Positions 1 through 64,000 of a DNA stretch of 64,000 nt are shown one piece after another. The notes below the pieces were generated by a model. That model did no database searches. It was not told the origin of the DNA and was given only the letters and a program-made list of their open reading frames with translations. Within the stretch, counting starts at the first letter, position 1; each line of letters starts with the position of its first letter. The position numbers were made by a program, and so were the translations under genes. The stretch covers positions 22,917-86,916 of the forward strand of contig CANJBO010000003.1 in NCBI GenBank assembly GCA_947472995.1. The letters run 5' to 3'. The DNA is from Chloroflexota bacterium. Lineage in GTDB: Bacteria > Chloroflexota > Dehalococcoidia > UBA2979.

Positions 1-1069
1 GCGCCTGCACGTAGTCCGCGCCGCTGAAGAGGACGCCGCGGGCGAGCACCTGCGAGGTGAACTTGCCGTAGGTGTCGAACATCGATCCGAGGTCGGGGCG
101 GTGGTAGGCCGCCGCCTCCGACACCATGATGATCGTGTTCGCGTCCTTCGCCTCGGCGGCGTAGGGGATCATGACGTTCACGATCACGGCGCCCGCGGCC
201 TTCAGGATCTCGACAGACTTCAGCACGCCCGCCTTCACCTCGGCGTCCAGCTCCGGGACGTCGAAGAAGTAGGTCGTCGGGATGCCGATGCGGACGCCCG
301 CCACGCTGCCGTTCAGCGCCGCCACGTAGTCCGGGACGGGGACGTCCACGGAGCACGGGTCCTGCGGGTCGTAGCCGGCGATCGCCTGCAGGATGACCGC
401 GCAGTCGTACGCGCTGCGGGCCATCGGGTTGATGCCGTCCAGGCTGTAGCCCAGCGGCACGCAGCCGAACTTCGACACACGCCCGAACGTCTGCTTGATG
501 CCGCTGTGGCCGTTGAACGACGACGGGCCGCGCGTCGATCCGCCCGTGTCCGTGCCGAGGCCGCCGAGCACGAGGCCCGCCGCGACGGCGATGCCGGTGC
601 CGGACGAGGAGCCGGAGGCGCTGCGCTCCAGGTCCCAGGGGTTCTGGGGCATCGGGAACGGCTTGCTGGCGTCCGGCTGGCCGATCGCGAACTCGTTGAG
701 GACGAGCTTGCCGGTGATCGCGGCGCCCGCGGCGCGGAGCTTCGAGACGACGGTGGCGTCGTAGCCGGCGCCCCACGCGGGGTCGAGGACGAGGCCGTTG
801 GCCGTCGTCGGCGCGTCGGCGGTGGCGATGATGTCCTTCACGGCCATCGGGATGCCCATCAGCGGGCCGGTGTCGACGCCGCCGGCGAGGTTCGCGTCGG
901 CCGCGGCGGCGGCGCTCATCGCGCCGTCCTCGATAAAGGTGATGAACGCGCCGAGGGTGGGGTTGAGCTCCTTCGCCTTGCGGATGAACCCGGCGGTGAG
1001 CTCGGCGCTGCTGTACTCGCCGCTGCGCAGGCCGGCTGCGGCGTCCTTGATCGTGAGAGGCAGATCCAT
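1..1069 (-). CDS. amidase-signature family amidase (GatA-like); 3' end lies beyond the left window edge
   Basis: My own minus-strand translation from ATG 1069 reads MDLPLTIKDAAAGLRSGEYSSAELTAGFIRKAKELNPTLGAFI...GIPMAVKDII...ERSASGSSSGTGIAVAAG...GTDTGGSTRGPSSFNGHSGIKQTFGRVS. This is the Gly/Ser-rich amidase signature. It is absent from the ORF track because it has no stop inside the window. Track ORFs 101..1105(+) and 798..2684(+) are its antisense shadows. Confidence 0.85.
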   Translation of the reverse strand, partial: MDLPLTIKDAAAGLRSGEYSSAELTAGFIRKAKELNPTLGAFITFIEDGAMSAAAAADANLAGGVDTGPLMGIPMAVKDIIATADAPTTANGLVLDPAWGAGYDATVVSKLRAAGAAITGKLVLNEFAIGQPDASKPFPMPQNPWDLERSASGSSSGTGIAVAAGLVLGGLGTDTGGSTRGPSSFNGHSGIKQTFGRVSKFGCVPLGYSLDGINPMARSAYDCAVILQAIAGYDPQDPCSVDVPVPDYVAALNGSVAGVRIGIPTTYFFDVPELDAEVKAGVLKSVEILKAAGAVIVNVMIPYAAEAKDANTIIMVSEAAAYHRPDLGSMFDTYGKFTSQVLARGVLFSGADYVQA

Positions 1070-1166
1070 CGTGACGTTCCCGTCGCTAGGCGGAGGCTGG
1101 GGTGAGGATCGAGGTGCGGCGGCGGCGTCGAGGCGGCAGGTGCCTCGACGCCCGGCACGCCGAGGG

Positions 1167-1358
1167 CTAGCTCGCCGAGTAGATGACGGCGGGCTGCTCG
1201 TAGCGGATCTCGGGGATCGTGTAGAGGCGGTCCGCCGCGGCCCGGAGGGTCGGGTAGGCCTTCACGAAGATGTCGACCTGCTCGTCGGTGAGCGTGGTCA
1301 TCTGGGCGGCAGTGAGGAGCGCCTTCACGGAGGTCTCGGCGTCGGTGGCGTAGGCCAT
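1167..1358 (-). CDS. small GatC/AtzG-like (DUF4089-type) protein, probable partner of the downstream amidase
   Basis: 63 codons: MAYATDAETSVKALLTAAQMTTLTDEQVDIFVKAYPTLRAAADRLYTIPEIRYEQPAVIYSAS. An AAAGGAA Shine-Dalgarno sits 6 nt upstream of ATG 1358 (the track starts at GTG 1385). GC3 is high. It lies on the same strand about 100 nt upstream of the amidase. Size and the hydrophobic C-terminal tail resemble GatC/AtzG helpers. Family assignment is by eye only. Confidence 0.5.
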   Translation of the reverse strand: MAYATDAETSVKALLTAAQMTTLTDEQVDIFVKAYPTLRAAADRLYTIPEIRYEQPAVIYSAS

Positions 1359-1421
1359 GTCAGTTCCTTTCACGCACCGGGCCACGCCTCCGCTGGAGAC
1401 GTGGCCCGGGCGACTCGTTGC

Positions 1422-3092
1422 TTAGCTCTTCATCCAGACGGAGCGGAAGTCGCCCCACCAGGACTGCGGCTGGACCCAGCCCCGGACCTTCGGGGACAGC
1501 ACCCGGAGGTTCAGGTCGTGCACGACCGGGACCAGGGGCACGTCGTTCGTCAGGGCGAGGTCCGCCTTCTGGAGGATCACCGCCTGCTTGGCCGGGTCGA
1601 ACTCCAGCGCGCCGGCGGCGATGGCGTCGTCGAACGCCTTGCCGTTGTAGCCGGTCGGGTTGCAGCAGCCGCCGTTCTTCGGGATGCGCTCCGAGAGGAA
1701 GCTACCGAAGGCGCCCAGCGGAGCCTGCGTGTTCGGCGAGAAGAAGAACGCGTCGTACTGCGCATAGTCCGGCGCGTAGAGGCCGGCGCGGCTCAGCGAG
1801 AGGATCGTGTTCCACTCCAGCGGGACCAGGCTGACATCGATCTGGATGCCCTTCATGTCCTGCTGGAACTTCTCCATCATCGGACCCGGCCACATGTTGC
1901 CGGAGCCGCTGGTCGGGTAGGCGATGGTCAGCTTCAGCGGCAGGCTCACGCCGGACTCGGCCAGCAGCGCCTTCGCCTTCGCCAAGTCGAACTTGTAACC
2001 GGGGTTCGTGGTGTCTCGCCACGAGTTGCCCTCGTACATCAGGTGCGTGGCGGGCTTCGCCGCGCCGGACAGGATGGAGACCATGCCGTCACGGTCGATG
2101 CCGTAGGCGATCGCCTGGCGGACCTTCACGTCATCGAAGGGCTTCTTCGCGACGTTGAAGCCGTAGTAGATCGCGTGCGGGTACTGCTTCAGCAGGACGT
2201 TGTAGCCCGCGGCCTTCAGCTGCTCGATCGAGTCGGGCGGCGTGACCTCGGCCCAGTCCACCTGGCCGGCCTGCAACGCGGCGAGGCGCGCGGCGGGCTC
2301 GGGCATCGGGAAGAGGACCAGCTTGTCCAGCTTGGCCTTCTCGCGCCAGTAGCCGTCGAACGGCACCAGCTCCATGACCTGGCCGTCCACGTACTTGGTG
2401 ATCTTGAAGGCGCCCGTGCCGGACGCGTGCTGCGGGTAGTCCTTGTTGCCCCACTGCTTGACCGCGGCCGGGCTCGGGATGTTGATCGAGACGAGGTCGT
2501 AGACGAGGTACGCCCACGGCTTCTTGGTGACGATGTCGACCGTGAAGTCGTCGACCTTCTTGTAGGACGCGATCTGCTGGAAATTGCTCGCGCCCGCCGC
2601 GGCCTGCGCCGCCGCGTAGAACTCGGAGTCCTTCTTCATCACCCGGTCGAGGGCGAAGACGACCGCGTCGGCGTTGAACGCTGAGCCGTCGTGGAACTTC
2701 ACGCCCTGGCGCAGCTTGAACGTCCACGTCAGGTTGTCCGTGGAGCGCGTCCACGAGGTCGCGAGGCCGGGGCCGGGGACCGGGACGCTGTCGCCCTGCT
2801 CCGTGTTGCCCAGCAGCAGCGTGTCGTAGATGTTCGAGCCCACGAAGCGCTTGCCCTCGCCGCCCTCGGTGAGGAACTGGTCGGGGATCGGGACATTGCC
2901 CGCGGTCATGGCGATGCGGAGCGTCCCGCCCCGGCCAGTGGCATCGGTCGCGGCGTTCTTGTCGCCGCTCTCCGCCTGCGAGCCGCCGCCCGACGGGTTG
3001 GTGGTCTGCGCGCTGCTGCACGCCATGCTGACCGCGGTCAGCACTGCCAGCGTGAGCGGTGCGATGCGTCGAAGCCAGGGTCTGTGTCGCAC
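1422..3092 (-). CDS. ABC transporter substrate-binding lipoprotein, family 5 (peptide/nickel/opine type)
   Basis: Track ORF 1422..3311 trimmed to GTG 3092, which has a GGAAGAGAGG SD upstream. This gives VRHRPWLRRIAPLTLAVLTAVSMACSS (signal peptide plus lipobox Cys). The body, e.g. LTWTFKLRQGVKFHDGSAFNADAVVFALDR, is typical of SBP_bac_5. Confidence 0.85.
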   Translation of the reverse strand: MRHRPWLRRIAPLTLAVLTAVSMACSSAQTTNPSGGGSQAESGDKNAATDATGRGGTLRIAMTAGNVPIPDQFLTEGGEGKRFVGSNIYDTLLLGNTEQGDSVPVPGPGLATSWTRSTDNLTWTFKLRQGVKFHDGSAFNADAVVFALDRVMKKDSEFYAAAQAAAGASNFQQIASYKKVDDFTVDIVTKKPWAYLVYDLVSINIPSPAAVKQWGNKDYPQHASGTGAFKITKYVDGQVMELVPFDGYWREKAKLDKLVLFPMPEPAARLAALQAGQVDWAEVTPPDSIEQLKAAGYNVLLKQYPHAIYYGFNVAKKPFDDVKVRQAIAYGIDRDGMVSILSGAAKPATHLMYEGNSWRDTTNPGYKFDLAKAKALLAESGVSLPLKLTIAYPTSGSGNMWPGPMMEKFQQDMKGIQIDVSLVPLEWNTILSLSRAGLYAPDYAQYDAFFFSPNTQAPLGAFGSFLSERIPKNGGCCNPTGYNGKAFDDAIAAGALEFDPAKQAVILQKADLALTNDVPLVPVVHDLNLRVLSPKVRGWVQPQSWWGDFRSVWMKS

Positions 3093-3552
3093 GAGTCCGT
3101 CCTCTCTTCCCTCTGTCCCGCCGATGGGGCGGATGTCTGCGACGTCGCGTCTCGTGCACCGGGGTGACGAGGCGCGCCGCGTTTCCGTGAGTTGCAGAGT
3201 CGCGGGATCGCATTTCGTCTGCGTGCCACGTCGATGAACTCTCAGCGAACGAAGCACTGCGCTGGTGTTACAGCGCGACTGCGCGCCGCGATGCGTGGAT
3301 GCGCGCGGCATCGTCGGTGCGATCGAGTGACCGATGACGCGCCTTCGGGCGTCGCGTTGAGCATCGCAACGCTACTTAAGGACGGGGCTCGATGCGGTGT
3401 GCAGTGCGTCTTCGCATGTGTCGCGATTGAAACAACTGCGCAGCGTGCCGGACGCGGTCGCGACACGGGAGTTTCATTCGGGAGTCACGAGGCCGTCACG
3501 TCGCGCCCGTAGCCTTCGGGCAGTCGAGCAGTGCAGTTCAGGAGGACCGGCG

Positions 3553-4632
3553 ATGGCATTGACCGCCGCACGACCCGCAGCCGAAACCGCAATGGCCCCG
3601 GCCGATGGCCTCGGGCCGGCCGGTGCCGGTGAAAGCGGCCCGCTCCTGCAGGTGCGCGACCTGGTGACGGAGTTCAAGACGCGCGATGGCTGGCTGACGG
3701 CCGTGAACCACGTCTCGTACGAGCTGCACCGCGGCCGCGTCCTCGGCATCCTGGGCGAGTCCGGCTCCGGCAAGAGCGCGATGCTGCGCACGATCCTCGG
3801 CCTGCAGCCGAAGTCGACACGCATCTCCGGCGAAGTGATCCTGCGCGGCCGCGACCTGATCGCGATGACCCCGCGCGAGCGCGAGGATGTGCGCGGCTCG
3901 TGGGTCTCGATGGTGTTCCAGGACCCAATGACGGCGCTCGACCCGGTGTTCACCGTGGAGCAGCAGCTCGTCGAGACGATCCGGCGTCACAGCACGTTGT
4001 CGAAGGCCGCCGCCGCCGAGCGCGCGCTGGAGCTGCTGGAGATGGTGCAGATCCCCTCGCCGGAGCGGCGCCTGAAGGCGTACCCCTTCGAGCTGTCGGG
4101 CGGCATGCGCCAGCGCGTCGTGATCGCGATGGCGCTGGTGTCGAACCCCAGCCTGCTGCTGGCGGACGAGCCGACCACCGCGCTCGACGTCACGGTGCAG
4201 GCGCGCGTGCTCGAACTGTTCCGCGACCTGAAGACGAAGATGGGCATGGGCATCATCTTCGTCACGCACGACCTGGCGGTCGCCGCCGACATCGCGGACG
4301 ACATCGCCGTCATGTACGCGGGCCGCATCGTCGAGTACGGGCGCCTCGAGGACATCGTGCGCAACCCGCAGCATCCGTACACGAAGGGCCTGCTGGAGGC
4401 GAACATCCGCCCCGGCCAGACCGAGCGCCCGGAGGCGATCCCCGGCGCGCCGCCCAACCTCGCGAAGCTGCCGCCGGGCTGCGCTTTCGCGCCGCGCTGC
4501 TCGAAGGTCGAGGCCACGTGCTGGGAGTCGCTCCCCACGCTCGACTCGATCGGCCTGTCGCACGGTGTGCGCTGCTTCGTCGCCACGCGCGAGATCCAGA
4601 ACGCGATGCCTGTTGCAGCGAAAGGCGCCTGA
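3553..4632 (+). CDS. ABC transporter ATP-binding protein (DppD/OppD-like)
   Basis: ATG 3553 follows GGAGGA. Walker A GESGSGKS, signature LSGGMRQR and Walker B LLLADEPTTALD are present, with an oligopeptide-type C-terminal extension (HPYTKGLL...PPGCAFAPRC). Confidence 0.9.
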   Translation: MALTAARPAAETAMAPADGLGPAGAGESGPLLQVRDLVTEFKTRDGWLTAVNHVSYELHRGRVLGILGESGSGKSAMLRTILGLQPKSTRISGEVILRGRDLIAMTPREREDVRGSWVSMVFQDPMTALDPVFTVEQQLVETIRRHSTLSKAAAAERALELLEMVQIPSPERRLKAYPFELSGGMRQRVVIAMALVSNPSLLLADEPTTALDVTVQARVLELFRDLKTKMGMGIIFVTHDLAVAADIADDIAVMYAGRIVEYGRLEDIVRNPQHPYTKGLLEANIRPGQTERPEAIPGAPPNLAKLPPGCAFAPRCSKVEATCWESLPTLDSIGLSHGVRCFVATREIQNAMPVAAKGA

Positions 4633-4634
4633 CG

Positions 4635-5579
4635 ATGATGCCACTGGTGCTGCGCCGTCTCGGGATGGCGCTTCCGACCCTGCTGGGCGTGACGCTGGTG
4701 ATCTGGCTGCTGCTGTCGCTGCTGCCCGGTGACCCGCTGGCGTTCCTGCTCCCTGCCGACGCCACGGCGGTGGACCGCGCGAAGCTCGCGACGGAGCTCG
4801 GCCTCGACCGGCCGCTGCCCGTCCGCTACGTGTACTGGCTGTTCGATGTGATCCGCGGTGAGTTCGGCTTCTCGCCCTTCCGCCACCGCGACATCTCCGA
4901 GCTGATCCAGAACGCGTGGAAGAATACGGCGCTGCTCGCCTCGTTCTCCGCGGTGTTCGGGCTGGTCACCGGCATCACGCTCGGCACGCTGGCCGGCGTG
5001 TACCGCGGCTCGGCCGTCGACCGCTTCGTCACCGGCTTCGCGATCGTCGGGCTGTCGGTGCCGTCGTTCTGGGTGGCGATCCTGCTGCTCATCGTGTTCT
5101 CGGCGCAGCTGCGGCTGCTCCCAGCCGGCGGCCTGTCGAACTGGGCCGAGGGGCCTGGTCACTTCTTCTCGCACCTGGCGATGCCGGTGCTGTCCGGCTC
5201 GATGGTGAGCATCGCGATCACGGCCCGCGTGACGCGCGCGAGCATCGCCGAGACGTTCCGCGCGGAGTTCGTGGACACGCTCCGGGCGAAGGGGCTGCGC
5301 GAGTACCAGGTGCTAATGCACGTCGCGAAGAACGCCGTGTCGCCGGTGCTGACGACCGCTGGCCTGCAGATGGGCTTCCTGCTCGGCGGCTCGGTGCTCA
5401 TCGAGACGATCTTCTCGTGGCCCGGCCTCGGCCAGCTGGTGTTCAACGCGATCGCCGCGCGCGATCTGCGCGTCGTGCAGGCGACCACGGTGCTCATCGC
5501 GGTGACGTTCGTGCTGCTGAACCTGTTCGTCGACGTGCTGCAGATGACGTTCGACCCGCGCCAGAAGCGCGGCGTGTAG
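4635..5579 (+). CDS. ABC transporter permease (DppB/OppB-like)
   Basis: In-frame ATG 4635 lies 2 nt after the upstream stop. Starts MMPLVLRRLGMALPTLLGVTLVIWLLLSLLPGDPL, the typical BPD_transp_1 N-terminus, and has multiple hydrophobic spans. The 5' part of track ORF 3900..5579 is out-of-gene read-through. Confidence 0.9.
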   Translation: MMPLVLRRLGMALPTLLGVTLVIWLLLSLLPGDPLAFLLPADATAVDRAKLATELGLDRPLPVRYVYWLFDVIRGEFGFSPFRHRDISELIQNAWKNTALLASFSAVFGLVTGITLGTLAGVYRGSAVDRFVTGFAIVGLSVPSFWVAILLLIVFSAQLRLLPAGGLSNWAEGPGHFFSHLAMPVLSGSMVSIAITARVTRASIAETFRAEFVDTLRAKGLREYQVLMHVAKNAVSPVLTTAGLQMGFLLGGSVLIETIFSWPGLGQLVFNAIAARDLRVVQATTVLIAVTFVLLNLFVDVLQMTFDPRQKRGV

Positions 5580-5628
5580 CGGCGCCGTCCGCGCGTACCG
5601 AAACAACGAGGATCGAGAGGAGCGCCCC

Positions 5629-6537
5629 GTGGCAATCGCAGAACCCCTGGCCGGGAACGCCGCCGCCGCGTGGCTGGCGTCCGACTCCCCGACGCGCCCC
5701 GAGTCCTACATGCAGGCCGCCCGCCGGCGCTTCATGCACAGCCGCGTCGGCCTCGTCGCGCTGGCAGTGCTGCTGCTGCTGGTCGTGGTGTCGGTGGCGG
5801 CGCCGCTGCTGACGCCGTACGACCCGTCGATCGGCCAGCCGGCCGCCCGCCTGCGGCCGATCGGCTCGCCGGGCCACATCTTCGGCACGGACGAGCAGGG
5901 GCGCGACATGCTGACGCGCATCCTGTACGGCGGCCGCATGTCGCTGATCGCCGGCCTCGCGCCGGTGCTGGTGGCGACGGTCATCGGCACGATCCTCGGA
6001 TCGCTGTCGGGCTTCGTCGGCAAGTGGGTCGCGATGCTCATCATGCGCACGATGGACATGTTCTACGCGTTCCCCGCGGTGCTCCTCGCGATCGCGATCT
6101 CCGCCTCGCTGGGACCGGGCCTCATCAACCAGATCATCGCGCTGTCGATCATCTACATCGCGCCGATCGCGCGTGTCGCCGAGGCAGCCACGCGACGCAT
6201 CGTCGTCGCGGAGTTCATCGAAGCGGCGAAGCTCACGGGCGCGCCGACGTGGAAGATCCTGTTCACGCAGGTGCTCGCGAACATCTTCAGTCCGATCTTC
6301 GTCTACTCGTCGGGCCTCGTGGGCCTCGCGATCGTGACGGCGGCGAGCCTGTCCTTCCTGGGCCTGGGCGTGCGCCCGCCGACACCGGAGTGGGGCTTCA
6401 TGCTCAACGCGCTGCGCGGGACGATCTACGTCAATCCGTGGGTCGCGGCACTGCCCGGGTTCTTCATCTTCGCGACCTCGATCTCGTTCAACATGCTGGC
6501 GGACTCCATCCGCGACTCGCTCGACGTGAAGGAATAG
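5629..6537 (+). CDS. ABC transporter permease (DppC/OppC-like)
   Basis: GTG 5629 follows GAGAGGAG. Contains HIFGTDEQGRDMLTRILYGGRMSL, the hallmark DppC/OppC N-terminal motif, and is polytopic. Confidence 0.9.
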   Translation: MAIAEPLAGNAAAAWLASDSPTRPESYMQAARRRFMHSRVGLVALAVLLLLVVVSVAAPLLTPYDPSIGQPAARLRPIGSPGHIFGTDEQGRDMLTRILYGGRMSLIAGLAPVLVATVIGTILGSLSGFVGKWVAMLIMRTMDMFYAFPAVLLAIAISASLGPGLINQIIALSIIYIAPIARVAEAATRRIVVAEFIEAAKLTGAPTWKILFTQVLANIFSPIFVYSSGLVGLAIVTAASLSFLGLGVRPPTPEWGFMLNALRGTIYVNPWVAALPGFFIFATSISFNMLADSIRDSLDVKE

Positions 6538-6547
6538 GAGGCCTCCG

Positions 6548-7663
6548 ATGACCACCGCTCCAGAACTCGTCCCCGTCCCGACCGAGGACCACGCCGAGAC
6601 GGCGGTGTACCGCCGCCCGCTCCTCGAGGTCGTGAAGGTCAGCAAGAAGTTCCCGGTCCGCGTCGGCCCGCTGAAGCGCGAGTACGTCTCCGCGGTGGAC
6701 TCGCTGTCGTTCAGCGTGGACCACGGCAAGACGCTCGGCATCGTCGGCGAGTCGGGCTGCGGCAAGTCCACGGCGGCGCGCCTGGTCGTCGGCCTGCTGC
6801 CGATCGACGAGGGCGACGTGATCTTCGACGGCGTGAACGTGCGCGGGCCGCGCCAGATGCGCCAGCAGGGGCCGGCGGAGAAGTCGCTGCGCCGGAACAT
6901 GCAGATGGTCTTCCAGGACCCGCACTCCTCGCTCAACCCGCGCTCCTCCGTGGGCGAGATCATCTCGTTCCCGATGAAGGTGCACGGCTTCCCGAAGGAG
7001 GAGCAGCGCGAGCGGACCAGCTGGCTGCTGGAGCAGGTCGGCCTGCACGGCAACCACGCGTCGTACTACCCGCACCAGCTCTCGGGCGGCCAGCGCCAGC
7101 GCGTCAACATCGCGCGCGCACTCGCGCTGTCGCCGAAGCTCGTGGTGTGCGACGAGGCGGTGTCGGCGCTCGACAAGTCCGTGCAGGCGCAGGTGCTGAA
7201 CCTGCTGAAGAACCTGCAGGAGGAGTTCGGCCTCACGTACCTCTTCATCAGCCACGACCTCAACGTCGTTGAGTACATGAGCGACACCGTCTGCGTCATG
7301 TACCTCGGCCAGGCCGTCGAGATCTGCGACTCCGAGGGGCTGTACCACAACCCGCTGCACCCCTACACGCGGGCGCTGCTCGCCTCGACGCCGGTGCTGG
7401 ACGCCGACGCGCCGCGCATCGACGTGCCGCCGCTGGAGGGCGAGCTGCCGAGCCCGCTCAACCCGCCGTCCGGCTGCCGTTTCCGCACGAGGTGCCCCGC
7501 GGCGATGGACGTCTGCGCGGAGATGGCGCCCGTGGTGACGATGCCGGAGCCCGGCCACCGCGTCGCGTGCCACCTCTACCCGGAGACGGCGGAGACCACG
7601 GTCGACCCCGACTTCGCGCTCCGCACGATCGCGGCGCGCGAGCCGGTCGAGGTCGCCGTCTAG
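6548..7663 (+). CDS. ABC transporter ATP-binding protein (DppF/OppF-like)
   Basis: AGGAGG SD. GESGCGKST, LSGGQRQR and LVVCDEAVSALD are present, with a C-terminal HPYTRALL...PSGCRFRTRC oligopeptide-type tail. Confidence 0.9.
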   Translation: MTTAPELVPVPTEDHAETAVYRRPLLEVVKVSKKFPVRVGPLKREYVSAVDSLSFSVDHGKTLGIVGESGCGKSTAARLVVGLLPIDEGDVIFDGVNVRGPRQMRQQGPAEKSLRRNMQMVFQDPHSSLNPRSSVGEIISFPMKVHGFPKEEQRERTSWLLEQVGLHGNHASYYPHQLSGGQRQRVNIARALALSPKLVVCDEAVSALDKSVQAQVLNLLKNLQEEFGLTYLFISHDLNVVEYMSDTVCVMYLGQAVEICDSEGLYHNPLHPYTRALLASTPVLDADAPRIDVPPLEGELPSPLNPPSGCRFRTRCPAAMDVCAEMAPVVTMPEPGHRVACHLYPETAETTVDPDFALRTIAAREPVEVAV

Positions 7664-7780
7664 CTCCTCGTCCATCCGTGACGACGACGCACGCGCCCCC
7701 GCGAGGGGGCGCGTTTCGTCGTGCAGCGGCGCGGCCCGTCGAGCAGCGCATAATGGGGCGCGCCAGACGGGAGGTCATCG

Positions 7781-8812
7781 ATGGACTGGGTGCTGCTCGG
7801 CCTGCGTCTCTCGCTCGCCGCGACGTTCGTGATCGCGGCCGCCTCGAAGGTCGTCGCGCACGCCCGCTTCGTCGAGGCGGTCCGCGCCTTCGGCGTGCCC
7901 GCGCCCCTTGCCCGCCCGGCGGCGATCGTGGTGCCCGCCGCGGAGCTGATCCTCGCGGCGCTTCTCGTCGCGACGGCGTACGCCTCGTGGGGAGCGCTGG
8001 GCGCGATGGCGCTGCTCGGTGTGTTCACCGCCGCCGTGGCCGTGAACCTGCTGCTGGGCCGGCGGCCGGACTGCGGCTGCTTCGGAGAGACCTCGAGCGC
8101 GCCAATCGGCACGGGCACCCTGGTGCGGAACGGCACGATGATCGCCGCCGCCGCGGCGATCTGGCTCGGCGAGCGCGTCGTCGTGCCGGCCGCGGCGCCG
8201 GTCGCGCTGCGCTCGGCCGTGCTGATCGTGGTGGTCGTGGCGATCGCGATCGCGATCGCGCGCCGGCGGTCCGCCGCAGCCTCGACCGAGGTCGCCGCGT
8301 CACCGGCGACCGGCGAGGGAAAGCGCCCGGCGCCCGCGCCGTCCTACCGCCCGCGCGTCATGCCGCCGGGAGGGCTTCCGCCGGGCACGCCGGCGCCGTC
8401 GTTCGCACTCGACGCGCTCGATGGCGGCACGGAGTCGCTCGAGGCGCTGCGCGCGCCGGGGCGCCCGGTGCTGCTGGCGTTCGTCGATCCGCGCTGCGTG
8501 CGCTGCGCCGAGCTGCTGCCGGACCTCGCCGCGTGGCAGCGCGATCGCGTCGCCTCGTTCACGCTCGCGCTGATCACGCGCTACGCCGTCGAGGAGAACC
8601 GCGAGAAGTTCGCGCCGCACGGCGTCGCGCACGTGCTGCTCCAGCGCGACCGCGAGGTGATGGACGCGTACGCCGTGGACGCGACGCCGAGCATGGTGCT
8701 CATCGATGCGAACGGCACCGTCGCGGAGCCGCTCGTGCGGTGGGCGGAGCACATGCACGCACTCGTCGAGCGCATCGCGCCGCTCGATGTGGACGTCGCC
8801 ACGCGCGGCTGA
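7781..8812 (+). CDS. MauE/DoxX-type membrane domain fused to a thioredoxin-fold (TlpA/ResA-like) domain
   Basis: The N-terminal four hydrophobic helices carry RPDCGCFG, the MauE hallmark. A Pro/Ala linker follows, then a C-terminal PAPSFALDALDGG...GRPVLLAFVDPRCVRCAELLP domain with a CxxC motif (CVRC). Confidence 0.75.
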   Translation: MDWVLLGLRLSLAATFVIAAASKVVAHARFVEAVRAFGVPAPLARPAAIVVPAAELILAALLVATAYASWGALGAMALLGVFTAAVAVNLLLGRRPDCGCFGETSSAPIGTGTLVRNGTMIAAAAAIWLGERVVVPAAAPVALRSAVLIVVVVAIAIAIARRRSAAASTEVAASPATGEGKRPAPAPSYRPRVMPPGGLPPGTPAPSFALDALDGGTESLEALRAPGRPVLLAFVDPRCVRCAELLPDLAAWQRDRVASFTLALITRYAVEENREKFAPHGVAHVLLQRDREVMDAYAVDATPSMVLIDANGTVAEPLVRWAEHMHALVERIAPLDVDVATRG

Positions 8813-8924
8813 TCGCTCGCCTGCATCACACATGCATCGTTGCGTTTGCATGCGCGTTGATCGCGCGATGTATGTGCGTGATATCGCGGCATGCGCGCAC
8901 GTAATCAATGCACATGACGATCAT

Positions 8925-9090
8925 GTGGTCGATCACGCGCATGCATCACGTGTGTCGTGCGATCGGCGCGTTGTCGATAACGATGCGCATCGCGGACGAT
9001 CGATGCGATCCCGGATCGCCAGTAAACACAAGGCGAAACGAGTAGTCGATAACGCGGAGAATATTCCGCGCGTGTGGTCGATATCACGCG
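8925..9090. repeat. four direct copies of a GT-N-GTCGAT-NN-C box plus a CGCGGA-N6-TCCGCG palindrome, in a lower-GC 470-bp spacer
   Basis: Boxes read directly: GTGGTCGATCAC (8925), GTTGTCGATAAC (8970), GTAGTCGATAAC (9042), GTGGTCGATATC (9074). The palindrome arms are at 9053..9058 and 9065..9070. The region is visibly richer in A/T and in CGAT/GCAT/ACGCG words than the flanking DNA. Confidence 0.6.
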
Positions 9091-9283
9091 TCGCGACGCA
9101 TCCATCGATCGATCGAACGCGTAGAACGAGGGAGATCGTGCGCAATCACGCACGCACGACCTCGATCGCGTCGTCATTCGCGTTGCGTGCAAAAACACGT
9201 GCACGGATACTCGCAACCAACGTGAGCGACCGGCGACTTCATCGTCACCGGCAGGGGGCTCATCGCAGGAGGGAACTCAAGAC

Positions 9284-11014
9284 TTGAACGATTCCAACTA
9301 CTGGCAGCGGACGATCGCGAGCCCGGGGCTGAACCGGCGCGCGTTCCTTCGATCCGCGGCGATCACCGGCGTGGGCGCGGCAGCGTTCCTGGCGGGTTGC
9401 AAGAGCTCCGACTCGGGCTCGTCGCCCACGGGTGGCGCGTCGAGCGGCGGCGCGACCAGCGCGCTGTTCGCGGTGCCGGAGGGCAAGCGCGGCGGCACGA
9501 TCACGGACGTCGGCCTCGACCCGACGACGGGCTGGGACCCGCACGCGACCACCTCGTACCTGACGAACAACGTCACGGAGCCGATGGGCATCAAGCTCAT
9601 CCGCCACGACTACCGCAAGACGCCGCCGTTCTTCTCGGGCAACGAGGAGCTGATCATTGGCGAGCTCGCGGAGAAGTGGGAGTCGCCGGACCCCCTGACC
9701 TTCAACCTGACGCTCCGCAAGGGCATCAACTGGCCCGACCAGGAGCCGATGAAGGGCGCGCCGATCACGGCGCAGGACGTGAAGTACGCGTTCGAGCACG
9801 CCAAGCTGCCCACGAGCCAGACGCAGGAATACGTCTTCCAGAACATCAAGTCGGTCACCGCGATCGACGACTACACGGTGCAGATCAAGGCGAACTACCC
9901 CAACTGGCGGTTCGCGATCGACCTGGACTCGTACAACACGATCATCACGCCCAAGGGCATCTACGAGTGGGCCGGCGGCGACATCAAGGACCCGGCGAAG
10001 GCTCGCGGCGGTGGGCCGTGGCTGCTGGATGACTACCAGCCCGGTTCCGTCATCAAGTTCAAGCCGAACGAGGCGTACCGCAAGGTCTTCGGCGTCCCGT
10101 ACGCCGACCAGCTGAACGTCGCGCTGCTCGCCACCGGCGCGCCGCGCCTCCAGGCGTGGGTCGCCAAGCAGATCCAGTTCTTCACCCCCGTCACCGGCCA
10201 GACCGAGGCCGGCAAGAAGGGCCGCCCGGACGCGAAGACGGTGGACGACTTCTACGCGCCCACCAGCACGAACGCCCTCTTCATGAAGGTCGGGCAGAAG
10301 CCCTTCGACGACGTCCGCGTGCGCCGCGCCATGTCCATGGCGATCGACCGCGACGGCTGGGGCAAGACGCTCCAGACGGAGTACAAGGCGGAGAGCGGCC
10401 CGATCACCTGGGGCTTCCCGACGTGGAAGCTCGGCCTCGACAAGATGCCGGCGGAGACCCAGAAGTGGGCGAAGTACGACGTCGCCGAGGCGAAGAAGCT
10501 CTTCGACGCCGCGGGTGTCCCGGCGAAGAACTACGTCATGCACATGTACCCGTACAACGCGACCTACACGCCTGAGGCGCAGCTGATCACCGACTCCCTC
10601 AAGAAGATCGGTCTCAACACGCAGGTCAAGATCTACGAGTACAACAACTGGCTGTCGACGGCCTACATCGGCAAGTACGACGACCTGCTGTACGGGCCGG
10701 ACAACCTGGACCGCATCACGCAGCAGCTCGCCGACCGCCTCCAGAAGGGCTCGTCGCGCAACCACTCTGACGTGGCGGACGACGCGTCGCAGAAGCTCCT
10801 CGCGGACTTCCAGGCGGCGAAGGGCCCGGCCGAGGCGAAGCCGATCTCGGACCAGCTCCAGATCCGCTCGGTCGACCAAGTGTACGCCATCTACCGGCCG
10901 CAGGGGACGACGCCCCACTCGTGGGACGCGAGCATCCAGAACTACGGCGAGAAGGGCGACCTCGCCATGTACTACCAGAACTACTACCGCGACGCGTTCT
11001 ACTGGCTCGCCTAG
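9284..11014 (+). CDS. ABC transporter substrate-binding lipoprotein, family 5, Tat-type signal
   Basis: TTG 9284 follows AGGAGGGA. NRRAFLRSAAITGVGAAAFLAGC is a twin-arginine signal plus lipobox. LTFNLTLRKGINWPDQEPMKGAPITAQDVKYAFE is typical of SBP_bac_5. Confidence 0.85.
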   Translation: MNDSNYWQRTIASPGLNRRAFLRSAAITGVGAAAFLAGCKSSDSGSSPTGGASSGGATSALFAVPEGKRGGTITDVGLDPTTGWDPHATTSYLTNNVTEPMGIKLIRHDYRKTPPFFSGNEELIIGELAEKWESPDPLTFNLTLRKGINWPDQEPMKGAPITAQDVKYAFEHAKLPTSQTQEYVFQNIKSVTAIDDYTVQIKANYPNWRFAIDLDSYNTIITPKGIYEWAGGDIKDPAKARGGGPWLLDDYQPGSVIKFKPNEAYRKVFGVPYADQLNVALLATGAPRLQAWVAKQIQFFTPVTGQTEAGKKGRPDAKTVDDFYAPTSTNALFMKVGQKPFDDVRVRRAMSMAIDRDGWGKTLQTEYKAESGPITWGFPTWKLGLDKMPAETQKWAKYDVAEAKKLFDAAGVPAKNYVMHMYPYNATYTPEAQLITDSLKKIGLNTQVKIYEYNNWLSTAYIGKYDDLLYGPDNLDRITQQLADRLQKGSSRNHSDVADDASQKLLADFQAAKGPAEAKPISDQLQIRSVDQVYAIYRPQGTTPHSWDASIQNYGEKGDLAMYYQNYYRDAFYWLA

Positions 11015-11051
11015 AGCCGGTCGCCGCGTAGGCAGCGAGTTCACCACGGCT

Positions 11052-11083
11052 ACTCCAACGTCCGCCTTGGCGGGCGTTGGAGT
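11052..11083 (+). terminator. hairpin terminator after the binding-protein gene
   Basis: ACTCCAACGTCCG / CGGGCGTTGGAGT forms a 13-bp stem with one mismatch and a 6-nt loop. It lies 38 nt after the stop and is followed by GGTCGTTTCC. Confidence 0.55.
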
Positions 11084-11454
11084 GGTCGTTTCCTGTATCC
11101 CGGCTCTCCGGAGCGCATCGTCCAGGTGTCTGGGAGACGTTTTTCGGTCTTCCTGGAGGCTTCGGGGTCGCTGGGAGCACCGATTCCTGGGCGGTCGGCC
11201 TCCCGTGGCAAGGGTTCTCGAACCTCGGGCGGGCGGCGGCTGTGGACGGGGGCTCCGGCCTCTTCTCGGCGCTCAGGCGCTCGGCCCTCGCCCGGGGTTC
11301 GTCCAGACGAACCGCCGAGCCGGGCCGTAGCCCGTGCCGGGGCATGCAGGGGGGGCTCCTCGAGGTGCTCCTCGGCCATCAGAACGACGGGCTGGAAGGC
11401 GCAGGTGCGCCCTCCACGGAGCGCTTCCGGGTGACGCGGATCAGTCACATCTGC

Positions 11455-11483
11455 TTGTAATTTCAGATCGTATCCGCTAATAA
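11455..11483 (+). promoter_or_regulatory. candidate sigma70-type promoter TTGTAA-N17-TAATAA
   Basis: Only AT-rich patch in the 640-bp spacer. The hexamers and the 17-nt spacing were read directly. It would give a leader of about 170 nt before the permease gene at 11654. Confidence 0.4.
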
Positions 11484-11653
11484 CGTGGTGCTGGCGCAAC
11501 GCTCCGCCGGCATCCGGGGATTCGATACTCGCCACCACCGGGACCGAGTACGGATTGAGCGATCCGGCCTTACGCAGCGGCGGGTGACCGCTACGTGGAG
11601 GGCGCTAGGATGCGCACTGCCGTTGGGCAGGGGGCATCCGCAAGGAGGGGAAT

Positions 11654-12595
11654 GTGGCCGGTTACGCGATCCGACGGTTCTTGCTGTTCTTCCCGACGAT
11701 CCTGCTCGTCTCGATCATCGTCTTTACGCTGCTCCAGCTCGCCCCGGGCGACGCGGCGGACATCATCGGCCAGGACGCCTCTCCGGCGAAGGTCCAGGCG
11801 ATCCGCGAGCAGCTCCATCTGAACGACCCGATCCCCGTGCAGTACCTGCGCTGGGTCGGCAGCCTCCTCCGCGGTGACCTGGGCAAGTCGCTCTTCAGCG
11901 GCCGCCCGGTGATCACGGACGTGCTGTACCGCCTCCCGACCACGTTCGAGCTGGGCATCATGTCGATGGTGTTCACTGCCGTGATCGGATCGACGATCGG
12001 GATCATCTCCGCCGCGAAACCCGAGGGGCTCGCGGACCAGGTGCTCCGGACGTTCGCGGTCCTGGGCCTGTCGCTGCCGGTCTTCTGGATTGGCGCGATC
12101 GTCCTGGTCGTCCCGGCGTTGAAGTTCGGCTACAGCCCACCCGCGTACTACGAGGGGCTGCTGTCCGACCCGTACACCAACCTCCGCATCCTGGTCCCCG
12201 CGGCGATGGTGCTGGCGTTGAGCGGTATCGGGCGCATCTCGCGCCTCATGCGCGCGACGATGCTGGACGTCATGAGCCAGGACTACATGCGGACCGCGCG
12301 GGCGAAGGGCCTGAAGGAGACGACCGTCCTCTTCCGGCACGGCCTCCGCAACGGCCTCATCCCGGTCGTGACGCTGCTGGGCCTCGAGGTGCCGTTCCTC
12401 TTCGGCGGCTCGGTCATCGTCGAGCAGATCTTCCACATCCCCGGGATGGGCAACTACCTGTACGACGCGATCAACAAGCGCGACATCTACGTGGCGATGG
12501 ACATGAACATGTTCATTGCCACGATCGTCCTGATGTCCAGCCTCACGGTGGACCTGACCTACGGGCTGATCGACCCCCGCATGCGCACCCGCTAA
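11654..12595 (+). CDS. ABC transporter permease (DppB-like)
   Basis: GTG 11654 follows AAGGAGGGG. Starts with AGYAIRRFLLFFPTILLVSIIVFTLLQLAPGDAADI and is polytopic. Confidence 0.9.
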   Translation: MAGYAIRRFLLFFPTILLVSIIVFTLLQLAPGDAADIIGQDASPAKVQAIREQLHLNDPIPVQYLRWVGSLLRGDLGKSLFSGRPVITDVLYRLPTTFELGIMSMVFTAVIGSTIGIISAAKPEGLADQVLRTFAVLGLSLPVFWIGAIVLVVPALKFGYSPPAYYEGLLSDPYTNLRILVPAAMVLALSGIGRISRLMRATMLDVMSQDYMRTARAKGLKETTVLFRHGLRNGLIPVVTLLGLEVPFLFGGSVIVEQIFHIPGMGNYLYDAINKRDIYVAMDMNMFIATIVLMSSLTVDLTYGLIDPRMRTR

Positions 12596-12651
12596 GGCAC
12601 GCATTCGGACTGGCCCGCAAGTTTGATGACTGACAAGAAGGAGCAACCGCG

Positions 12652-13560
12652 ATGATGCAGCAAAGCGTTGCAGAACCGGCCGCCGTAACGTTCACCATGC
12701 CGGCGCGCAAGTCGCGCGCCCAGCGGATCATGCGCATCCTGATCAGGAAGCGGCTGATGACCTTCAGCTTCTTCATCCTGATCGTGATCGGCCTGGCCTC
12801 CGCGCTCGCCCCGTGGATCTCGCCGTACTCGTACGTCGCGACGGACACCGCGAACACGCTGTCGAGCCCGACGCGCCTGCACTGGTTTGGCTCCGACGTC
12901 GTCGGCGCGGACACGTTCGCCCGCACCCTGTACGGCGGGCAGGTCGCCTTCATGGTCGGCGGCTTCGCCTCGGTCATCTCGCTGGGCATGGCCCTCGCGA
13001 TGGGGCTGACCACGGTGCAGATCGGTGGCTGGTTCGACATCCTGCTCCAGCGCGTCGTGGACGCCTGGCTCAGCCTGCCGTTCTTCGTCGTCGTGCTCAC
13101 CGCCGTCGCGATGTTCGGCCCCGGCCTCTGGACCGTCATCCTGATCCTCGGCGTGTCGAGGTCCTTCGGTCTCTCGCGCGTCATCCGTGGCTCGGCGCTC
13201 CGCGAGCAGGGCATGGTCTACATCGAGGCCGCCGAGTCCATCGGCGCGACCAAGCTGCGGATCGCGCTCCGGCACGTGCTCCCGAACTTGCTGCCCGTGG
13301 TGATCGTGCTCATCACGCTGGTCTTCGCGCAGTCGATCCTCGCGGAGGCGTTCCTGAGCTTCCTCGGCTGGGGCGTCCCGCCCCCCAAGCCCTCGTGGGG
13401 CTCGATGCTCAGCGGCCAGGTCATCCAGTACATGTACCAGCAGCCGTGGCTCGGCGTGTTCCCCGGCGTCGCGCTCACCGCGACGGTGTGGGCCGCGAAC
13501 CTCGCCGGCGACGGTCTGCGCGACATCCTGGACCCGCGTCTCCGCGGCCAGAACGTCTAG
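12652..13560 (+). CDS. ABC transporter permease (DppC-like)
   Basis: AAGGAG SD. Contains HWFGSDVVGADTFARTLYGGQVAF (DppC-type motif) and is polytopic. Confidence 0.9.
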   Translation: MMQQSVAEPAAVTFTMPARKSRAQRIMRILIRKRLMTFSFFILIVIGLASALAPWISPYSYVATDTANTLSSPTRLHWFGSDVVGADTFARTLYGGQVAFMVGGFASVISLGMALAMGLTTVQIGGWFDILLQRVVDAWLSLPFFVVVLTAVAMFGPGLWTVILILGVSRSFGLSRVIRGSALREQGMVYIEAAESIGATKLRIALRHVLPNLLPVVIVLITLVFAQSILAEAFLSFLGWGVPPPKPSWGSMLSGQVIQYMYQQPWLGVFPGVALTATVWAANLAGDGLRDILDPRLRGQNV

Positions 13561-13582
13561 CCAGACGACTCCGGCATGGTCG

Positions 13583-13609
13583 GTGGAGGGGCCCGCAAGG
13601 CCCCTCCAC
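13583..13609 (+). terminator. hairpin terminator after the permease genes
   Basis: GTGGAGGGGCC-cgcaa-GGCCCCTCCAC, a perfect 11-bp stem 23 nt after the stop. Confidence 0.6.
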
Positions 13610-13651
13610 TGCGTCCGCTTCGAGGCATCAGCGCGCCGCTGTCACCGAGAC

Positions 13652-13680
13652 TTGACGCCGCAACGGTCGCGCTTTAGCGT
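13652..13680 (+). promoter_or_regulatory. candidate promoter TTGACG-N17-TAGCGT
   Basis: Hexamers and 17-nt spacer read directly. It lies about 75 nt upstream of the first CoA-transferase gene. Confidence 0.4.
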
Positions 13681-13755
13681 CACCGCCACGCGCGCCGGGC
13701 CTCGGCTCCGCGCCGTCCTTCCGTCTGACCCTCTGTCGAGCAGGTAAAGAGCACC

Positions 13756-14967
13756 ATGACCACTGATGCCTTGCGGGACCTGAGCGTCCTCGAATGCGGC
13801 ACCCGGCTCAGCGTCGCCATGTGCGGCAAGCTGCTGGCCGACCTCGGCGCGACCGTCACGAAGGTTGAGCCGATCGGGGGCGACCCCGCGCGCCGCGTCG
13901 GCCCGTTCCCGGGTGACGTCCAGCACCACGAGCAGAGCGGACTCTTCGCGTACCTCAACCGCGGGAAGCGCGGCATCACGCTCGACCTCGACACCGCCGC
14001 CGGCCGCGAGGCGTTCGGGCGGCTGGCGTCGGAGGTCGACATCGTGATCGCGGGCGGCACCTACGACGAGCTCGACCGCTGGGGCGTGCTGTACGACTCG
14101 CTGGGTGCGGCGAAGGAAGACCTGGTCTGCACCGCGATCACGCCGTTCGGCCTCACCGGCCCGCACCGCGACTACGTGGACAGCGAGATCGTGGTCACCG
14201 CGCAGAGCGGCATCGGGTACTACGTGCCCGGTCCGGTCGCCTCGCTGGACATGCCCCCGGTCGTCCCCGGCACGCACCTCACGCCGTTCACGGCGGGCGT
14301 GCAGGCCGCCTCCGCGACGATGGTCGCCATCACCGGCGGCGGCGGACGCCAGGTGGACGTGTCCGAGCAGGAGACGTTCCTGGACAGCCTCCGCATGTAC
14401 CTCAGCACCTACGCGTACGAGGGTGTCGTGCACCCTCGAGGTGCCGCCGACCAGGCGGTGGCCGTGCGCGGCCAGACCGGCAGGGCGAAGGACGGCTACA
14501 TCGCCAGCCTTCCCGGCCCGCAGTCGACCGACGCCGCGTGGATCAGCCTGGTCGACGCGATGGGCAACCCGGAGTGGGCGACGCAGCCCGAGATGTTCGA
14601 CCTGGAGTACCGCCGCGCGAACGCGCCGGACATCATCGCGAAGATCAACGCGTGGACCGCGGACATGCCGAAGGCGGAGATCGCGCGGCTGATGCAGGAG
14701 CGCCACCACCCGGTGCTCCCCACCAACGGCATCGACGACCTCCTCGTGGACGACCAGCTCATCGCACGCAACTACTTCGTGCCGATGGGCCAGCCGGGCC
14801 TCGAGGCGGCGAAGATGCCGGCGAGCCCGATCCGCTACGACGGCGCCTCGATCTCCTCGGGCGGTGGGCGCGCCCCGTTCCTGGGCGAGCACACCGTCGA
14901 GGTGCTGACCGGCGCCGGGTTCTCCGATGACGAAGTGAAGTGGCTCGACCGCTCCGGGGTCGTGTAG
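13756..14967 (+). CDS. family III (CaiB/BaiF) CoA-transferase paralog 1, apparently lacking the catalytic Asp
   Basis: The N-terminus LRDLSVLECGTRLSVAMCGKLLADLGATVTKVEP is the family III Rossmann-like signature. At the position of the CaiB-type A-D-Y-x-x-G motif the sequence reads HLTPFTAG (by-eye alignment anchored on GGGRQVDVSEQE). Confidence 0.85.
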   Translation: MTTDALRDLSVLECGTRLSVAMCGKLLADLGATVTKVEPIGGDPARRVGPFPGDVQHHEQSGLFAYLNRGKRGITLDLDTAAGREAFGRLASEVDIVIAGGTYDELDRWGVLYDSLGAAKEDLVCTAITPFGLTGPHRDYVDSEIVVTAQSGIGYYVPGPVASLDMPPVVPGTHLTPFTAGVQAASATMVAITGGGGRQVDVSEQETFLDSLRMYLSTYAYEGVVHPRGAADQAVAVRGQTGRAKDGYIASLPGPQSTDAAWISLVDAMGNPEWATQPEMFDLEYRRANAPDIIAKINAWTADMPKAEIARLMQERHHPVLPTNGIDDLLVDDQLIARNYFVPMGQPGLEAAKMPASPIRYDGASISSGGGRAPFLGEHTVEVLTGAGFSDDEVKWLDRSGVV

Positions 14968-14979
14968 AAAGGCGATGCG

Positions 14980-16194
14980 GTGACGCTTCCTCTTGAAGGC
15001 ATTCGCATCCTCGACCTGACGTGGTGGATCGCCGGGCCGCTGGCGACCATGCAGATGGCGATGATGGGGGCGGAAGTCATCCGCCTCGAAAGCCGCGCCC
15101 GCCCGGACAGCATGCGCCTGACGACGCCCTTCGCCGAGAACGAGCCGGGCGTGAACCGCAGCGGCCGCTGGAACAGCCACAACTTCAGCAAGCACTCCGC
15201 CGCGCTCAACCTCTCGAAGCCCGAGGGTGCCGAGCTGGCGAAGCGCCTCGTCGCGAAATGCGACATCGTGTTCGAGAACTTCGCCGGTGGCGTCCTCGAC
15301 CGCATGGGCCTCGACTACGAGACGCTGAAGGCGATCAACCCGCGCATCATCCTGTGCGCCGTCTCCGTCGTCGGTCGTGACGGGCCGAAGGCCAAGTACA
15401 TCGGCTTCGGCCCGGGCGCGATCGCGTACTCCGGCCTGGGCGCGATCACCGGGCACAAGGGCGGCGCGCCGGGCACCATCCCGCCGTTCCTCGCCGACTA
15501 CACCACCGCGTGGCACGCCGAGCTGGCGATGCTCGCCGCGCTGCACGAGCGCAAGCGCACCGGCGTCGGCCGCCGCATCGAGCTGTCGATGGTCGAGGCG
15601 GCTGCGAGCCAGCTGCCGGAGCCGTTCATCGACGCCACGCTCAACGGCCGCATCGCGCAGCCGAAGGGCAACGACCACCCCACGACCGCGCCGCACGGCT
15701 ACTACCCGTGCGCGGGCAAGGACCGCTGGATCGCGATCGCCGTCGAGGACGACGACCAGTGGTTCGGCCTGTGCGAGACCCTGGACGGCGCCGACTGGAA
15801 GTTCAGCGCCGACCCGCGCTTCGCGGACGGCCTGCTGCGCCACCAGAACCGCGAGGAGCTGGACGCCGCGATCGCCGAGGAGACGCGCCAGTTCGACGCG
15901 TTCTCGCTGGAGGGGCGCCTGCAGACCGCCGGGGTGCCGGCCGGCGTCGCGCTGACGCCCGCCGACGTCTACGCCGACCCGCACCTGCGCTCGCGCGAGG
16001 TGATCATCGCCCCGGAGCACCCGGAGGTCGGGCCGTACCCGATGGTCGGCCTCGCGTGGCACATCGTGGACCAGCCGCCCGTCGTCCGGCCCTCGCCGCT
16101 GCTCGGCCAGGACAATGCGTATGTGTGGGGCGAGCTCCTCGGCCTGACCGAGGCGGAGATCGCGGAGTACGAGGCGGCCGGCGTCATCAACTAG
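14980..16194 (+). CDS. family III CoA-transferase paralog 2
   Basis: GTG 14980. LEGIRILDLTWWIAGPLATMQMAMMGAEVIRLE, and an active-site region FLADYTTAW...TGVGRRIELSMVEAA with the Asp present. Confidence 0.9.
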   Translation: MTLPLEGIRILDLTWWIAGPLATMQMAMMGAEVIRLESRARPDSMRLTTPFAENEPGVNRSGRWNSHNFSKHSAALNLSKPEGAELAKRLVAKCDIVFENFAGGVLDRMGLDYETLKAINPRIILCAVSVVGRDGPKAKYIGFGPGAIAYSGLGAITGHKGGAPGTIPPFLADYTTAWHAELAMLAALHERKRTGVGRRIELSMVEAAASQLPEPFIDATLNGRIAQPKGNDHPTTAPHGYYPCAGKDRWIAIAVEDDDQWFGLCETLDGADWKFSADPRFADGLLRHQNREELDAAIAEETRQFDAFSLEGRLQTAGVPAGVALTPADVYADPHLRSREVIIAPEHPEVGPYPMVGLAWHIVDQPPVVRPSPLLGQDNAYVWGELLGLTEAEIAEYEAAGVIN

Positions 16195-16237
16195 CGCCGC
16201 GTCCGTGTCACCCTCGACAGGTGACGTGAGATGACAT

Positions 16238-16267
16238 GAAGAAGCCCGCCAATCGGCGGGCTTCTTC
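16238..16267. terminator. bidirectional hairpin terminator between convergent genes
   Basis: GAAGAAGCCCGCC-aatc-GGCGGGCTTCTTC, a perfect 13-bp stem. A second hairpin CGAGGCGTCC-gccgg-GGACGCCTCG lies at 16297..16321. Confidence 0.7.
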
Positions 16268-16334
16268 GTTCTGCGAGGTCGCGTGCGGTGCCCGTGCGAG
16301 GCGTCCGCCGGGGACGCCTCGTCGGTGCTGCGCG

Positions 16335-17390
16335 CTAGCCCCAGGCGCCGCCGTCGCGGAACTCCTTCGGAACGGCGCTGCCGTCCGGGAAGGTGTTGCC
16401 GACGCCCAGCGGCTCCGAGCCGCGGATCAGCTTGAGGCCGTTGTCCGACAGGATCATGCGCTTCTCGGCGTCCGAGAGCAGCGGCATGTTCAGCCAGATG
16501 TCGATGTCGCGCTTGCGGTCGTGGTTGAACTCCGTGAGCGGGAAGTTCGTGCCGAACGCGACGTGCTCCGCGCCGACGCGGCGGACCATCTTGGCGAGGT
16601 CCTCCATCAGCTCGGGGTGCTCGGCGACGCGCGGCGTGACCACCGTGGTGTCCGCGTAGATGTTCTCGAAGTTGTCGCACAGGTCCAGCAGGTCGCCGAA
16701 CGTGTTGTTGTAGCCACCCAGGGCGTGGGCCATGATCACGCTCAGGTTCGGGAAGGTCTCCAGCGTCTTGCGGAACTGGCGCGGACGGCCCCAGACGTCA
16801 CCCGTGCGCGGGTTGATCGAGATGCCGTTCTGCCCCATGCCGAAGCCGCCGCCGGTCTGCGCGAACAGCGGCATGTTGATCGACTGCATGAACTCGTACA
16901 TCGGGAACAGGCGCTTGTCGTCCGCGTGGTGGTGGGTCTGGACGTTGAGCAGCTTCACGCCGCGCGCGCCCTCGTCCCAGCGGTTCTGGACGTAGCTGGC
17001 GAGCTGGTCGCCGGCCATCAGGCGCGGGTCGACCATGATGAACGGGACGATCTCCGGGTGCTGCTGGCCGACCCAGCAACCCCACGCGTTGTTGTGGTCC
17101 ATGCGCGTGAGGAGCTTCTGGTCGAGCTTGATGCCCGAGTTGTTCTCCCACACGGACGTGCCGTACTCGCCGCGCTCGCGGAGGTCGCGCTGCCGCATCT
17201 CGCGGGTCGGGGTGACGATCATCGCCGCGGAGTAGGCGACGCCGGCGTCCTTGTGCCCGGCAAGGAAGTCCTCGGGCAGGCCGGTGTATGGGATCACCGC
17301 GGTGTGCGGGTTCCGCCAGAAGGCGCGCTGGCCCACTTCGGGGGTCCTGAAGAGGTGCGTGTGGATATCGACGACTGGGTAGTCTGGCAT
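16335..17390 (-). CDS. amidohydrolase_2 family metal-dependent hydrolase/decarboxylase/hydratase (ACMSD/LigI/LigJ-like TIM barrel)
   Basis: GGGAGGG SD. Starts MPDYPVVDIHTHLF (the HxH metal motif), has an internal VIMAHALGG, and a C-terminal VAFGTNFPL where the family normally has GSDxP. Confidence 0.8.
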   Translation of the reverse strand: MPDYPVVDIHTHLFRTPEVGQRAFWRNPHTAVIPYTGLPEDFLAGHKDAGVAYSAAMIVTPTREMRQRDLRERGEYGTSVWENNSGIKLDQKLLTRMDHNNAWGCWVGQQHPEIVPFIMVDPRLMAGDQLASYVQNRWDEGARGVKLLNVQTHHHADDKRLFPMYEFMQSINMPLFAQTGGGFGMGQNGISINPRTGDVWGRPRQFRKTLETFPNLSVIMAHALGGYNNTFGDLLDLCDNFENIYADTTVVTPRVAEHPELMEDLAKMVRRVGAEHVAFGTNFPLTEFNHDRKRDIDIWLNMPLLSDAEKRMILSDNGLKLIRGSEPLGVGNTFPDGSAVPKEFRDGGAWG

Positions 17391-17693
17391 GCGGTGTCCC
17401 TCCCGGGGGGTGTTTCAGATGAGCGGCGGTATGGTAGCAGCGAACGTCAACCGAGCCGCAAGCGCCATCCGGGGCGTCCCGCGCGCAGGGTGGACAATCT
17501 CCTTGGGCCAGCGTACAAACGAGTCGGCGCGCGGGCGACGCGCCACGATCCGGGAGCATCGACCGTGCTGCGGCGATCAGGATCCCGGACGACACACCGC
17601 TCTCCAGGCCGCGCGCACGACCGTGTCTGCGTCCTGCGACCCCCGGTGTGACATGACCGAGCACTGCTGCTCATGTTGATGGAGGAGAACCAA

Positions 17694-18911
17694 ATGGCAA
17701 TTCAGCACCCCCTCGAAGGCGTCAAGATCATCGAGATCGCGACGTACGCGCCGGCCAACATCGCGGCCGGCTGGCTCGCGGACCTCGGCGCCGACATCGT
17801 CGTCATCGAGCCGCCCTCGAACCGCGCGCTTGGCCCCGAGTGGGACAAGAGTGACCGCATCCGCCACGTCGAGAACCGCAACAAGCGCGGCATCGGCCTG
17901 AACCTCCGCGAGGCGGCCGGGCAGGAAGTCCTGCACAAGCTCGCGAAGGACGCGGACGTGCTGATCGAGGCGAACCGCCCCGGCGTCGCCAAGCGCCTCG
18001 GCTTCGACTACGAGACGCTCTCGAAGATCAACCCGCGCATCATCGTGCTGTCCTCCACTGGCTACGGCCAGGAGGGCCCGTTCAAGATGCTGCCCGGCCA
18101 CGGCAACGTGTGGGAGGCCACCGGCGGCTGGCTCGCCTCGCAGGGCCTTGGCCTCGGCAACATGGCGGGTGACTACAGCGGCCTGCCGTGGCTGAACCCG
18201 TTCAACCTCGCCGACATCAAGTCCGCGCCGACGATCCTTGCCACCGTGCTCGCCGCGCTCTACGCGCGCGAGAAGACGGGCGAGGGCCAGTACTGCGACA
18301 TCGCGCTGTTCGACAACGTGATCGCGGTGAAGGACCCCTCGAAGCCCAGCAGCACCGGCGACGCGTACTACCACGACCGCCAGCCGCGCCCGAGCTGGAA
18401 CAACTACAAGTGCAGCGACGGCAAGTACATCGCCTTCGCCGCCGGCGAGGAGATCCAGTGGGCCAACCTGTGCAAGCAGCTCGGCCTGGAGCAGTACACC
18501 CACGACCGCGGCAACAACGTCACGCCTGAGAAGAACCGCGAGATCGCGGAGGCGATGGGCAAGGTCCTGGCGACCAAGACCCGTGACGAGTGGTTCGCCC
18601 AGCTGAGCCAGGTCGACACGGAGGTCGCCCCGGTCCTCTCGCTCGACGAGGCCGCGGAGCACCCGCAGGTCAAGCTGCGCAACATGCACGTCGAGGTGAC
18701 CGACGACGAGGGCTACCGCCAGATCCAGTACGGCACCCCGATCAAGCTGAGCAAGACCCCGCCGAAGCTGAAGCACCGCCGCGCGCCGAAGTTCGGCGAG
18801 CACACGGAGTCCGTGCTGCAGGAGCTGGGCTACTCCGGCGACCAGATCAAGAACCTGGTCGACTCCGGCATCGCGATCAGCCGCAAGTACGGCGGCGGCG
18901 GCGGCAAGTAG
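17694..18911 (+). CDS. family III CoA-transferase paralog 3
   Basis: ATG 17694 follows GGAGGAG (the track ORF starts 7 codons earlier). LEGVKIIEIATYAPANIAAGWLADLGADIVVIEPP, and NLADIKSAP...TGEGQYCDIALFD with the Asp present. Confidence 0.9.
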   Translation: MAIQHPLEGVKIIEIATYAPANIAAGWLADLGADIVVIEPPSNRALGPEWDKSDRIRHVENRNKRGIGLNLREAAGQEVLHKLAKDADVLIEANRPGVAKRLGFDYETLSKINPRIIVLSSTGYGQEGPFKMLPGHGNVWEATGGWLASQGLGLGNMAGDYSGLPWLNPFNLADIKSAPTILATVLAALYAREKTGEGQYCDIALFDNVIAVKDPSKPSSTGDAYYHDRQPRPSWNNYKCSDGKYIAFAAGEEIQWANLCKQLGLEQYTHDRGNNVTPEKNREIAEAMGKVLATKTRDEWFAQLSQVDTEVAPVLSLDEAAEHPQVKLRNMHVEVTDDEGYRQIQYGTPIKLSKTPPKLKHRRAPKFGEHTESVLQELGYSGDQIKNLVDSGIAISRKYGGGGGK

Positions 18912-18962
18912 CCGCACGCACCGTGGCGACTCGACGGCGCGTCGCGCATCGATGACCTCGTG

Positions 18963-19000
18963 CTCCCCGGTGCAGCGGACATGTCCGCCGCACCGGGGAG
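18963..19000 (+). terminator. rho-independent-type terminator
   Basis: CTCCCCGGTGC(A)GCGGAC-at-GTCCGC(C)GCACCGGGGAG is a long stem with one bulge, followed by TTCGTCTTTC. Confidence 0.7.
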
Positions 19001-19100
19001 TTCGTCTTTCACCACGGGCACGAGGAGCGCGAGCCCGCGGCGGCATCGACGCCTCGGCGGTGCAGGTTTACCGGCGTGACGTATAGACACCACGTCGTAC

Positions 19101-19148
19101 AGACACAGAGAGGGCCACGTCGGCGCCGACGTGGCCCTCTCTGTGTCT
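19101..19148. terminator. 48-bp perfect palindrome (24-bp arms, no spacer)
   Basis: AGACACAGAGAGGGCCACGTCGGC|GCCGACGTGGCCCTCTCTGTGTCT. I checked the reverse complement base by base. It lies 16 nt downstream of the minus-strand LLM gene stop. Confidence 0.6.
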
Positions 19149-19163
19149 CGCTCGCGCGGAACG

Positions 19164-20057
19164 CTAGCTCATGACCGCCGCGGCGAAGTTCCGCATCTGG
19201 TCCAGGTACCCACCGCGAGCGGCGGGCAGGTTGACGACCATGCGGTTCACGCCCAGTGCCTCGAAGGCGGCGATCTCCTGCTTGGCCATCGTCGGGGTGT
19301 AGCGGTTCCAGGTCATCTCGCCCCGGGCCGACATGGTGCCGCTGGCGTCCTCGCCCTCGGCGACCATCAGCGGCGACCAGCGCACGGAGATGTCCGGGAA
19401 CTTCGCGCCCTTCGCGTCGCAGTACGCGCGGAGCTGGTCAACCAGCGGCGCGAGCTTCTCGGCGGAGCTCCCGCTGGGGTGCCAGCCGCCGCCGTACTCG
19501 ACGATGCGGCGCCACGTCGGGGTGTTGTTGCCGCCGATGAAGAACTTCGGGTACGGCTTCTGCACCGGGTGGATGAGCGGCTGCACGTCGTCGAAGTTCG
19601 TGTACTTCCCGTGGAAGCTCGCGCGCTCGTTCGTCCAGAGCTCGACCATGACCTTCATGTACTCGTCGTTCATCGCGCCGCGCTCGTCGTACGGCAGGCC
19701 GAGGGCGGCCGACTCGTCCGGCTCGTGGCCCGGGCCGGTGCCGATGATCAGGCGGCCGTTCGACAGGTAGTCGATCGTCGCGAGCATCTTGGCGGTCTGG
19801 ACCGGCGGGCGGTAGGGGATCACGAGGATCGTGGTGCCCAGCAGCAGCTTCGTGGTGCAGGCGGCCATGAACGGCAGCAGCGCCAGCGGGTCCTTGAACT
19901 CGTTGCCGTAGTGCGCCGCCATGTTGCCGGGGAAGACCACGTGGTCGTTGACCCAGGCGGAGTCGTATCCGAGCTCCTCCGCCAGCCGCATCGTCTCGCG
20001 GCAGTTGTCCGGCGTGAACCAGGACGCGAAGTTCGGGATGACAAGACCGTATTCCAC
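19164..20057 (-). CDS. luciferase-like monooxygenase (LLM) class flavin/F420-dependent oxidoreductase
   Basis: Trimmed to GTG 20057, which follows AGAGGAGGGG. VEYGLVIPNFASWFTPDNCRETMRLAEELGYDSAWVNDHVVFP and the rest are LLM-typical. The upstream 61 codons of the track ORF lack coding character. Confidence 0.8.
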   Translation of the reverse strand: MEYGLVIPNFASWFTPDNCRETMRLAEELGYDSAWVNDHVVFPGNMAAHYGNEFKDPLALLPFMAACTTKLLLGTTILVIPYRPPVQTAKMLATIDYLSNGRLIIGTGPGHEPDESAALGLPYDERGAMNDEYMKVMVELWTNERASFHGKYTNFDDVQPLIHPVQKPYPKFFIGGNNTPTWRRIVEYGGGWHPSGSSAEKLAPLVDQLRAYCDAKGAKFPDISVRWSPLMVAEGEDASGTMSARGEMTWNRYTPTMAKQEIAAFEALGVNRMVVNLPAARGGYLDQMRNFAAAVMS

Positions 20058-20266
20058 AGGCCCCTCCTCTAATTGTGCGTCGGTGTTGTAGGCCCTTTGC
20101 GTCCCGGCGGTCAAGCAGCGACGAACGTGCGTGATACCTCGATCGCCCGTAGATCCGGGCGTTCGCGTCTCCTGCCGTCCGAGGCTCGTCGCCGTGCTGG
20201 AAGGAGACGCTGTGATAACGTGAATCATCGAGTCGTTCACACGCTGCCGAGGGGCGCACGCGCCGC

Positions 20267-20974
20267 ATGCTGATCGATCTGCACACGCACACCCGCCTCG
20301 GATCGCCTGACTCCTTCCTCGACCCGGACGAACTGGTGGAGCGCTCGAAGGCCGCGGGCCTCGACGCGATCGTCCTCTCCGAGCACGACCACACGTGGTC
20401 CCGCGACGACATCGCCGCGCTCTCCCACCGCCACGACTTCCTCGTCATCCCGGGCCTCGAGGTCAGCACCGACCGCGGCCACATCCTGGTCTACGGCGTC
20501 GAGGTCTACGACCCGTCGATGCGGGAGGCCGAGACGCTCGCCGACGAGGTGGAGCGCCTGAACGCCGCGATGGTCGCCGCGCACCCCTACCGCCTGCACC
20601 AGCCGATGAACTGGCTCGACCCCGACGACTTCGAGCGATCCGTCGAGCGCGTCCTCGTCGACCCCGCCTACCAGCGCGTCCACGCGATCGAGGTGCTCAA
20701 CGGGCACGGCACGCGGAAGCAGAACCGCTTCTCGGAGGCGGTGGCGACCCGCCTCGGCCTCCCGGGGACGGCAGGCACGGACTCGCACCAGGTGTCCGAC
20801 ATCGGCAAGGCCGCCACCTACTTCGAGCGGGACATCCGCGACGAGCGCGACCTCGTTCGGGAGATCCTCGCCGGGCGCTGCTGGGCGGTGGACCGCACCG
20901 CCGGGAAGCTGACAAGCGACGAGCGCCGCCACGGCGTCCCGGCCGATATCGCCGCGGGGTTCTCCGCCTCCTAG
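20267..20974 (+). CDS. PHP-domain metal-dependent phosphoesterase
   Basis: MLIDLHTHTRLGSPDS, VLSEHDH, PGLEVST, AAHPY and GTDSH match the PHP histidine/aspartate motif series. Confidence 0.8.
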   Translation: MLIDLHTHTRLGSPDSFLDPDELVERSKAAGLDAIVLSEHDHTWSRDDIAALSHRHDFLVIPGLEVSTDRGHILVYGVEVYDPSMREAETLADEVERLNAAMVAAHPYRLHQPMNWLDPDDFERSVERVLVDPAYQRVHAIEVLNGHGTRKQNRFSEAVATRLGLPGTAGTDSHQVSDIGKAATYFERDIRDERDLVREILAGRCWAVDRTAGKLTSDERRHGVPADIAAGFSAS

Positions 20975-21154
20975 CGGTTGGAGGCCGCGCCCCTCCGTCC
21001 GGCGCGCGATGCAGTCAGTGCGAGGTGTTGGCGAAAGATCGCGCGCTCCGTATACTCCGGCCCGTCCGGCCCCCGCCCGCGTGACGCGCCCTCGCGCGCC
21101 CCTCTCGCGTCGGACGGCACTGCGATCGAGGCACGGCTGGACGGAGCGCGATCG

Positions 21155-22393
21155 ATGACGCTGGCGAACGAACTGACCTCCTCGCCGCCGCTGCCCGGAC
21201 CGATGGCCGGGCTGCGAGTGCTCGACCTGACGCGGCAGATCGCGGGGCCGTACAGCACGAAGCTGATGGCGGACTACGGCGCCGACGTCATCAAGATCGA
21301 GCAGCGCGAGGTGGGCGATCCCTCGCGCCACCTCCCGCCGTACTTCCACGACGTGGTCGACGCGGAGGGCAGTCTCCACTTCCTCTACCTCAACACCAGC
21401 AAGCGCGGCATCACGCTCGACCTGAAGTCCGAGCGCGGGCGGGAGATCTTCCTCGACCTCGCGCGCACGGCGGACGTCGTCGTGGAGAACTTCCGGCCCG
21501 GCGTGATGGAGGAGATGGGCATCGGGTGGGAGACGCTGCACGCGATCAACCCGCGGCTCGTGCTCACCTCGATCAGCAACTTCGGGCAGACCGGCCCGTA
21601 CCGCGACCTGCGCGCGAGCGAACTCGTCGAGTACGGCATGAGCGGCGTCATGACGATTAGCGGCCGCGAGGACCGCTCGCCGCTGAAGCACGGCCTGTCG
21701 CAGGGCCAGTACGACGCGGGCGCCTACGCCGCGTGGGTCACCGCGATGATGCTGCTGTGGCAGGTGCAGGGCCGCGAGGGCCAGTGGGTCGACATCTCGA
21801 TCATGGACGTGCTCTCGACCACGCTGGTGCTGAACGAGCCGTACTACGCGTGGATGGGCGGCATCCAGGGCCGGCGCACCCCCGCCGGCGACGGTACCGG
21901 CAACGGGCTGGCCGATATCATGCCCTGCGCCGACGGCTACGTGATCGTCCAGCACCGCCAGCAGGAGCCGTGGGCGAACGTCGTCGCGCTGCTCGAGGAG
22001 CCCGAACTCGACAACGATCTCTACACCTCGAACGAAGGCCGGATGCTCGCCAGCGAGACGCTGTACGAGGCGCTGAAGAAGGGGCTCTCGCGCATCACGA
22101 AGCGCGAGCTCTTCGAGAAGGGCGCGAAGCTCGGCGTGCTGATCGGGATCGCGCAGGACCCGGCCGACATCCTCAACTGTCCGCATCTCAACGCGCGCGG
22201 CTACTTCGTCGACGTGGATCACCCGACCACCGGGCCGATGAAGTACCCCGGCGCGCCGGTGCGCATGCCCGGCACCGGCTGGGCCGTCCACCGTCCCGCG
22301 CCGCTGCTGGGCCAGCACACCGACGAGGTCCTGGACGAGCTGGGCATCAGTGCCGCGGAACGCGCCGAGCTGCGCGCGCAGAAGGTGATCTAG
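21155..22393 (+). CDS. family III CoA-transferase paralog 4
   Basis: ATG 21155; a start at M76 is also possible. MAGLRVLDLTRQIAGPYSTKLMADYGADVIKIEQ, and GQYDAGAYAA...REGQWVDISIMDV with the Asp present. Confidence 0.85.
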   Translation: MTLANELTSSPPLPGPMAGLRVLDLTRQIAGPYSTKLMADYGADVIKIEQREVGDPSRHLPPYFHDVVDAEGSLHFLYLNTSKRGITLDLKSERGREIFLDLARTADVVVENFRPGVMEEMGIGWETLHAINPRLVLTSISNFGQTGPYRDLRASELVEYGMSGVMTISGREDRSPLKHGLSQGQYDAGAYAAWVTAMMLLWQVQGREGQWVDISIMDVLSTTLVLNEPYYAWMGGIQGRRTPAGDGTGNGLADIMPCADGYVIVQHRQQEPWANVVALLEEPELDNDLYTSNEGRMLASETLYEALKKGLSRITKRELFEKGAKLGVLIGIAQDPADILNCPHLNARGYFVDVDHPTTGPMKYPGAPVRMPGTGWAVHRPAPLLGQHTDEVLDELGISAAERAELRAQKVI

Positions 22394-22395
22394 CC

Positions 22396-23808
22396 ATGAC
22401 CGCGACACCGATGAACCCGCTGCGCGATGGATCGCACTCGTTTGGCCTGCCGCTCGCCGGCATCCGCGTCCTCGACCTCACGTCGGTGTGGGCGATGCCG
22501 TACGCGTGCGGCGTCCTCACCGACCTCGGCGCCGAGGTGATCAAGATCGAGGGACTGCAGCGCCTCGACACCACGCGCGAGGCGGGCCTGTACCCGGATA
22601 CCAACGGCGGCTTCGAGCCGTGGAACAACCCCGGCACGTACTCCGTGCTGAACCGCGGCAAGCGCTCGATCACGCTGAACATGGCGAGCGAGCGCGGGCG
22701 GGAGCTGTTCCGCGAGCTGGTGAAGACGGCGGACATCGTCGTCGAGAACTACACCGCGCGCGTGATGCGCAACTGGCAGCTGGACTACGACCACCTGAAG
22801 GAGCTGCGCCCCGGCATCATCATGGTGTCGAACACCGGGTACGGCCACGGCGGCCCGTGGGAGAGCTACCCCGTGCAGGGCACCTCGCTCGAGGCGACGA
22901 CCGGCATCCCGAACTTCTCCGGCTACCCCGGCGGGCGACCGTGGACGATCGGCCAGTCGTACCCCGACTTCGTCGCGATGTGGCACGGGCTGTTCGGCGT
23001 GATGACCGCGCTGCGCCGGCGCACGCTGACCGGCGAGGGCCAGTGGATCGACCTCGGCATGTACTCCGCCAACGTCGCGCTGCAGGGCGAGGCGATGCTC
23101 GACTACGTGGCGAACGGCCGCCTCGGCGAGCGCATGGGCAACCGCGACCACATCAACGGCGTGCAGGGCGCGTACCAGACGGCCGGCGACGACCAGTGGA
23201 TGGTGGTCGCCGCCGCGACCGACGGCGAATGGCTCGCGATGCGGGGCGTCGCCGACGCCTCGGGCACCCTCGCATGGACCGGCTCGCCGCCGGCGACGCT
23301 CGCCGAGGCGCGCGCGCGACACGACGAGGTGGACGAGGTGCTGAGCGCGTGGGCCGCGACGCTCTCGCGCGAGGCCGCGGTCGAGGCGATGCGTGCCGCC
23401 GGCCTGCCCGCCGGCCCGTGCAACGACGCGCGCGACCTGCTGCTCGACCCGCACATGAAGGTGCGCGGCGTGTACGAGATGGTGGACCACTTCCCCGGCA
23501 CCGGCACCGGCCGCCGCCCGATCATCGGCCGTGCGTTCCGCCTCAGCGACGAGGAGATCAAGGTCTCCCGCCCCGCCCCCAAGCTCGGCGAGGCGAACGA
23601 CTACGTCTTCAAGGAGATCCTCGGCCTGTCCGACTCCGAGTTCGACGACCTGGTCGCGGAGAAGATCACGGGGACGAAGGAGCCGCTCACCGAGGCGCCC
23701 ACCGGGCTCCCGATCGACGCGCTCCTCGGCGTGCGGCGTATCCGCGTCCACGACCCGGACTACATCGAGAAGCTGGGGATCGTCCAGGAGGGTGCGACCC
23801 CGGACTAG
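22396..23808 (+). CDS. family III CoA-transferase paralog 5 (long form, about 470 aa)
   Basis: ATG 22396 lies 2 nt after the paralog 4 stop. LAGIRVLDLTSVWAMPYACGVLTDLGAEVIKIEG, and SYPDFVAMWHG...TGEGQWIDLGMYS with the Asp present. The 5' 221 codons of track ORF 21733..23808 are off-frame overlap. Confidence 0.9.
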   Translation: MTATPMNPLRDGSHSFGLPLAGIRVLDLTSVWAMPYACGVLTDLGAEVIKIEGLQRLDTTREAGLYPDTNGGFEPWNNPGTYSVLNRGKRSITLNMASERGRELFRELVKTADIVVENYTARVMRNWQLDYDHLKELRPGIIMVSNTGYGHGGPWESYPVQGTSLEATTGIPNFSGYPGGRPWTIGQSYPDFVAMWHGLFGVMTALRRRTLTGEGQWIDLGMYSANVALQGEAMLDYVANGRLGERMGNRDHINGVQGAYQTAGDDQWMVVAAATDGEWLAMRGVADASGTLAWTGSPPATLAEARARHDEVDEVLSAWAATLSREAAVEAMRAAGLPAGPCNDARDLLLDPHMKVRGVYEMVDHFPGTGTGRRPIIGRAFRLSDEEIKVSRPAPKLGEANDYVFKEILGLSDSEFDDLVAEKITGTKEPLTEAPTGLPIDALLGVRRIRVHDPDYIEKLGIVQEGATPD

Positions 23809-24010
23809 CCGAGGCGCGCCTGTTCGCTCGCACGCCCGGGACACTGGCGTCCGGTGCGCGAACCAGCCGTCACCGATTTCGCGACCCGGCCCCTCGTGGG
23901 GGTGACGGGCGTTGTAGACTGCTGCGATTGCGACCGTAGAGCCCCGGGGGTCCGCCGCGGCGGGCAGGGCTCGAGGGTCACCCAGACTGCTGGTATCCGA
24001 GGAGTGAGAC

Positions 24011-25201
24011 ATGTCCCTGCCGTTGGCCGGCATCAAGGTGGTCGATATCTGCACGGTCTACGCGGGCCCGTTCGCCGCGATGATGCTGGCGGACCAGGGC
24101 GCCGAGGTCGTGAAGATCGAGCCGCCCGACGGCGACTCGGCGCGCACGATGACGACGATCCCGGAGACGGACGTCTCGCTCTCGTTCCTCACGTTCAACC
24201 GCAACAAGCGGTCGGTCGTGTTCGACATCACCACGGACCCGGGCAAGGAAGCCGCCTACAAGCTCATCGAGGCGGCGGACGTCCTGATCATCAACACGCG
24301 TGTCGATGGCCGCCGCCGCCGCGGCTTCGACTACGAGACGCTGTCGAAGATCAATCCCCGCCTGATCTACGTCTCGATCACCGGCTACGGCGATGACGGG
24401 CCGGAGGCCAACCTGCCGGGCATCGACATCATCGTGCAGGCCCGCGTCGGCGACATCGGCAGCCGCACCGTGCCCGGCCAGGAGCCGCCACGGCACACGC
24501 CGCTGTTCCACTTCGACATGGGAACCTCGATCGTGACGGCGTGGGCGGTGACGCTCGCGCTTCGCGAGCGCGACAAGACCGGCCGTGGCCAGAAGATCGA
24601 GGCGAGCCTGCTCCAGACGGCGCTCACGCTGCACGCGCTGCAGACCGCGCGCGTCGAGGGCATCGATGTCCGCGGCGCGGTCCGCATGGAAGGGCCGCGC
24701 TCGGCGTACCGCTGTGCCGACGGCCGCTACGTCTCGAACACGACCGCCAACATCCGCCGCGGCTGGAACACGCTCATCGACACGTTCCCGATCCCGGAGC
24801 TGATCATCGATGAGCGCTTCGCAACTGAAGCGGGGCGCCTCGAGCACACGAAGGAGATCGAGGACATCCTGGCGAAGGAGTTCCTCACGAAGCCCGCCGA
24901 CGAGTGGGAGGCGATCTTCAAGGCCGCCGGCCACACCGCCAGCATCATTCGGCAGACCGAGGACGTGCACGAAGACCCGCAGGTCGTCGCGAACAACATG
25001 ATCACGCACTTCCACCAGCCGGGCCTCGGCGACGTGGACGCGGTCGGGCGGCCCTTCCGCTCCTCGGAGACCGCGAACGAGCCGGTGTTCCGCAGCCCCG
25101 CGCCGCACCTCGGCGAGCACACCGACGAGGTCCTGGCCGAGCTCGGCTACAGCGCGGATCAGATCGCGTCGATGCACACGGCGGGCGCGCTCGGCCACTA
25201 G
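24011..25201 (+). CDS. family III CoA-transferase paralog 6
   Basis: GAGGAG SD. LAGIKVVDICTVYAGPFAAMMLADQGAEVVKIEPP, and HFDMGTSIV...TGRGQKIEASLLQ with the Asp present. Confidence 0.9.
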   Translation: MSLPLAGIKVVDICTVYAGPFAAMMLADQGAEVVKIEPPDGDSARTMTTIPETDVSLSFLTFNRNKRSVVFDITTDPGKEAAYKLIEAADVLIINTRVDGRRRRGFDYETLSKINPRLIYVSITGYGDDGPEANLPGIDIIVQARVGDIGSRTVPGQEPPRHTPLFHFDMGTSIVTAWAVTLALRERDKTGRGQKIEASLLQTALTLHALQTARVEGIDVRGAVRMEGPRSAYRCADGRYVSNTTANIRRGWNTLIDTFPIPELIIDERFATEAGRLEHTKEIEDILAKEFLTKPADEWEAIFKAAGHTASIIRQTEDVHEDPQVVANNMITHFHQPGLGDVDAVGRPFRSSETANEPVFRSPAPHLGEHTDEVLAELGYSADQIASMHTAGALGH

Positions 25202-25226
25202 GCTGCGGCGGTTGCTCGAGGACACG

Positions 25227-25254
25227 AAGAAGCCCGCCTCACGGCGGGCTTCTT
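25227..25254. terminator. bidirectional hairpin terminator
   Basis: AAGAAGCCCGCC-tcac-GGCGGGCTTCTT, a perfect 12-bp stem followed by TGCGTC, between convergent genes. Confidence 0.7.
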
Positions 25255-25347
25255 TGCGTCTGCGCGACGAGCCGAGAGGCTCGGTGTCACACATCCGGTC
25301 GAGGTGCCCACCGCCGGAGCGATGAGCGACCCTCGACGGTGCGCCTG

Positions 25348-26373
25348 CTACTGCAGGTTGAACTTCTGGATGCGCTTCCCGTTGTGCACCTCGGCGGTGT
25401 AGAGGTTGCCCTTCGAGTCGGCGGCGATGTTGTGCACCCACTCGAACTGGCCGGCCATGCGGCCGCCTCGACCGAACGAGCCCACGATCTCCAGGCTCTT
25501 GCGGTTGAGGATCCACACCTTGAAGTTCGACCCATCCGGGACGTACAGCCAGGTCTGGTCGGCGTCCTTCGAGAGCTCCACGTCCCACGTCGAGCCGGCG
25601 CCGCGGGTCTCGCGGCGGACGAACGTCTCGGTGACGTACGTGCCGTCCTTCTGGAAGACCTGGATGCGGTCGTTGACACGATCGGTCGCGTACACCAGCC
25701 CGTCGTTCGCGATGCGGACCGAGTGGACCGGGTTGCGGAACGAGCGGATCGTCGGCTGCGACGGGTCGTACGCCTCCAGCGGGCCGTCGACCGGCACCTC
25801 GCCGAACGAGCCCCAGTGGCGCTTGTACTCGCCGGTGTTCGAGTCGAACACCACCACGCGGCGGTTCTCGTAGCCGTCGGCGATGTAGACCTCGTTCGCC
25901 GCGTCATCCACGGTGATGTCGGCGGGACGGCCCAGGTGCTTCTTGTCGTTGCTGCCGCTGGTCTTGCCCAGCTCGCCGATCGTCATCAGCAGCTTGCCGT
26001 CGACGGTCAGCTTGTTCACGACGTGGTCTTCGCCGCCGTTGCTGCCGACCCAGACGTTGTCCGAGTCATCGACGTAGATGCCGTGCTCGTTCTGCGGCCA
26101 GTTGTCGACCTTGCCGATGCCGCCGAACGCGTGGATCACGTTACCGGCCGGGTCGAAGCAGACGACCGGCGGCGCGGGCTGGCAGCACTCGGAGCGCGGC
26201 GGGTCCTGGATGGCCCCGGCCTCGGACTCGTCCAGGCTGTTCCCGCGGTGGATCACCCAGACGTTGTCGTGCGAGTCGACCGCGATGCCGGAGCACTGAC
26301 CGAACACCCAGTTCTCGGGCATCGGCTTCGGCCACATCGGCTCGACTTCAAACTTGGGGACTGCTTGGTTCAT
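25348..26373 (-). CDS. NHL-repeat six-bladed beta-propeller, peptidyl-alpha-hydroxyglycine alpha-amidating lyase (PAL)-like, no signal peptide
   Basis: ATG 26373 (MNQAVPKFEVEPMWPKP...). ADGYENRRVVVFD resembles the PAL ADGYCNSRI motif. There are repeated blade motifs (VYATDRVNDRIQVFQKDG, LYTAEVHNGKRIQKF) and a conserved SECC pair. Confidence 0.75.
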   Translation of the reverse strand: MNQAVPKFEVEPMWPKPMPENWVFGQCSGIAVDSHDNVWVIHRGNSLDESEAGAIQDPPRSECCQPAPPVVCFDPAGNVIHAFGGIGKVDNWPQNEHGIYVDDSDNVWVGSNGGEDHVVNKLTVDGKLLMTIGELGKTSGSNDKKHLGRPADITVDDAANEVYIADGYENRRVVVFDSNTGEYKRHWGSFGEVPVDGPLEAYDPSQPTIRSFRNPVHSVRIANDGLVYATDRVNDRIQVFQKDGTYVTETFVRRETRGAGSTWDVELSKDADQTWLYVPDGSNFKVWILNRKSLEIVGSFGRGGRMAGQFEWVHNIAADSKGNLYTAEVHNGKRIQKFNLQ

Positions 26374-26503
26374 TGCGACCGCCTTCCGCAAACAAGTTGT
26401 GCGCCGCGACTATTCGTCAGAACGCAGCGCGCGTCAAGGTAACAACCGTGCGCCCGGGCTTCTTGCGAACGCACGCAGTAATAGACGTATGCGAGGTGCA
26501 CGC

Positions 26504-27544
26504 CTACCGGCTGGTGAATTTCTGGATGCGCTTCCCGTTGTTCACCTCCGCGGTGTACAGGTTGCCCTTCGAATCGGCCGCCAGGTTGTGCACCCACTCG
26601 AACTGCCCGACCTGCCGGCCGCCTCGCCCGAACGAGCCGACGACCTCGAGGCTCTTGCGGTCGAGGATCCACACCTTGAAGTTCGCGCCGTCGGCGACGT
26701 ACAGGAACTGCTGCTCGGGATCGGTGGACAGCTCCATGTCCCACGCCGAGCCGGCGCCCAGCGTCTCGCGGCGGATGAACGCCTCCGTGACGTACGTGCC
26801 GTCCTTCTGGAACACCTGCACGCGGCAGTTCGCACGGTCGGCCGCGTAGACGAGGCCGTCGCGCGCTACCTGCACGGAGTGCACCGCGCTGCGGAACGAC
26901 CGGATCGCCGGCTGCGACGGGTCGTACGGCGGCAGCGCATCATCGTGCGGGCGCTCGCCGTACGCGCCCCAGTGGCGCTTGTACGCCCCGGTCGTCGCGT
27001 CGAAGACGATGATCCGGCGGTTCACGTAGCCGTCCGCGAGGTACACCTCGTTGTCCGCGTCCACGACGTGGATGCCGGCGGTCTGGCCGAGGAGGCGCGT
27101 GTCGTTGCTGCCGCCGGTCTCGCCCGGCTCGCCGAGGACCAGCAGCAGCTTCCCGTCCAGGTCGAACTTCACCACCATGTTGTCGCCGCGCCCCTCGGCG
27201 TCGACGCCGTTGCCGCCGACCCAGATGTGGTCGTCCAGGTCCACGTAGACGCCGTGCTCGCGCCGCGGCCACGGATCGATGACACCGATCCCGCCGAACG
27301 TGTGGATCACGTTCCCCTCCGGGTCGAAGCACAGCACCGGCGGCGCCGGGACGCAGCACTCCGAGGTCGGCGGGACCTGCGCCGCGCCCGCCTCGACGGC
27401 ATCGAGGCTGTTCGGGCGGTGGGCCACCCAGATGTTGTCGTGGGAGTCCACCGCGATGCCGGCGCACTGGCCCAGCATCCAGTTCTCGGGCAGCGGCTTC
27501 GGCCAGCTGGGGTCGACGGTGAACTGCGGGACGGTCTTGTTCAT
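26504..27544 (-). CDS. NHL-repeat PAL-like beta-propeller, tandem paralog
   Basis: ATG 27544 (MNKTVPQFTVDPSWPKP...). It is collinear with the neighbour over its full length, and roughly three quarters of the first ~90 residues are identical by eye. The upstream 109 codons of track ORF 26504..27871 are noncoding-looking. Confidence 0.75.
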   Translation of the reverse strand: MNKTVPQFTVDPSWPKPLPENWMLGQCAGIAVDSHDNIWVAHRPNSLDAVEAGAAQVPPTSECCVPAPPVLCFDPEGNVIHTFGGIGVIDPWPRREHGVYVDLDDHIWVGGNGVDAEGRGDNMVVKFDLDGKLLLVLGEPGETGGSNDTRLLGQTAGIHVVDADNEVYLADGYVNRRIIVFDATTGAYKRHWGAYGERPHDDALPPYDPSQPAIRSFRSAVHSVQVARDGLVYAADRANCRVQVFQKDGTYVTEAFIRRETLGAGSAWDMELSTDPEQQFLYVADGANFKVWILDRKSLEVVGSFGRGGRQVGQFEWVHNLAADSKGNLYTAEVNNGKRIQKFTSR

Positions 27545-27865
27545 GGGTACGCCTTTCGTGATGCGACAGCCGCACACTAAGGCGGACGACCGCCTCGTCA
27601 AGCGTGCGCGCTGCCCGCACGCGCGACGTTCCTTGACGGCCCGCACTCGCTTGCCACGTCCGACATAAGGCGTAGAAGCGATGGCGTCAGGACTCGGCCG
27701 GCAGCGACGGCGCGCTGGACCGACGTCCCTGTCCGAGCCGTCTCCCACCGGCTCGCGAGGGTCACCTCCGTCCCCTGTCCGCCCGCCGGCCGATGCCTGT
27801 TTCACCAGTGCCGGCCTGAGAAAACGGCGTCGTGGACCGGGTCGCGAGAATCCTCGAAAACGCAC

Positions 27866-27893
27866 TTGCAATACGGTCGGTCGGGACTATCAT
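27866..27893 (+). promoter_or_regulatory. candidate promoter TTGCAA-N16-TATCAT
   Basis: Read directly. It lies about 40 nt upstream of the ACAD start, in the 386-bp divergent spacer. Confidence 0.4.
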
Positions 27894-27930
27894 GCGGTGG
27901 CGCTCGACGCTGCTATGGAGGCAAAAAGAT

Positions 27931-29133
27931 ATGGAATTCGCGTACACACCGGCTCAGCGGGCTCTCCAGAAGGAAGTCCAGGACTTCATCGCCAAGGAAG
28001 TCACGCCTGAGGTTGAGGCCGAACAGGACGAGATCGGCCGCGGCCCGCTCGTCGAGGCCGTCTACGACAAGATCAAGGCCAACGGCTGGCGTGCCATCAG
28101 CTGGCCGAAGCAGTACGGCGGCCAGGACGGCAACCGTCTCGACCAGTACATCGTTGAGGAAGAGTTCGCTCGCGTCGGCTTCAGCGTCGGCGGCGGCGGG
28201 TCCGGTGCTCCCACCATCCTTGCGGGTGGCAACCAGGAGCAGAAGGACAAGTACATCGCCAAGCTGATCAGCGGCGAGTGGTCGTTCTGCCAGGGCTTCA
28301 CGGAGCCGCAGGGCGGCGCCGACCTCGCGGGTCTGCAGTGCCGTGCCGTCAAGGACGGCGACGACTACATCATCAACGGCCAGAAGATGTACACGACCGG
28401 CGCCCACCGCGCCACGCACATCTACCTCATGGCCCGCACGGACCCGGACTCCAAGCGGAACGCCGGCATCTCGATCTTCCTGATCCCGATGGACACCCCG
28501 GGCATCACGGTGCGCCCGCTCTGGTCGATCCAGAACGAGCCGCGTGCGCCTCGTGGCACCACGTACGGCGAGAACCGCACCAACGAGACGTTCTTCGAGG
28601 ACGTCCGCGTGCCGGCCAACTGCCTGCTGGGCGAAGAGAACAACGGCTGGAACCTGAGCGCGATGGGTCTGAACCTGGACCGCGTCGGTGCTTCCCGCTA
28701 CCTCATCTCCGTCCGCCGCGACGAGGACATCGTGAACTGGGTCAAGGACCCGGCGAACGCGGACCTCGCTGCGAACATCAAGGACAACCCGTCGGCCCGT
28801 GACCGCATCGCGGAGTGCTGGACCGAGGCGCAGGTGTGCCGCCTGATGACCCTGCGATCGATGTCGATCGTGGAGCACGAGGGCAAGTTCACCTACGAGG
28901 GCTCCGCCGAGAAGGTGTGGGCTCCCGAGCACGGCGTGAAGACGACCGAGACGATCGCTGCGCTGCTTGGCCCCTACGCCCAGCTGCTCAACGGCGCCGA
29001 GGACGCGATCGAGTCGGGCCTGTACGCGCACAACGTCATGGGCGCGTTCCAGTCCGGGATCAACCACGGCTCCACCCAGATCATGCGTGACCAGGTCGCC
29101 CTGCGCGGCCTCGGGCTGCCCCGCAGCCGCTAG
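27931..29133 (+). CDS. acyl-CoA dehydrogenase family protein 1
   Basis: ATG 27931 follows GGAGG. MEFAYTPAQRALQKEVQDFIAKEV, WSFCQGFTEPQGGADLAGLQCRAVKDGDDYIINGQKMYTTG, and a C-terminal GINHGSTQIMRDQVALRGLGLPR. The ACAD N, middle and C domains are all recognisable. Confidence 0.9.
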   Translation: MEFAYTPAQRALQKEVQDFIAKEVTPEVEAEQDEIGRGPLVEAVYDKIKANGWRAISWPKQYGGQDGNRLDQYIVEEEFARVGFSVGGGGSGAPTILAGGNQEQKDKYIAKLISGEWSFCQGFTEPQGGADLAGLQCRAVKDGDDYIINGQKMYTTGAHRATHIYLMARTDPDSKRNAGISIFLIPMDTPGITVRPLWSIQNEPRAPRGTTYGENRTNETFFEDVRVPANCLLGEENNGWNLSAMGLNLDRVGASRYLISVRRDEDIVNWVKDPANADLAANIKDNPSARDRIAECWTEAQVCRLMTLRSMSIVEHEGKFTYEGSAEKVWAPEHGVKTTETIAALLGPYAQLLNGAEDAIESGLYAHNVMGAFQSGINHGSTQIMRDQVALRGLGLPRSR

Positions 29134-29282
29134 GTCACTTAAACGAGTGGCGGGCACGGGCGGCATCGCCGCCCGGCCCGACCCACGGTTTGGTGCGCGC
29201 GACTGCGGTTGCGCGCCGTTGGCCTCGAAGCGAAGTCCGATAAAGGACTCCCGAGGGACTATGACAGTCGGAGGACGGTACC

Positions 29283-30452
29283 TTGGATATCCTGCTGAAC
29301 GAAGAAGAGCAGATGGTGCGCGACGCGGCGCGGAGCTTCCTCGAGTCTGAGACCTCGACGAAGCTCGCCCGTGAGATGGAGAAGGACCCGCTCGGCTACC
29401 CGCCGGCGCTGTGGAAGCAGATCGCTGACCTCGGTTGGGTCGGCATGTGCATCCCGGACCAGTACGGCGGTCAGGGCCTCGGCCTGACGTACCTCGGCCT
29501 CGTGCTCGAGGAGGTCGGCCGGGCGATCGCCCCGCTGCCCCTGCACAGCACCACCGTCCCGGCGATCACGATCGCTGAGTTCGGCTCGGAAGAGATCAAG
29601 CAGGCCGTCCTGCCCGGCGTCTGCAGCGGCGACACGCTGCTCGCGTTCGCCTTCCAGGAGCGCGACCCGCGCATCATCGCCGACGCGATCAAGACGACCG
29701 CCGTGCTGGAGGGCGACAACTACGTCGTCAACGGCACGAAGATGTTCGTCGACAACATCAACACGGCCTCGAAGGTCCTGACCGTTGTCCGCAAGCCGGG
29801 CACCACCGGTCGCGACGGCCTCTCGCTGCTGCTGATCGACACCGACGCTGCTGGCCTGACCCAGACCCTTGAGGTCACCACGGCGAAGGACAAGCAGGGC
29901 CGCGTCGACCTGAACAACGTGAAGGTCCCGAAGAGCGCGCTCATCGGTGAAGAGGGCAAGGGCTGGCCGATCGCCGAGAAGATGCTCGACGTCGCCACCG
30001 CGCTCCTCGTCATCCAGATGGAGGGCACCGCCCGCAAGGACGCCGAGATCACCATCGCGTACGCGAAGGAGCGCACCGCCTTCGGTCGCCCGATCGGCGC
30101 GTTCCAGTCCGTGGCGCACATGCTCGCCGACGCGATCATGTGGTGCGACGGCGCGCAGCTGCTGGGCTACGAGGCGCTGTGGGCGCTTGAGAACCGCGGC
30201 AACGCGGGCCTCGAGGTCTCCCAGGCGAAGTCGTTCGCGAACGACCGCCTCCTGCCGGCCTGCCGCATCGGTCAGCAGATCCACGGTGGCATCGGCTTCA
30301 TGATGGAGTTCGACATCGCGCTGTACTACCGGCGTGTTGCGGCTTCGACCATGCGCCTCGGCACCTCGTTCGAGCACCGCGCGCGCATCGCCGCGGCGCT
30401 GATCGACCAGCCGGGCACCGTCCGCCTCGGGGAGCCGATCGCCACCCTGTAA
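29283..30452 (+). CDS. acyl-CoA dehydrogenase family protein 2
   Basis: TTG 29283 follows GGAGGA. MVRDAARSFLE..., LLAFAFQERDPRIIADAIKTTAVLEGDNYVVNGTKMFV, RTAFGRPIGAFQSVAHMLAD and QIHGGIGFMMEFDIALYYRR. Confidence 0.9.
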   Translation: MDILLNEEEQMVRDAARSFLESETSTKLAREMEKDPLGYPPALWKQIADLGWVGMCIPDQYGGQGLGLTYLGLVLEEVGRAIAPLPLHSTTVPAITIAEFGSEEIKQAVLPGVCSGDTLLAFAFQERDPRIIADAIKTTAVLEGDNYVVNGTKMFVDNINTASKVLTVVRKPGTTGRDGLSLLLIDTDAAGLTQTLEVTTAKDKQGRVDLNNVKVPKSALIGEEGKGWPIAEKMLDVATALLVIQMEGTARKDAEITIAYAKERTAFGRPIGAFQSVAHMLADAIMWCDGAQLLGYEALWALENRGNAGLEVSQAKSFANDRLLPACRIGQQIHGGIGFMMEFDIALYYRRVAASTMRLGTSFEHRARIAAALIDQPGTVRLGEPIATL

Positions 30453-30494
30453 GGGAGCGACCCGGACCGACGAGCAGAGAGATAGGAGAACATC

Positions 30495-30692
30495 ATGGCA
30501 ATTGACCCGGTGTGCGGTAAGGAAGTTGACGAGGCGGTCGTGCGCGCCACGACCGGTCAGACCGAGGGTGGCGCCAACGAGGTGGACCCGGCGCAGGGCA
30601 CGCGCCGCTTCCACGACGGCAAGTGGTACTACTTCGACAGCGTCGACTGCCGCTTCCGCTTCATGGCCAACCCGGCCGCGTTCATCAAGTAA
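30495..30692 (+). CDS. YHS/TRASH-domain mini-protein
   Basis: 65 aa. DPVCGKEVDE...GKWYYFDSVDCRFRFMANPAAF matches the YHS pattern (C-G-x-x-V ... Y-Y-F-x-S-x-x-C-x-x-x-F). Confidence 0.7.
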   Translation: MAIDPVCGKEVDEAVVRATTGQTEGGANEVDPAQGTRRFHDGKWYYFDSVDCRFRFMANPAAFIK

Positions 30693-30698
30693 CCGTTG

Positions 30699-30730
30699 GT
30701 CGAGGCGAGACAGCGATGTCTCGCCTCGAC
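30699..30730 (+). terminator. hairpin terminator after the YHS gene
   Basis: GTCGAGGCGAGACA-gcga-TGTCTCGCCTCGAC, a perfect 14-bp stem 7 nt after the stop. Confidence 0.65.
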
Positions 30731-30886
30731 ATCACGCGCTCCTCGTTCGTCACGGTGGGCGGCCGGTTTCCGGTCCGCAACCCGGTGGCGAGCGTGGGGC
30801 GCGTTGAGCGTCTGCCGAGGCACGCGACCGCGTGAATGCGGCGCGAAACCTCAGGTATCGCGACCTCCGGCTCGATTGACAATCCC

Positions 30887-30895
30887 TGTTATATT
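30887..30895 (+). promoter_or_regulatory. candidate extended -10 promoter element TGTTATATT
   Basis: The TG-N-TATATT motif was read directly in an AT-richer patch (ATTGACAATCCCTGTTATATT) about 170 nt upstream of the HMGL-like gene. Confidence 0.3.
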
Positions 30896-31066
30896 CGCCC
30901 CGATGTGGGTGCGCAGGGAACCAGCGACCGCCATGATCGCCTCGCGCGACCTCGACGGCACCGGTCTCGAGCGACTGGTCGAGGGTGTCGGCGGCGGCAC
31001 CCACAACCGATACCACGACCCCAGGAAATGTTGCTGCGAGCGTACGCAGCAGGAGGAGTTTCTCTC

Positions 31067-32197
31067 ATGGCACGAGAATGGGCCAAGGTCGAAATTGGCG
31101 ATGAGACCATGCGTGAGGGCATGCAGATCGAGGACAAGGACATCCCGGTAGCGGACAAGATCCGCCTCCTGGACGCGCTGTCCAAGACCGGCCTCAAGAG
31201 CATCAACGTGGGTTCGTTCGTCAGCCCGACGTACACCCCGCAGATGGCGAAGATCGACGAGATCGTCACCGGCTTCCACCCGGAGCCCGGCGTCCGCTAC
31301 ACCGCGCTCGCGCTGAACGAGCGTGGCGTGCAGCGCGCGCGCGAGTACTCGCCGCCGCTGACGATCGGTCGCGGCAACCCGTCGCTGGGTGTGCACATGT
31401 GCGACATCTTCATCCGCCGCAACGCGAACCGCAGCCAGGCGGACGAGATCGCCCGCTGGGAGGGCACGATCGCCGCGGCGAAGGAGAACGGCGCGAAGGA
31501 AGCCGGCATCGGCAACAACGCCTCGTGGGGCTCGAACTTCACGGGCGAGGTCTCCATGGAGCGCCGCTTCGAGATGCTGGAGCGCCAGCACAAGCTCTGG
31601 GACGAGGCCGGCATCAAGGTCACCTCGATCTCGCTGGGTGACCCCATGGGCTGGTGCCGCCCGTGGATCGTCAAGGACGACATCCTGGAGATCAAGAAGC
31701 GCTGGCCGGAGATCGTGAACTGGCGCTTCCACTTCCACAACGGTCGTGGCCTCGCGCTGGCGTGCACGTACGCCGCCCTCGACGTGCTCGAGGCGAAGGA
31801 CACGCTGCACATCGACACCGCTGTCGGCGGCATCGGCGGCTGCCCGTACTGCGGCTCGGGCCGCGGCATGGGCATGGCCCCGACCGAGGACATCGTCAAC
31901 ATGCTCAACGAGATGGGCATCGAGACCGGCATCGACATCTACAAGGTGATCGAGTGCGTGTGGATGCTCGAGGAGATCCTCGGCCGCTCGACGGTCGGCA
32001 TGGTCGGCAAGGTGGGCCCGATGCCGCGCGGCAGCAAGCTCTACGACCCGAACCTCCCGTTCGTCGAGACGTTCGCCCAGAGCCGCCACTTCATCAAGGG
32101 CCCGTCGGTCCTGGGCGACGACGCGGTGTACCCGTGGTCGAAGCCGATCGAGAGCGACCAGAAGGAAGAGGCGTTCTCCACCGCGAAGGCCAAGTAG
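31067..32197 (+). CDS. divergent HMG-CoA lyase-like (HMGL-like / pyruvate carboxyltransferase fold) enzyme
   Basis: ATG 31067 follows AGGAGGAG. GDETMREGMQIE aligns with EVGPRDGLQNE, SINVGSFVSPTYTPQMA with SFVSPKWVPQMA, FHFHNGRGLALA with HxHDTxGxAxAN, and VGGIGGCPYCGSGRGMGMAPTEDIVNML with GLGGCPYA...GNxxTEDL. Confidence 0.8.
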   Translation: MAREWAKVEIGDETMREGMQIEDKDIPVADKIRLLDALSKTGLKSINVGSFVSPTYTPQMAKIDEIVTGFHPEPGVRYTALALNERGVQRAREYSPPLTIGRGNPSLGVHMCDIFIRRNANRSQADEIARWEGTIAAAKENGAKEAGIGNNASWGSNFTGEVSMERRFEMLERQHKLWDEAGIKVTSISLGDPMGWCRPWIVKDDILEIKKRWPEIVNWRFHFHNGRGLALACTYAALDVLEAKDTLHIDTAVGGIGGCPYCGSGRGMGMAPTEDIVNMLNEMGIETGIDIYKVIECVWMLEEILGRSTVGMVGKVGPMPRGSKLYDPNLPFVETFAQSRHFIKGPSVLGDDAVYPWSKPIESDQKEEAFSTAKAK

Positions 32198-32233
32198 TCT
32201 TCGTGCGGGTGAACGCAGTCGGCAACGACTGAA

Positions 32234-32269
32234 CGACCGGCCGGCAGAGCAATCGCTCTGCCGGCCGGT
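32234..32269 (+). terminator. strong rho-independent terminator
   Basis: GACCGGCCGGCAGAGC-aatc-GCTCTGCCGGCCGGTC, a perfect 16-bp stem followed by TGTTTGTG. A further hairpin GCCCGCATCCG...CGGATGCGGGC lies at 32321..32357. Confidence 0.8.
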
Positions 32270-32400
32270 CTGTTTGTGCGCCGCTCGTCTCCAGCAGTCG
32301 GTCCGTCGAGGCATGAAGAAGCCCGCATCCGCGCCACGACTCGGCACGGATGCGGGCTACGTTGTGTCGAGGTGCCTCGACGCGTGTCGCGCGAGCGCGG

Positions 32401-33132
32401 CTACGGCTTCGGGCGCTCCAGCAGGACGGTAGCGCCCATGCCGATGTACTTGTCGCGCAGGTTGAAGTCGTAGCTGCGGTAGGCGAGCTTCGCGCCGGTG
32501 CCCTCCAGGGCCTTCACGGCGTACTCCACGCACGCGTCGTCGGAGACGGCGAGCGGGTGGTGCGGGTTCAGGTTGCGGTCGATCGTGAGGTCCGACGGTC
32601 CCCACGAGATGCAGTCCACGCCCGGCGCGGCGAGCATCGGGATGTTGCAGATCGCCTGGATCGACTCAACCTGGATCCAGAGCACGCCGTAGCTGTTCCA
32701 CCACGAGGTGTACTCGGGGATGCCGGACCGCTCGTCCTGCCCGACGCGCGCCGCGCCGCCCCAGCTGCGCTTGCCCTGCGGGCGGAAGTATGTGAAGTCC
32801 ACCGCGTCGCGCACGGTCTCCTCCGTCTCCGACTGGGGCACCTCGATCATGCTGGGGCCGAGGTCGAACCAGTTGCCGACCTGGAACGCGTAGCGCGTGT
32901 GCTTGATGCGGAAGTGGACCGGGATGCCCAGCTCCTGTGCGGCCTTCGTGAACTCCACGAGCTTCGTCTCGTCGAGGGGGCTGTGCTGGCTGTCGACGGA
33001 GACGAAGTTGTAGGCCGGGTCCTTCGAGTAGGCCTGCTCGATCTGCGCCTTCGTCGAGCCGATCGGCAGGCCGATGCCGATCGTCGTCTCGCCGCGCTTG
33101 ATGCGCTCCTTCAGGTTCTCTTCGCCGGTCAT
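32401..33132 (-). CDS. HpcH/HpaI-family aldolase / citryl-malyl-CoA-lyase-like enzyme
   Basis: ATG 33132 follows GAGGAG. ERIKRGETTIGIGLPIGS, FVSVDSQHSPLDE, MIEVPQSETEE and VLWIQVESIQAICNI fit the HpcH_HpaI TIM-barrel pattern. Confidence 0.75.
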   Translation of the reverse strand: MTGEENLKERIKRGETTIGIGLPIGSTKAQIEQAYSKDPAYNFVSVDSQHSPLDETKLVEFTKAAQELGIPVHFRIKHTRYAFQVGNWFDLGPSMIEVPQSETEETVRDAVDFTYFRPQGKRSWGGAARVGQDERSGIPEYTSWWNSYGVLWIQVESIQAICNIPMLAAPGVDCISWGPSDLTIDRNLNPHHPLAVSDDACVEYAVKALEGTGAKLAYRSYDFNLRDKYIGMGATVLLERPKP

Positions 33133-33218
33133 GGATGCTCCTCGTCCGTCATGCGCCGTGTGATATCGCGGGTCGGCCGCCACGATACATCGCGCGATCG
33201 AGGTTGCGGGTGCAAACG

Positions 33219-33254
33219 GAGACGCCTCGTGCGGAATTCCGCACGAGGCGTCTC
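33219..33254 (-). terminator. 36-bp perfect palindrome (18-bp arms, centred on GAATTC)
   Basis: GAGACGCCTCGTGCGGAA|TTCCGCACGAGGCGTCTC, checked base by base. It lies 24 nt downstream of the stop of the minus-strand gene 33278..33952. Confidence 0.65.
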
Positions 33255-33277
33255 GGAGTGTCAGGCGAGGGCGCCCG

Positions 33278-33952
33278 CTACGGGTACACGACGATGTGCA
33301 CGCCGAACATCCGGTAGATCGCGGGGCAGGGCGCCATCGGCCCGCAGTTCGGGCCGCCGCCGGCGCGCAGGTCCGTCGAGCCGGCGCCGACGGCGACGTA
33401 CGTGCCCTGCGTGCCCGCGGGCGGCGCGGCGATGTTCACCACCTGCCGCAGCACCTTCGGATCGGGCGTCTCCATCGTCCAGTTCGTGTCCGTGCCGAGC
33501 TTCACCGTCACGGTGTCGCCGACGCGCAGCGCGATCGTCTTGCCCTCGTCCGCGAGCGTGATCGTGCCGGGCGACTGGACCGGTGGCTCGCGCACCAGCG
33601 TCACGGCGAGCGGGCTCATGATCGTGGGGATCGCCGCCTGGAACGCGCCCTGCAGGAACGCCGGAGCGGCCGTCGAGGTGGGCAGCAGCTGGAACACGCC
33701 GCGGCTGTCCTGCACCCAGACGCCGCTGGCGCCGGCCGCCGCACCCGCCGCCTTCAGCCCCTCGATCGAGGAGCCCTGGTACACGGTCAGCGAGAAGCCG
33801 TCGCCGTTGTAGACCGGCGCGGGCTGGAACTGCTGCACGGGCGGCGTGCTCGCGATCGGTGTCGCGGTGGGGGTCTGGGCGAGCGCGCCCGCCGGCAGCG
33901 CGGCGACGAGGACCGCCGTGGCGACGAGGCCGGTGATGAATCGATTTCGCAT
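33278..33952 (-). CDS. secreted hypothetical protein (signal peptide, Pro/Thr linker, beta-rich C-terminal domain)
   Basis: ATG 33952. MRNRFITGLVATAVLVAALPAGALAQTPTATP is a signal peptide with an A-x-A site. The C-terminal ITLADEGKTIALRVGDTVTVKLGTDTNWTMETPDPKVL is faintly chagasin/I42-inhibitor-like, and I do not insist on that. The rest of track ORF 33278..34717 is shadow. Confidence 0.6.
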   Translation of the reverse strand: MRNRFITGLVATAVLVAALPAGALAQTPTATPIASTPPVQQFQPAPVYNGDGFSLTVYQGSSIEGLKAAGAAAGASGVWVQDSRGVFQLLPTSTAAPAFLQGAFQAAIPTIMSPLAVTLVREPPVQSPGTITLADEGKTIALRVGDTVTVKLGTDTNWTMETPDPKVLRQVVNIAAPPAGTQGTYVAVGAGSTDLRAGGGPNCGPMAPCPAIYRMFGVHIVVYP

Positions 33953-34155
33953 GGTTGGTTCCCTTCGTACCCGCCGCGGTGGCGACGTGTGATCGTGGGA
34001 CGCTGTCGCCCGCGCGATCGTTCCATATCTCGAGGGCGGATGGGGTGACGCGGAGCGACTGCGAGCGTTTTGCCACTCGTCCGATCGGGGTGATGGCGGA
34101 CGCAGGAACGCCGCCCGCAGGCGGCGTTCCGAATCTCGCAGTGGTCGATGGGCCG

Positions 34156-34791
34156 CTAGGTGCGCGGGTCCGGGGTCGTCCGGAGGTAGGGCTTCACGGC
34201 CGTGTAGCCCTTCGGGAAGAGCTTGTCGGCCTCCTCGTTCGGGACGGCCGGGAGCACGACCACGTCGTCGCCCTGCTTCCAGTTCACGGGGGTCGCGACG
34301 CGGTAGCCGTCCGTCAGCTGGAGCGAGTCGATCACCCGGAGGATCTCGTCGAAGTTGCGGCCGGTGGAGGCCGGGTACGTCAGCGTGAGCCGGACGACGC
34401 CCTTCGGGTCGATGATGAACACCGAGCGCACGGTGCCGGTGGCGGCAGCCTCGCCCTGGAGCATGTCGTACAGGTTCGCGACCTTCCGGTCGGCGTCCGC
34501 CAGCAGCGGGAAGTTCAGCGCCTCGCCCTGCGTCTCCTTGATGTCGCCGACCCACTTCTCGTGCGAGTCGAGCCCGTCCACGCTCAGGCCGATCGCCTTC
34601 ACGTGGCGCTTGTCGAACTCGGGCTTCAGCTTCGCGACCTGGCCCAGCTCCGTGGTGCAGACGGGGGTGAAGTCGGCGGGGTGGGAGAAGAGGATGGCCC
34701 AGTCGTCGCCCTTCCACTCGGAGAAGTGGATCGGGCCCTCGGTGGAGTCCTGCGTGAAGTCCGGGGCGATGTCGCCCAGCCGGATGGTCAT
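34156..34791 (-). CDS. 1-Cys peroxiredoxin (Prx6 type)
   Basis: ATG 34791. MTIRLGDIAPDFTQDSTEGPIHFSEWKGDDWAILFSHPADFTPVCTTELG contains the canonical PVCTTE peroxidatic-Cys motif. Confidence 0.9.
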   Translation of the reverse strand: MTIRLGDIAPDFTQDSTEGPIHFSEWKGDDWAILFSHPADFTPVCTTELGQVAKLKPEFDKRHVKAIGLSVDGLDSHEKWVGDIKETQGEALNFPLLADADRKVANLYDMLQGEAAATGTVRSVFIIDPKGVVRLTLTYPASTGRNFDEILRVIDSLQLTDGYRVATPVNWKQGDDVVVLPAVPNEEADKLFPKGYTAVKPYLRTTPDPRT

Positions 34792-34941
34792 GGCTGCTTC
34801 CTCTGTGTGCGGGAACTCTATTCCCACTAATGTTGACTAACTTAGTAGTATTTAACCGCGCGGGGAGCGCGACGTCAAGATTAGGCTAGTCCGACGATGT
34901 TACGCGCTGATTCGGTGTCGTCCATCCGTGCGGGCACAAAG

Positions 34942-34964
34942 GAGGGGCGCCAATGGCGCCCCTC
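34942..34964 (-). terminator. hairpin terminator after the cupin gene
   Basis: GAGGGGCGCC-aat-GGCGCCCCTC, a perfect 10-bp stem about 30 nt downstream of the cupin stop. Confidence 0.6.
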
Positions 34965-34992
34965 TTCAGTCTCGTCGAGGTCGGTCGAAGCC

Positions 34993-35316
34993 CTAGCGGC
35001 GGGGACCCTCGAACACGCAGGTGAACGTCACGCCGCCGCTGGTCGCGACGCGGTGGTGGACGTCGCCCGGGATCTCGTAGCGCGCGCCGGGGACCAGGCG
35101 GTGGCCCTCGTCGCCGTCGAGGTAGAGGACGCCTGCGCCGGCGGTGCCCATGTAGACCTCGGGCCACGGGTGGGAGTGGCCCTTCGTCGACTGGCCGGGC
35201 TTGAGGACGGTCTCGGACAGCGTGAACGAGCCGATCTCCATGTCGCGGATGCGGTAGCGGTCGTCATCGACGACGTCGCGCCACACGAGTTCCGTCGAGG
35301 TCGGGGTCGAGGTCAT
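34993..35316 (-). CDS. cupin-domain protein
   Basis: 107 aa. GQSTKGHSHPWPEVYMGTAGAG...GARYEIPGDVHHRV matches the two cupin motifs (G-x5-H-x-H ... P-x-G-x2-H). Its ATG overlaps the upstream stop (ATGA). Confidence 0.75.
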   Translation of the reverse strand: MTSTPTSTELVWRDVVDDDRYRIRDMEIGSFTLSETVLKPGQSTKGHSHPWPEVYMGTAGAGVLYLDGDEGHRLVPGARYEIPGDVHHRVATSGGVTFTCVFEGPRR

Positions 35317-37025
35317 GCGTTCTCCTGCTGCGGGGACATGGTGGTGGGGATGTCAGCGGTCTGGAGCACCAGCGCGGCCGGAGCCGAGCGGCGGTTCTTC
35401 TCCGCGACCTGGTAGACCAGGCCGCGGCCGGAGGCGAGACGCCACTGCGCGTGGAGCGCGGGGAGGCTCGCCCAGAAGAAGGTGATGATCATCATCGCGG
35501 GCCACATCGCGTACTGGACGACGAGGTGACGCGCGGTCACGTGCGCCGGCCGCGGCGGGCGGGTGCGGCCCTCGAAGGCGATCATCGCGAACAGCGGGAT
35601 GATGCAGAGCGCGACGAACAGGCCGACGAGGTTCAGCCACATCCACGGCTCGATCACGCCGGCCTTCGTGCCGATGTTCAGCCACCCGGAGAGCGTCATC
35701 GCGTTCTCGGGGTGCCAGCCGGGGCCGGGCACCTGGAACGCCTTGTGCGTCCACCAGTGCGGCATCGGCGCACCCAGCGCGGCCAGCTTCGTCGGGACGA
35801 GGATGCCGAGGGTGACGAGGTACCACTGCGAGAACCACAGCGTGTGCACCTTCGTCACGGTCGCGGCGATCAGGATGCCGCGCGCGCGGCTGAGCTTCGT
35901 GTCCTTCGCGAAGGCGGCGCGCCACGCGTAGGGGATGTCGCTGGCGCCCCAGGCGTGGCGCTTCGACTGCTCGTAGTGGGCGAAGAGGGTCTTGCGGTAG
36001 TTCTCCGTGAGCACGCAGTCGTTGCCCAGCGGGAGGTACAGCGGCTCCACGTGGACGCGGTCACCCAGCGAGTAGCAGCACTTCATGTAGATGTGCCAGT
36101 CCTCCGGGATGACCTCCTCGTCCCAGTAGTCCACCGTGTGCAGCATCTCCCACGAGAGCGAGTAGCACGATGTCGGGAACTTCAGGCTGAGCGGCAGGAC
36201 GAGGTTCGCCGTGCGGTTGATGCCGGAGAGGCCGTCCGGGATGCGCAGCGGCGCGGGGATGTCCCAGATGTTGTTGCTGTTGAAGATCGTGGGCTGCCAG
36301 AACGTCCGGTAGCGGTCGCGCGCCGTCAGGAACATGTAGTTCAGCGCGGCGAAGTGGCGCTGGTGGAAGAGCGCGTCCGCGTCGCACGAGGTGATCGTGT
36401 AGCGGCGGATGTCGTCGCGGCCGTCCTCGATCAAGCGGGAGAACGCCTCGCGGGCGGCCCATGCCTCGTTCGAGCCCTTGCCGGGGGTGTCGCCCGGGAG
36501 GCCGTGCGGGTGGAACGTGGCGAACATGCCGCCCAGCTTCGCCTGGTAACGCTCGACCAGGCGCGCGGCCTTCTCGTTCGCGCCCGGCTCGCGGGCTTCC
36601 ATCGCCAGCACCACGATCACCTGCTGGGCGTTCGCCTGCTCGGCGATCGCCTCCACGGTGCCGGAGAGGCTGTCCTCGTCTTCCTTGTAGTTCGGGATGA
36701 TCACGATGTGGCGGGGCCAGTCCCACGCCTCCACCTCGGCGCCGGGGTGCTTCGAGCGCCATGCCTGGAAGTGCGCGGGCCAGTCCGTGCGCTCCCACTG
36801 GCGGATGCGGCGCAGGCCGATCCAGACGGCGACGGCGACGGAGTACGAGCGCAGCACCCAGTAGGTGAAGAAGATCGTGAGGGCAACGGCGAGCCAGCTG
36901 GCCGTCGTGCGCGTCAGCGGCATCCAGAAGACGACGCTCGCGAGGAACAGCGAGATGACCAGCGGGACGGTGTTGCCGATGCGGACGCCCCAGTCCGTCG
37001 AGGCCTCGACGGAGGGCGTGGGCAC
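35313..37025 (-). CDS. polytopic membrane glycosyltransferase, GT2-like (processive type)
   Basis: GTG 37025. N-terminal and C-terminal transmembrane bundles flank a cytoplasmic domain with IIPNYKEDED, TSCDAD (DxD) and EQSKRHAWG (Q-x-x-R-W-like). Confidence 0.65.
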   Translation of the reverse strand: MPTPSVEASTDWGVRIGNTVPLVISLFLASVVFWMPLTRTTASWLAVALTIFFTYWVLRSYSVAVAVWIGLRRIRQWERTDWPAHFQAWRSKHPGAEVEAWDWPRHIVIIPNYKEDEDSLSGTVEAIAEQANAQQVIVVLAMEAREPGANEKAARLVERYQAKLGGMFATFHPHGLPGDTPGKGSNEAWAAREAFSRLIEDGRDDIRRYTITSCDADALFHQRHFAALNYMFLTARDRYRTFWQPTIFNSNNIWDIPAPLRIPDGLSGINRTANLVLPLSLKFPTSCYSLSWEMLHTVDYWDEEVIPEDWHIYMKCCYSLGDRVHVEPLYLPLGNDCVLTENYRKTLFAHYEQSKRHAWGASDIPYAWRAAFAKDTKLSRARGILIAATVTKVHTLWFSQWYLVTLGILVPTKLAALGAPMPHWWTHKAFQVPGPGWHPENAMTLSGWLNIGTKAGVIEPWMWLNLVGLFVALCIIPLFAMIAFEGRTRPPRPAHVTARHLVVQYAMWPAMMIITFFWASLPALHAQWRLASGRGLVYQVAEKNRRSAPAALVLQTADIPTTMSPQQENA

Positions 37026-37348
37026 CTGCTCCGGGATCCCGCTCGTCGAGGGGGGTACGGAGGTGGCACGGGGGCGACGGACGGTGGGCGGGGCTGTAGT
37101 GATCAGGAAAGCCCTCTTTGGGTTTTCCTCCGATGCCGACGGGGTTAGCTGACGGGCTACGGGTGGAGGTCCCGCATCCCCGCACGCGCCTCACGGCGTT
37201 CGCGGGAGATTACGCCCCGGTAACTGGTTCCCCCGCTCCTCGTTCGTTAGAGGACTAGGCTAGCCTGCGTATTGCCGACTGATCGTACGGGATTTCCGTG
37301 GCCCACGCCACGACCGTGTCCAGCCACAGCCCATCACGCAGGGAATAT

Positions 37349-37924
37349 ATGCCCGTCCAGACGCCCGCCGGGAACATCGAGCACACCGCCGGGGACCTGG
37401 GCGTGCTGCGGCCAGACGGCGAGGCGGTCCGGCTGGGCGACTCGTGGGCGGCGCGCCCGGTCGTCCTCGCGCTGATGCGGCACTTCGGCTGCGTCTTCTG
37501 CAAGGAGCAGGTGTCCGCCCTCCGCGAGATCGTCGAGGAGATCCACGCCGGGGACGCCGAGCTGGTGATCGTCGGGAGCGGCTCGCCGCAGATGGCCGGG
37601 TTCTTCGCGGAGGACTACGGCATCTCGACGCCCGTCCTGACCGACCCGACGCGACAGGTCTACGGCGTGCTGGAGACGCGGCGACCGTCGCCGCTGGCGT
37701 TCATGGACCCCCGGGTGATGCTGGGAACGCTGCGGGCGATGTGGCACGGGCACCGGCAGGTGTTCGGGAAGCCGGAGCTGGGCGACACGACGCAGCTGGG
37801 CGGGGTGTTCATCGTGCGGCCCGGCGGCGAGGTGGCATGGGCGCACCGGAGCGCGTTCGCGGGCGACCGCCCTTCGAACGGCGAGGTGCTCGCGGCGCTC
37901 CGGCGAGCGACGCGGGCCGGGTGA
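37349..37924 (+). CDS. AhpC/TSA-family peroxiredoxin-like protein (PF13911-like)
   Basis: RPVVLALMRHFGCVFCKEQVSALRE...LVIVGSGSP...GGVFIVRPGGEVAWAHR. I prefer ATG 37349, which has an AGGGAA SD-like sequence upstream. The track start at GTG 37298 is also possible. Confidence 0.7.
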   Translation: MPVQTPAGNIEHTAGDLGVLRPDGEAVRLGDSWAARPVVLALMRHFGCVFCKEQVSALREIVEEIHAGDAELVIVGSGSPQMAGFFAEDYGISTPVLTDPTRQVYGVLETRRPSPLAFMDPRVMLGTLRAMWHGHRQVFGKPELGDTTQLGGVFIVRPGGEVAWAHRSAFAGDRPSNGEVLAALRRATRAG

Positions 37925-37925
37925 T

Positions 37926-38177
37926 CTAGGCGGCCGCCTCGCCGCCGGGGGTGGTGCGCAGGCGGTCGATGATCCCGCGCACGGCCCGTACGTCGTCGTC
38001 GATCGCCCGTGCGGCGGCGGCGAGGCTGCTGCGTGCGGCGTCCTCGGACAGCGACTCCTCGAGATGGCGGAGGATCAGCCCCACGGCGACGAGGTCCTGG
38101 AGCAGCCCGTCGCGGAGCTCGTCTCCGAGCGCACCCGCGGAAGGGGCGGGGCCGCCGGTCTGGGTCATGGTGATCAT
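37926..38177 (-). CDS. stand-alone HisKA_3-like dimerisation (DHp) domain protein lacking the phospho-accepting His
   Basis: 83 aa with a GGAGG SD 6 nt upstream and very high GC3. LGDELRDGLLQDLVAVGLILRHLEE...IDDDVRAVRGIIDRLR mirrors the NarL-class kinase H-box (E-L-H-D-x-x-x-Q-x-L) with Arg in place of His. Confidence 0.55.
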   Translation of the reverse strand: MITMTQTGGPAPSAGALGDELRDGLLQDLVAVGLILRHLEESLSEDAARSSLAAAARAIDDDVRAVRGIIDRLRTTPGGEAAA

Positions 38178-38339
38178 CGCGTGCCTCCGGTCCTGAGGCG
38201 CGTTCGATCGCCTCCCATCTATAGACGGATCTTCCCGGTGCGTTCGTGCGGCGGGGAGGTAGGGAGAAACCCTGATCTGGGGCCGATCGAGGCGTATCGG
38301 AATCGTCTCAGCGCCTCGCGCGGGATGTTTGGACGAGGT

Positions 38340-38951
38340 TTAGTCGCGGCGTGCGGCGGGCGGGCGGCCCGTGCCGCCGGAGCGCGGCCACGCGGCCAGC
38401 ATCGACGGCGGCAGCGCGTGCAGCGCCACGTAGCCGTCCGAGTCGACGCAGCCGCGCTGCGGGTGCAGCGCCGGGTGGGCGGCGGCGACGGCGTCCATCC
38501 GGAACCACGTGCAGCGCGGGAAGGCGCTCGTCTCCAGGTGCATCACGCCGCGCGCCTCGACGTCGTCGTCCTGGCCGACCATGTGCACGGGGAACTCGCC
38601 GCACTTCGAGGGACGCTCGCGGTCGTGGATGCCGCAGAGGCCGCGCCCGTCCGGCTGCGGGCGGAACGCGCTGCACCGGAACGGCGTGGGCGTCGCGTCG
38701 GAGTCGTCGCCGGGGCGCCAGTCGCGGTCGCCCCATGCGCCGTCCCAGCCGCCCTCGCTGCGCGCGACGGGGATGATCAGCGGGCCGCCGTCCATCAGCG
38801 GGCGGTACTGGTCGCGGGGCAGCGCGCCCCACGTCCAGAAGCCGTCCGTGCGGCTGGAGTCGCAGCAGTCGCCGCAGCCGTTGCAGTCGAGCGCGCGGGC
38901 TGCCTCGAGCGTGAGGTAGCGGCGCGGCCGGGGTGCGTCGTCGAGGCTCAT
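38340..38951 (-). CDS. YkgJ-family Cys-cluster (CxxCxxCC) zinc/iron-chelating protein
   Basis: ATG 38951 overlaps the upstream stop (ATGA). LDCNGCGDCCDS is the family motif, and further Cys residues follow downstream. Confidence 0.7.
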   Translation of the reverse strand: MSLDDAPRPRRYLTLEAARALDCNGCGDCCDSSRTDGFWTWGALPRDQYRPLMDGGPLIIPVARSEGGWDGAWGDRDWRPGDDSDATPTPFRCSAFRPQPDGRGLCGIHDRERPSKCGEFPVHMVGQDDDVEARGVMHLETSAFPRCTWFRMDAVAAAHPALHPQRGCVDSDGYVALHALPPSMLAAWPRSGGTGRPPAARRD

Positions 38952-39748
38952 TGGACGCCCGTCGGGGCGGGGCCGCGCGGGACGACCAGCGGGAGCCCGG
39001 AGTCTGGGTGGGCGAGCACGGCGACGTGCGGGCCGTAGACGCGCGCCAGATGCTCGGCCGTGACGACCTCGCGCGGGGCGCCGGTCGCAACGACGGTGCC
39101 GTGGTCGAGCAGCACGAGGCGGTCGCACCACGCGGCGGCGAGCGTCAGGTCGTGCACCACGGCGAGCACGCCGGCGCCCGCATCGGCGACGGCGCGCACG
39201 ACCTCGAAGATCTCGCCCTGCGCGCTCGCGTCGAGGCCGGCGGTGGGCTCGTCGAGCAGCAGCAGCCGCGGCTCCTGCGCGAGTGCGCGCGCGATGAACG
39301 CACGCCGCCGCTCGCCGCCGGAGAGCGTGCCGACGAGGCGCGTCGCCAGCGTCGCGCAGCCCGCGCGTCGCATCGCCTCGTCGGCGACGGCGACGTCATG
39401 CGCCGACTCGCGCCGCAGCAGGCCGAGGTGCGGAAAGCGCCCGAGCATGACGAGGTCGGCGACGCGCATCGTCGGGGGCGCCTCGGGCAGCTGCTCGACG
39501 ACCGCGATCGAGCGCGCGCGCTCGCGGTTGCCGCGCCGGTCCAGCACCGCGCCGTCGAGGCTCACCGCGCCGGACGTGCACGCGACGCGTGCGGTGATCG
39601 CGCGCAGCAGGGTCGTCTTGCCCGCGCCGTTCGGGCCGATCACGCCGACGAGCTCGCTGCGGCCCACGGCGAGCGACACGCCCGCGAGCAGCTCGTGGCC
39701 CTCGACGTGCACGCGCACGTCGCGCACGTCGAGCAGCGGCGCGCTCAC
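38948..39748 (-). CDS. ABC transporter ATP-binding protein, iron-siderophore/cobalamin (FepC/BtuD) type
   Basis: GTG 39748 overlaps the permease stop (GTGA). GPNGAGKTTLLRAI, LSGGERRRAFIARAL and LLLLDEPTAGLD are present. Only the last 266 codons of track ORF 38948..40966 are real. Confidence 0.85.
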   Translation of the reverse strand: MSAPLLDVRDVRVHVEGHELLAGVSLAVGRSELVGVIGPNGAGKTTLLRAITARVACTSGAVSLDGAVLDRRGNRERARSIAVVEQLPEAPPTMRVADLVMLGRFPHLGLLRRESAHDVAVADEAMRRAGCATLATRLVGTLSGGERRRAFIARALAQEPRLLLLDEPTAGLDASAQGEIFEVVRAVADAGAGVLAVVHDLTLAAAWCDRLVLLDHGTVVATGAPREVVTAEHLARVYGPHVAVLAHPDSGLPLVVPRGPAPTGVQ

Positions 39749-40839
39749 AGCAGTCCCGCCGCGCGGCCTCGACGGAGCAGGTACAGGAAGAACGGCGCGC
39801 CGATGATCTCGGTGACGATGCCGACGGGCACCTCCTGCGGCGGCAGCACGCTGCGCGCGGCGACGTCCACGAGGATCACGAACGTCGCGCCGAGGATCGC
39901 GGTGAGCGGCAGCAGCCGGCGGTAGTCGTTGCCCGCGAGCATGCGCACGACGTGCGGCACCACCAGCCCGACGAAGCCGATGATCCCCGCGACCGCGACC
40001 GCCGCCGCCGCGATGATCGACGCGGCCGCCAGCACGATGATCTTCGTGCGCGTGACATCGACGCCGAGGTGTGCGGCCTGCTCCTCGTCGAGCTGCAGCA
40101 CGTTGAGCGCTCGCGCGTGCACGTACACGACGAGCGCGCCGACCGCGACGTACGGGAGCGCGACCAGCAGGCGCGGCCACGAGGCAGTGTTGAAGCCGCC
40201 GAACAGGAACGAGAAGATCGGGAATGTCTTCGGCCCGCCGCTCAGCAGCAGGAACGACGTGATCCCCGAGGCCACCGCCGAGATCGCCACGCCCGCGAGC
40301 AGCAGCGTCGCGTTGTCGCGGAGGCCGCCCGTCCTCGACAGGCCGTAGACCAGCGCGACGGCCACGATCGCACCCGCGAACGCGAACAGCGGCACCCACC
40401 CGAAGCCGTACGAGTCCACCGGCAGCGGCGACACGATCGCGATCGACGCGCCCAGCCCCGCGCCCGACGCGACGCCGAGGAGGAACGGGTCGGCGAGCGG
40501 GTTGCGGAACACCCCCTGGTACGCCGCGCCGGAGTACGACAGCGCCGCGCCGACGAGGCCCGCGGCGGCGACGCGCGGCACGCGCACGTCGAACAGGATG
40601 CGCTGCCACGCTTCCGGCGCCTGCACGTCGAGGTGCACGAAGGGGAGGCGATCGAGCAGCATCGCGGCGGCGGTCGTGACGGGGATCGCGACGGTGCCCT
40701 GCGTCAGCGCGAACAGCGCGACCAGCAGCAGCGCGACGCTGGAGACGAGGAACGGGCGCGCGCCGAGGATGCGCGCCCACGCGGAGCGGCGCGGCTCCTC
40801 GATCCGATCGGTCGTGGCGGCAGCGGTGCTGCGGAACAC
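39745..40839 (-). CDS. FecCD-family ABC permease (BtuC/FepD-like)
   Basis: AAYQGVFRNPLADPFLLGVASGAGLG, LLAGVAISAV, IGFVGLVVPHVVRML and PVGIVTEIIGAPFFLYLL are FecCD hallmarks. The start at GTG 40839 lies 5 nt after the htpX stop and is my choice; it is uncertain. Confidence 0.8.
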   Translation of the reverse strand: MFRSTAAATTDRIEEPRRSAWARILGARPFLVSSVALLLVALFALTQGTVAIPVTTAAAMLLDRLPFVHLDVQAPEAWQRILFDVRVPRVAAAGLVGAALSYSGAAYQGVFRNPLADPFLLGVASGAGLGASIAIVSPLPVDSYGFGWVPLFAFAGAIVAVALVYGLSRTGGLRDNATLLLAGVAISAVASGITSFLLLSGGPKTFPIFSFLFGGFNTASWPRLLVALPYVAVGALVVYVHARALNVLQLDEEQAAHLGVDVTRTKIIVLAAASIIAAAAVAVAGIIGFVGLVVPHVVRMLAGNDYRRLLPLTAILGATFVILVDVAARSVLPPQEVPVGIVTEIIGAPFFLYLLRRGRAAGLL

Positions 40840-40844
40840 GCGGG

Positions 40845-41816
40845 CTACTCGACGCTGCCGAGCGCGGCGCGCTCCTCGACGGTGAGTACGGGGAAGGCGT
40901 GCAACTGGCGCAGCCGGTCGATGCGGTCGGCGATCGGTGGGTGCGTGGAGAGCAGGCCGGCGGCACGCGCCTCGAACTTCTTGATCGGGTTCACGATGTA
41001 GAGGTGCTGCGTCGCGCGGTTCGCGACCTCCAGCACCTCGCGGTCCGTCGCGATCGAGGCCAGCGCGCGCTCGAGGCCTCGAGGGTTGCGCGTCAGCTCG
41101 ACGGCCGTCGCGTCGGCGAGGTACTCGCGCTGGCGGCTCACGGACAGCTGCACGAGCCGCGCCGCGATCGGCGCGAGGATCGCGAGGACGACCGCGACGA
41201 CCATCATGATCGCCTGCGCGCCGCCGCCGCCGTTGTCGTTCCTCGACCGGCGTCCGCCGCCGAACCAGAGGCTGCGCATGAACATGTCGGACAGCAGCGC
41301 GATGCCGCCGACCAGCACGCCCACCAGCAGCATGAAGCGGATGTCGAGGTTGCGGACGTGCCCCAGCTCGTGCGCGAGGACGCCCTGCAGCTCCTCGCGA
41401 TCGAGCTTCTCGAGCAGGCCGGTCGTGACGGCGACGGAGGCGTGCGCCGGGTCGCGGCCCGTCGCGAAGGCATTGGGCGCGGTGTCGTCGATCAGGTAGA
41501 CCTTCGGCATCGGCACGCCGGCGGCGATCGCCATCTCCTGCACCACGTTCAGCAGCTGCGCGTGCTCGACGGGGTCGGCGGCACGGGCCTGCGAGGCGGC
41601 GAGGACGATCGCGTCCCCGCCGTAGTACGAGCCGAGCGACATCACGATGCCGATGACCAGCGCGACGGCGGTGAACCCCGCGCCGCCGGCCACGTACCCG
41701 GTGTACGCCATGCCGATGGAGAAGCCGAGCGCCGCGAGGAGGAGCGCGGCGGCCACCATCAGCAGCAGCGAGGAGCGCCGGTTGGACGCCTGCTGGTCGT
41801 AGAACGTGGATCGCAT
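40845..41816 (-). CDS. htpX: M48-family zinc metalloprotease HtpX-like
   Basis: N-terminal TM helices, NAFATGRDP, then the HELGH zinc motif (GVLAHELGHVRNLD). Confidence 0.85.
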   Translation of the reverse strand: MRSTFYDQQASNRRSSLLLMVAAALLLAALGFSIGMAYTGYVAGGAGFTAVALVIGIVMSLGSYYGGDAIVLAASQARAADPVEHAQLLNVVQEMAIAAGVPMPKVYLIDDTAPNAFATGRDPAHASVAVTTGLLEKLDREELQGVLAHELGHVRNLDIRFMLLVGVLVGGIALLSDMFMRSLWFGGGRRSRNDNGGGGAQAIMMVVAVVLAILAPIAARLVQLSVSRQREYLADATAVELTRNPRGLERALASIATDREVLEVANRATQHLYIVNPIKKFEARAAGLLSTHPPIADRIDRLRQLHAFPVLTVEERAALGSVE

Positions 41817-41843
41817 GTCGGCCAGCGGAGGGGTGCGCTCCGG

Positions 41844-42404
41844 CTAGCGGAGACGCACCTCGGGGACCGCCTCGGCGCCGGGCTCGGCGTCGAAGAAGTC
41901 GCGCCGCTCGAAGCCGAACATGCCGGCGATGATCGAGCTGGGCACGGTCGCGATCGACGTGTTGTAGGACAGCACGGTCGCGTTGTAGTGCTGGCGCGAG
42001 AACGAGATCTGGTTCTCGGTGGTCGCCAGCTCCTCCTGCAGGCTCGCCACGTTCTCCGAGGCGCGCAGCTGCGGGTAGTTCTCCATCACGGCGAACAGCG
42101 AGCGCAGCGTGCCGGTCAGCTGGTTCTCGGCGTCGGCGGCTTCGGCGGGGCCCTGCGCGCCGGCGGCGACGGCGTTCGCGCGCGCCTCGGTCACCTTCGT
42201 CAGGACGTCCTGCTCGAAGTCCATGTAGCCCTTGACGGCGTTCACGAGGTTGGGGATGAGGTCGTGCCGGCGCTTCAGCTGGACGTCGATCTGGGACCAC
42301 GCCTCGTCCACGCGCAGGCGCGCGCGGACCAGGCCGTTGTACATCCCGATGACGACCACCACGAGCAGCACGACCACGCCCACCACGATGAGAAGAGGAA
42401 GCAT
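41844..42404 (-). CDS. lemA: LemA family membrane protein
   Basis: An N-terminal TM helix followed by YNGLVRARLRVDEAWSQIDVQLKRRHDLIPNLV...ENQISFSRQHYN, the LemA consensus. Confidence 0.85.
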   Translation of the reverse strand: MLPLLIVVGVVVLLVVVVIGMYNGLVRARLRVDEAWSQIDVQLKRRHDLIPNLVNAVKGYMDFEQDVLTKVTEARANAVAAGAQGPAEAADAENQLTGTLRSLFAVMENYPQLRASENVASLQEELATTENQISFSRQHYNATVLSYNTSIATVPSSIIAGMFGFERRDFFDAEPGAEAVPEVRLR

Positions 42405-42599
42405 GCGTTCGCTCCGATTTCCCGTCGCGCCGCCGGGCGCCGGCCGAAGGGCCGGCGGCCAGTCCGCGGTGCGCGGGTTGTCCTGTGTGCGGACAGGATA
42501 GCGCTTGCGGCGTCGGCGTGCGGGTCGCGTGCGGGGTCGCGCGCGCTATCCTCGCGTCGCAGGCGCACCTCGGCGCCGCATGGATGGCGAGGCGCTCCG

Positions 42600-43250
42600 A
42601 TGACGAACGACCCGGCGCTCGAGGACGACGATCCCCTCGCGGACGACCTCGACGACTCGCTGGACGACGAGGAGCTGCGCAAGCACGGCCCGGTGGAGCA
42701 GCGCGTTGGCAAATGGGTGGGGCTGTTTCCGAAGAAGCACCCGCTGGTGCTGCTGAACACCGGTGACGGCAAGGGCAAGACCAGCGCCGCGCTCGGGGTG
42801 ACGATGCGCGCGTGGGGACGCGGCTGGAAGATCTGCTGGCTCCAGTTCATCAAGGCGAAGGGCTCGCACTACGGCGAGACCTACGCCGCGGAGCGCATGG
42901 GCATCGAGATGATCGCGCTCGGCGACGGCTTCACGTGGCTCTCCGAGAACATCGAGGCGGACATCGCGCTGGCGAAGGAGGCGTGGGACCTCGCACGCGA
43001 CAAGATCATGTCCGGCGAGTACGACCTCGTCGTCCTCGACGAGATCACGTACCCGATCACCTACGGCTGGCTGCCCGTCGAGGAGGTCCTGCAGACGCTG
43101 CGCGACCGCCCGAAGGACGTCGACATCATCATGACCGGCCGCGACGCGCTCCCCGCGCTCGCCGACTTCGCCGACACTGTCACCGAGATGCGCGAGGTGA
43201 AGCACGTCTTCCAGACCGGCGTGAAGGCCCAGCCGGGCATCGACTACTAG
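42600..43250 (+). CDS. cobO: cob(I)yrinic acid a,c-diamide / cobalamin adenosyltransferase (CobA/CobO/BtuR type)
   Basis: LLNTGDGKGKTSAALGVTMRAWGRGWKICWLQFIKAKGSHYGE (P-loop plus the QFIK motif), then DLVVLDEITY. It has an acidic N-terminal extension (DDDPLADDLDDSLDDEE). Confidence 0.85.
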   Translation: MTNDPALEDDDPLADDLDDSLDDEELRKHGPVEQRVGKWVGLFPKKHPLVLLNTGDGKGKTSAALGVTMRAWGRGWKICWLQFIKAKGSHYGETYAAERMGIEMIALGDGFTWLSENIEADIALAKEAWDLARDKIMSGEYDLVVLDEITYPITYGWLPVEEVLQTLRDRPKDVDIIMTGRDALPALADFADTVTEMREVKHVFQTGVKAQPGIDY

Positions 43251-43297
43251 TCTCCGGTCCTCATCCCGGGAATACCCGGCCGGAGTGATCGAGACCT

Positions 43298-44566
43298 GTG
43301 GACCACGACGAGGGTGCGCAACGAGATCAGGCACTCATGACCGCGCTCGACTCGCCCGAGGCCACCCCGTCCCGTCGAGGCTCCGCGATCGAGGTGCTGT
43401 GGGTCGCGCTGTGGCTCGGGCTCACCTCGTTCGGCGGGCCAGTCGCGCACCTCGGCTACTTCCGCGAGGAGTACGTGCAGCGCCGCCGCTGGCTGGACGA
43501 CCGGGCGTATGCGGACCTCGTCGCCCTCAGCCAGTTCCTGCCGGGGCCGGCGAGCAGCCAGGTCGGCATCGCGATCGGCACGGCGCGCGCAGGCTGGCTC
43601 GGCGGGCTGCTCGCGTGGGTCGGCTTCACGCTGCCCTCGGCGGTCGCGATGGCGCTCTTCGCGTTCGGGGTGACGAGGTTCGACCTCGCCGGCGCGGGCT
43701 GGCTGCACGGGCTGAAGGTCGCCGCCGTCGCGGTTGTCGCGAACGCGGTGTGGGGCATGGCGCCGGGCCTCGCCGCCGGCCGCGTCCGAGGCGCGATCGC
43801 GATCGGCGCCGCGTGCGTGGTGCTGCTCGTGCCCTCGTCGCTCGCGCAGATCGCCGTGATCGCGGCGGGCGGCGTCATCGGCTGGCGGCTCCTCGCCCGC
43901 CCGGCAGGCGAAGCGATGGCGGGCGACGAGGCCGGAGACGCGCTGCCGCACGGCAGCCGAGGTGTCGCGGCGGTGCTGCTCGTGGTGTTCTTCGCGCTCC
44001 TGCTCGGGCTGCCGCTGCTGCGGAGCGCGGTGCCGTCGCACGTTGTCGCGATGGTGGATGTCTACTACCGCGTCGCGTCGCTCGTGTTCGGCGGAGGGCA
44101 CGTGGTGCTGCCGCTGCTCCAGGCGGAGGTCGTGCCGCCGGGATGGGTGCCGGCCGACCAGTTCATCGCCGGCTACGGCGCGGCGCAGGCGGTGCCGGGG
44201 CCGCTGTTCTCCTTCGCGGCGTTCCTGGGCGCGGTGCAGGGGCCGTCGCCGAACGGCTGGCTCGGCGCCGCGGTCGCGCTCGGCGCGATCTACGTGCCCT
44301 CGTTCCTGCTCGTGTGGGGCGTGCTCCCGTTCTGGGCGCGCCTGCGGGAGGTCGAGGCGGTCCAGGCCGCCTCGCGCGGGATGGGCGCGGTGGTGGTCGG
44401 CGTGCTGATCGCGGCGCTCTACACGCCGGTCTGGACGAGCGCGATCCTCGGCCCGGCGGACCTCGCGCTGGCGCTCGTGTGCCTCGGGATGCTCGCGGTG
44501 TGGCGGCTGCCGCCGTGGACGGTCGTCGCGTTCGCCGCGGCGGCGGGGATGCTGCTGGCGCGCTGA
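43298..44566 (+). CDS. chrA: chromate ion transporter (CHR) family protein, two-domain long form
   Basis: LGLTSFGGPVAHLGYFREEYV...LSQFLPGPASSQ, and in the second half FGGGHVVLPLL...GYGAAQAVPGPLFSFAAF. The start (GTG 43298 or ATG 43337) is uncertain. Confidence 0.8.
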   Translation: MDHDEGAQRDQALMTALDSPEATPSRRGSAIEVLWVALWLGLTSFGGPVAHLGYFREEYVQRRRWLDDRAYADLVALSQFLPGPASSQVGIAIGTARAGWLGGLLAWVGFTLPSAVAMALFAFGVTRFDLAGAGWLHGLKVAAVAVVANAVWGMAPGLAAGRVRGAIAIGAACVVLLVPSSLAQIAVIAAGGVIGWRLLARPAGEAMAGDEAGDALPHGSRGVAAVLLVVFFALLLGLPLLRSAVPSHVVAMVDVYYRVASLVFGGGHVVLPLLQAEVVPPGWVPADQFIAGYGAAQAVPGPLFSFAAFLGAVQGPSPNGWLGAAVALGAIYVPSFLLVWGVLPFWARLREVEAVQAASRGMGAVVVGVLIAALYTPVWTSAILGPADLALALVCLGMLAVWRLPPWTVVAFAAAAGMLLAR

Positions 44567-44607
44567 CAACCTTGACGTCCCGGCCATGTGTCAGTATCTT
44601 CTGACAG

Positions 44608-44976
44608 GTGATAGACGAACGTGACGTATCGACGAACCACGGCGCGGACGCCGGCACGGCGGCGGCGATCGCCGCCCTCGCCAACCCGGTGCGCCTGCGG
44701 ATCATCGGCGAGCTGTTCGAGGCACGCGAGTACGTGAGCGAGCTGGCGCGCCGGCTCCAGATCGGCCGCCCGTTGCTGCACATGCACCTGCGCCGCCTCG
44801 AGGAGGCCGGGCTGGTGCAGAGCACGCTCGAGCTGTCACCGCAGGGCAAGGCGATGCGCTTCTACGTCGTCGCGCCGTTCGACATCCGCCTCACGCCGGC
44901 GTCGGTCGCCGCCGTGGGGAAGTCGATCGTGCTCGATGCGGCCGTCGCCACGACAACCAGAGAGACGGGAGCCTGA
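44608..44976 (+). CDS. ArsR-family winged-helix transcriptional regulator
   Basis: LANPVRLRIIGELFEAREYVSELARRLQIGRPLLHMHLRRLEEAGLV is the ArsR/SmtB HTH pattern. Confidence 0.8.
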   Translation: MIDERDVSTNHGADAGTAAAIAALANPVRLRIIGELFEAREYVSELARRLQIGRPLLHMHLRRLEEAGLVQSTLELSPQGKAMRFYVVAPFDIRLTPASVAAVGKSIVLDAAVATTTRETGA

Positions 44977-44978
44977 CG

Positions 44979-45221
44979 ATGGAACTAGCGGTGGTATTCG
45001 GCGCGATCGCCGCGATGGTGATGATCGTCGCGACGCAGGCGGCGGCGGTGCTCAAGACGCGCGCGGTCAGCGCCCACGATGCCGAGTACCGGCAGCTCCT
45101 GCGCGAGGTGAACGAGGCGCAGCAGCGCGTCGCGGAGTCGCTCGACCGGACCGTCGCCGAGATCGCGTCGCTGCGGACGCGCATCGAGTCGACCGAGCGG
45201 CTGCTGCAAGAGGTCGGCTAG
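44979..45221 (+). CDS. small membrane-anchored coiled-coil protein
   Basis: 80 aa. One N-terminal TM helix (MELAVVFGAIAAMVMIVATQAAAV) followed by a heptad-like helical tail. It starts 2 nt after the arsR-family stop. Confidence 0.55.
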   Translation: MELAVVFGAIAAMVMIVATQAAAVLKTRAVSAHDAEYRQLLREVNEAQQRVAESLDRTVAEIASLRTRIESTERLLQEVG

Positions 45222-46291
45222 CGGGGCGCGCAGCCGAGCGCGCCGTCGCCCCAGCAGAACGAGTCGAACGCCCAGTCCATCAGCCTCGTCGTGTCCTGGT
45301 TGCGCAGTGGTGCGTTCAGCACCACCACGATCACGCGATGCCCGTTGCGCGTCGCCGAGGCGGCGAGCGTCGCGCCGGCCTCCTCCGTGAACCCGCTCTT
45401 GATCCCGTCCGCGCCGCGGTAGGTGAACATCCACGGGTTGGTGTTGCCGACCGTGATCGTGCGCGAGCCGACCGCGCGGTACTCATCGGTATGCGCCGCC
45501 TGCGCGAACAGCGGCTGGCGCAGCGCGTACCTCGACAGCATCGCCATGTCGTAGGCGGTGGAGCGGTGGAGCGGCCCGCCGACGCCGTGTGGGTCGATGA
45601 ACTTCGTGTCGAACAGGCCCAGGCTCTCCATGAACGCGTTCATCTCGCGCACGTACGCGCCCTCCGAGCCGGAGATGGCATGCGCGATGGCGAGCGAGGC
45701 GTCCGCGCCGGAGGGCAGCAGCATCCCGTAGATCAGGTCCCGCAGCTTGAAGCGGTCGCCCTGCTCCAGGCCCATCTCCGTCGCGTCGTCCAGCGCTTCG
45801 TTGTCGAGCGGGAAGTCGATGGTGACGACCGCGTCGAGCTTGCCTCGATCGATCGCGAGGGCGGCCGTGGCGATCTTCGTCAGGCTGGCGGGGGGCAGGC
45901 TCAGGCGCGACTGGTGGTCGAACAGCACCGCCCCGCTCGCGTCGTCGACGACGATCGCCGCCTGCGCGCTGAGCACCGGCGGGGCGACGCGGACCGGCTG
46001 CGTCGGCGGGGCGCCCTGCGGCGGCGGGACGAGGTGCACGACGCGTGGCTTCGCTCCCGGCGTGCCGGCGGGGCTCGCGCCGGCGCCGGTGGAGGCGCTC
46101 GACGGCGCGCTCGCGGGGGCGCTGGCGGAGGTGAGGACGCTGCCGTTGACGCGCGTCTCCGTCGCGGAGGCGCTGCCGTTGCAGCCGGCGAGCAGGAGCG
46201 CCGTGGCGATCGCGAGCGCGGCCATCGAGGCGGCGCGTGCGCGCGGGAGCGAGGCTCGGAGCGTGCGGGGTCGCGGCGTGTGCGCGGTCAC
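45218..46291 (-). CDS. D-alanyl-D-alanine carboxypeptidase (peptidase S11), lipoprotein
   Basis: GTG 46291. ALAIATALLLAGC is a lipobox, followed by an Ala/Ser/Pro linker. Contains PPASLTKIATA (SxxK), LPSGADA (SxN-like) and ADGIKSGFT (KTG-like). Confidence 0.8.
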   Translation of the reverse strand: MTAHTPRPRTLRASLPRARAASMAALAIATALLLAGCNGSASATETRVNGSVLTSASAPASAPSSASTGAGASPAGTPGAKPRVVHLVPPPQGAPPTQPVRVAPPVLSAQAAIVVDDASGAVLFDHQSRLSLPPASLTKIATAALAIDRGKLDAVVTIDFPLDNEALDDATEMGLEQGDRFKLRDLIYGMLLPSGADASLAIAHAISGSEGAYVREMNAFMESLGLFDTKFIDPHGVGGPLHRSTAYDMAMLSRYALRQPLFAQAAHTDEYRAVGSRTITVGNTNPWMFTYRGADGIKSGFTEEAGATLAASATRNGHRVIVVVLNAPLRNQDTTRLMDWAFDSFCWGDGALGCAPR

Positions 46292-46335
46292 GTGAAGACG
46301 ACGCCTCTCACCAGCCCGGCCCCGCGCGCAAAACG

Positions 46336-47166
46336 TTACCGTCCCGCGCGCGCCTCGTCCACATCGATCGGCGTTGCAGATGCGGCGGCGCCGCCGGGGT
46401 GCCGCAGCGCGTGGAGCACGCGCGCCTCCAGCTCGACGAACGCGAGGTCCGCGAAGGCGTCGAGGCGGCGCGGGCGGGGCAGCGGCACCTCGATGACCGC
46501 GGCCACCGAGGCGGGGCGGGGCGTGAGGACGACGATGCGGTCGGAGAGCAGCACGGCCTCGCGCACGTCGTGCGTCACCAGCAGCACGGTCCAGCCGAAC
46601 TCGGACGACACGCCGGCGAGCCACTCCTGCATCTCCATGCGCGTCAGCGCGTCGAGCGCGCCGAACGGCTCGTCGAGGAGCAGGATCGGCCGCTCCTGCA
46701 CGACGGTCCGCAGCAGCGCCGCGCGCTGGCGCATGCCGCCGGACAGCGTGTGCGGGTACGCGCGCTCGAAGCCCGCGAGGCCGAAGCGCGGGAACAGTGC
46801 CGTCGCACGCGCGCGCGCCTCCTGGCGCGGCACGCCGCGCACCTCGAGGCCCAGCGTGGTGTTGTCCAGCACGCGCCGCCACGGGAACAGCAGGTCCTGC
46901 TGCGGCATGTAGGCGAACGCGTCCGTGTGCGCGTCGAGGCCGTCGACGGGCGTCCCGTCGACGCGCACCTCGCCGGCGTCGGCTTCCTCGAGGCCCGCGA
47001 TGATGTTGAAGAGCGTGCTCTTGCCGCAGCCGCTCGGCCCGATCACGCTCACGAACTCGCCGGGGCGCGCCTCGACATCGATGCCGTCGAGGACCTCGAC
47101 GGTGCGGTCGCCGTCGACGAAGCGCTTGCGGATGGCGTGGGCGTGCAGGCGTGCGGGCGCGGTCAT
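46336..47166 (-). CDS. thiZ: ABC ATP-binding protein of NitT/TauT family, thiamine-pyrimidine salvage transporter ThiZ-like
   Basis: ATG 47166 overlaps the permease stop (ATGA). GPSGCGKSTLFNII, LSGGMRQRAALLR and ILLLDEPFGALD are present. It is the last transporter gene of the thi operon. Confidence 0.8.
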   Translation of the reverse strand: MTAPARLHAHAIRKRFVDGDRTVEVLDGIDVEARPGEFVSVIGPSGCGKSTLFNIIAGLEEADAGEVRVDGTPVDGLDAHTDAFAYMPQQDLLFPWRRVLDNTTLGLEVRGVPRQEARARATALFPRFGLAGFERAYPHTLSGGMRQRAALLRTVVQERPILLLDEPFGALDALTRMEMQEWLAGVSSEFGWTVLLVTHDVREAVLLSDRIVVLTPRPASVAAVIEVPLPRPRRLDAFADLAFVELEARVLHALRHPGGAAASATPIDVDEARAGR

Positions 47167-47948
47167 CGAGCGCTCCGGCCGTGCGAGGCGCGCGCGGCGG
47201 CATGCCACGGGATCGCGGCGCGCTCGACGGCGTAGGTCGCGAGGAACAGCGTGACGCTGATCGCGGCGGTGACGACGACGGCCGCCATCACGAGGTCGGT
47301 GCGGAACGAGTTCTGCTGGAGCTGCATGAAGATGCCGAGGCCGCTCTTCGCGCCGACGTACTCGGCGAAGATCGCGCCGACCACGGCGTAGGTGATCGCG
47401 ATGCGCAGCCCGGAGAAGAACGACGGCAGCGCCCCCGGCATGCGCGCCAGCCGGAACACCTGCCAGCGGCTGGCGCCCATCGAGCGCAGCAGGTTCGAGG
47501 CGGCACGCTCTGTCGCGGCGAAGCCATCGACCCAGCCGACGGTGATCGGGAAGAACGTGACGAGCGCGACCACGAGCGCCTTCGGCAGCACGCCGAAGCC
47601 GAACCACAGCACGAGCAGCGGCGCGACGGCGACCACCGGGATCGCCTGCGACGCCACCAGCACCGGGTACAGCGCGCGTCGCACGATCGTCGAGAAGTCG
47701 ATCGCGCACGCCGTCAGCGTGCCGACGAGGATCGCGAGCGAGAAGCCGAGGGCGGTCTCGCGCAGCGTCGGCAGCGTGTGCGTCCAGATCAGGTCGCGGA
47801 ACGCCCAGCCCTCGGCCAGCACGCGGCTCGGCGCGGGGAGCACCTGCGGGCGCACGCCCGAGGCGCGCGCGTACGCCTCCCATGCCACGACGATCGCGAG
47901 GCCGAGCAGCAGCGCGGGCAGTACCGACACGAGCGATCGCGACGTCAT
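47163..47948 (-). CDS. thiX: ABC permease of NitT/TauT family, ThiX-like
   Basis: Polytopic, with an EAA-like loop (MGASRWQVFRLARMPGALPSFFSGLRIA). Confidence 0.8.
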   Translation of the reverse strand: MTSRSLVSVLPALLLGLAIVVAWEAYARASGVRPQVLPAPSRVLAEGWAFRDLIWTHTLPTLRETALGFSLAILVGTLTACAIDFSTIVRRALYPVLVASQAIPVVAVAPLLVLWFGFGVLPKALVVALVTFFPITVGWVDGFAATERAASNLLRSMGASRWQVFRLARMPGALPSFFSGLRIAITYAVVGAIFAEYVGAKSGLGIFMQLQQNSFRTDLVMAAVVVTAAISVTLFLATYAVERAAIPWHAAARASHGRSAR

Positions 47949-47964
47949 CGGGGCACGCCGCGCG

Positions 47965-49010
47965 CTACAGCAGGTCGTTCGTGAAGTAGGTGGACCAGTC
48001 GGGCTCCTTCGTCAGCGGCTTGCCCTGCGCGTCGACGAGCGAGCCGGTGCCGTAGAGGAACCTCGAGTAGCCGCTCCACCGCTCCTTCGTCTGCGTGCCG
48101 AACTTGCCGCTGCCGTCGAGGTAGAAGTCCTTCGCGAGCATCGCGGCGCTGCGCTCGACGAGCTCGGGGACGGTGAACGCGCCGGGGTTCGCGGCGATCA
48201 GGTGCTGCGCGCCCTCGTGTGGCTGCTTCGCCGCGAACTCGAAGCCGCGCACGGTCGCCTGCACGAAGCGCCGCGCGAGGTCGCGGTGCTTCGTCGCCCA
48301 CTCCTCGTTCGCCGCGAGCACCACCTGGTAGAAGTCGGGGAAGCCGTAGTCGGTGTAGCGGAACGTGCGCAGCTCCTGGTGATGCAGGTCGGCCTCGATG
48401 CCCTCCCACGTCACGAACGGCACGGTGAAGTCTGCCGCGCCGGCGTAGAGCGCCTCGTACGCGGCGGTCTTCAGCGTCACCACCTCGAACGTGCCGGTGC
48501 CGCCGGCGGCGCGGATCACGTGCTGGAGCGTCGGCACCTCGTACGGCAGGCCGAAGCCGGCGTACGTCTTCCCGTCGAGGTCCTTCGGGGTCCTGATGTC
48601 GGTGCGGCCGGCCTTCACCGCGATCGCCGTCGCGATGTGCTGGAGGATCGCGGCCGTCGAGACGACCGGCAGCCCGGCGGCGCGCGCGAACACCAGCGAG
48701 TCCTGGAACGCGATGCCGAAGTCCGCCTGTCCCGCGCCGATCAGCGTCTCGGCGGCGGTGCCGGAGTAGGGCAGCACCTCCAGGTAGATGCCGGCCTGGC
48801 GGTACCAGCCCATGCGGTCGGCGACGAAGAACCCCGTGTGGTTGGTGTTGGGCGTCCAGTCCAGCGCCAGCCGTACGCGGTCCAGCTTCGACCCGTCGTC
48901 CGCGCGGTCCGCGCGCGGCGCGCAGCCGATCGCGGCGAGCCCGGCGACGCCGAGGCTCCCCGCCCCCAGCGCGATCGCGGATCGACGCGACCAGCGTCGT
49001 GGTGTGTTCG

Positions 49011-49014
<4 letters not shown>
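47965..49014 (-). CDS. thiY: NMT1/THI5-like substrate-binding protein, ThiY-like (HMP/formylaminopyrimidine binding)
   Basis: ATG 49014 overlaps the upstream stop (ATGA). The Tat signal is RRWSRRSAIALGAGSLGVAGLAAIGC. LDWTPNTNHTGFFVA is typical of NMT1/THI5-like proteins. Confidence 0.75.
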
Positions 49015-51901
<2,887 letters not shown>

Positions 51902-51905
<4 letters not shown>

Positions 51906-52567
51906 GCGCGCGCCGCCGCTCGTGCCGCCAGCGCGGCGTCGAGCGCCTCGCGGCAGCGCTGCGTCGCCTCGGTCGGGTCGTCGGCGGAGACGACGGCGGA
52001 CAGCACGGCGACGCCGTACGCGCCCGCGGCGATGACCTCGGCGATGCGCTCGGGCGTGATGCTGCCGATCGCGACGACCGGGACGGGCGAGTCGGCGCAG
52101 ATGCGCGAGAGGGTGTCGAGGCCCATGTCCGGCGCGGGATTCGCCTTCGAGCGCGTGCCGTAGATCGGGCCGACGCCGATGTAGTCGATGTCCGTCGCCC
52201 AGACGGTCGTCGCCTCCTCGTACGAGTTCGCCGTGCCGCCGATGATCACGCCCGGCCCGACGATGCGCCGCGCGGTCGCGACGTCGAGGTCATTCCGCCC
52301 GAGGTGCAGCGCGTCCGCCCCGACCGCCAGCGCGACGTCCGCAAAGTCATCGATCAGCAGCATCGAGCCATCCGCGCGGCAGGCATCGAGGCAGGCGCGG
52401 GCGACCTCGACGCGCTCGCGCGTGGTCCACGGGCGCTTCTCGCGGAACTGCACGGCGTCCGCGCCGCCCGCCGCGGCCATCGCCGCCAGCGCGGCATGGG
52501 CGTGGCGCGTCTGCACCGTCTCGTCGGTGATCACCTGCAATCGCGGGATGACGAGGGTGGTGGTCAC
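51902..52567 (-). CDS. thiE: thiamine-phosphate synthase
   Basis: GTG 52567 overlaps the thiD stop (GTGA). LQVITDE, VQFREK, LHLGRNDL, IGGTANS, YIGVGPIYGTRSK, PVVAIGSI and GVAVLSAV. Confidence 0.9.
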
Positions 52568-53409
52568 TCGGTCTCCTCGGCGATCACGCCCAGCGTGGCG
52601 AGCCACGGGGCGGCGGCGTCGCGTTCGCGCAGGTAGAAGAAGTGGTCGGTCGGGCCGGCGCCGCCGCCGAGGCCGGGCGCGTGGCGGATCGCCTCCGTGA
52701 GGTACGCCTTCGCGATCCCCACGGCGTCCTCGAGGTCGCGGCCGTGCGCGAGCTGCGTCGCGAGCGCCGCGGAGAACGTGCAGCCCGTGCCGTGCGTGTC
52801 GGTCGTCTCGATGAACTCGCCCTCGTACACGCGCGAGCCGCTCGCGTAGAGCAGCAGGTCGGTGCCGGGGCGCTCCTCGAGGTGGCCGCCCTTCAGCACG
52901 ACGGCGCGCGGGCCCTGCTCGAGGATGCGCGTGGCCGCGATGCGCGCGTCCTCCAGCGTCGCGATCGTCATCTCCGCGAGGATCTGCGCCTCGTGGATGT
53001 TCGGGGTCACGACCTCGGCCAGTGGCAGCAGGTCGACGCGGAGCGCCTCGATCGCCTGCTGCTGGAGCAGCGGGAAGCCGGACTTCGACACCATCACGGG
53101 GTCCAGCACGTAGTGGGGCGGGTGATAACGGCGGATCGCCGCCGCGACGACCTCGACGCGCTCGCGGTCGGCGAGCATGCCGCTCTTCACGGCATCCGGG
53201 GTGAAGTCGCTGAAGACGGCGGCGAACTGCGCCTCGATCAGGTCGGCCGGGAGGCTGTACGCGGCGGTCACGGCGCGGGTGTTCTGCGCGGTGACCGAGG
53301 TGAGCACGGTGAGGCCGTACGCGCCGTTGGCGGCGATCGACTTGAGGTCGGCCTGGATGCCCGCCCCCGCCCCGCTGTCGGAGCCGGCGATCGTCAACAC
53401 CGTGCGCAC
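52564..53409 (-). CDS. thiD: hydroxymethylpyrimidine/phosphomethylpyrimidine kinase
   Basis: GTG 53409 follows AGGAGG. VLTIAGSDSGAGAGIQADLK, TSVTAQNT, VLDPVMVSKSG and THGTGCTFSAA. Confidence 0.92.
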   Translation of the reverse strand: MRTVLTIAGSDSGAGAGIQADLKSIAANGAYGLTVLTSVTAQNTRAVTAAYSLPADLIEAQFAAVFSDFTPDAVKSGMLADRERVEVVAAAIRRYHPPHYVLDPVMVSKSGFPLLQQQAIEALRVDLLPLAEVVTPNIHEAQILAEMTIATLEDARIAATRILEQGPRAVVLKGGHLEERPGTDLLLYASGSRVYEGEFIETTDTHGTGCTFSAALATQLAHGRDLEDAVGIAKAYLTEAIRHAPGLGGGAGPTDHFFYLRERDAAAPWLATLGVIAEETE

Positions 53410-53479
53410 GTCTGCCTCCTGCTCGCAGGCACGGCGACGAGGCGACGATCAGACATTCGAGGCGCACGGGACGAGGTCC

Positions 53480-53575
53480 GCGAGCGCACATCCCTCCGCC
53501 GGCATTACCCGGATCAGGTTCGCGGGTCTGATCTCAGGCCGGAGACGGACTCGTCCCGACCACCCCGTGTGCTGT
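53480..53575 (-). promoter_or_regulatory. TPP (THI-box) riboswitch
   Basis: The minus-strand transcript reads CACGGGGUGGUCGGGACGAGUCCGUCUCCGGCCUGAGAUCAGACCCGCGAACCUGAUCCGGGUAAUGCCGGCGGAGGGAUG. It contains the GGGGUG, CUGAGA and ACCUGAUCCGGGUAAUGCCGGCG...AGGGA cores of the TPP aptamer, about 70 nt upstream of thiD. Confidence 0.9.
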
Positions 53576-53840
53576 GCTGGCTCGAATCTACCACGAACGT
53601 CGCGCATGCAGCTCGCGCTCAGGAGGTTCCGAGTATCAGCCAGGGTCCCCCAACTTCCGCAGGGGCGTGGGGGCGGAGTCCCCACGCCTTCCTTCAGAAC
53701 CCCTCCCGCGCCCGGGAGGGGCAGGGGTGGGCCGCGGGGCGGCAACTACGAGGAGGCAGCGATGAGGACAACGGGTTGTAAGCGATCGACGAGATGACGA
53801 GCGCTGCGTGCATCGAGCGTTCACGCAGGGTGCCACGTGC

Positions 53841-53867
53841 TTAGCACTCGCTCGCACCGAGTGCTAA
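53841..53867 (+). promoter_or_regulatory. perfect CIRCE (HrcA operator) element TTAGCACTC-N9-GAGTGCTAA
   Basis: Read directly: TTAGCACTC (53841..53849), gctcgcacc (9 nt), GAGTGCTAA (53859..53867). This is an 18/18 match to the CIRCE consensus, 50 nt upstream of the GTG 53917 start. Confidence 0.85.
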
Positions 53868-53916
53868 CCTCGTTCGGTTGGCATCGAGCGCATTCGCGGC
53901 AGCGAAGGAGCAGCAC

Positions 53917-54852
53917 GTGCACCCCGAGGTCCGTCTCATCGGTGACATCCCGCCGCTGCACCGGCCGCTGCTGATCGCCGCGTTCGACGGGCGCAACGGC
54001 GCTGCCGCCGTGGCCGCCCTCGCGTACCTTGCCGAGCAGTGGGACGCCCAGCCGGTCGCCGAGATCGAGATCGACCGCCACTTTGACTTCACCGTGGAGC
54101 GCCCCTGCGTCCGCACCGAGGACGGCGTGCGCGTGATCGACTGGCCCGACGCCCACTTCGCCGTTGCGCGCCCGCCGGGGGCCGACCGCGACGTCGTGCT
54201 GTTCGTCGGCGACGAGCCGCACCTGCGCTGGAGCGCTTACTCCGCGGCGTTCGCGTCCGTGGCAGAGGCGCTCGGCATCGAGCAGACCATGCTCCTGAAC
54301 GCGTACCAGGGCGGCGCCGCGCACACGCGGCCCATCCCGATCCACCTCGTAGGCGCCGACGAGGAGATGACCGAGCGCTTCGCGCTGCCCTCTCGCGCGC
54401 CGCGCTACCAGGGGCCGGCGTCGTTCGCGATGGCGCTGGCCGTGCAGGAGCGCGCGCAGGGGCGCGGCGGCTTCTCGCTCACCGTGACCGCGCCGTTCTA
54501 CGTCGTCGGCGACGCCAACCCGTACGGGATGCGCGCGCTCGTCCGCGCCCTCGACGGGGCGCTGGGGACCAGCACCGACCTCGAGCCCATCGACGGGCTG
54601 ATCGCCGAGGCGGAGATCGGGCTCATCGACGCGTTCGAGGAGCAGCCCGACCTGCGCAGCACCGTGCGCCAGCTCGAGGAGCAGTACGACCTGGCGATCC
54701 CGCTGGAGGAGACGTCCCGCCCCGCCGACGCCGTCGACCCCCACGCCGTCGTGGATGAGGTCGAGGCGTTCCTCCGCAGCCTGCGCGTCGCTCCGGACTC
54801 CGACCCCGCCGAGGGCGGTGCCCCCGAGTCAGGCGACGGACACCTCGTCTAG
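53917..54852 (+). CDS. PAC2 (proteasome assembly chaperone 2-like) family protein
   Basis: GTG 53917 follows GAAGGAG; the track start at TTG 53878 has no SD. PLLIAAFDGRNGAAAVAALAYL, FDFTVERPCV, VLFVGDEPHLRWS and LLNAYQGGAAHTRPIP fit the actinobacterial PAC2 pattern. The C-terminal tail is acidic. Confidence 0.7.
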   Translation: MHPEVRLIGDIPPLHRPLLIAAFDGRNGAAAVAALAYLAEQWDAQPVAEIEIDRHFDFTVERPCVRTEDGVRVIDWPDAHFAVARPPGADRDVVLFVGDEPHLRWSAYSAAFASVAEALGIEQTMLLNAYQGGAAHTRPIPIHLVGADEEMTERFALPSRAPRYQGPASFAMALAVQERAQGRGGFSLTVTAPFYVVGDANPYGMRALVRALDGALGTSTDLEPIDGLIAEAEIGLIDAFEEQPDLRSTVRQLEEQYDLAIPLEETSRPADAVDPHAVVDEVEAFLRSLRVAPDSDPAEGGAPESGDGHLV

Positions 54853-54974
54853 CCGCGAACCCTCGCCCGATCGAGCGAGGAGATTCGCGCGGTTCGCCTG
54901 ACCTGCAATGGCAAATCCGTTGCGTTTCGTGGTCAACTATCCCGAACTCGTTACGCCCCGGTAAGGCCTCCCTG

Positions 54975-56030
54975 ATGCGCCTCCGACGCTTCGTCGTCCG
55001 CCCGCTGCTCGCCGTCGCGCTCCTCGGGATGCTGCTCGTCACCGCGAACTGCGGCACCCAGCGCCTCTCGATCGAGGATGCCGCGCTGGTCGCCTCGACG
55101 CCCGTCGCGGTGAGCACGCCGGCGCCCGCGCCGGTCACCTCCGCGGTCGATGCGTCGGTCAACATCCTCCCCACGCCGGTCGCCGTGAACCCGCCGCGAC
55201 TCGTCGCGTGGGGGCCCGCGCCCACCGTGGCCGCCGGCGCGGTCGCGGCACCGGCGATCGCCGGCGAGGCCGCACTGCTGATGGACGAGACGAGCGGGCG
55301 CATCCTCTACGCGAAGAGCCCGAACGACCGCCTGTCGCCCGCCAGCCTCACGAAGATCATGACCGCCCTGCTCGCCGTCGAGCGCGGCCACCTCGACGAG
55401 CTCGTCGACGTGCGGGTGGACAGCCGCACGATGCGCGGCAGCACGGTGATGGGGCTGGTGCCGGGCGAGCAGCTGACGCTGGAGGACCTGCTGTACGGGA
55501 TGATGCTCCCGTCCGGCAACGACGCCGCGCTCGCGATCGGCATGCACGTCTCGGGCACCGCCGAGGAGTTCGTCGTGCTGATGAACAAGCGCGCCGGCGA
55601 GCTGGGCCTCGTCAACACGCGCTTCGCCAACCCGCACGGCCTCGACGGCGCGGGCGGCAACTACTCGTCGGCGTACGACCTCGCGGTGCTGACGCGCGAG
55701 GCGATGCGGCACGAGCAGTTCCGCACGATCGCGAACACGACGTACCGCGTCGTGAAGGGGAGCATCGCGACGTATAGCCTCGGCACGCTCAACCCGCTGT
55801 ACGGCCGCATCGCCGGCGTGGACGGCGTGAAGACCGGCTACACGCGCAACGCGCGGCAGACGCTGGTCGGCTCCGTCACGCGCGACGGTCACCGCGTGAT
55901 CGTCGTCGTCTTGCGGTCCTCCGATCGCGCCTCGGACGGCGTCTCGCTGCTGAACTGGGCGTTCGCGGCCCACGAATGGCCCGCGCCCACCACCGTCGCC
56001 GCCGAGGGCGCCCCGGCGCCCGGCTCCTAG
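54975..56030 (+). CDS. D-alanyl-D-alanine carboxypeptidase (peptidase S11), second paralog
   Basis: A signal/lipobox (LLGMLLVTANC) is followed by a Pro/Ala/Val linker. Contains SPASLTKIMTA (SxxK), LPSGNDAA (SxN) and VDGVKTGYT (KTG). Confidence 0.85.
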   Translation: MRLRRFVVRPLLAVALLGMLLVTANCGTQRLSIEDAALVASTPVAVSTPAPAPVTSAVDASVNILPTPVAVNPPRLVAWGPAPTVAAGAVAAPAIAGEAALLMDETSGRILYAKSPNDRLSPASLTKIMTALLAVERGHLDELVDVRVDSRTMRGSTVMGLVPGEQLTLEDLLYGMMLPSGNDAALAIGMHVSGTAEEFVVLMNKRAGELGLVNTRFANPHGLDGAGGNYSSAYDLAVLTREAMRHEQFRTIANTTYRVVKGSIATYSLGTLNPLYGRIAGVDGVKTGYTRNARQTLVGSVTRDGHRVIVVVLRSSDRASDGVSLLNWAFAAHEWPAPTTVAAEGAPAPGS

Positions 56031-56032
56031 CT

Positions 56033-56941
56033 ATGACGCGTCGCCCCGTCGGCCTGCTGCTGCTGCTGACGTGTCTCGCGCTGGCGGCGGTCGCGTGCAC
56101 CGACGGCGTCGCGCTGAGCGCGACGCCCGAGCCCACCTCGACGCCTGCGCCCGGCGCACCCGTCGAGGCGACCCCGGTCCCGCGTCGCGCCGTCGTCGTG
56201 CTCGACCCGGGACACGCCGTCGATGAGAGCGGCGCCGCTGCCTACGGCGTCGTCGAGAAGGAGTCGAACCTCGACTTCACGGTGCGCGTCGCGGCGCTGC
56301 TGCGCGCGCGCGACATCGAGGTCGTGCTGACGCGCCACGCGGACGTGCGCGCCGCGCCGCCGGGCGAGCAGCCGACCGGGGAATGGGGCTACAACGGCAC
56401 GCGGCTCGACCTCCAGGCGCGCGTCGATATCGCGAACGCGTTCAAGGCCGACGCCTTCGTCTCGATCCACTCGAACGGCGCGGCGGACGGGAGTGTCCGC
56501 GGGCACGAGGTCTACTACAACTCCTCGCGCCCGTTCGCAGCGCAGAACCGCGCGCTCGCCGGGATGCTCCTGGACGGCGTGACCGCCGAGTTGAGCGCGG
56601 GGGGCTACTCCTCGCTCCCGCGCGGCGCGATCGACGACGACTGCCTGAAGGCGTTCCAGGGGCGCTGCTTCCCGCTGTTCATCCTCGGCCCCAGTCGCGT
56701 CACCGACCGCGACGAGGTGTACCGCCGCGGCGGTACGCCGGAGGGCCTCGGATTCGCGCCCGGGCAGGAGACGCTGGTCAGCCGCCCGTCGCAGATGCCC
56801 GGCGCGCTCGTGGAGTTGCTGTTCGTCAGCAGCCCAGAGGACGCCGCGCTGCTGCGCGACGAGGGCGCACGCGACGCGATGGCGCGCGGCGTCGCGCGCG
56901 GCATCGTCGAGTTCCTCGGTCAGTCGAAGCAGGGGGGATAG
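56033..56941 (+). CDS. N-acetylmuramoyl-L-alanine amidase (Amidase_3)
   Basis: ATG 56033 lies 2 nt after the upstream stop. A lipobox (LALAAVAC) and PT-rich linker are followed by VVVLDPGHA...EKESNLD...FVSIHSNG...ALVELLFVSSPEDA. Confidence 0.8.
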   Translation: MTRRPVGLLLLLTCLALAAVACTDGVALSATPEPTSTPAPGAPVEATPVPRRAVVVLDPGHAVDESGAAAYGVVEKESNLDFTVRVAALLRARDIEVVLTRHADVRAAPPGEQPTGEWGYNGTRLDLQARVDIANAFKADAFVSIHSNGAADGSVRGHEVYYNSSRPFAAQNRALAGMLLDGVTAELSAGGYSSLPRGAIDDDCLKAFQGRCFPLFILGPSRVTDRDEVYRRGGTPEGLGFAPGQETLVSRPSQMPGALVELLFVSSPEDAALLRDEGARDAMARGVARGIVEFLGQSKQGG

Positions 56942-56943
56942 CG

Positions 56944-57936
56944 ATGCGGACACGCTCGTCGCGGCTGGCAACGATCGGGCTCACGGTGATCGCAGCGGTG
57001 ATCGTGGGGATCGGGTGCGCGAGCCCCGTCCGGCAGGCGGCTGCTCCCGTCCAGGACCTCGTGGTCGCCGCCTCGACGCCGGAGGCGCCGAGCAGCACGG
57101 CTACCCCGACGCCTGCTGCGACCGCGTCGCCCGAGGCTGCCGCCGCTTCGGCGGGCCGTACTCCCGTGCCGAGCGAGACGCCGCGCGAGGCCGCGCTGGT
57201 CGTCGCTCGTGCGCCGCAGCCGGCTCCCGCCGCCGCTGCCGCCCCGGCCCCGGCAGTCGCGCCGGCCCCGGCAGTCGCCTCGGCACCCGCGCCCGCCTCG
57301 AGCGGCGGCACGTCGACGGCGTACACGTACGGCGGCCGCTCGCTGAAGCGCGTCGCGCTCACCTTCGACGCCGGGTCGGACTACGGGTACACGACCGACA
57401 TCCTCGACACGCTGGCGCGCGAGCGCGTGGTCGCGACGTTCGGCGTCACCGGATCGTGGGCGGATCAGTATCCCGCCGCGATCCGCCGCATCGCCGCCGA
57501 GGGCCACGGGTTCATCAACCACACCTGGGACCACGGGTCGTTCACCGGCTACTCCACCGGCGGGCGCGCCCTGACGCGCGCGCAGCGCTGGGATCAGCTC
57601 GACCGCACCGAGGCGGCGATCCAGCGCATCGCCGGCGCCACCACGCTGCCGTACTTCCGCCCGCCCTACGGCGACCTCGACGCCTCCGTGCTCGCGGACG
57701 TCGGCGCGCGCGGGTACACCGTGACGGCGATGTGGGCGGTCGACTCGCTCGGCTGGAACGGGCTCTCGGCCGCGGGGATCGAGGAGCGCACGCTGCGGCT
57801 CACCTCGCCCGGCGCGATCCTCATCTTCCACGTCGGCAGCCAGTCGCAGGACGGGCCGGCGCTGCCGGCGATCATCCAGCGGCTGCGCGCCAGCGGGTAC
57901 GAGTTCGTCAGCGTGGGTTCGCTCATCGCGCAGTAG
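56944..57936 (+). CDS. polysaccharide deacetylase (NodB homology domain), secreted/lipoprotein
   Basis: ATG 56944 lies 2 nt after the upstream stop. VGIGC is a lipobox, followed by a long Ala/Pro linker. Contains VALTFDAGSD, ATFGVTG, GHGFINHTWDH and YFRPPYG. Confidence 0.8.
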   Translation: MRTRSSRLATIGLTVIAAVIVGIGCASPVRQAAAPVQDLVVAASTPEAPSSTATPTPAATASPEAAAASAGRTPVPSETPREAALVVARAPQPAPAAAAAPAPAVAPAPAVASAPAPASSGGTSTAYTYGGRSLKRVALTFDAGSDYGYTTDILDTLARERVVATFGVTGSWADQYPAAIRRIAAEGHGFINHTWDHGSFTGYSTGGRALTRAQRWDQLDRTEAAIQRIAGATTLPYFRPPYGDLDASVLADVGARGYTVTAMWAVDSLGWNGLSAAGIEERTLRLTSPGAILIFHVGSQSQDGPALPAIIQRLRASGYEFVSVGSLIAQ

Positions 57937-58032
57937 CCGCGCAGGAACGAGAATGGGTCTCGTCACCGCTCCACCGCCGGGCATGATCATCTGATCGAGG
58001 CGCGGTTGTCGGGAGCCGGAGAGGCGTGACGC

Positions 58033-58737
58033 ATGAGCACGGTGCTCGTGGTTGAAGACGACCCGGGGATCCTCGACGCCGTCGCGTACAGCATCCGTCG
58101 CGACGGGCACGAGGTGGTCACGGCCGTCGACGGCGTCGCCGGCCTAGAGGTCGCGCGCGAGCGGAAGCCCGACGCGATCGTCCTCGACGTCATGCTGCCA
58201 CGCATGTCCGGCCTCGACGTGTGCCGCATCCTCCGCGCCGAGGATGCCGTGCCGATCCTGCTGCTGACCGCGCGCGACTCCGAGGCAGACCGCGTGCAGG
58301 GCCTCGAGCTGGGCGCCGACGACTACCTGACGAAGCCGTTCTCCATGCGCGAGCTGCGCGCGCGTGTCGCCTCGCTGCTGCGGCGCGACGCGATCTCGCG
58401 TGCCGCCGGCCCGCGCGTCGCGACGGTCGCGCAGGCGCCAGTGCTGCGCGCCGGTGAGATCGAGATCGACGAGGGCGCGCACGAGGTGCGCCACCGCGGC
58501 GCACCGCTCAGCCTGCGCCCGCGCGAGTTCGCCCTGCTGGCGTACTTCCTGCGGCACCCCGGGCAGGCGCTGACGCGGAGCCAGATCCTCGAAGAGGTGT
58601 GGGGCATCACCTTCATGGGGGAGACGCGCACGGTGGACGTCCACGTCCGCTGGGTGCGCGAGAAGATCGAGGACGATCCGTCCAACCCGCAGCTGATCCA
58701 GACCGTGCGCGGCATCGGGTACCGGTTCGTGCCGTGA
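58033..58737 (+). CDS. OmpR/PhoB-family response regulator
   Basis: The receiver domain has VLVVEDDPG...DAIVLDVMLPRMSG...LLLTA...GADDYLTKPF. The winged-helix output has LRPREFALLAYFLRHPGQALTRSQILEEVWG...RTVDVHV...IQTVRGIGYRF. Confidence 0.9.
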   Translation: MSTVLVVEDDPGILDAVAYSIRRDGHEVVTAVDGVAGLEVARERKPDAIVLDVMLPRMSGLDVCRILRAEDAVPILLLTARDSEADRVQGLELGADDYLTKPFSMRELRARVASLLRRDAISRAAGPRVATVAQAPVLRAGEIEIDEGAHEVRHRGAPLSLRPREFALLAYFLRHPGQALTRSQILEEVWGITFMGETRTVDVHVRWVREKIEDDPSNPQLIQTVRGIGYRFVP

Positions 58738-59975
58738 GGACGCTCGTCGTCGCCGGTCCGCTCGCGGTCGTCGCGCTGCTGCTCACGACGATCGCCGCGC
58801 CGGACGTGCACTGGGCGATCGCCGTCCTCGCGGTGTTCGTGACCGCGACGCTCACGACGCGCCGTCGCGAGGCGCGCGCGCCGGTCGCTGCGGTGCTGCC
58901 GGCGACCGACATGGTCCACGAGCTGCGCTCGCTCGTGGCGCTGGTGCCGAGCGGCGTGGTGCTGGTGGACGAGCACGAGACGGTGCTCGTCGCGAACCCC
59001 GCCGCCGCCAGCATCCTCCGCCGGCCGCCCGAGGCGATGGAGGGCGTCACGCTGATCCGCGCCACGCGCGACGCCGCGCTGGTGCAGGTGCTGCGCGAGG
59101 CCGCCGGCACCCCGCGCGAGGTCGCGCTGAGCGACGACCGCCTCGTGCGCGCCGCCGCCGCGCGCCTGGACGCGCCGCCGGTGCACGCCGTGCTCACCGT
59201 GCAGGACCTGACGGCGCTGCGGAACGCGGAGCGCGCACGCTCGGAGCTCGTCGCAAACGTGTCGCACGAGCTGCGCACGCCGATCGCCGCCGCCCGCGCG
59301 CTCGCCGAGACGCTCGAGGGCGGCGTGGAGGAGGATGACCAGCGGGAGCGTTTCCATGCGCGCCTCACGCGCGAGTTGGAGCGCCTCGGCGAGATCGTCG
59401 AGCGGCTGCTACGACTGTCGCGCCTCGAGTCCCGCCACGAGGAGTTCGACGTGCACGCGGTGGACGCGCACGAGTTGACGACGGTGGCGCTAACGCGGAT
59501 GGGGCCGGTCGCCGACCGGGCCGGCGTGCGCCTCGCCTCCTCGACGGAAGCGGGCAGCGGCGCGGTGCTCGCCGACCGCGAGCGCGCGCTGGAAGTGCTG
59601 ACGAACCTCCTCGACAACGCGATCCGCTACTCGCCCGCCGGGGCCACGGTCACCGTCGAGGTGGCCGCGGTGGAGCAGATGGTGCGCTTCTCCGTGCGCG
59701 ACGAGGGGCCGGGCATCCTCCCCTCCGACCGCCAGCGCGTCTTCGAGCGCTTCTACACGGTGGACCGCTCGCGCGGCGGGGACGACACCGGGACCGGGCT
59801 CGGCCTCTCGATCGCCCGGCACATCGTGTCGCGCCTCGGCGGGGAGATCTGGGTCGCGGACACGGCGCCCGGCGCGATGCTCAGCTTCACGCTCCCGCGG
59901 ATCGAGGCCGTGCCCGACTCGGCCCCCGAGCCGGCGACCGAGGCCGAGGAGCTCGCCGGTGAGCCGTCGACCTAG
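58734..59975 (+). CDS. sensor histidine kinase (PhoR/SenX3-like: TM, PAS-like, HisKA, HATPase_c)
   Basis: GTG 58734 overlaps the regulator stop (GTGA). The H-box is ELVANVSHELRTPI, the N-box LLDNAIRYS, and the G-boxes DEGPGI and GTGLGLSI. Confidence 0.85.
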   Translation: MRTLVVAGPLAVVALLLTTIAAPDVHWAIAVLAVFVTATLTTRRREARAPVAAVLPATDMVHELRSLVALVPSGVVLVDEHETVLVANPAAASILRRPPEAMEGVTLIRATRDAALVQVLREAAGTPREVALSDDRLVRAAAARLDAPPVHAVLTVQDLTALRNAERARSELVANVSHELRTPIAAARALAETLEGGVEEDDQRERFHARLTRELERLGEIVERLLRLSRLESRHEEFDVHAVDAHELTTVALTRMGPVADRAGVRLASSTEAGSGAVLADRERALEVLTNLLDNAIRYSPAGATVTVEVAAVEQMVRFSVRDEGPGILPSDRQRVFERFYTVDRSRGGDDTGTGLGLSIARHIVSRLGGEIWVADTAPGAMLSFTLPRIEAVPDSAPEPATEAEELAGEPST

Positions 59976-60065
59976 CACGCCGGCGACCGCCGCCGCGCGT
60001 ACACTGTCGGGGATTATCGGGAGCCGAGGGCTCCTCGTCGGGTCCGTTGAGTAAGGCAGTCCACC

Positions 60066-60731
60066 ATGCCGCGAGAGCAGTTCCAGCGCCAGATCGCGGC
60101 CCTCTACGACGAGGTCATCGAGATGGGCTCGATGGTCGAGCGAGCCGTCGACTATGCCATGCAGGCCCTGATGGACCGCGACGTCGCGATGGCGCGCCGC
60201 GTGATCGACGACGACAAGGACATCAACGCGGTCGGCTACCACCTCCAGAACGCCTGCATCTCGCTGCTGGCGCAGCAGGCGCCGATGGCGGGCGATCTCC
60301 GCGTCATCGTCTCCGTCACCGCGATCATGTCCGACCTCGAACGCATGGGCGACCACGCGGAGGGCATCGGGCGCATCGTGATCATGATGCAGGACGAGCC
60401 GCTGGTGAAGCCGCTGATCGACCTGCCGATCATGGCGAGCCGCGCGAAGGACATGCTGCGCAACTCGATCCAGGCGTTCGTCGATCAGGACACAGACGCC
60501 GCCTACCGCGTCGGCGCGGCCGATGACGAGGTGGACAAGCTCTACGACCAGATCTACGCCGACCTGATCCAGGTCATGATCAGCGACCCCACGACGATCG
60601 AGCCGAGCACGCACCTGCTCTGGGTCGCGCACAACCTCGAGCGCATCGCGGATCGCGCCACGAACATCGCCGAGCGCACCGTATACTCCGCGACGGGGAT
60701 GCTCCCGCAGATGGACGTCTCCTCCTACTAG
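60066..60731 (+). CDS. phoU: phosphate signalling complex protein PhoU
   Basis: Two PhoU repeats carry the E/DxxxD motifs (SDLERMGDHAEGI and AHNLERIADRATNI). Confidence 0.9.
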   Translation: MPREQFQRQIAALYDEVIEMGSMVERAVDYAMQALMDRDVAMARRVIDDDKDINAVGYHLQNACISLLAQQAPMAGDLRVIVSVTAIMSDLERMGDHAEGIGRIVIMMQDEPLVKPLIDLPIMASRAKDMLRNSIQAFVDQDTDAAYRVGAADDEVDKLYDQIYADLIQVMISDPTTIEPSTHLLWVAHNLERIADRATNIAERTVYSATGMLPQMDVSSY

Positions 60732-60836
60732 CCTCGACAGCGGTCGAGGAGGTGCGAGAGACATAACGGGACGATGGGATGGCGGGATGCGCCGTCTTGT
60801 CAGTGTCCCGCCGGAGCGGGTACTCTAAACACCCCT

Positions 60837-60875
60837 TTGTAGAGTGATTAACTCGACAATGAGTCGCTCTACAAT
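60837..60875 (+). promoter_or_regulatory. inverted repeat TTGTAGAG-N22-CTCTACAA overlapping a TACAAT -10-like hexamer
   Basis: The arms are at 60837..60844 and 60867..60874, and TACAAT is at 60870..60875. It lies in a lower-GC patch 30 nt upstream of the sulfite reductase start. Confidence 0.35.
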
Positions 60876-60905
60876 GGATCGCAGGACTGCCGAAGGAAAC
60901 GTCGC

Positions 60906-62684
60906 ATGACCACCACCCAGCGCAAGCCGACCCCCACCGTCATCCCGATCATCCTCAAGGAATTCGACGACTTCGAGACCGAGGGCACGAAGTTCCTCGC
61001 CGGGGAGACGCCGGAGCGCCAGTTCATCGGTTTCCGCCTGAAGCAGGGCGTCTACGGGCAGCGCCAGCCGGCGCGCCAGATGACCCGCGTGAAGGTGCCC
61101 TTCGGCGGCCTCGGCCCGGAGCAGATGGAGGGCTTCGCGCAGGTCGCGGAGATCGCGCCGCTCGGCAAGGGCCACATCACTACCCGCCAGTGCGTCCAGT
61201 TCCACCACATCCCGCTGGTCGAGATGTACACGGTGCTCCGCATCCTCGGCGACCACGGGCTCTCCTCGCGCGAGGCGTGCGGCAACACGGTGCGCAACGT
61301 CACCGGCGACCCGTGGGCCGGCGTGCGCGACGACGAGCTGTTCGACATCACGCCTTACGCCGGCGCGTTCGTTCGCTACTGGGTGCGCAACCCCATCAGC
61401 CAGCTGCTGCCGCGCAAGTTCAAGGTCACCTTCTCCGGCTCCGACGCCGACGCCGCGCTGACGCCGATGCACGACATCGGCTTCACGCCGCGCATCCAGG
61501 TGATCGACGGCAAGGAAGTCCGCGGCTTCAAGATGGTCGTCGGCGGCGGTCTCTCCACGATGGCGAAGGAGGCGATCACCCTCACCGAGTTCGTCTCCAT
61601 CGATGACTACCTGCGCTACTCCGAGGCAGTCGTCCGCATCTTCCAGGACGCGGACGAACTGCGCGTGAACATCCTGAAGGCGCGCCTGAAGTTCCTGGTC
61701 CACCGCGTGGGCGAGGACGCCTTCCGCGCGATGGTGGACGAGCGCCTGGCGCAGGACTGGGCGCAGCAGCCGATCGACCTGGAGTCGCTGCTGTTCCACG
61801 ACGACGAGCAGACCTCCGCGCCGCCGCCGAGCGTGCTCGACGTCTCGATCGCGCCCGACGCGGAGCGCACGGCGTTCGCGCAGTTCGTGGACGAGAACGT
61901 CCGTGCCCAGAAGCAGGACGGCTACTACGCCGTGCAGGTGTTCGTGCGGCAGGGCGACCTGCGGCCGGAGCAGTGGCGCGGGCTGGCCTCGATCGTCACG
62001 GACCTCGGCGGCGGACGGGCGCGCACCACGCAGGCCCAGCGCCTCGTGCTGCGCTGGATCCCCGGCGCGAACGTGTACGCCGTGTGGAAGGCGCTGCAGG
62101 CGCTCGGCCTCGGCGAGTCCGGCGTCGAGACGATCCGCGCCGTGGTCTCCTGCCCCGGCACGGACTCGTGCAAGCTCGGCATCACCTCCTCGATGGGCCT
62201 GAACCGCGCGATCAGCGAGCGGCTGGACGTGATGAACATCACCGACCCGCTGGTCAAGGACATGTTCATCAACATCAGCGGCTGCCCGAACTCGTGCGGC
62301 CAGCACCACCTCGGCAACATCGGCTTCCACGGGGCGGCGATGAAGAACGACGCGCGCCAGATCCCGGCGTACAACGTGTTCCTCGCCGGCGACCGGCACG
62401 AGGGCAAGGCGATGCGCGTGGGCACGCTCGCGAAGATGCGCCTGCCGGCGAAGCGCGTGCCGGACGCGGTGGAGCGGTTCATCAACGTCTACACGGCAGG
62501 CCGCACCGAGGGCGAGGCGTTCAACGCCTACTTCGACCGCGTCGGCGTGAAGCCGTTCGAGGTGGCCGTGCAGGACCTCACCATCACGCCGGAGTTCGCC
62601 ACCGACAGCATCCAGGAGTTCGTCGACTGGGAGCGCGAGGGGCTGTACGTCCTGGAGCGCGGCGAAGGCGAGTGCGCCGTCTAG
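60906..62684 (+). CDS. sir: ferredoxin-dependent sulfite (or nitrite) reductase hemoprotein, siroheme/4Fe-4S
   Basis: There are two NIR_SIR repeats, with the Cys cluster VSCPGTDSCKLGI...NISGCPNSCGQHHLGNIG. The sulfite assignment rests on the adjacent cysDN. Confidence 0.85.
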   Translation: MTTTQRKPTPTVIPIILKEFDDFETEGTKFLAGETPERQFIGFRLKQGVYGQRQPARQMTRVKVPFGGLGPEQMEGFAQVAEIAPLGKGHITTRQCVQFHHIPLVEMYTVLRILGDHGLSSREACGNTVRNVTGDPWAGVRDDELFDITPYAGAFVRYWVRNPISQLLPRKFKVTFSGSDADAALTPMHDIGFTPRIQVIDGKEVRGFKMVVGGGLSTMAKEAITLTEFVSIDDYLRYSEAVVRIFQDADELRVNILKARLKFLVHRVGEDAFRAMVDERLAQDWAQQPIDLESLLFHDDEQTSAPPPSVLDVSIAPDAERTAFAQFVDENVRAQKQDGYYAVQVFVRQGDLRPEQWRGLASIVTDLGGGRARTTQAQRLVLRWIPGANVYAVWKALQALGLGESGVETIRAVVSCPGTDSCKLGITSSMGLNRAISERLDVMNITDPLVKDMFINISGCPNSCGQHHLGNIGFHGAAMKNDARQIPAYNVFLAGDRHEGKAMRVGTLAKMRLPAKRVPDAVERFINVYTAGRTEGEAFNAYFDRVGVKPFEVAVQDLTITPEFATDSIQEFVDWEREGLYVLERGEGECAV

Positions 62685-62802
62685 CTCGATGATCACGAGG
62701 CGGCGGTGATCCCCGGCTGGGGCGCCGCCGTTTCTTTTGCCTGCGTCGTGTGTGTCTCAGTTCACAACCGCGCGCAGAGCACCGAACCGCTCAGGAGTCA
62801 CC

Positions 62803-63720
62803 GTGACTGCCACGATCCCCCGCGAACTCACGCACCTCGAGGTCCTCGAGGCCGAGTCGATCCACATCATCCGCGAGGTCGCGGCGGAGTTCGAGAAGCC
62901 CGCGCTGCTGTTCTCTGGCGGCAAGGACTCGATCGTGATGCTGCGCCTGGCGGAGAAGGCGTTCTGGCCGGCGCGCATCCCGTTCCCCGTGGTGCACATC
63001 GACACCGGCCACAACTTCCCCGAGGTGATCGACTACCGCGACCGCCGTGTCGCCGAGCTGGGCGTGAAGCTCGTCGTCGGCTCCGTGCAGGAGCAGATCG
63101 ACGCCGGCCGCATCGTGGACGAGACCGGCCCGCGCGCCTCGAGGAACCGCCTCCAGACGCCGGTGCTGCTGGAGACGATCGCGCAGGGCAAGTACGACGC
63201 GGTGTTCGGCGGCGCACGGCGCGACGAGGAGAAAGCGCGCGCCAAAGAGCGCGTGTACTCGTTCCGCGACGAGTTCGGCCAGTGGGACCCGAAGAACCAG
63301 CGCCCCGAGCTGTGGGATCTCTACAACGGCCGTCGCCGCGTGGGTGAGCACATCCGCGTGTTCCCCATCTCCAACTGGACCGAGCTCGACATCTGGCAGT
63401 ACATCGCCGACGACGGCATCGAGATCCCCTCGATCTACTTCGCGCACGAGCGCCCGGTGTTCGAGCGTGACGGCATGCTGATGGCGGAGGTCGGCCTGCT
63501 GCCGCACCTCCCCGGCGAGACCGTCGCGAACCGCATCGTGCGCTTCCGCACGGTGGGCGACATGACCTGCACCGCCGCCGTCTCCAGCGACGCGCGCACC
63601 GTCGAGGACGTGATCGCCGAGATCGCGGCGACCCGCATCACCGAGCGCGGCGCGAGCCGCGCCGACGACAAGTTCTCCGAGGCCGCGATGGAAGACCGCA
63701 AGCGCGAGGGGTACTTCTAG
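62803..63720 (+). CDS. cysD: sulfate adenylyltransferase subunit 2
   Basis: GTG 62803 follows [42 protein letters not shown] (PP-loop SGGKDS) and [10 protein letters not shown]. Confidence 0.92.
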
Positions 63721-64000
63721 TGGAGCTGCTCCGTTTCGCCACCGTCGGTTCCGTGGACGACGGCAAGAGCACGCTCATCGGGCGCCTGCTGTACGACGCG
63801 AAGTCGATCATGCAGGACCAGTGGGATGCCATCGAACGCACCAGCGAGGCGCGCGGCGAGGAGTACGTGAACCTCGCGCTGCTCACGGACGGCCTGCGCG
63901 CCGAGCGCGAGCAGGGCATCACGATCGATGTCGCGTACCGCTACTTCAGCACGCCGAAGCGCAAGTTCATCATCGCGGACACCCCGGGCCACGTGCAGTA
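63720..64000 (+). CDS. cysN: sulfate adenylyltransferase subunit 1 (GTPase), 5' fragment running off the window
   Basis: GTG 63720 overlaps the cysD TAG by 1 nt. [21 protein letters not shown] (G1), [15 protein letters not shown] and IIADTPGH (G3). Confidence 0.9.

Follow-up and report, generated by a model that had tools for sequence, protein, structure and literature searches.

A CoA-ester gene island of a SAR202-like Dehalococcoidia bacterium, probably including a trimmed copy of a module for branched dicarboxylic acid breakdown

Does a 19-kb island with six family III CoA-transferase genes encode one undescribed pathway or several smaller units? The island lies in a window of 64 kb (the whole stretch of DNA that was analysed) from an uncultured Dehalococcoidia, a SAR202-like member of the Chloroflexota; the nearest named homologs are from Dehalococcoidia and SAR202 MAGs. 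The gene cluster is real and all genes named in the initial annotation are present at their positions (Table 1). The six transferases all belong to PF02515 by Pfam (E 1e-67 to 5e-102) and the same six gene starts are called in an independent metagenome assembly; the Amidohydro_2, LLM, PHP, two NHL, two acyl-CoA dehydrogenase (ACAD), HMG-CoA-lyase-like (HMGL-like), HpcH/HpaI and YHS proteins were recovered as well. A stretch of 11.5 kb holds all six transferase genes, and the remaining ~52 kb of the window have none. As had been noted, the classical genes of beta-oxidation and a regulator are missing: no synthetase, crotonase, 3-hydroxyacyl-CoA dehydrogenase, thiolase or regulator was found among the major ORFs scanned from 13.7 to 33.2 kb, and Rfam gave no regulatory RNA in this region.

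Table 1 Features of the island and the upstream importer genes.
Feature	Position	Strand	Basis
Family 5 solute-binding protein (Opp/Dpp/opine type)	9284..11014	+	PF00496, E 3e-56
Two ABC permeases	11654-12595 and 12652-13560	+	BPD_transp_1 in both; BPD_transp_1_N in the first, OppC_N in the second
CoAT1, BbsEF chain-A type	13756..14967	+	PF02515, E 1.5e-67
CoAT2, BbsEF chain-B type, Asp present	14980..16194	+	PF02515, E 5e-102
Amidohydrolase_2 family protein	16335..17390	-	PF04909, E 1e-18
CoAT3, single family III CoA-transferase, Asp present	17694..18911	+	PF02515, E 1.5e-83
F420-dependent LLM-class oxidoreductase, Rv2161c family	19164..20057	-	TIGR03619, 196.6 bits (cutoff 166.9)
PHP-domain metallohydrolase, CehA/McbA-type domain	20267..20974	+	PHP_C, PHP; NF038032, 98.5 (cutoff 80)
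CoAT4, chain-A-type subunit, core	21155..22393	+	Best PDB match 9fn0_A
CoAT5, chain-B-type subunit with C-terminal extension, core	22396..23808	+	Best PDB match 9fn0_B
CoAT6, single family III CoA-transferase, Asp present	24011..25201	+	PF02515, E 1.4e-101
Two tandem NHL six-blade propellers	25348-26391 and 26504-27544	-	PAL-like
ACAD-L, PimC-like acyl-CoA dehydrogenase, core	27931..29133	+	Three ACAD domains
ACAD-S, second acyl-CoA dehydrogenase, core	29283..30452	+	Three ACAD domains
YHS-domain mini-protein (65 aa), core	30495..30692	+	Faint PF04945 match on record
Non-coding gap, site of two hot-dog hydratase genes in relatives	30693..31066	.	tblastn, DNA comparison
HMG-CoA-lyase-like enzyme, R-E-G subfamily, core anchor	31067..32197	+	PF00682
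HpcH/HpaI-type class II aldolase	32401..33132	-	PF03328, E 1.4e-8

The idea of a single 16-gene pathway did not survive comparison with other genomes. The genes form at least eight transcription units on alternating strands, and synteny over most of the island is limited to one relative of ~86% identity (loci L006 and L092). When the surroundings of 80 HMGL-like homologs from GTDB genomes were compared, the only island genes that recurred were those for CoAT4-CoAT5, both ACADs, YHS and the lyase. CoAT4 and CoAT5 are adjacent in 24 of the 80 loci, both ACADs are present in 20 and both halves of a split MaoC-type hydratase (HDN and HDC) in 30, counts that are lower bounds because many loci are on truncated contigs and that come from a sample biased toward MAG-rich lineages. 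All three pairs occur together at 16 loci (Dehalococcoidia, Acetobacteraceae, Rhodospirillaceae and other Alphaproteobacteria); partial modules were seen in Methylomirabilia, Solirubrobacteraceae and on a megaplasmid of Rhodococcus sp. USK10. The module is common to Chloroflexota and Pseudomonadota, with a partial form in Methylomirabilota and Actinomycetota. Its fuller version adds to the core the split MaoC/itaconyl-CoA-hydratase pair, a conserved 90-aa protein, encoded after HDC in 20 loci, and in many cases also an MmgE/PrpD protein (24 loci, in about 13 of which the coordinates place its gene near the transferase or lyase genes); the MmgE/PrpD and the 90-aa gene are absent from the window. 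To the core we also assign the PHP gene, which heads the run PHP-CoAT4-CoAT5-CoAT6 and adjoins lyase or transferase genes in the Dehalococcoidia relatives L008 and L011-L013. For about half of the 80 lyase homologs, the surroundings contain either no other core gene or only a single transferase; therefore, the lyase family is not tied to a single module.

With a probability of roughly 55%, we consider the island to be a genuine, non-random CoA-ester neighbourhood built as a mosaic of small conserved units, with a reduced dicarboxylate-type module as its core. The core is a shortened version of an uncharacterised module whose probable role is the breakdown of branched dicarboxylic acids via CoA transfer and lyase cleavage.

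The six transferases are only 23-33% identical to each other and, by their sequences, are old paralogs that fall into two BbsE/BbsF-like pairs (CoAT1-CoAT2 and CoAT4-CoAT5) and two singletons, a pairing judged by adjacency and best-hit patterns only. In both pairs the first subunit is nearest to chain A and the second to chain B of the benzylsuccinate CoA-transferase 9fn0. CoAT4 matches chain A with 196.8 bits (chain B, 113) and, 2 nt downstream, CoAT5 matches chain B with 196.4 bits. All 29 CoAT5 sequences have the Asp of the motif GQS[YF][PV]DF, and the corresponding position in 28 CoAT4 orthologs is variable; CoAT5 is probably the catalytic subunit. The same picture emerges for the other pair, separated by 12 nt: CoAT1 (9fn0_A, 136 bits; chain B, 101) lacks the canonical catalytic Asp and has TP in the aligned column, and CoAT2 (9fn0_B, 231.5 bits; chain A, 86) is its likely catalytic partner. 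CoAT1 orthologs are rare, each is followed by a second transferase gene, and CoAT1-CoAT2 travel apart from the core; they form a second BbsEF-like pair whose history is separate.

The two ACADs share 25% identity. ACAD-L has PimC large subunit as best NCBIfam match (182 bits, cutoff 624), its GLNLDRVG and INHGS motifs are invariant across the aligned orthologs, and so is an Asp at one of the catalytic-base positions checked; it is probably the catalytic subunit. ACAD-S lacks an acidic residue at both of the known catalytic-base positions checked, and in almost all of 23 orthologs MRLGT stands in place of YEGT. The YHS gene directly 3' of ACAD-S is conserved and adjacent in 18 of the 80 loci.

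The lyase gene likely starts at 31067 and not at 30836. Its product has the motifs MREGMQ and HFHNGRG, as originally described, and scores 162 against NF004283 (cutoff 246) and ~122 bits against the HMG-CoA lyase 2ftp. R16, E17, G18, H222, H224 and C259 show no variation among 33 homologs. The enzyme retains the Arg, both His and the Cys-loop motifs known from HMG-CoA lyase; the Asp is replaced by a Glu, itself invariant in the family. A relative is encoded in at least 587 GTDB stretches.

In relatives, HDN and HDC sit between YHS and the lyase gene. The reported lack of a hydratase is true within the window, but it reflects a lineage-specific loss: L011 and L012 have both genes, L006 has HDC only and the window has neither. 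HDN and HDC gave no tblastn similarity anywhere in the 64 kb, the gap between YHS and lyase does not resemble, at the DNA level, the 972 bp found there in L006, and the independent assembly has the same arrangement. HDN resembles the N-terminal and HDC the C-terminal half of itaconyl-CoA hydratase 8khg, both weakly (E 4e-4 and 0.03), and the split pair also gave weak matches to ChsH1 and ChsH2.

For every step of the module, we infer the following from family membership and gene context. A BbsEF-like heteromer, with CoAT5 as catalytic subunit and CoAT4 as partner, would charge a 2-substituted succinate-type dicarboxylate with CoA taken from succinyl-CoA. The ester would be oxidized to a 2-enoyl-CoA by the heteromeric ACAD, in which ACAD-L but not ACAD-S would be catalytic and YHS may be an accessory. 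Hydration by the hot-dog pair would give a 3-hydroxy-3-substituted acyl-CoA, a tertiary alcohol that could not be oxidized to a ketone, and the lyase would split it into acetyl-CoA and a 2-oxoacid. The logic would be that of methylsuccinate conversion via mesaconyl-C4-CoA and citramalyl-CoA to acetyl-CoA and pyruvate. Since the window has no hydratase pair, its local pathway is incomplete; hydration would be encoded elsewhere, or the module would take acids that are already hydroxylated.

The proposal in the initial annotation, entry by CoA transfer with a lyase and not thiolysis breaking the C-C bond, fits this conserved core, and no characterised orthologous cluster for the gene set, nor a characterised ortholog of the core, was found. 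The statement that the genes match none of the known chemistries stands in that no island protein reached the NCBIfam equivalog cutoffs for Cai, Frc, Smt/Mct, succinate-glutarate or PimCD, but it goes too far: the extended module has the enzyme roles of the itaconate/methylsuccinate cluster of Pseudomonas and Cupriavidus, although the families differ. That cluster encodes a CoA-transferase, methylsuccinyl-C4-CoA dehydrogenase, MaoC-type hydratase, lyase and MmgE/PrpD isomerase (PMC12290011), and some module loci have an MmgE/PrpD gene too.

The substrate could be much larger than methylsuccinate, because the best-known examples of heteromeric ACADs and split MaoC hydratases act on bulky compounds, steroid side chains among them, and the closest transferase structure acts on benzylsuccinate. 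Taken further, the core would act on bulky carboxylated alicyclic or isoprenoid-derived acids and not on small alkylsuccinates, and the lyase, acting on a tertiary alcohol, would cleave a ring or take off a side chain, in the manner of the thn or steroid pathways. We regard this as unlikely. [quoted passage not shown] But the thn lyase is AtuA-like (PMC12016498) and that of the island core HMGL-like, and the MmgE/PrpD gene and the itaconyl-CoA hydratase match point to small branched dicarboxylates (PMC12290011). The Rhodococcus module is followed by genes for a MatC/CitMHS dicarboxylate carrier, an aconitase-family protein and 2-oxoacid dehydrogenase E1; the carrier and dehydrogenase genes fit small acids also.

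Quite improbable is the original view that all ~16 genes and the upstream importer form one undescribed pathway, in which amidohydrolase, PAL-like propellers and PHP protein would act on an imported peptide- or opine-like conjugate, and the acids would then be shuttled among six CoA-transferases and cut by two lyases. The crowding of the transferase genes speaks for it, and so do the synteny in the ~86% relative and purifying selection on every gene compared with that relative (rough dN/dS 0.10-0.43); yet shared ancestry alone would yield synteny at 86% identity. The importer was described correctly as to the SBP_bac_5 protein and two permeases, but its operon has no ATPase gene; the two ATPase genes are part of a second Opp/Dpp-type system (1422-7663). 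The solute-binding protein gene opens the plus-strand run that ends with CoAT1-CoAT2, and its product scored far below every NCBIfam equivalog cutoff. In favour of the single pathway, permeases adjoin CoAT1-CoAT2 again in a relative with 74% identity in CoAT1, the only such case, where they directly follow MauE and the solute-binding protein gene is missing. Beyond the closest relatives the parts separate: CoAT1-CoAT2 occur alone, NHL homologs stand in other contexts, and in the 80 loci the core is not accompanied by HpcH, Amidohydro_2, CoAT3 or CoAT6.

Least probable is that the genes have no functional link, the island simply reflecting a genome full of CoA-transferase, LLM and ACAD paralogs, and its core being a remnant in decay after hydratase loss: large CaiB/BaiF and flavin-monooxygenase families are documented in SAR202 (PMC5395668), the hydratase was lost stepwise and dN/dS is highest in CoAT4, CoAT5 and PHP (0.34-0.43), but every reading frame is intact and dN/dS stays well below 1, the transferase genes are clustered, unlike scattered paralogs, and pairs and core recur in conserved order across phyla.

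On the mosaic reading, CoAT3, CoAT6, Amidohydro_2, LLM, HpcH and the duplicated PAL-like propellers would be lineage-specific neighbours of the core and not parts of it. CoAT3 is 79% identical in L092, where Amidohydro_2 adjoins it too; Amidohydro_2 has no NCBIfam match and the uncharacterised BB4693 as sole PDB relative. In place of CoAT6 the ~86% relative has a different transferase, and in many SAR202 loci the lyase gene is followed by transferases 34-35% identical to CoAT6. LLM paralogs are present in 15 of the 80 loci, mostly at 25-46% identity. The HpcH/HpaI gene, convergent with the lyase gene, is kept in L006 and gave two weak matches in the 80 loci; its best NCBIfam match is HpaI (60 bits, cutoff 369). 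The propellers are indeed PAL-like: they align over the full length with rat PAL (3fvz), and R533, H585, Y654, H690, R706 and H786, all residues checked, are conserved. No obvious signal peptide was seen in them by eye. They are 69% identical to each other, the ~86% relative has a single copy, and homologs at 53-56% identity have no island gene nearby and adjoin alpha/beta hydrolases.

With 66-75% G+C in the window and numerous spurious ORFs, genes of the island were called by third-position G+C, and the calls were compared with L001, a metagenome assembly of this DNA made independently; the contig is also present in several ENA metagenome assemblies. All genes of the initial annotation were recovered. 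The six transferases (CoAT1-CoAT6, in order of position) all match the family III CoA-transferase profile PF02515 over its full length (profile positions 1-366, E 1e-67 to 5e-102) and lie inside 11.5 kb, with none in the remaining ~52 kb of the window. The absences claimed for the island were borne out as well: no synthetase, crotonase, hydroxyacyl-CoA dehydrogenase, thiolase or regulator was seen among the major ORFs scanned at 13.7-33.2 kb, and Rfam and tRNA scans gave no regulatory RNA or tRNA in the island. The importer said to lie directly upstream is there only in part: a SBP_bac_5 protein and two permeases are present, but the ATPase genes belong to a second, Opp/Dpp-type system. Between both transporter systems lies a gene for a MauE-like membrane domain fused to an AhpC/TSA or thioredoxin-like domain, which precedes permeases and CoAT1-CoAT2 also in a 74% relative.

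Features of the window and of related loci, with coordinates where assigned
Feature	Location	Position	Strand	Remark
Opp/Dpp-type ABC system	window	1422-7663		owns the ATPase genes
MauE-like fusion gene	window	7781-8812	+	
SBP_bac_5 protein, two permeases	upstream of island			without ATPase genes
CoAT1	island	start 13756		PF02515
CoAT2	island	start 14980		PF02515
CoAT3	island	start 17694		PF02515
Amidohydro_2 protein	island			Pfam
LLM oxidoreductase	island			F420-dependent; TIGR03619, 196.6 bits, above curated cutoff (166.9)
PHP / CehA-McbA metallohydrolase	island	20267-20974	+	
CoAT4	island	start 21155		PF02515
CoAT5	island	start 22396		PF02515
CoAT6	island	start 24011		PF02515
NHL1, NHL2	island	25348-27544	-	tandem propellers
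ACAD-L	island	27931-29133	+	acyl-CoA dehydrogenase
ACAD-S	island	29283-30452	+	acyl-CoA dehydrogenase
YHS protein	island	30495-30692		65 aa
HMGL-like lyase	island	likely start 31067		
HpcH/HpaI aldolase	island			
Secreted-looking ORF	window	33278-34048	-	
Small cupin	window	34993-35316		
570-aa protein	window	35313-37025		weak glycosyltransferase-2 match
c-di-AMP riboswitch	window	37119-37271	-	RF00379, 59.3 bits (gathering score 38)
ORF below TPP riboswitch	window	52564-53409	-	
TPP riboswitch	window	53474-53577	-	RF00059, 63.4 bits
90-aa protein	L036	12495-12767		
90-aa protein	L026	12507-12776		
90-aa protein	L069	12448-12720		
Metallophos_2 gene	L069	9230-9826		
Double CoA_transf_3 protein	L008	16220-18649		809 aa
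Double CoA_transf_3 protein	L009	15940-18369		809 aa
Lyase + CoAT6-like unit	L057, L060, L071, L075-L077, L081, L083, L084, L087, L090	about 10001-13000		
NHL homolog + alpha/beta hydrolase	L095	8185-13177		
NHL homolog + alpha/beta hydrolase	L097	8517-11071		
NHL homolog + alpha/beta hydrolase	L099	2314-4698		

A scan of GTDB species genomes with the lyase revealed at least 587 stretches that encode relatives, and all island proteins were mapped on the best 80 of these loci, ~10 kb to each side. Near the lyase homolog, an adjacent CoAT4-CoAT5 pair was present at 24 of the 80 loci and both acyl-CoA dehydrogenases (ACAD-L and ACAD-S) at 20; the YHS gene adjoins ACAD-S, directly after it, at 18, and two small hot-dog genes, HDN and HDC, were present at 30. 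Transferase pair, dehydrogenase pair and hot-dog pair occur jointly at 16 loci, from Dehalococcoidia, Acetobacteraceae, Rhodospirillaceae and other Alphaproteobacteria. Partial versions were found in Methylomirabilia, in Solirubrobacteraceae and on a megaplasmid of Rhodococcus sp. USK10, where the order is TetR, then lyase-HDN-HDC-transferase-transferase-dehydrogenase, a MatC/CitMHS carrier, an aconitase-family gene and a 2-oxoacid dehydrogenase E1. Itaconyl-CoA hydratase (8khg) gives weak, collinear matches to both small proteins, its N half to HDN and its C half to HDC. Of the loci, 24 have a MmgE/PrpD gene, and at about 13 of these its coordinates place it close to transferase or lyase genes. 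At 20 loci in Dehalococcoidia, Alphaproteobacteria and Methylomirabilia, HDC is followed by a ~90-aa protein (70-100% identity) for which Pfam gives no confident match. Repeatedly, a phosphoesterase gene stands beside the lyase or transferase genes, PHP in Dehalococcoidia and Metallophos_2 in five alphaproteobacterial loci; what such an enzyme would do in a CoA-ester route is not obvious.

Co-conservation of all 16 genes, proposed as a check in the initial annotation, does not hold. Among the 80 lyase loci, the HpcH and NHL genes have two weak matches each and are not conserved with the lyase; Amidohydro_2, CoAT1 and CoAT3 have no match, CoAT2 has one weak paralog-level match and CoAT6 only paralog-level matches of 28-36%. 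The initial interpretation was supported in part: the island is a real neighbourhood, yet one assembled from small units as a mosaic. The core (PHP, CoAT4-CoAT5, ACAD-L, ACAD-S, YHS and lyase) represents a trimmed version of a widespread module, and no characterised ortholog of it was found.

The trimming can be followed in relatives. HDN, HDC (both searched by tblastn), MmgE/PrpD, the 90-aa protein and the Metallophos gene have no homolog anywhere in the 64-kb window, and the 374 bp between YHS and lyase show no DNA similarity to the same region of L006, a contig of an 86% identical relative. Two loci with a lyase 66-69% identical to that of the island (L011, L012) contain ACAD-L, ACAD-S, YHS, HDN, HDC, lyase and PHP, and of the hot-dog pair L006 has kept only HDC. 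Loss of the hydratase looks stepwise, with both genes in L011 and L012, HDC in L006 and none in the window. The reported lack of a crotonase-type hydratase stands insofar as the window has no hydratase, but L011 and L012 do have the hot-dog pair. The other genes are intact, and rough Nei-Gojobori estimates of dN/dS, 0.10-0.43 in comparison with the 86% relative, show them to be still under constraint. In this relative the island is syntenic, as its second contig (L092) has Amidohydro_2, CoAT3, another PHP-like gene, LLM, PHP, CoAT4 and CoAT5, followed by a transferase other than CoAT6, a single NHL gene and ACAD-L. The window differs in having two NHL copies (69% identity) and in carrying CoAT6 where L092 has the other transferase.

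The six transferases share only 23-33% identity and are therefore old paralogs, not recent duplicates. The best PDB match of CoAT1 and CoAT4 is chain A, that of CoAT2 and CoAT5 chain B, of the succinyl-CoA:(R)-benzylsuccinate CoA-transferase BbsEF (9fn0), and in both pairs the genes are adjacent in the order A, then B. In the column taken as equivalent to the catalytic Asp169 of Frc, located by position and by the 9fn0_B alignment and not via a Frc sequence, an Asp is present in CoAT2, CoAT3, CoAT5 and CoAT6, missing in CoAT1 and displaced in CoAT4. Among orthologs this Asp is invariant in the CoAT5 type (29/29) and variable in the CoAT4 type. Orthologs of CoAT1 are rare; those at 74%, 65% and 55% identity are each followed directly by a second transferase gene. 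From these sequences we infer two putative BbsEF-like heteromers, CoAT1-CoAT2 and CoAT4-CoAT5, with one catalytic subunit apiece. As in the bbs operon, transferase pairs with members matching chains A and B are adjacent, and an acyl-CoA dehydrogenase would act next. However, identity to the Bbs subunits is modest (~196 bits), the crotonase, SDR alcohol dehydrogenase and thiolase of the bbs operon have no counterpart among the domains of the island, and cleavage would be by the lyase instead of thiolysis. On a Dehalococcoidia contig with two copies of the lyase gene, 809-aa proteins consist of two fused CoA_transf_3 domains; these may be fused forms of two-subunit transferases.

Assignment to carnitine, oxalate/formyl-CoA, mesaconate, succinate-glutarate or pimeloyl metabolism was rejected, all NCBIfam equivalog scores being far under their cutoffs: the transferases reach 63-126 bits with the CaiB model (cutoff 413), the dehydrogenases 52.7 and 101.8 bits with CaiA (540), and the Mct and succinyl-CoA:mesaconate transferase equivalogs of the 3-hydroxypropionate bi-cycle give 47-84 bits (TIGR04253, cutoff 725) and 132-206 bits (NF041294, cutoff 700). 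The numerous CoA-transferase paralogs of Dehalococcoidia and SAR202, both abundant groups of bacteria, are presumed to equip them for degrading recalcitrant organic acids; to our knowledge, almost none of these paralogs has an assigned substrate. Large families of CaiB/BaiF and flavin-oxidoreductase paralogs were described in SAR202 Chloroflexota (PMC5395668). Lineage and the high copy number of family III CoA-transferases and LLM oxidoreductases are shared with the case studied here, but that paper, in the part considered here, gives genome-wide paralog counts and does not describe the module or paired transferases.

ACAD-L and ACAD-S are encoded by adjacent genes and are 25% identical. At the positions that we take, by motif, to hold the catalytic base, ACAD-S has no acidic residue ('MRLGT', 'LDVATA'); in ACAD-L the Asp of 'GLNLDRVG', at the IVD-type position, is invariant. 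With a candidate base in one protein only, as in alpha2beta2-type enzymes, the two look like one heteromeric enzyme. Two adjacent divergent genes with the base residue in one are also known from PimCD of Rhodopseudomonas and the ChsE-type dehydrogenases of Mycobacterium, and the ChsH1-ChsH2 plus aldolase systems resemble the related loci in having a two-gene hot-dog hydratase and C-C cleavage by a lyase or aldolase, not a thiolase. In contrast, ACAD-L has Asp in place of Glu as its putative base, the dehydrogenases come with a YHS protein and the cleaving enzyme is from another family. PimC and PimD were among the high NCBIfam matches, far under cutoff (182 vs 623.85 bits with the large-subunit and 144.1 vs 652.7 bits with the small-subunit model).

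The lyase indeed carries the two unusual motifs read from the sequence initially, R-E-G ('MREGMQ') and 'HFHNGRG'. Its nearest named homologs are from Dehalococcoidia and SAR202 MAGs, and among GTDB species representatives the top match has 69% identity. R16, E17, G18, H222, H224 and C259 are invariant in an alignment of 33 homologs; the R-E-G variant therefore defines a subfamily. With HMG-CoA lyase (human HMGCL, bacterial LiuE; 2cw6, 2ftp) it shares the Pfam family, an alignment of ~300 residues and the Arg, His-x-His and GGCPY motifs, the roles of R-D-G, H-x-H and the GGCPY Cys being those we presume for this family. However, the metal-ligand Asp is Glu across the subfamily, 'HxHDTxG' is 'HxHNGRG', there is a C-terminal extension of ~60 residues, the island lyase has no leucine-catabolic genes nearby, and the score with the HMG-CoA lyase model NF004283 is below cutoff (162.3 vs 246 bits). 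The R-citramalyl-CoA lyase of Chloroflexus presumably also belongs to the HMG-CoA lyase family and adjoins a family III transferase. In many SAR202/Dehalococcoidia loci a single transferase, 33-36% identical to CoAT6, follows the R-E-G lyase in a two-gene unit without dehydrogenases or hydratase.

By roles, a close known system is the itaconate/methylsuccinate cluster of Pseudomonas aeruginosa and Cupriavidus necator with Ict, Ich, Ccl, methylsuccinyl-C4-CoA dehydrogenase and a MmgE/PrpD methylsuccinate isomerase, that is, a CoA-transferase, a dehydrogenase, a MaoC-type hydratase, a citramalyl-CoA lyase and an isomerase (PMC12290011). The extended module of other genomes matches this role set with transferase, acyl-CoA dehydrogenase, MaoC-type hydratase, a putative lyase for tertiary 3-hydroxyacyl-CoA and MmgE/PrpD, and some related loci carry all five, with transferase, dehydrogenase and lyase from other families than in Pseudomonas and Cupriavidus. 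The module transferase is a two-gene BbsEF-like pair, the dehydrogenase comprises two genes plus YHS, the hydratase is split in two and the lyase is HMGL-like with R-E-G, not Ccl. The window, without hydratase and MmgE/PrpD, does not hold the five roles. The view that the island fits no known gene set goes too far: the window falls short on these roles and on the equivalog cutoffs, but the roles of the extended module are those of the itaconate/methylsuccinate cluster.

By analogy, we infer a route of four steps in which a 2-substituted succinate would take CoA from succinyl-CoA, the CoA ester would be dehydrogenated to the enoyl-CoA, this would be hydrated to a tertiary 3-hydroxyacyl-CoA that is not further oxidisable, and the latter would be split into acetyl-CoA and a 2-oxoacid. 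The neighbours in Rhodococcus, a dicarboxylate carrier and 2-oxoacid dehydrogenase genes, are consistent with this route. We give a probability of roughly 40% to the reading that the module is an uncharacterised multi-phylum pathway for the catabolism of substituted succinates or similar branched dicarboxylates, comprising a two-subunit BbsEF-like transferase, a two-subunit dehydrogenase that has its own YHS protein, a split hydratase pair resembling itaconyl-CoA hydratase, an R-E-G lyase, the 90-aa protein and often MmgE/PrpD, in no case from a subfamily with a characterised member.

A serious rival is that the core acts on a bulky alicyclic substrate instead of one with a small substituent, as in the anaerobic naphthalene downstream (thn) pathway. 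There (ThnP, ThnO, ThnL and ThnQS), a family III CoA-transferase, an acyl-CoA dehydrogenase and a hydratase are followed by a lyase that acts on a tertiary alcohol, which blocks normal beta-oxidation (PMC11659651, PMC12016498), and the enzyme sequence from transferase to tertiary-alcohol lyase would be the same. However, ThnP is a single intramolecular transferase, ThnO a homotetramer and the hydratase a crotonase, and the hosts are strict anaerobes. An identity of the module with the thn pathway itself was rejected, since the thn lyase is AtuA-like, which leaves an analogy only. No description of the module was found in the literature on SAR202 CoA-transferases, acyl-CoA dehydrogenases and lyases, on YHS with acyl-CoA dehydrogenases, on PrpD with HMG-CoA lyase, MaoC and CaiB, or on tertiary-alcohol lyases.

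The 16-gene island now resolves into a core module found across phyla, two transferase pairs that are putative heteromers, and neighbours specific to the lineage, and Rhodococcus sp. USK10 is a cultured host in which the core is genetically accessible. Should the substituted-succinate route be true, it would be a second way, through non-orthologous enzymes, to break down methylsuccinate and other branched dicarboxylates, and would give first functions to the R-E-G subfamily and to YHS-associated acyl-CoA dehydrogenases. As a multi-phylum pathway, it would give benzylsuccinate-type transferases a broad role beyond anaerobic hydrocarbon degradation.

The propellers had been called PAL-like, and this was substantiated: NHL1 aligns over the whole PAL core (3fvz; numbering offset checked against 5wm0) and keeps R533, H585, Y654, H690, R706 and H786, which we take to be the three zinc-binding His, the catalytic Tyr and both Arg; NHL2 is identical at these columns. 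Both share the six-blade NHL fold with PAL and are plausibly Zn-dependent lyases. Unlike PAL, they have no signal peptide (N-termini inspected by eye), are duplicated in tandem and have Asn instead of the Ca-site D787; no PHM-like domain was seen among the window ORFs scanned. Membership in the pathway was rejected, since more distant homologs (53-56% identity) have no island genes nearby; they adjoin an alpha/beta hydrolase in three independent loci. At L095, the NHL homolog is also accompanied by two FAA-hydrolase genes and a LigB-type ring-cleavage dioxygenase.

Beyond the island, HpcH and a 1-Cys peroxiredoxin gene flank an ORF that looks secreted by eye and is matched by neither Pfam nor NCBIfam. 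A c-di-AMP riboswitch is located just upstream of a 570-aa protein and a small cupin, a gene pair also found in the 86% relative (L006, L007), and a TPP riboswitch precedes a minus-strand ORF. G+C is 0.71-0.75 at 38000-60000, against 0.66-0.70 for the island and the ends of the window.

Follow-up and report, generated by a model that had tools for sequence, protein, structure and literature searches.

A conserved CIRCE element upstream of one of two PAC2-family paralogues in Dehalococcoidia

In a 64-kb stretch of DNA from an uncultured freshwater member of the Dehalococcoidia (hereafter the window, meaning the whole of the stretch that was analysed), a CIRCE element precedes a gene encoding a PAC2-family protein, and the same pairing recurs across related lineages; the element is genuine and conserved, a cis-regulatory site of a type already known that has a new target. 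The element is found on only one of the two PAC2 paralogues carried per genome, which corrects the first-pass annotation of this DNA. From comparison of these sequences, it is likely that the element is an HrcA operator which contains the promoter and represses a monocistronic unit encoding one of two PAC2/ParJ-like paralogues.

The CIRCE element and the downstream gene

The element, TTAGCACTCGCTCGCACCGAGTGCTAA, occupies positions 53841–53867 (no strand assigned) and has no mismatches to the CIRCE consensus TTAGCACTC-N9-GAGTGCTAA, agreeing at 18 of 18 specified positions; the inverted repeat itself consists, in the window, of 10-bp arms separated by 7 nt. It had previously been described as a perfect 27-bp match, and the match is indeed exact, but the positions specified by the consensus number 18, not 27. 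A consensus scan of the 64 kb returned this as the sole site with three or fewer mismatches, matches occurred in 0 of 100 dinucleotide-preserving shuffles of the window, and the expectation for an exact CIRCE from base composition (70% G+C) is 8e-8 per window, which bears out the earlier view that a chance origin is very unlikely. Exact, unique in the window and conserved across lineages (see below), it is the presumed HrcA binding site.

The gene for a PAC2-family (ParJ/Rv2125-like) protein of 311 aa (53917–54852, + strand) starts at GTG 53917, 49 nt past the 3′ end of the element, and a Shine-Dalgarno sequence, GAAGGAG (53904–53910, +), lies 6 nt before the GTG, agreeing with the first description of a gene about 50 nt downstream with this ribosome-binding site. 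Orthologues carry GAGGAGG or GGAGGA at the equivalent place. A longer open-reading frame from TTG 53878 was considered as the PAC2 gene and rejected, since the orthologues in the clade of the window protein (clade A, below) all start MHPDV at the GTG 53917 codon.

The Pfam PAC2 profile (PF09754) matches the product at 116.3 bits against a cut-off of 25.8 (E 2.2e-33, profile positions 9–202 of 215), and the family assignment made without database searches therefore holds under an HMM search; NCBIfam has no model for the 311-aa protein. In a sequence search of the PDB the best matches were Rv2125 (5UN0, E 1.3e-34) and 3MNF of S. avermitilis (6.2e-31), with further matches to Cgl1923, Rv2714 and SCO1997. 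An AlphaFold (AF2) model built from a 39-sequence alignment reached a pLDDT of 89.6 and a pTM of 0.80, and Foldseek placed the actinobacterial structures Rv2125, 3MNF, Rv2714, Cgl1923 and SCO1997 at the top, with archaeal PbaB and PbaA and then human PAC2 within 20S assembly intermediates at lower ranks. The predicted structure confirms the PAC2 fold of the 311-aa product. In the model, the C-terminal 45 residues comprise a helix, on which the conserved VE.FLR motif lies, and then a disordered Gly/Asp/Glu tail. The very end of the protein varies within clade A (HLV in the window, and RAL, RIE, RLV or RRA), and an HbYX-type docking motif is absent from the window protein and its orthologues. 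A Pfam survey of the 64-kb window, with tblastn for hrcA, found no proteasome, parA, chaperone or hrcA genes. Of the marks that would point to a proteasome assembly chaperone or activator, 20S genes in the window and an HbYX motif, we therefore see neither. Among Actinobacteria, PAC2-fold proteins are a conserved signature; they are also widespread in Chloroflexota and occur in organisms without proteasomes.

To our knowledge, ParJ is the only bacterial PAC2-fold member with any assigned activity. ParJ (SCO1662) interacts with ParA and dissociates ParA filaments; 3MNF is its S. avermitilis orthologue and SCO1997 a ParJ paralogue (PMC4255298). The statement in the first-pass annotation that the bacterial function of this family is essentially unknown was thus too strong, as the family is not wholly uncharacterised.

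Distribution of the operator among PAC2 lineages

PAC2 loci were collected from one genome per GTDB species (80 loci), from metagenomes (70) and through exact-protein look-ups (9), giving 159 loci and more than 1 Mb, each of which was scanned over its full length for CIRCE with up to four mismatches. The genome scan was seeded with a 15-sequence PAC2 alignment, the 39-sequence alignment being too diverse as a seed. A neighbour-joining tree of the proteins contains three Chloroflexota clades (A, B and C) and a mostly actinobacterial outgroup; identity to the window protein is 63–73% in clade A, 35–45% in the small clade B and 36–44% in the large, common clade C. The nearest homologues belong to MAGs labelled Chloroflexi or Dehalococcoidia, and the window sequence itself was found only in freshwater, lake and drinking-water DNA metagenomes; it corresponds to positions 361099–425098 of a 463,788-bp metagenome contig in ENA.

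Across the 159 loci, sites with four or fewer mismatches occurred only before clade-A and clade-B PAC2 genes. In clade A, eight of nine lineages (the window, L001/L090, L002, L003, L004, L082, L085-87/L094 and L092) carry the element with 0–1 mismatch and with its 3′ end 38–56 nt before the PAC2 start codon, and in clade B it is present in all four (L038, L061, L083 and L095), ca. 550 nt upstream of PAC2. Full-locus scans at the same threshold detected no CIRCE in ~60 clade-C loci, nor in the remaining, mostly actinobacterial, PAC2 loci. The ninth clade-A lineage (L084, L091 and L093, identical upstream of the gene) has lost the left arm and kept GGGTGCTAACCT, a natural deletion of half the operator. 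Individual MAGs carry a CIRCE-bearing copy together with a CIRCE-less clade-C copy (A and C in CANKAU, CANIRU, CAMDAY, JBFWQJ and JGI 3300014205; B and C in JAWKPL and JAIBBD), which implies that the element is specific to one paralogue.

Conservation within clade A is sharply confined to the element. In ungapped, element-anchored comparisons, the arms score pairwise identities of 0.94 (left) and 1.00 (right), the spacer 0.50 and the three bases that follow the element 0.90, whereas the 30-nt flanks stay at 0.26–0.31, the level of random sequence. The sole recurrent change in the arms is C/G at position 7, which is G in the left arm of four lineages (five loci). That both half-sites are so strictly kept implies a cognate protein that binds them. 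Linkage of CIRCE and PAC2 in relatives, the footprint and the paralogue specificity all support the earlier proposal that this PAC2 protein belongs to the HrcA heat-shock regulon.

Promoter elements within the operator

In all 12 copies the element is followed directly by nnT, and the right arm therefore reads TGCTAAnnT. Of the eight clade-A lineages with an intact element, seven read TGCTAAACT across the right arm and following bases and the window reads TGCTAACCT; there the sequence (53862–53870, +) has the form of an extended −10 (TGnTAnnnT) overlapping the right arm; its promoter function is our reading of the pattern. The left arm supplies a −35-like TTAGCA (53841–53846, +), 18 nt from the −10 hexamer, likewise a tentative assignment. 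A strict generic sigma-70 consensus scan of 53400–55100 returned no promoter, and the clade-A alignment contains no other conserved block between the thi promoter (below) and the PAC2 Shine-Dalgarno sequence.

The TGnTAnnnT motif occurs only six times in the 128 kb formed by both strands of the window, at 17431–17439 (−), 20213–20221 (+), 26436–26444 (−), 30887–30895 (+), 53585–53593 (−) and 53862–53870 (+), and each time it lies 38–49 nt upstream of a start codon on the same strand. By our own estimate some 2–3% of positions are so near a start codon, which puts six out of six far outside chance expectation. In seven of the eight clade-A loci scanned the motif also lies 6–7 nt before the TPP riboswitch, and in the eighth (L084) TGCTAAATT is readable at the equivalent place on the minus strand. 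The motif appears suitable as a promoter signature in this GC-rich member of the Dehalococcoidia.

These observations suggest that the CIRCE operator contains the PAC2 promoter. Because the right arm would form the extended −10, a bound repressor would block the promoter, and the lineage without the left arm but with TGCTAACCT fits a promoter kept without its operator.

Gene neighbourhood and limits of the transcription unit

On its other side the element faces a divergent operon (thiD-thiE-thiO-thiS-thiG-thiE, then NMT1/ABC transporter genes), headed by a TPP riboswitch identified by its riboswitch match (53474–53577, −), as expected from the first description of the opposite side of the spacer as feeding a thi operon with a riboswitch of its own. 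The putative thi promoter, recognised by the TGnTAnnnT motif as an extended −10 TGGTAGATT (53585–53593, −), bounds the PAC2 control region on its upstream side. CIRCE lies 247 nt from this −10 in the window, compared with 33–34 nt in most clade-A relatives and up to 73 nt in L082. Relative to those loci, the interval from the thi promoter to CIRCE (53594–53840) is longer by ~216 nt; the additional sequence is unique, hairpin-rich and GC-rich, and was found as a repeat neither elsewhere in the window nor in the fetched loci.

The order of genes in clade A is the thi operon, the divergent CIRCE-PAC2 unit, Peptidase_S11, Amidase_3 and a polysaccharide deacetylase, usually followed by an OmpR-type two-component pair, PhoU and sulfite reductase, with a GerE-type regulator pair intervening in two lineages. 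A gap of ~85–130 nt separates PAC2 from the three wall-enzyme genes, whereas in most contigs those three lie end to end or almost so. RNA folding places a GC-rich hairpin after the PAC2 stop codon (54855–54889, +), possibly a terminator without a T run; a consensus terminator scan of 53400–55100 found nothing. Beyond it, an alignment of eight clade-A intergenic regions revealed a conserved non-coding block, TGCAA..TTTCGTGkTCAmC (54909–54937, +; TGCAA..TTTCGTGTTCAC), present in all eight and ~45 nt before the S11 start. A separate transcription unit probably begins at this block, which would then bound the CIRCE unit on its downstream side. The block may be where a regulator binds, or a promoter for an alternative sigma factor; in the window, genes for an OmpR-type response regulator and a kinase follow just downstream. 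We read PAC2 as probably monocistronic, with read-through possible. No chaperone or protease gene was found in the clade-A neighbourhood.

Clade-B copies have other neighbours, which indicates that CIRCE travels with PAC2 and not with thi. In the three clade-B loci whose open-reading frames were read, CIRCE lies 67–94 nt before a gene of 151–155 aa that precedes PAC2 (L038 5521–7504, L061 553–2556 and L083 1688–3100; L095 is the fourth such operon). Downstream of PAC2, an FKBP-type peptidyl-prolyl isomerase gene overlaps or abuts the PAC2 stop codon in L038 and L061 (Pfam E about 1e-37), and a carbonic anhydrase gene follows in L083, so that FKBP occurs in two of the three loci with a downstream gene read. 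For the 151-aa partner, neither a significant Pfam match nor a homologue in the 64-kb window was found. The presence of a folding catalyst in this putative operon modestly strengthens the proposed link of PAC2 to protein quality control.

Among clade-C copies, two neighbourhoods were inspected and gave no consistent functional clue; both are of an envelope-glycan type, with UbiA, FAD_binding_4 and adh_short in L088 (6954–10174) and adh_short, GtrA and a glycosyltransferase in L089 (5111–8065).

Elsewhere in the window, a c-di-AMP (ydaO-type) riboswitch (37119–37271, −; 59 bits) heads a 570-aa open-reading frame (35313–37025, −) that matches no Pfam family at E 1e-5 or better, and would be an uncharacterised c-di-AMP-regulated gene. 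The region 13756–25201 holds a cluster of five family-III CoA-transferase paralogues, an amidohydrolase and a luciferase-like monooxygenase, with acyl-CoA dehydrogenases further along. A LemA and Peptidase_M48 (HtpX-like) gene pair lies at 40845–42404 (−), with no CIRCE nearby.

Discussion

HrcA-CIRCE class I control is established for groE and dnaK of B. subtilis, and in Chlamydia and Helicobacter the operators overlap the core promoter. The element described here shares with these systems the identical consensus inverted repeat with 9-nt spacing, a promoter-proximal position just upstream of the regulated gene and conservation among orthologues. It differs in its target, a PAC2/ParJ-fold gene and neither a chaperonin nor an Hsp70 operon, and in that the operator appears to supply both the −35-like element and the extended −10. 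The first-pass annotation had given groES/groEL and dnaK operons as the genes under CIRCE control, which holds for the classical systems, but HrcA regulons with lineage-specific members beyond groE and dnaK are already on record. In Mollicutes CIRCE reportedly precedes lon and clpB, and in Chlamydiota a lineage-specific effector linked to the stress response is said to belong to the HrcA regulon. Recruitment of a non-canonical gene under CIRCE in one lineage is common to these cases and ours, whilst the protein family is a different one here. A literature search found no paper linking HrcA or CIRCE with PAC2.

No hrcA was found in the window or in the first 89 fetched loci by tblastn with approximate B. 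subtilis and M. tuberculosis HrcA queries and a Pfam survey; a lone weak tblastn match (L054) was discarded because it falls inside an unrelated 1128-aa open-reading frame. The Pfam survey likewise found no groES/EL or dnaK in the 64 kb or the fetched loci. We take SAR202 to belong to the Dehalococcoidia. A 2025 study reported hrcA in non-streamlined SAR202 bacteria (PMC11994032). On conservation, position and paralogue specificity together, the element is likely to be a functional HrcA operator for this PAC2 gene, and its conservation upstream makes the PAC2 family a likely new member of the heat-shock regulon.

In the established model, unfolded proteins occupy GroEL and HrcA then loses its activity. 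Applied to this locus, an extended −10, TGCTAACCT, would be formed from the right arm and the three bases after it and a −35-like TTAGCA from the left arm, an HrcA dimer bound to CIRCE would exclude RNA polymerase, and once GroEL was occupied by unfolded proteins HrcA would become inactive and the PAC2 paralogue would be transcribed, beginning around 53877 and with a leader ~40 nt long. Constitutive expression would fall to the clade-C paralogue, which lacks CIRCE, in the genomes that carry both. The motif, its conservation and fixed position, the paralogue specificity, the PAC2 fold and the promoter-motif counts are shown by the analysis; that HrcA binds, that heat induces the gene, where transcription starts and what the protein does are what we infer from these patterns.

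Two further accounts of the palindrome itself seem far less credible. That it serves the divergent thi operon, or both promoters, would suit its position 33–34 nt beyond the thi extended −10 in most clade-A relatives (73 nt in L082), but the distance is 247 nt in the window, the clade-B copies are not beside thi, and the conserved feature is the distance to the PAC2 start codon; we give this account almost no credence. A chance or relic palindrome without a regulatory role, or the site of a regulator other than HrcA, would agree with the lack of hrcA in the window and the first 89 loci, and with the one lineage that lost half of the site and kept its PAC2 gene. It is highly improbable in view of the expectation of 8e-8 and of arms that are 94–100% identical between randomised flanks, upstream of PAC2 proteins only 63–73% identical, and we know of no protein other than HrcA that recognises the CIRCE consensus. 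The extent of the regulated unit bears on a third account, in which CIRCE controls a longer operon of PAC2, a D-Ala-D-Ala carboxypeptidase (S11), Amidase_3 and the polysaccharide deacetylase, and the true target is heat-responsive cell-wall remodelling, PAC2 being just the leading gene. The order of these genes is kept on one strand in all clade-A contigs long enough, and no T-run terminator follows PAC2; the gap of ~85–130 nt after PAC2, set against wall genes that abut or nearly abut, the strong hairpin after its stop codon, the conserved block ~45 nt before the S11 start, which resembles a control site of its own, and the clade-B CIRCE-PAC2 operons without wall genes argue the other way, and we regard a long operon as improbable.

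The remaining question is what an HrcA-regulated PAC2 protein would do. Like ParJ, Rv2125 and 3MNF, its best matches in sequence and structure (TM-scores 0.79–0.84, target-normalised), the window protein has C-terminal LE..YD and E.FL motifs; unlike them it has only ~30% identity to that group, the sampled actinobacterial homologues lack CIRCE, and the ParJ partner ParA is not implicated here. The main alternative to a chaperone-like role keeps HrcA regulation but has the protein regulate a ParA/MinD-type ATPase in the manner of ParJ, in which case heat shock would be coupled to the segregation of chromosomes or to cell division, and not to protein folding in general. In its favour are the best PDB matches (Rv2125 and the ParJ orthologue 3MNF), the dissociation of ParA filaments by ParJ (PMC4255298) and the position of clade-A genes beside septum-type wall enzymes; against it, identity to 3MNF is only ~30% (E 6e-31), no parA lies nearby in the window and the clade-B operon carries an FKBP folding catalyst. 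We consider this role rather unlikely. With archaeal PbaA/PbaB and eukaryotic PAC2 (PSMG2) the protein shares the fold (Foldseek E 1e-12 to 6e-6) and the Pfam family, but at 13–18% identity, with no HbYX-type C-terminus and no proteasome genes in the window. One point against the chaperone-like role, our preferred explanation, is that ParJ, the nearest relative to have been characterised, targets ParA rather than unfolded proteins.

We hold with moderate confidence that this PAC2 paralogue has a stress-induced chaperone-like role, and the product would be a stress-inducible, ATP-independent assembly or disassembly chaperone. A wider and more tentative proposal, to which we give somewhat less than even credence, is that bacterial PAC2/ParJ-fold proteins are ATP-independent, proteasome-free chaperones, of which a duplicated copy became a class I heat-shock protein under HrcA in some Dehalococcoidia, sometimes co-transcribed with FKBP and the 151-aa partner. 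If the chaperone reading is true, a new protein family would join the bacterial heat-shock chaperone set. The conserved, paralogue-specific HrcA operator would be a direct regulatory clue that one branch of the PAC2 family acts in proteotoxic stress, and CIRCE-PAC2 would illustrate cleanly how a regulon can grow by gene duplication, with an operator that doubles as a promoter.
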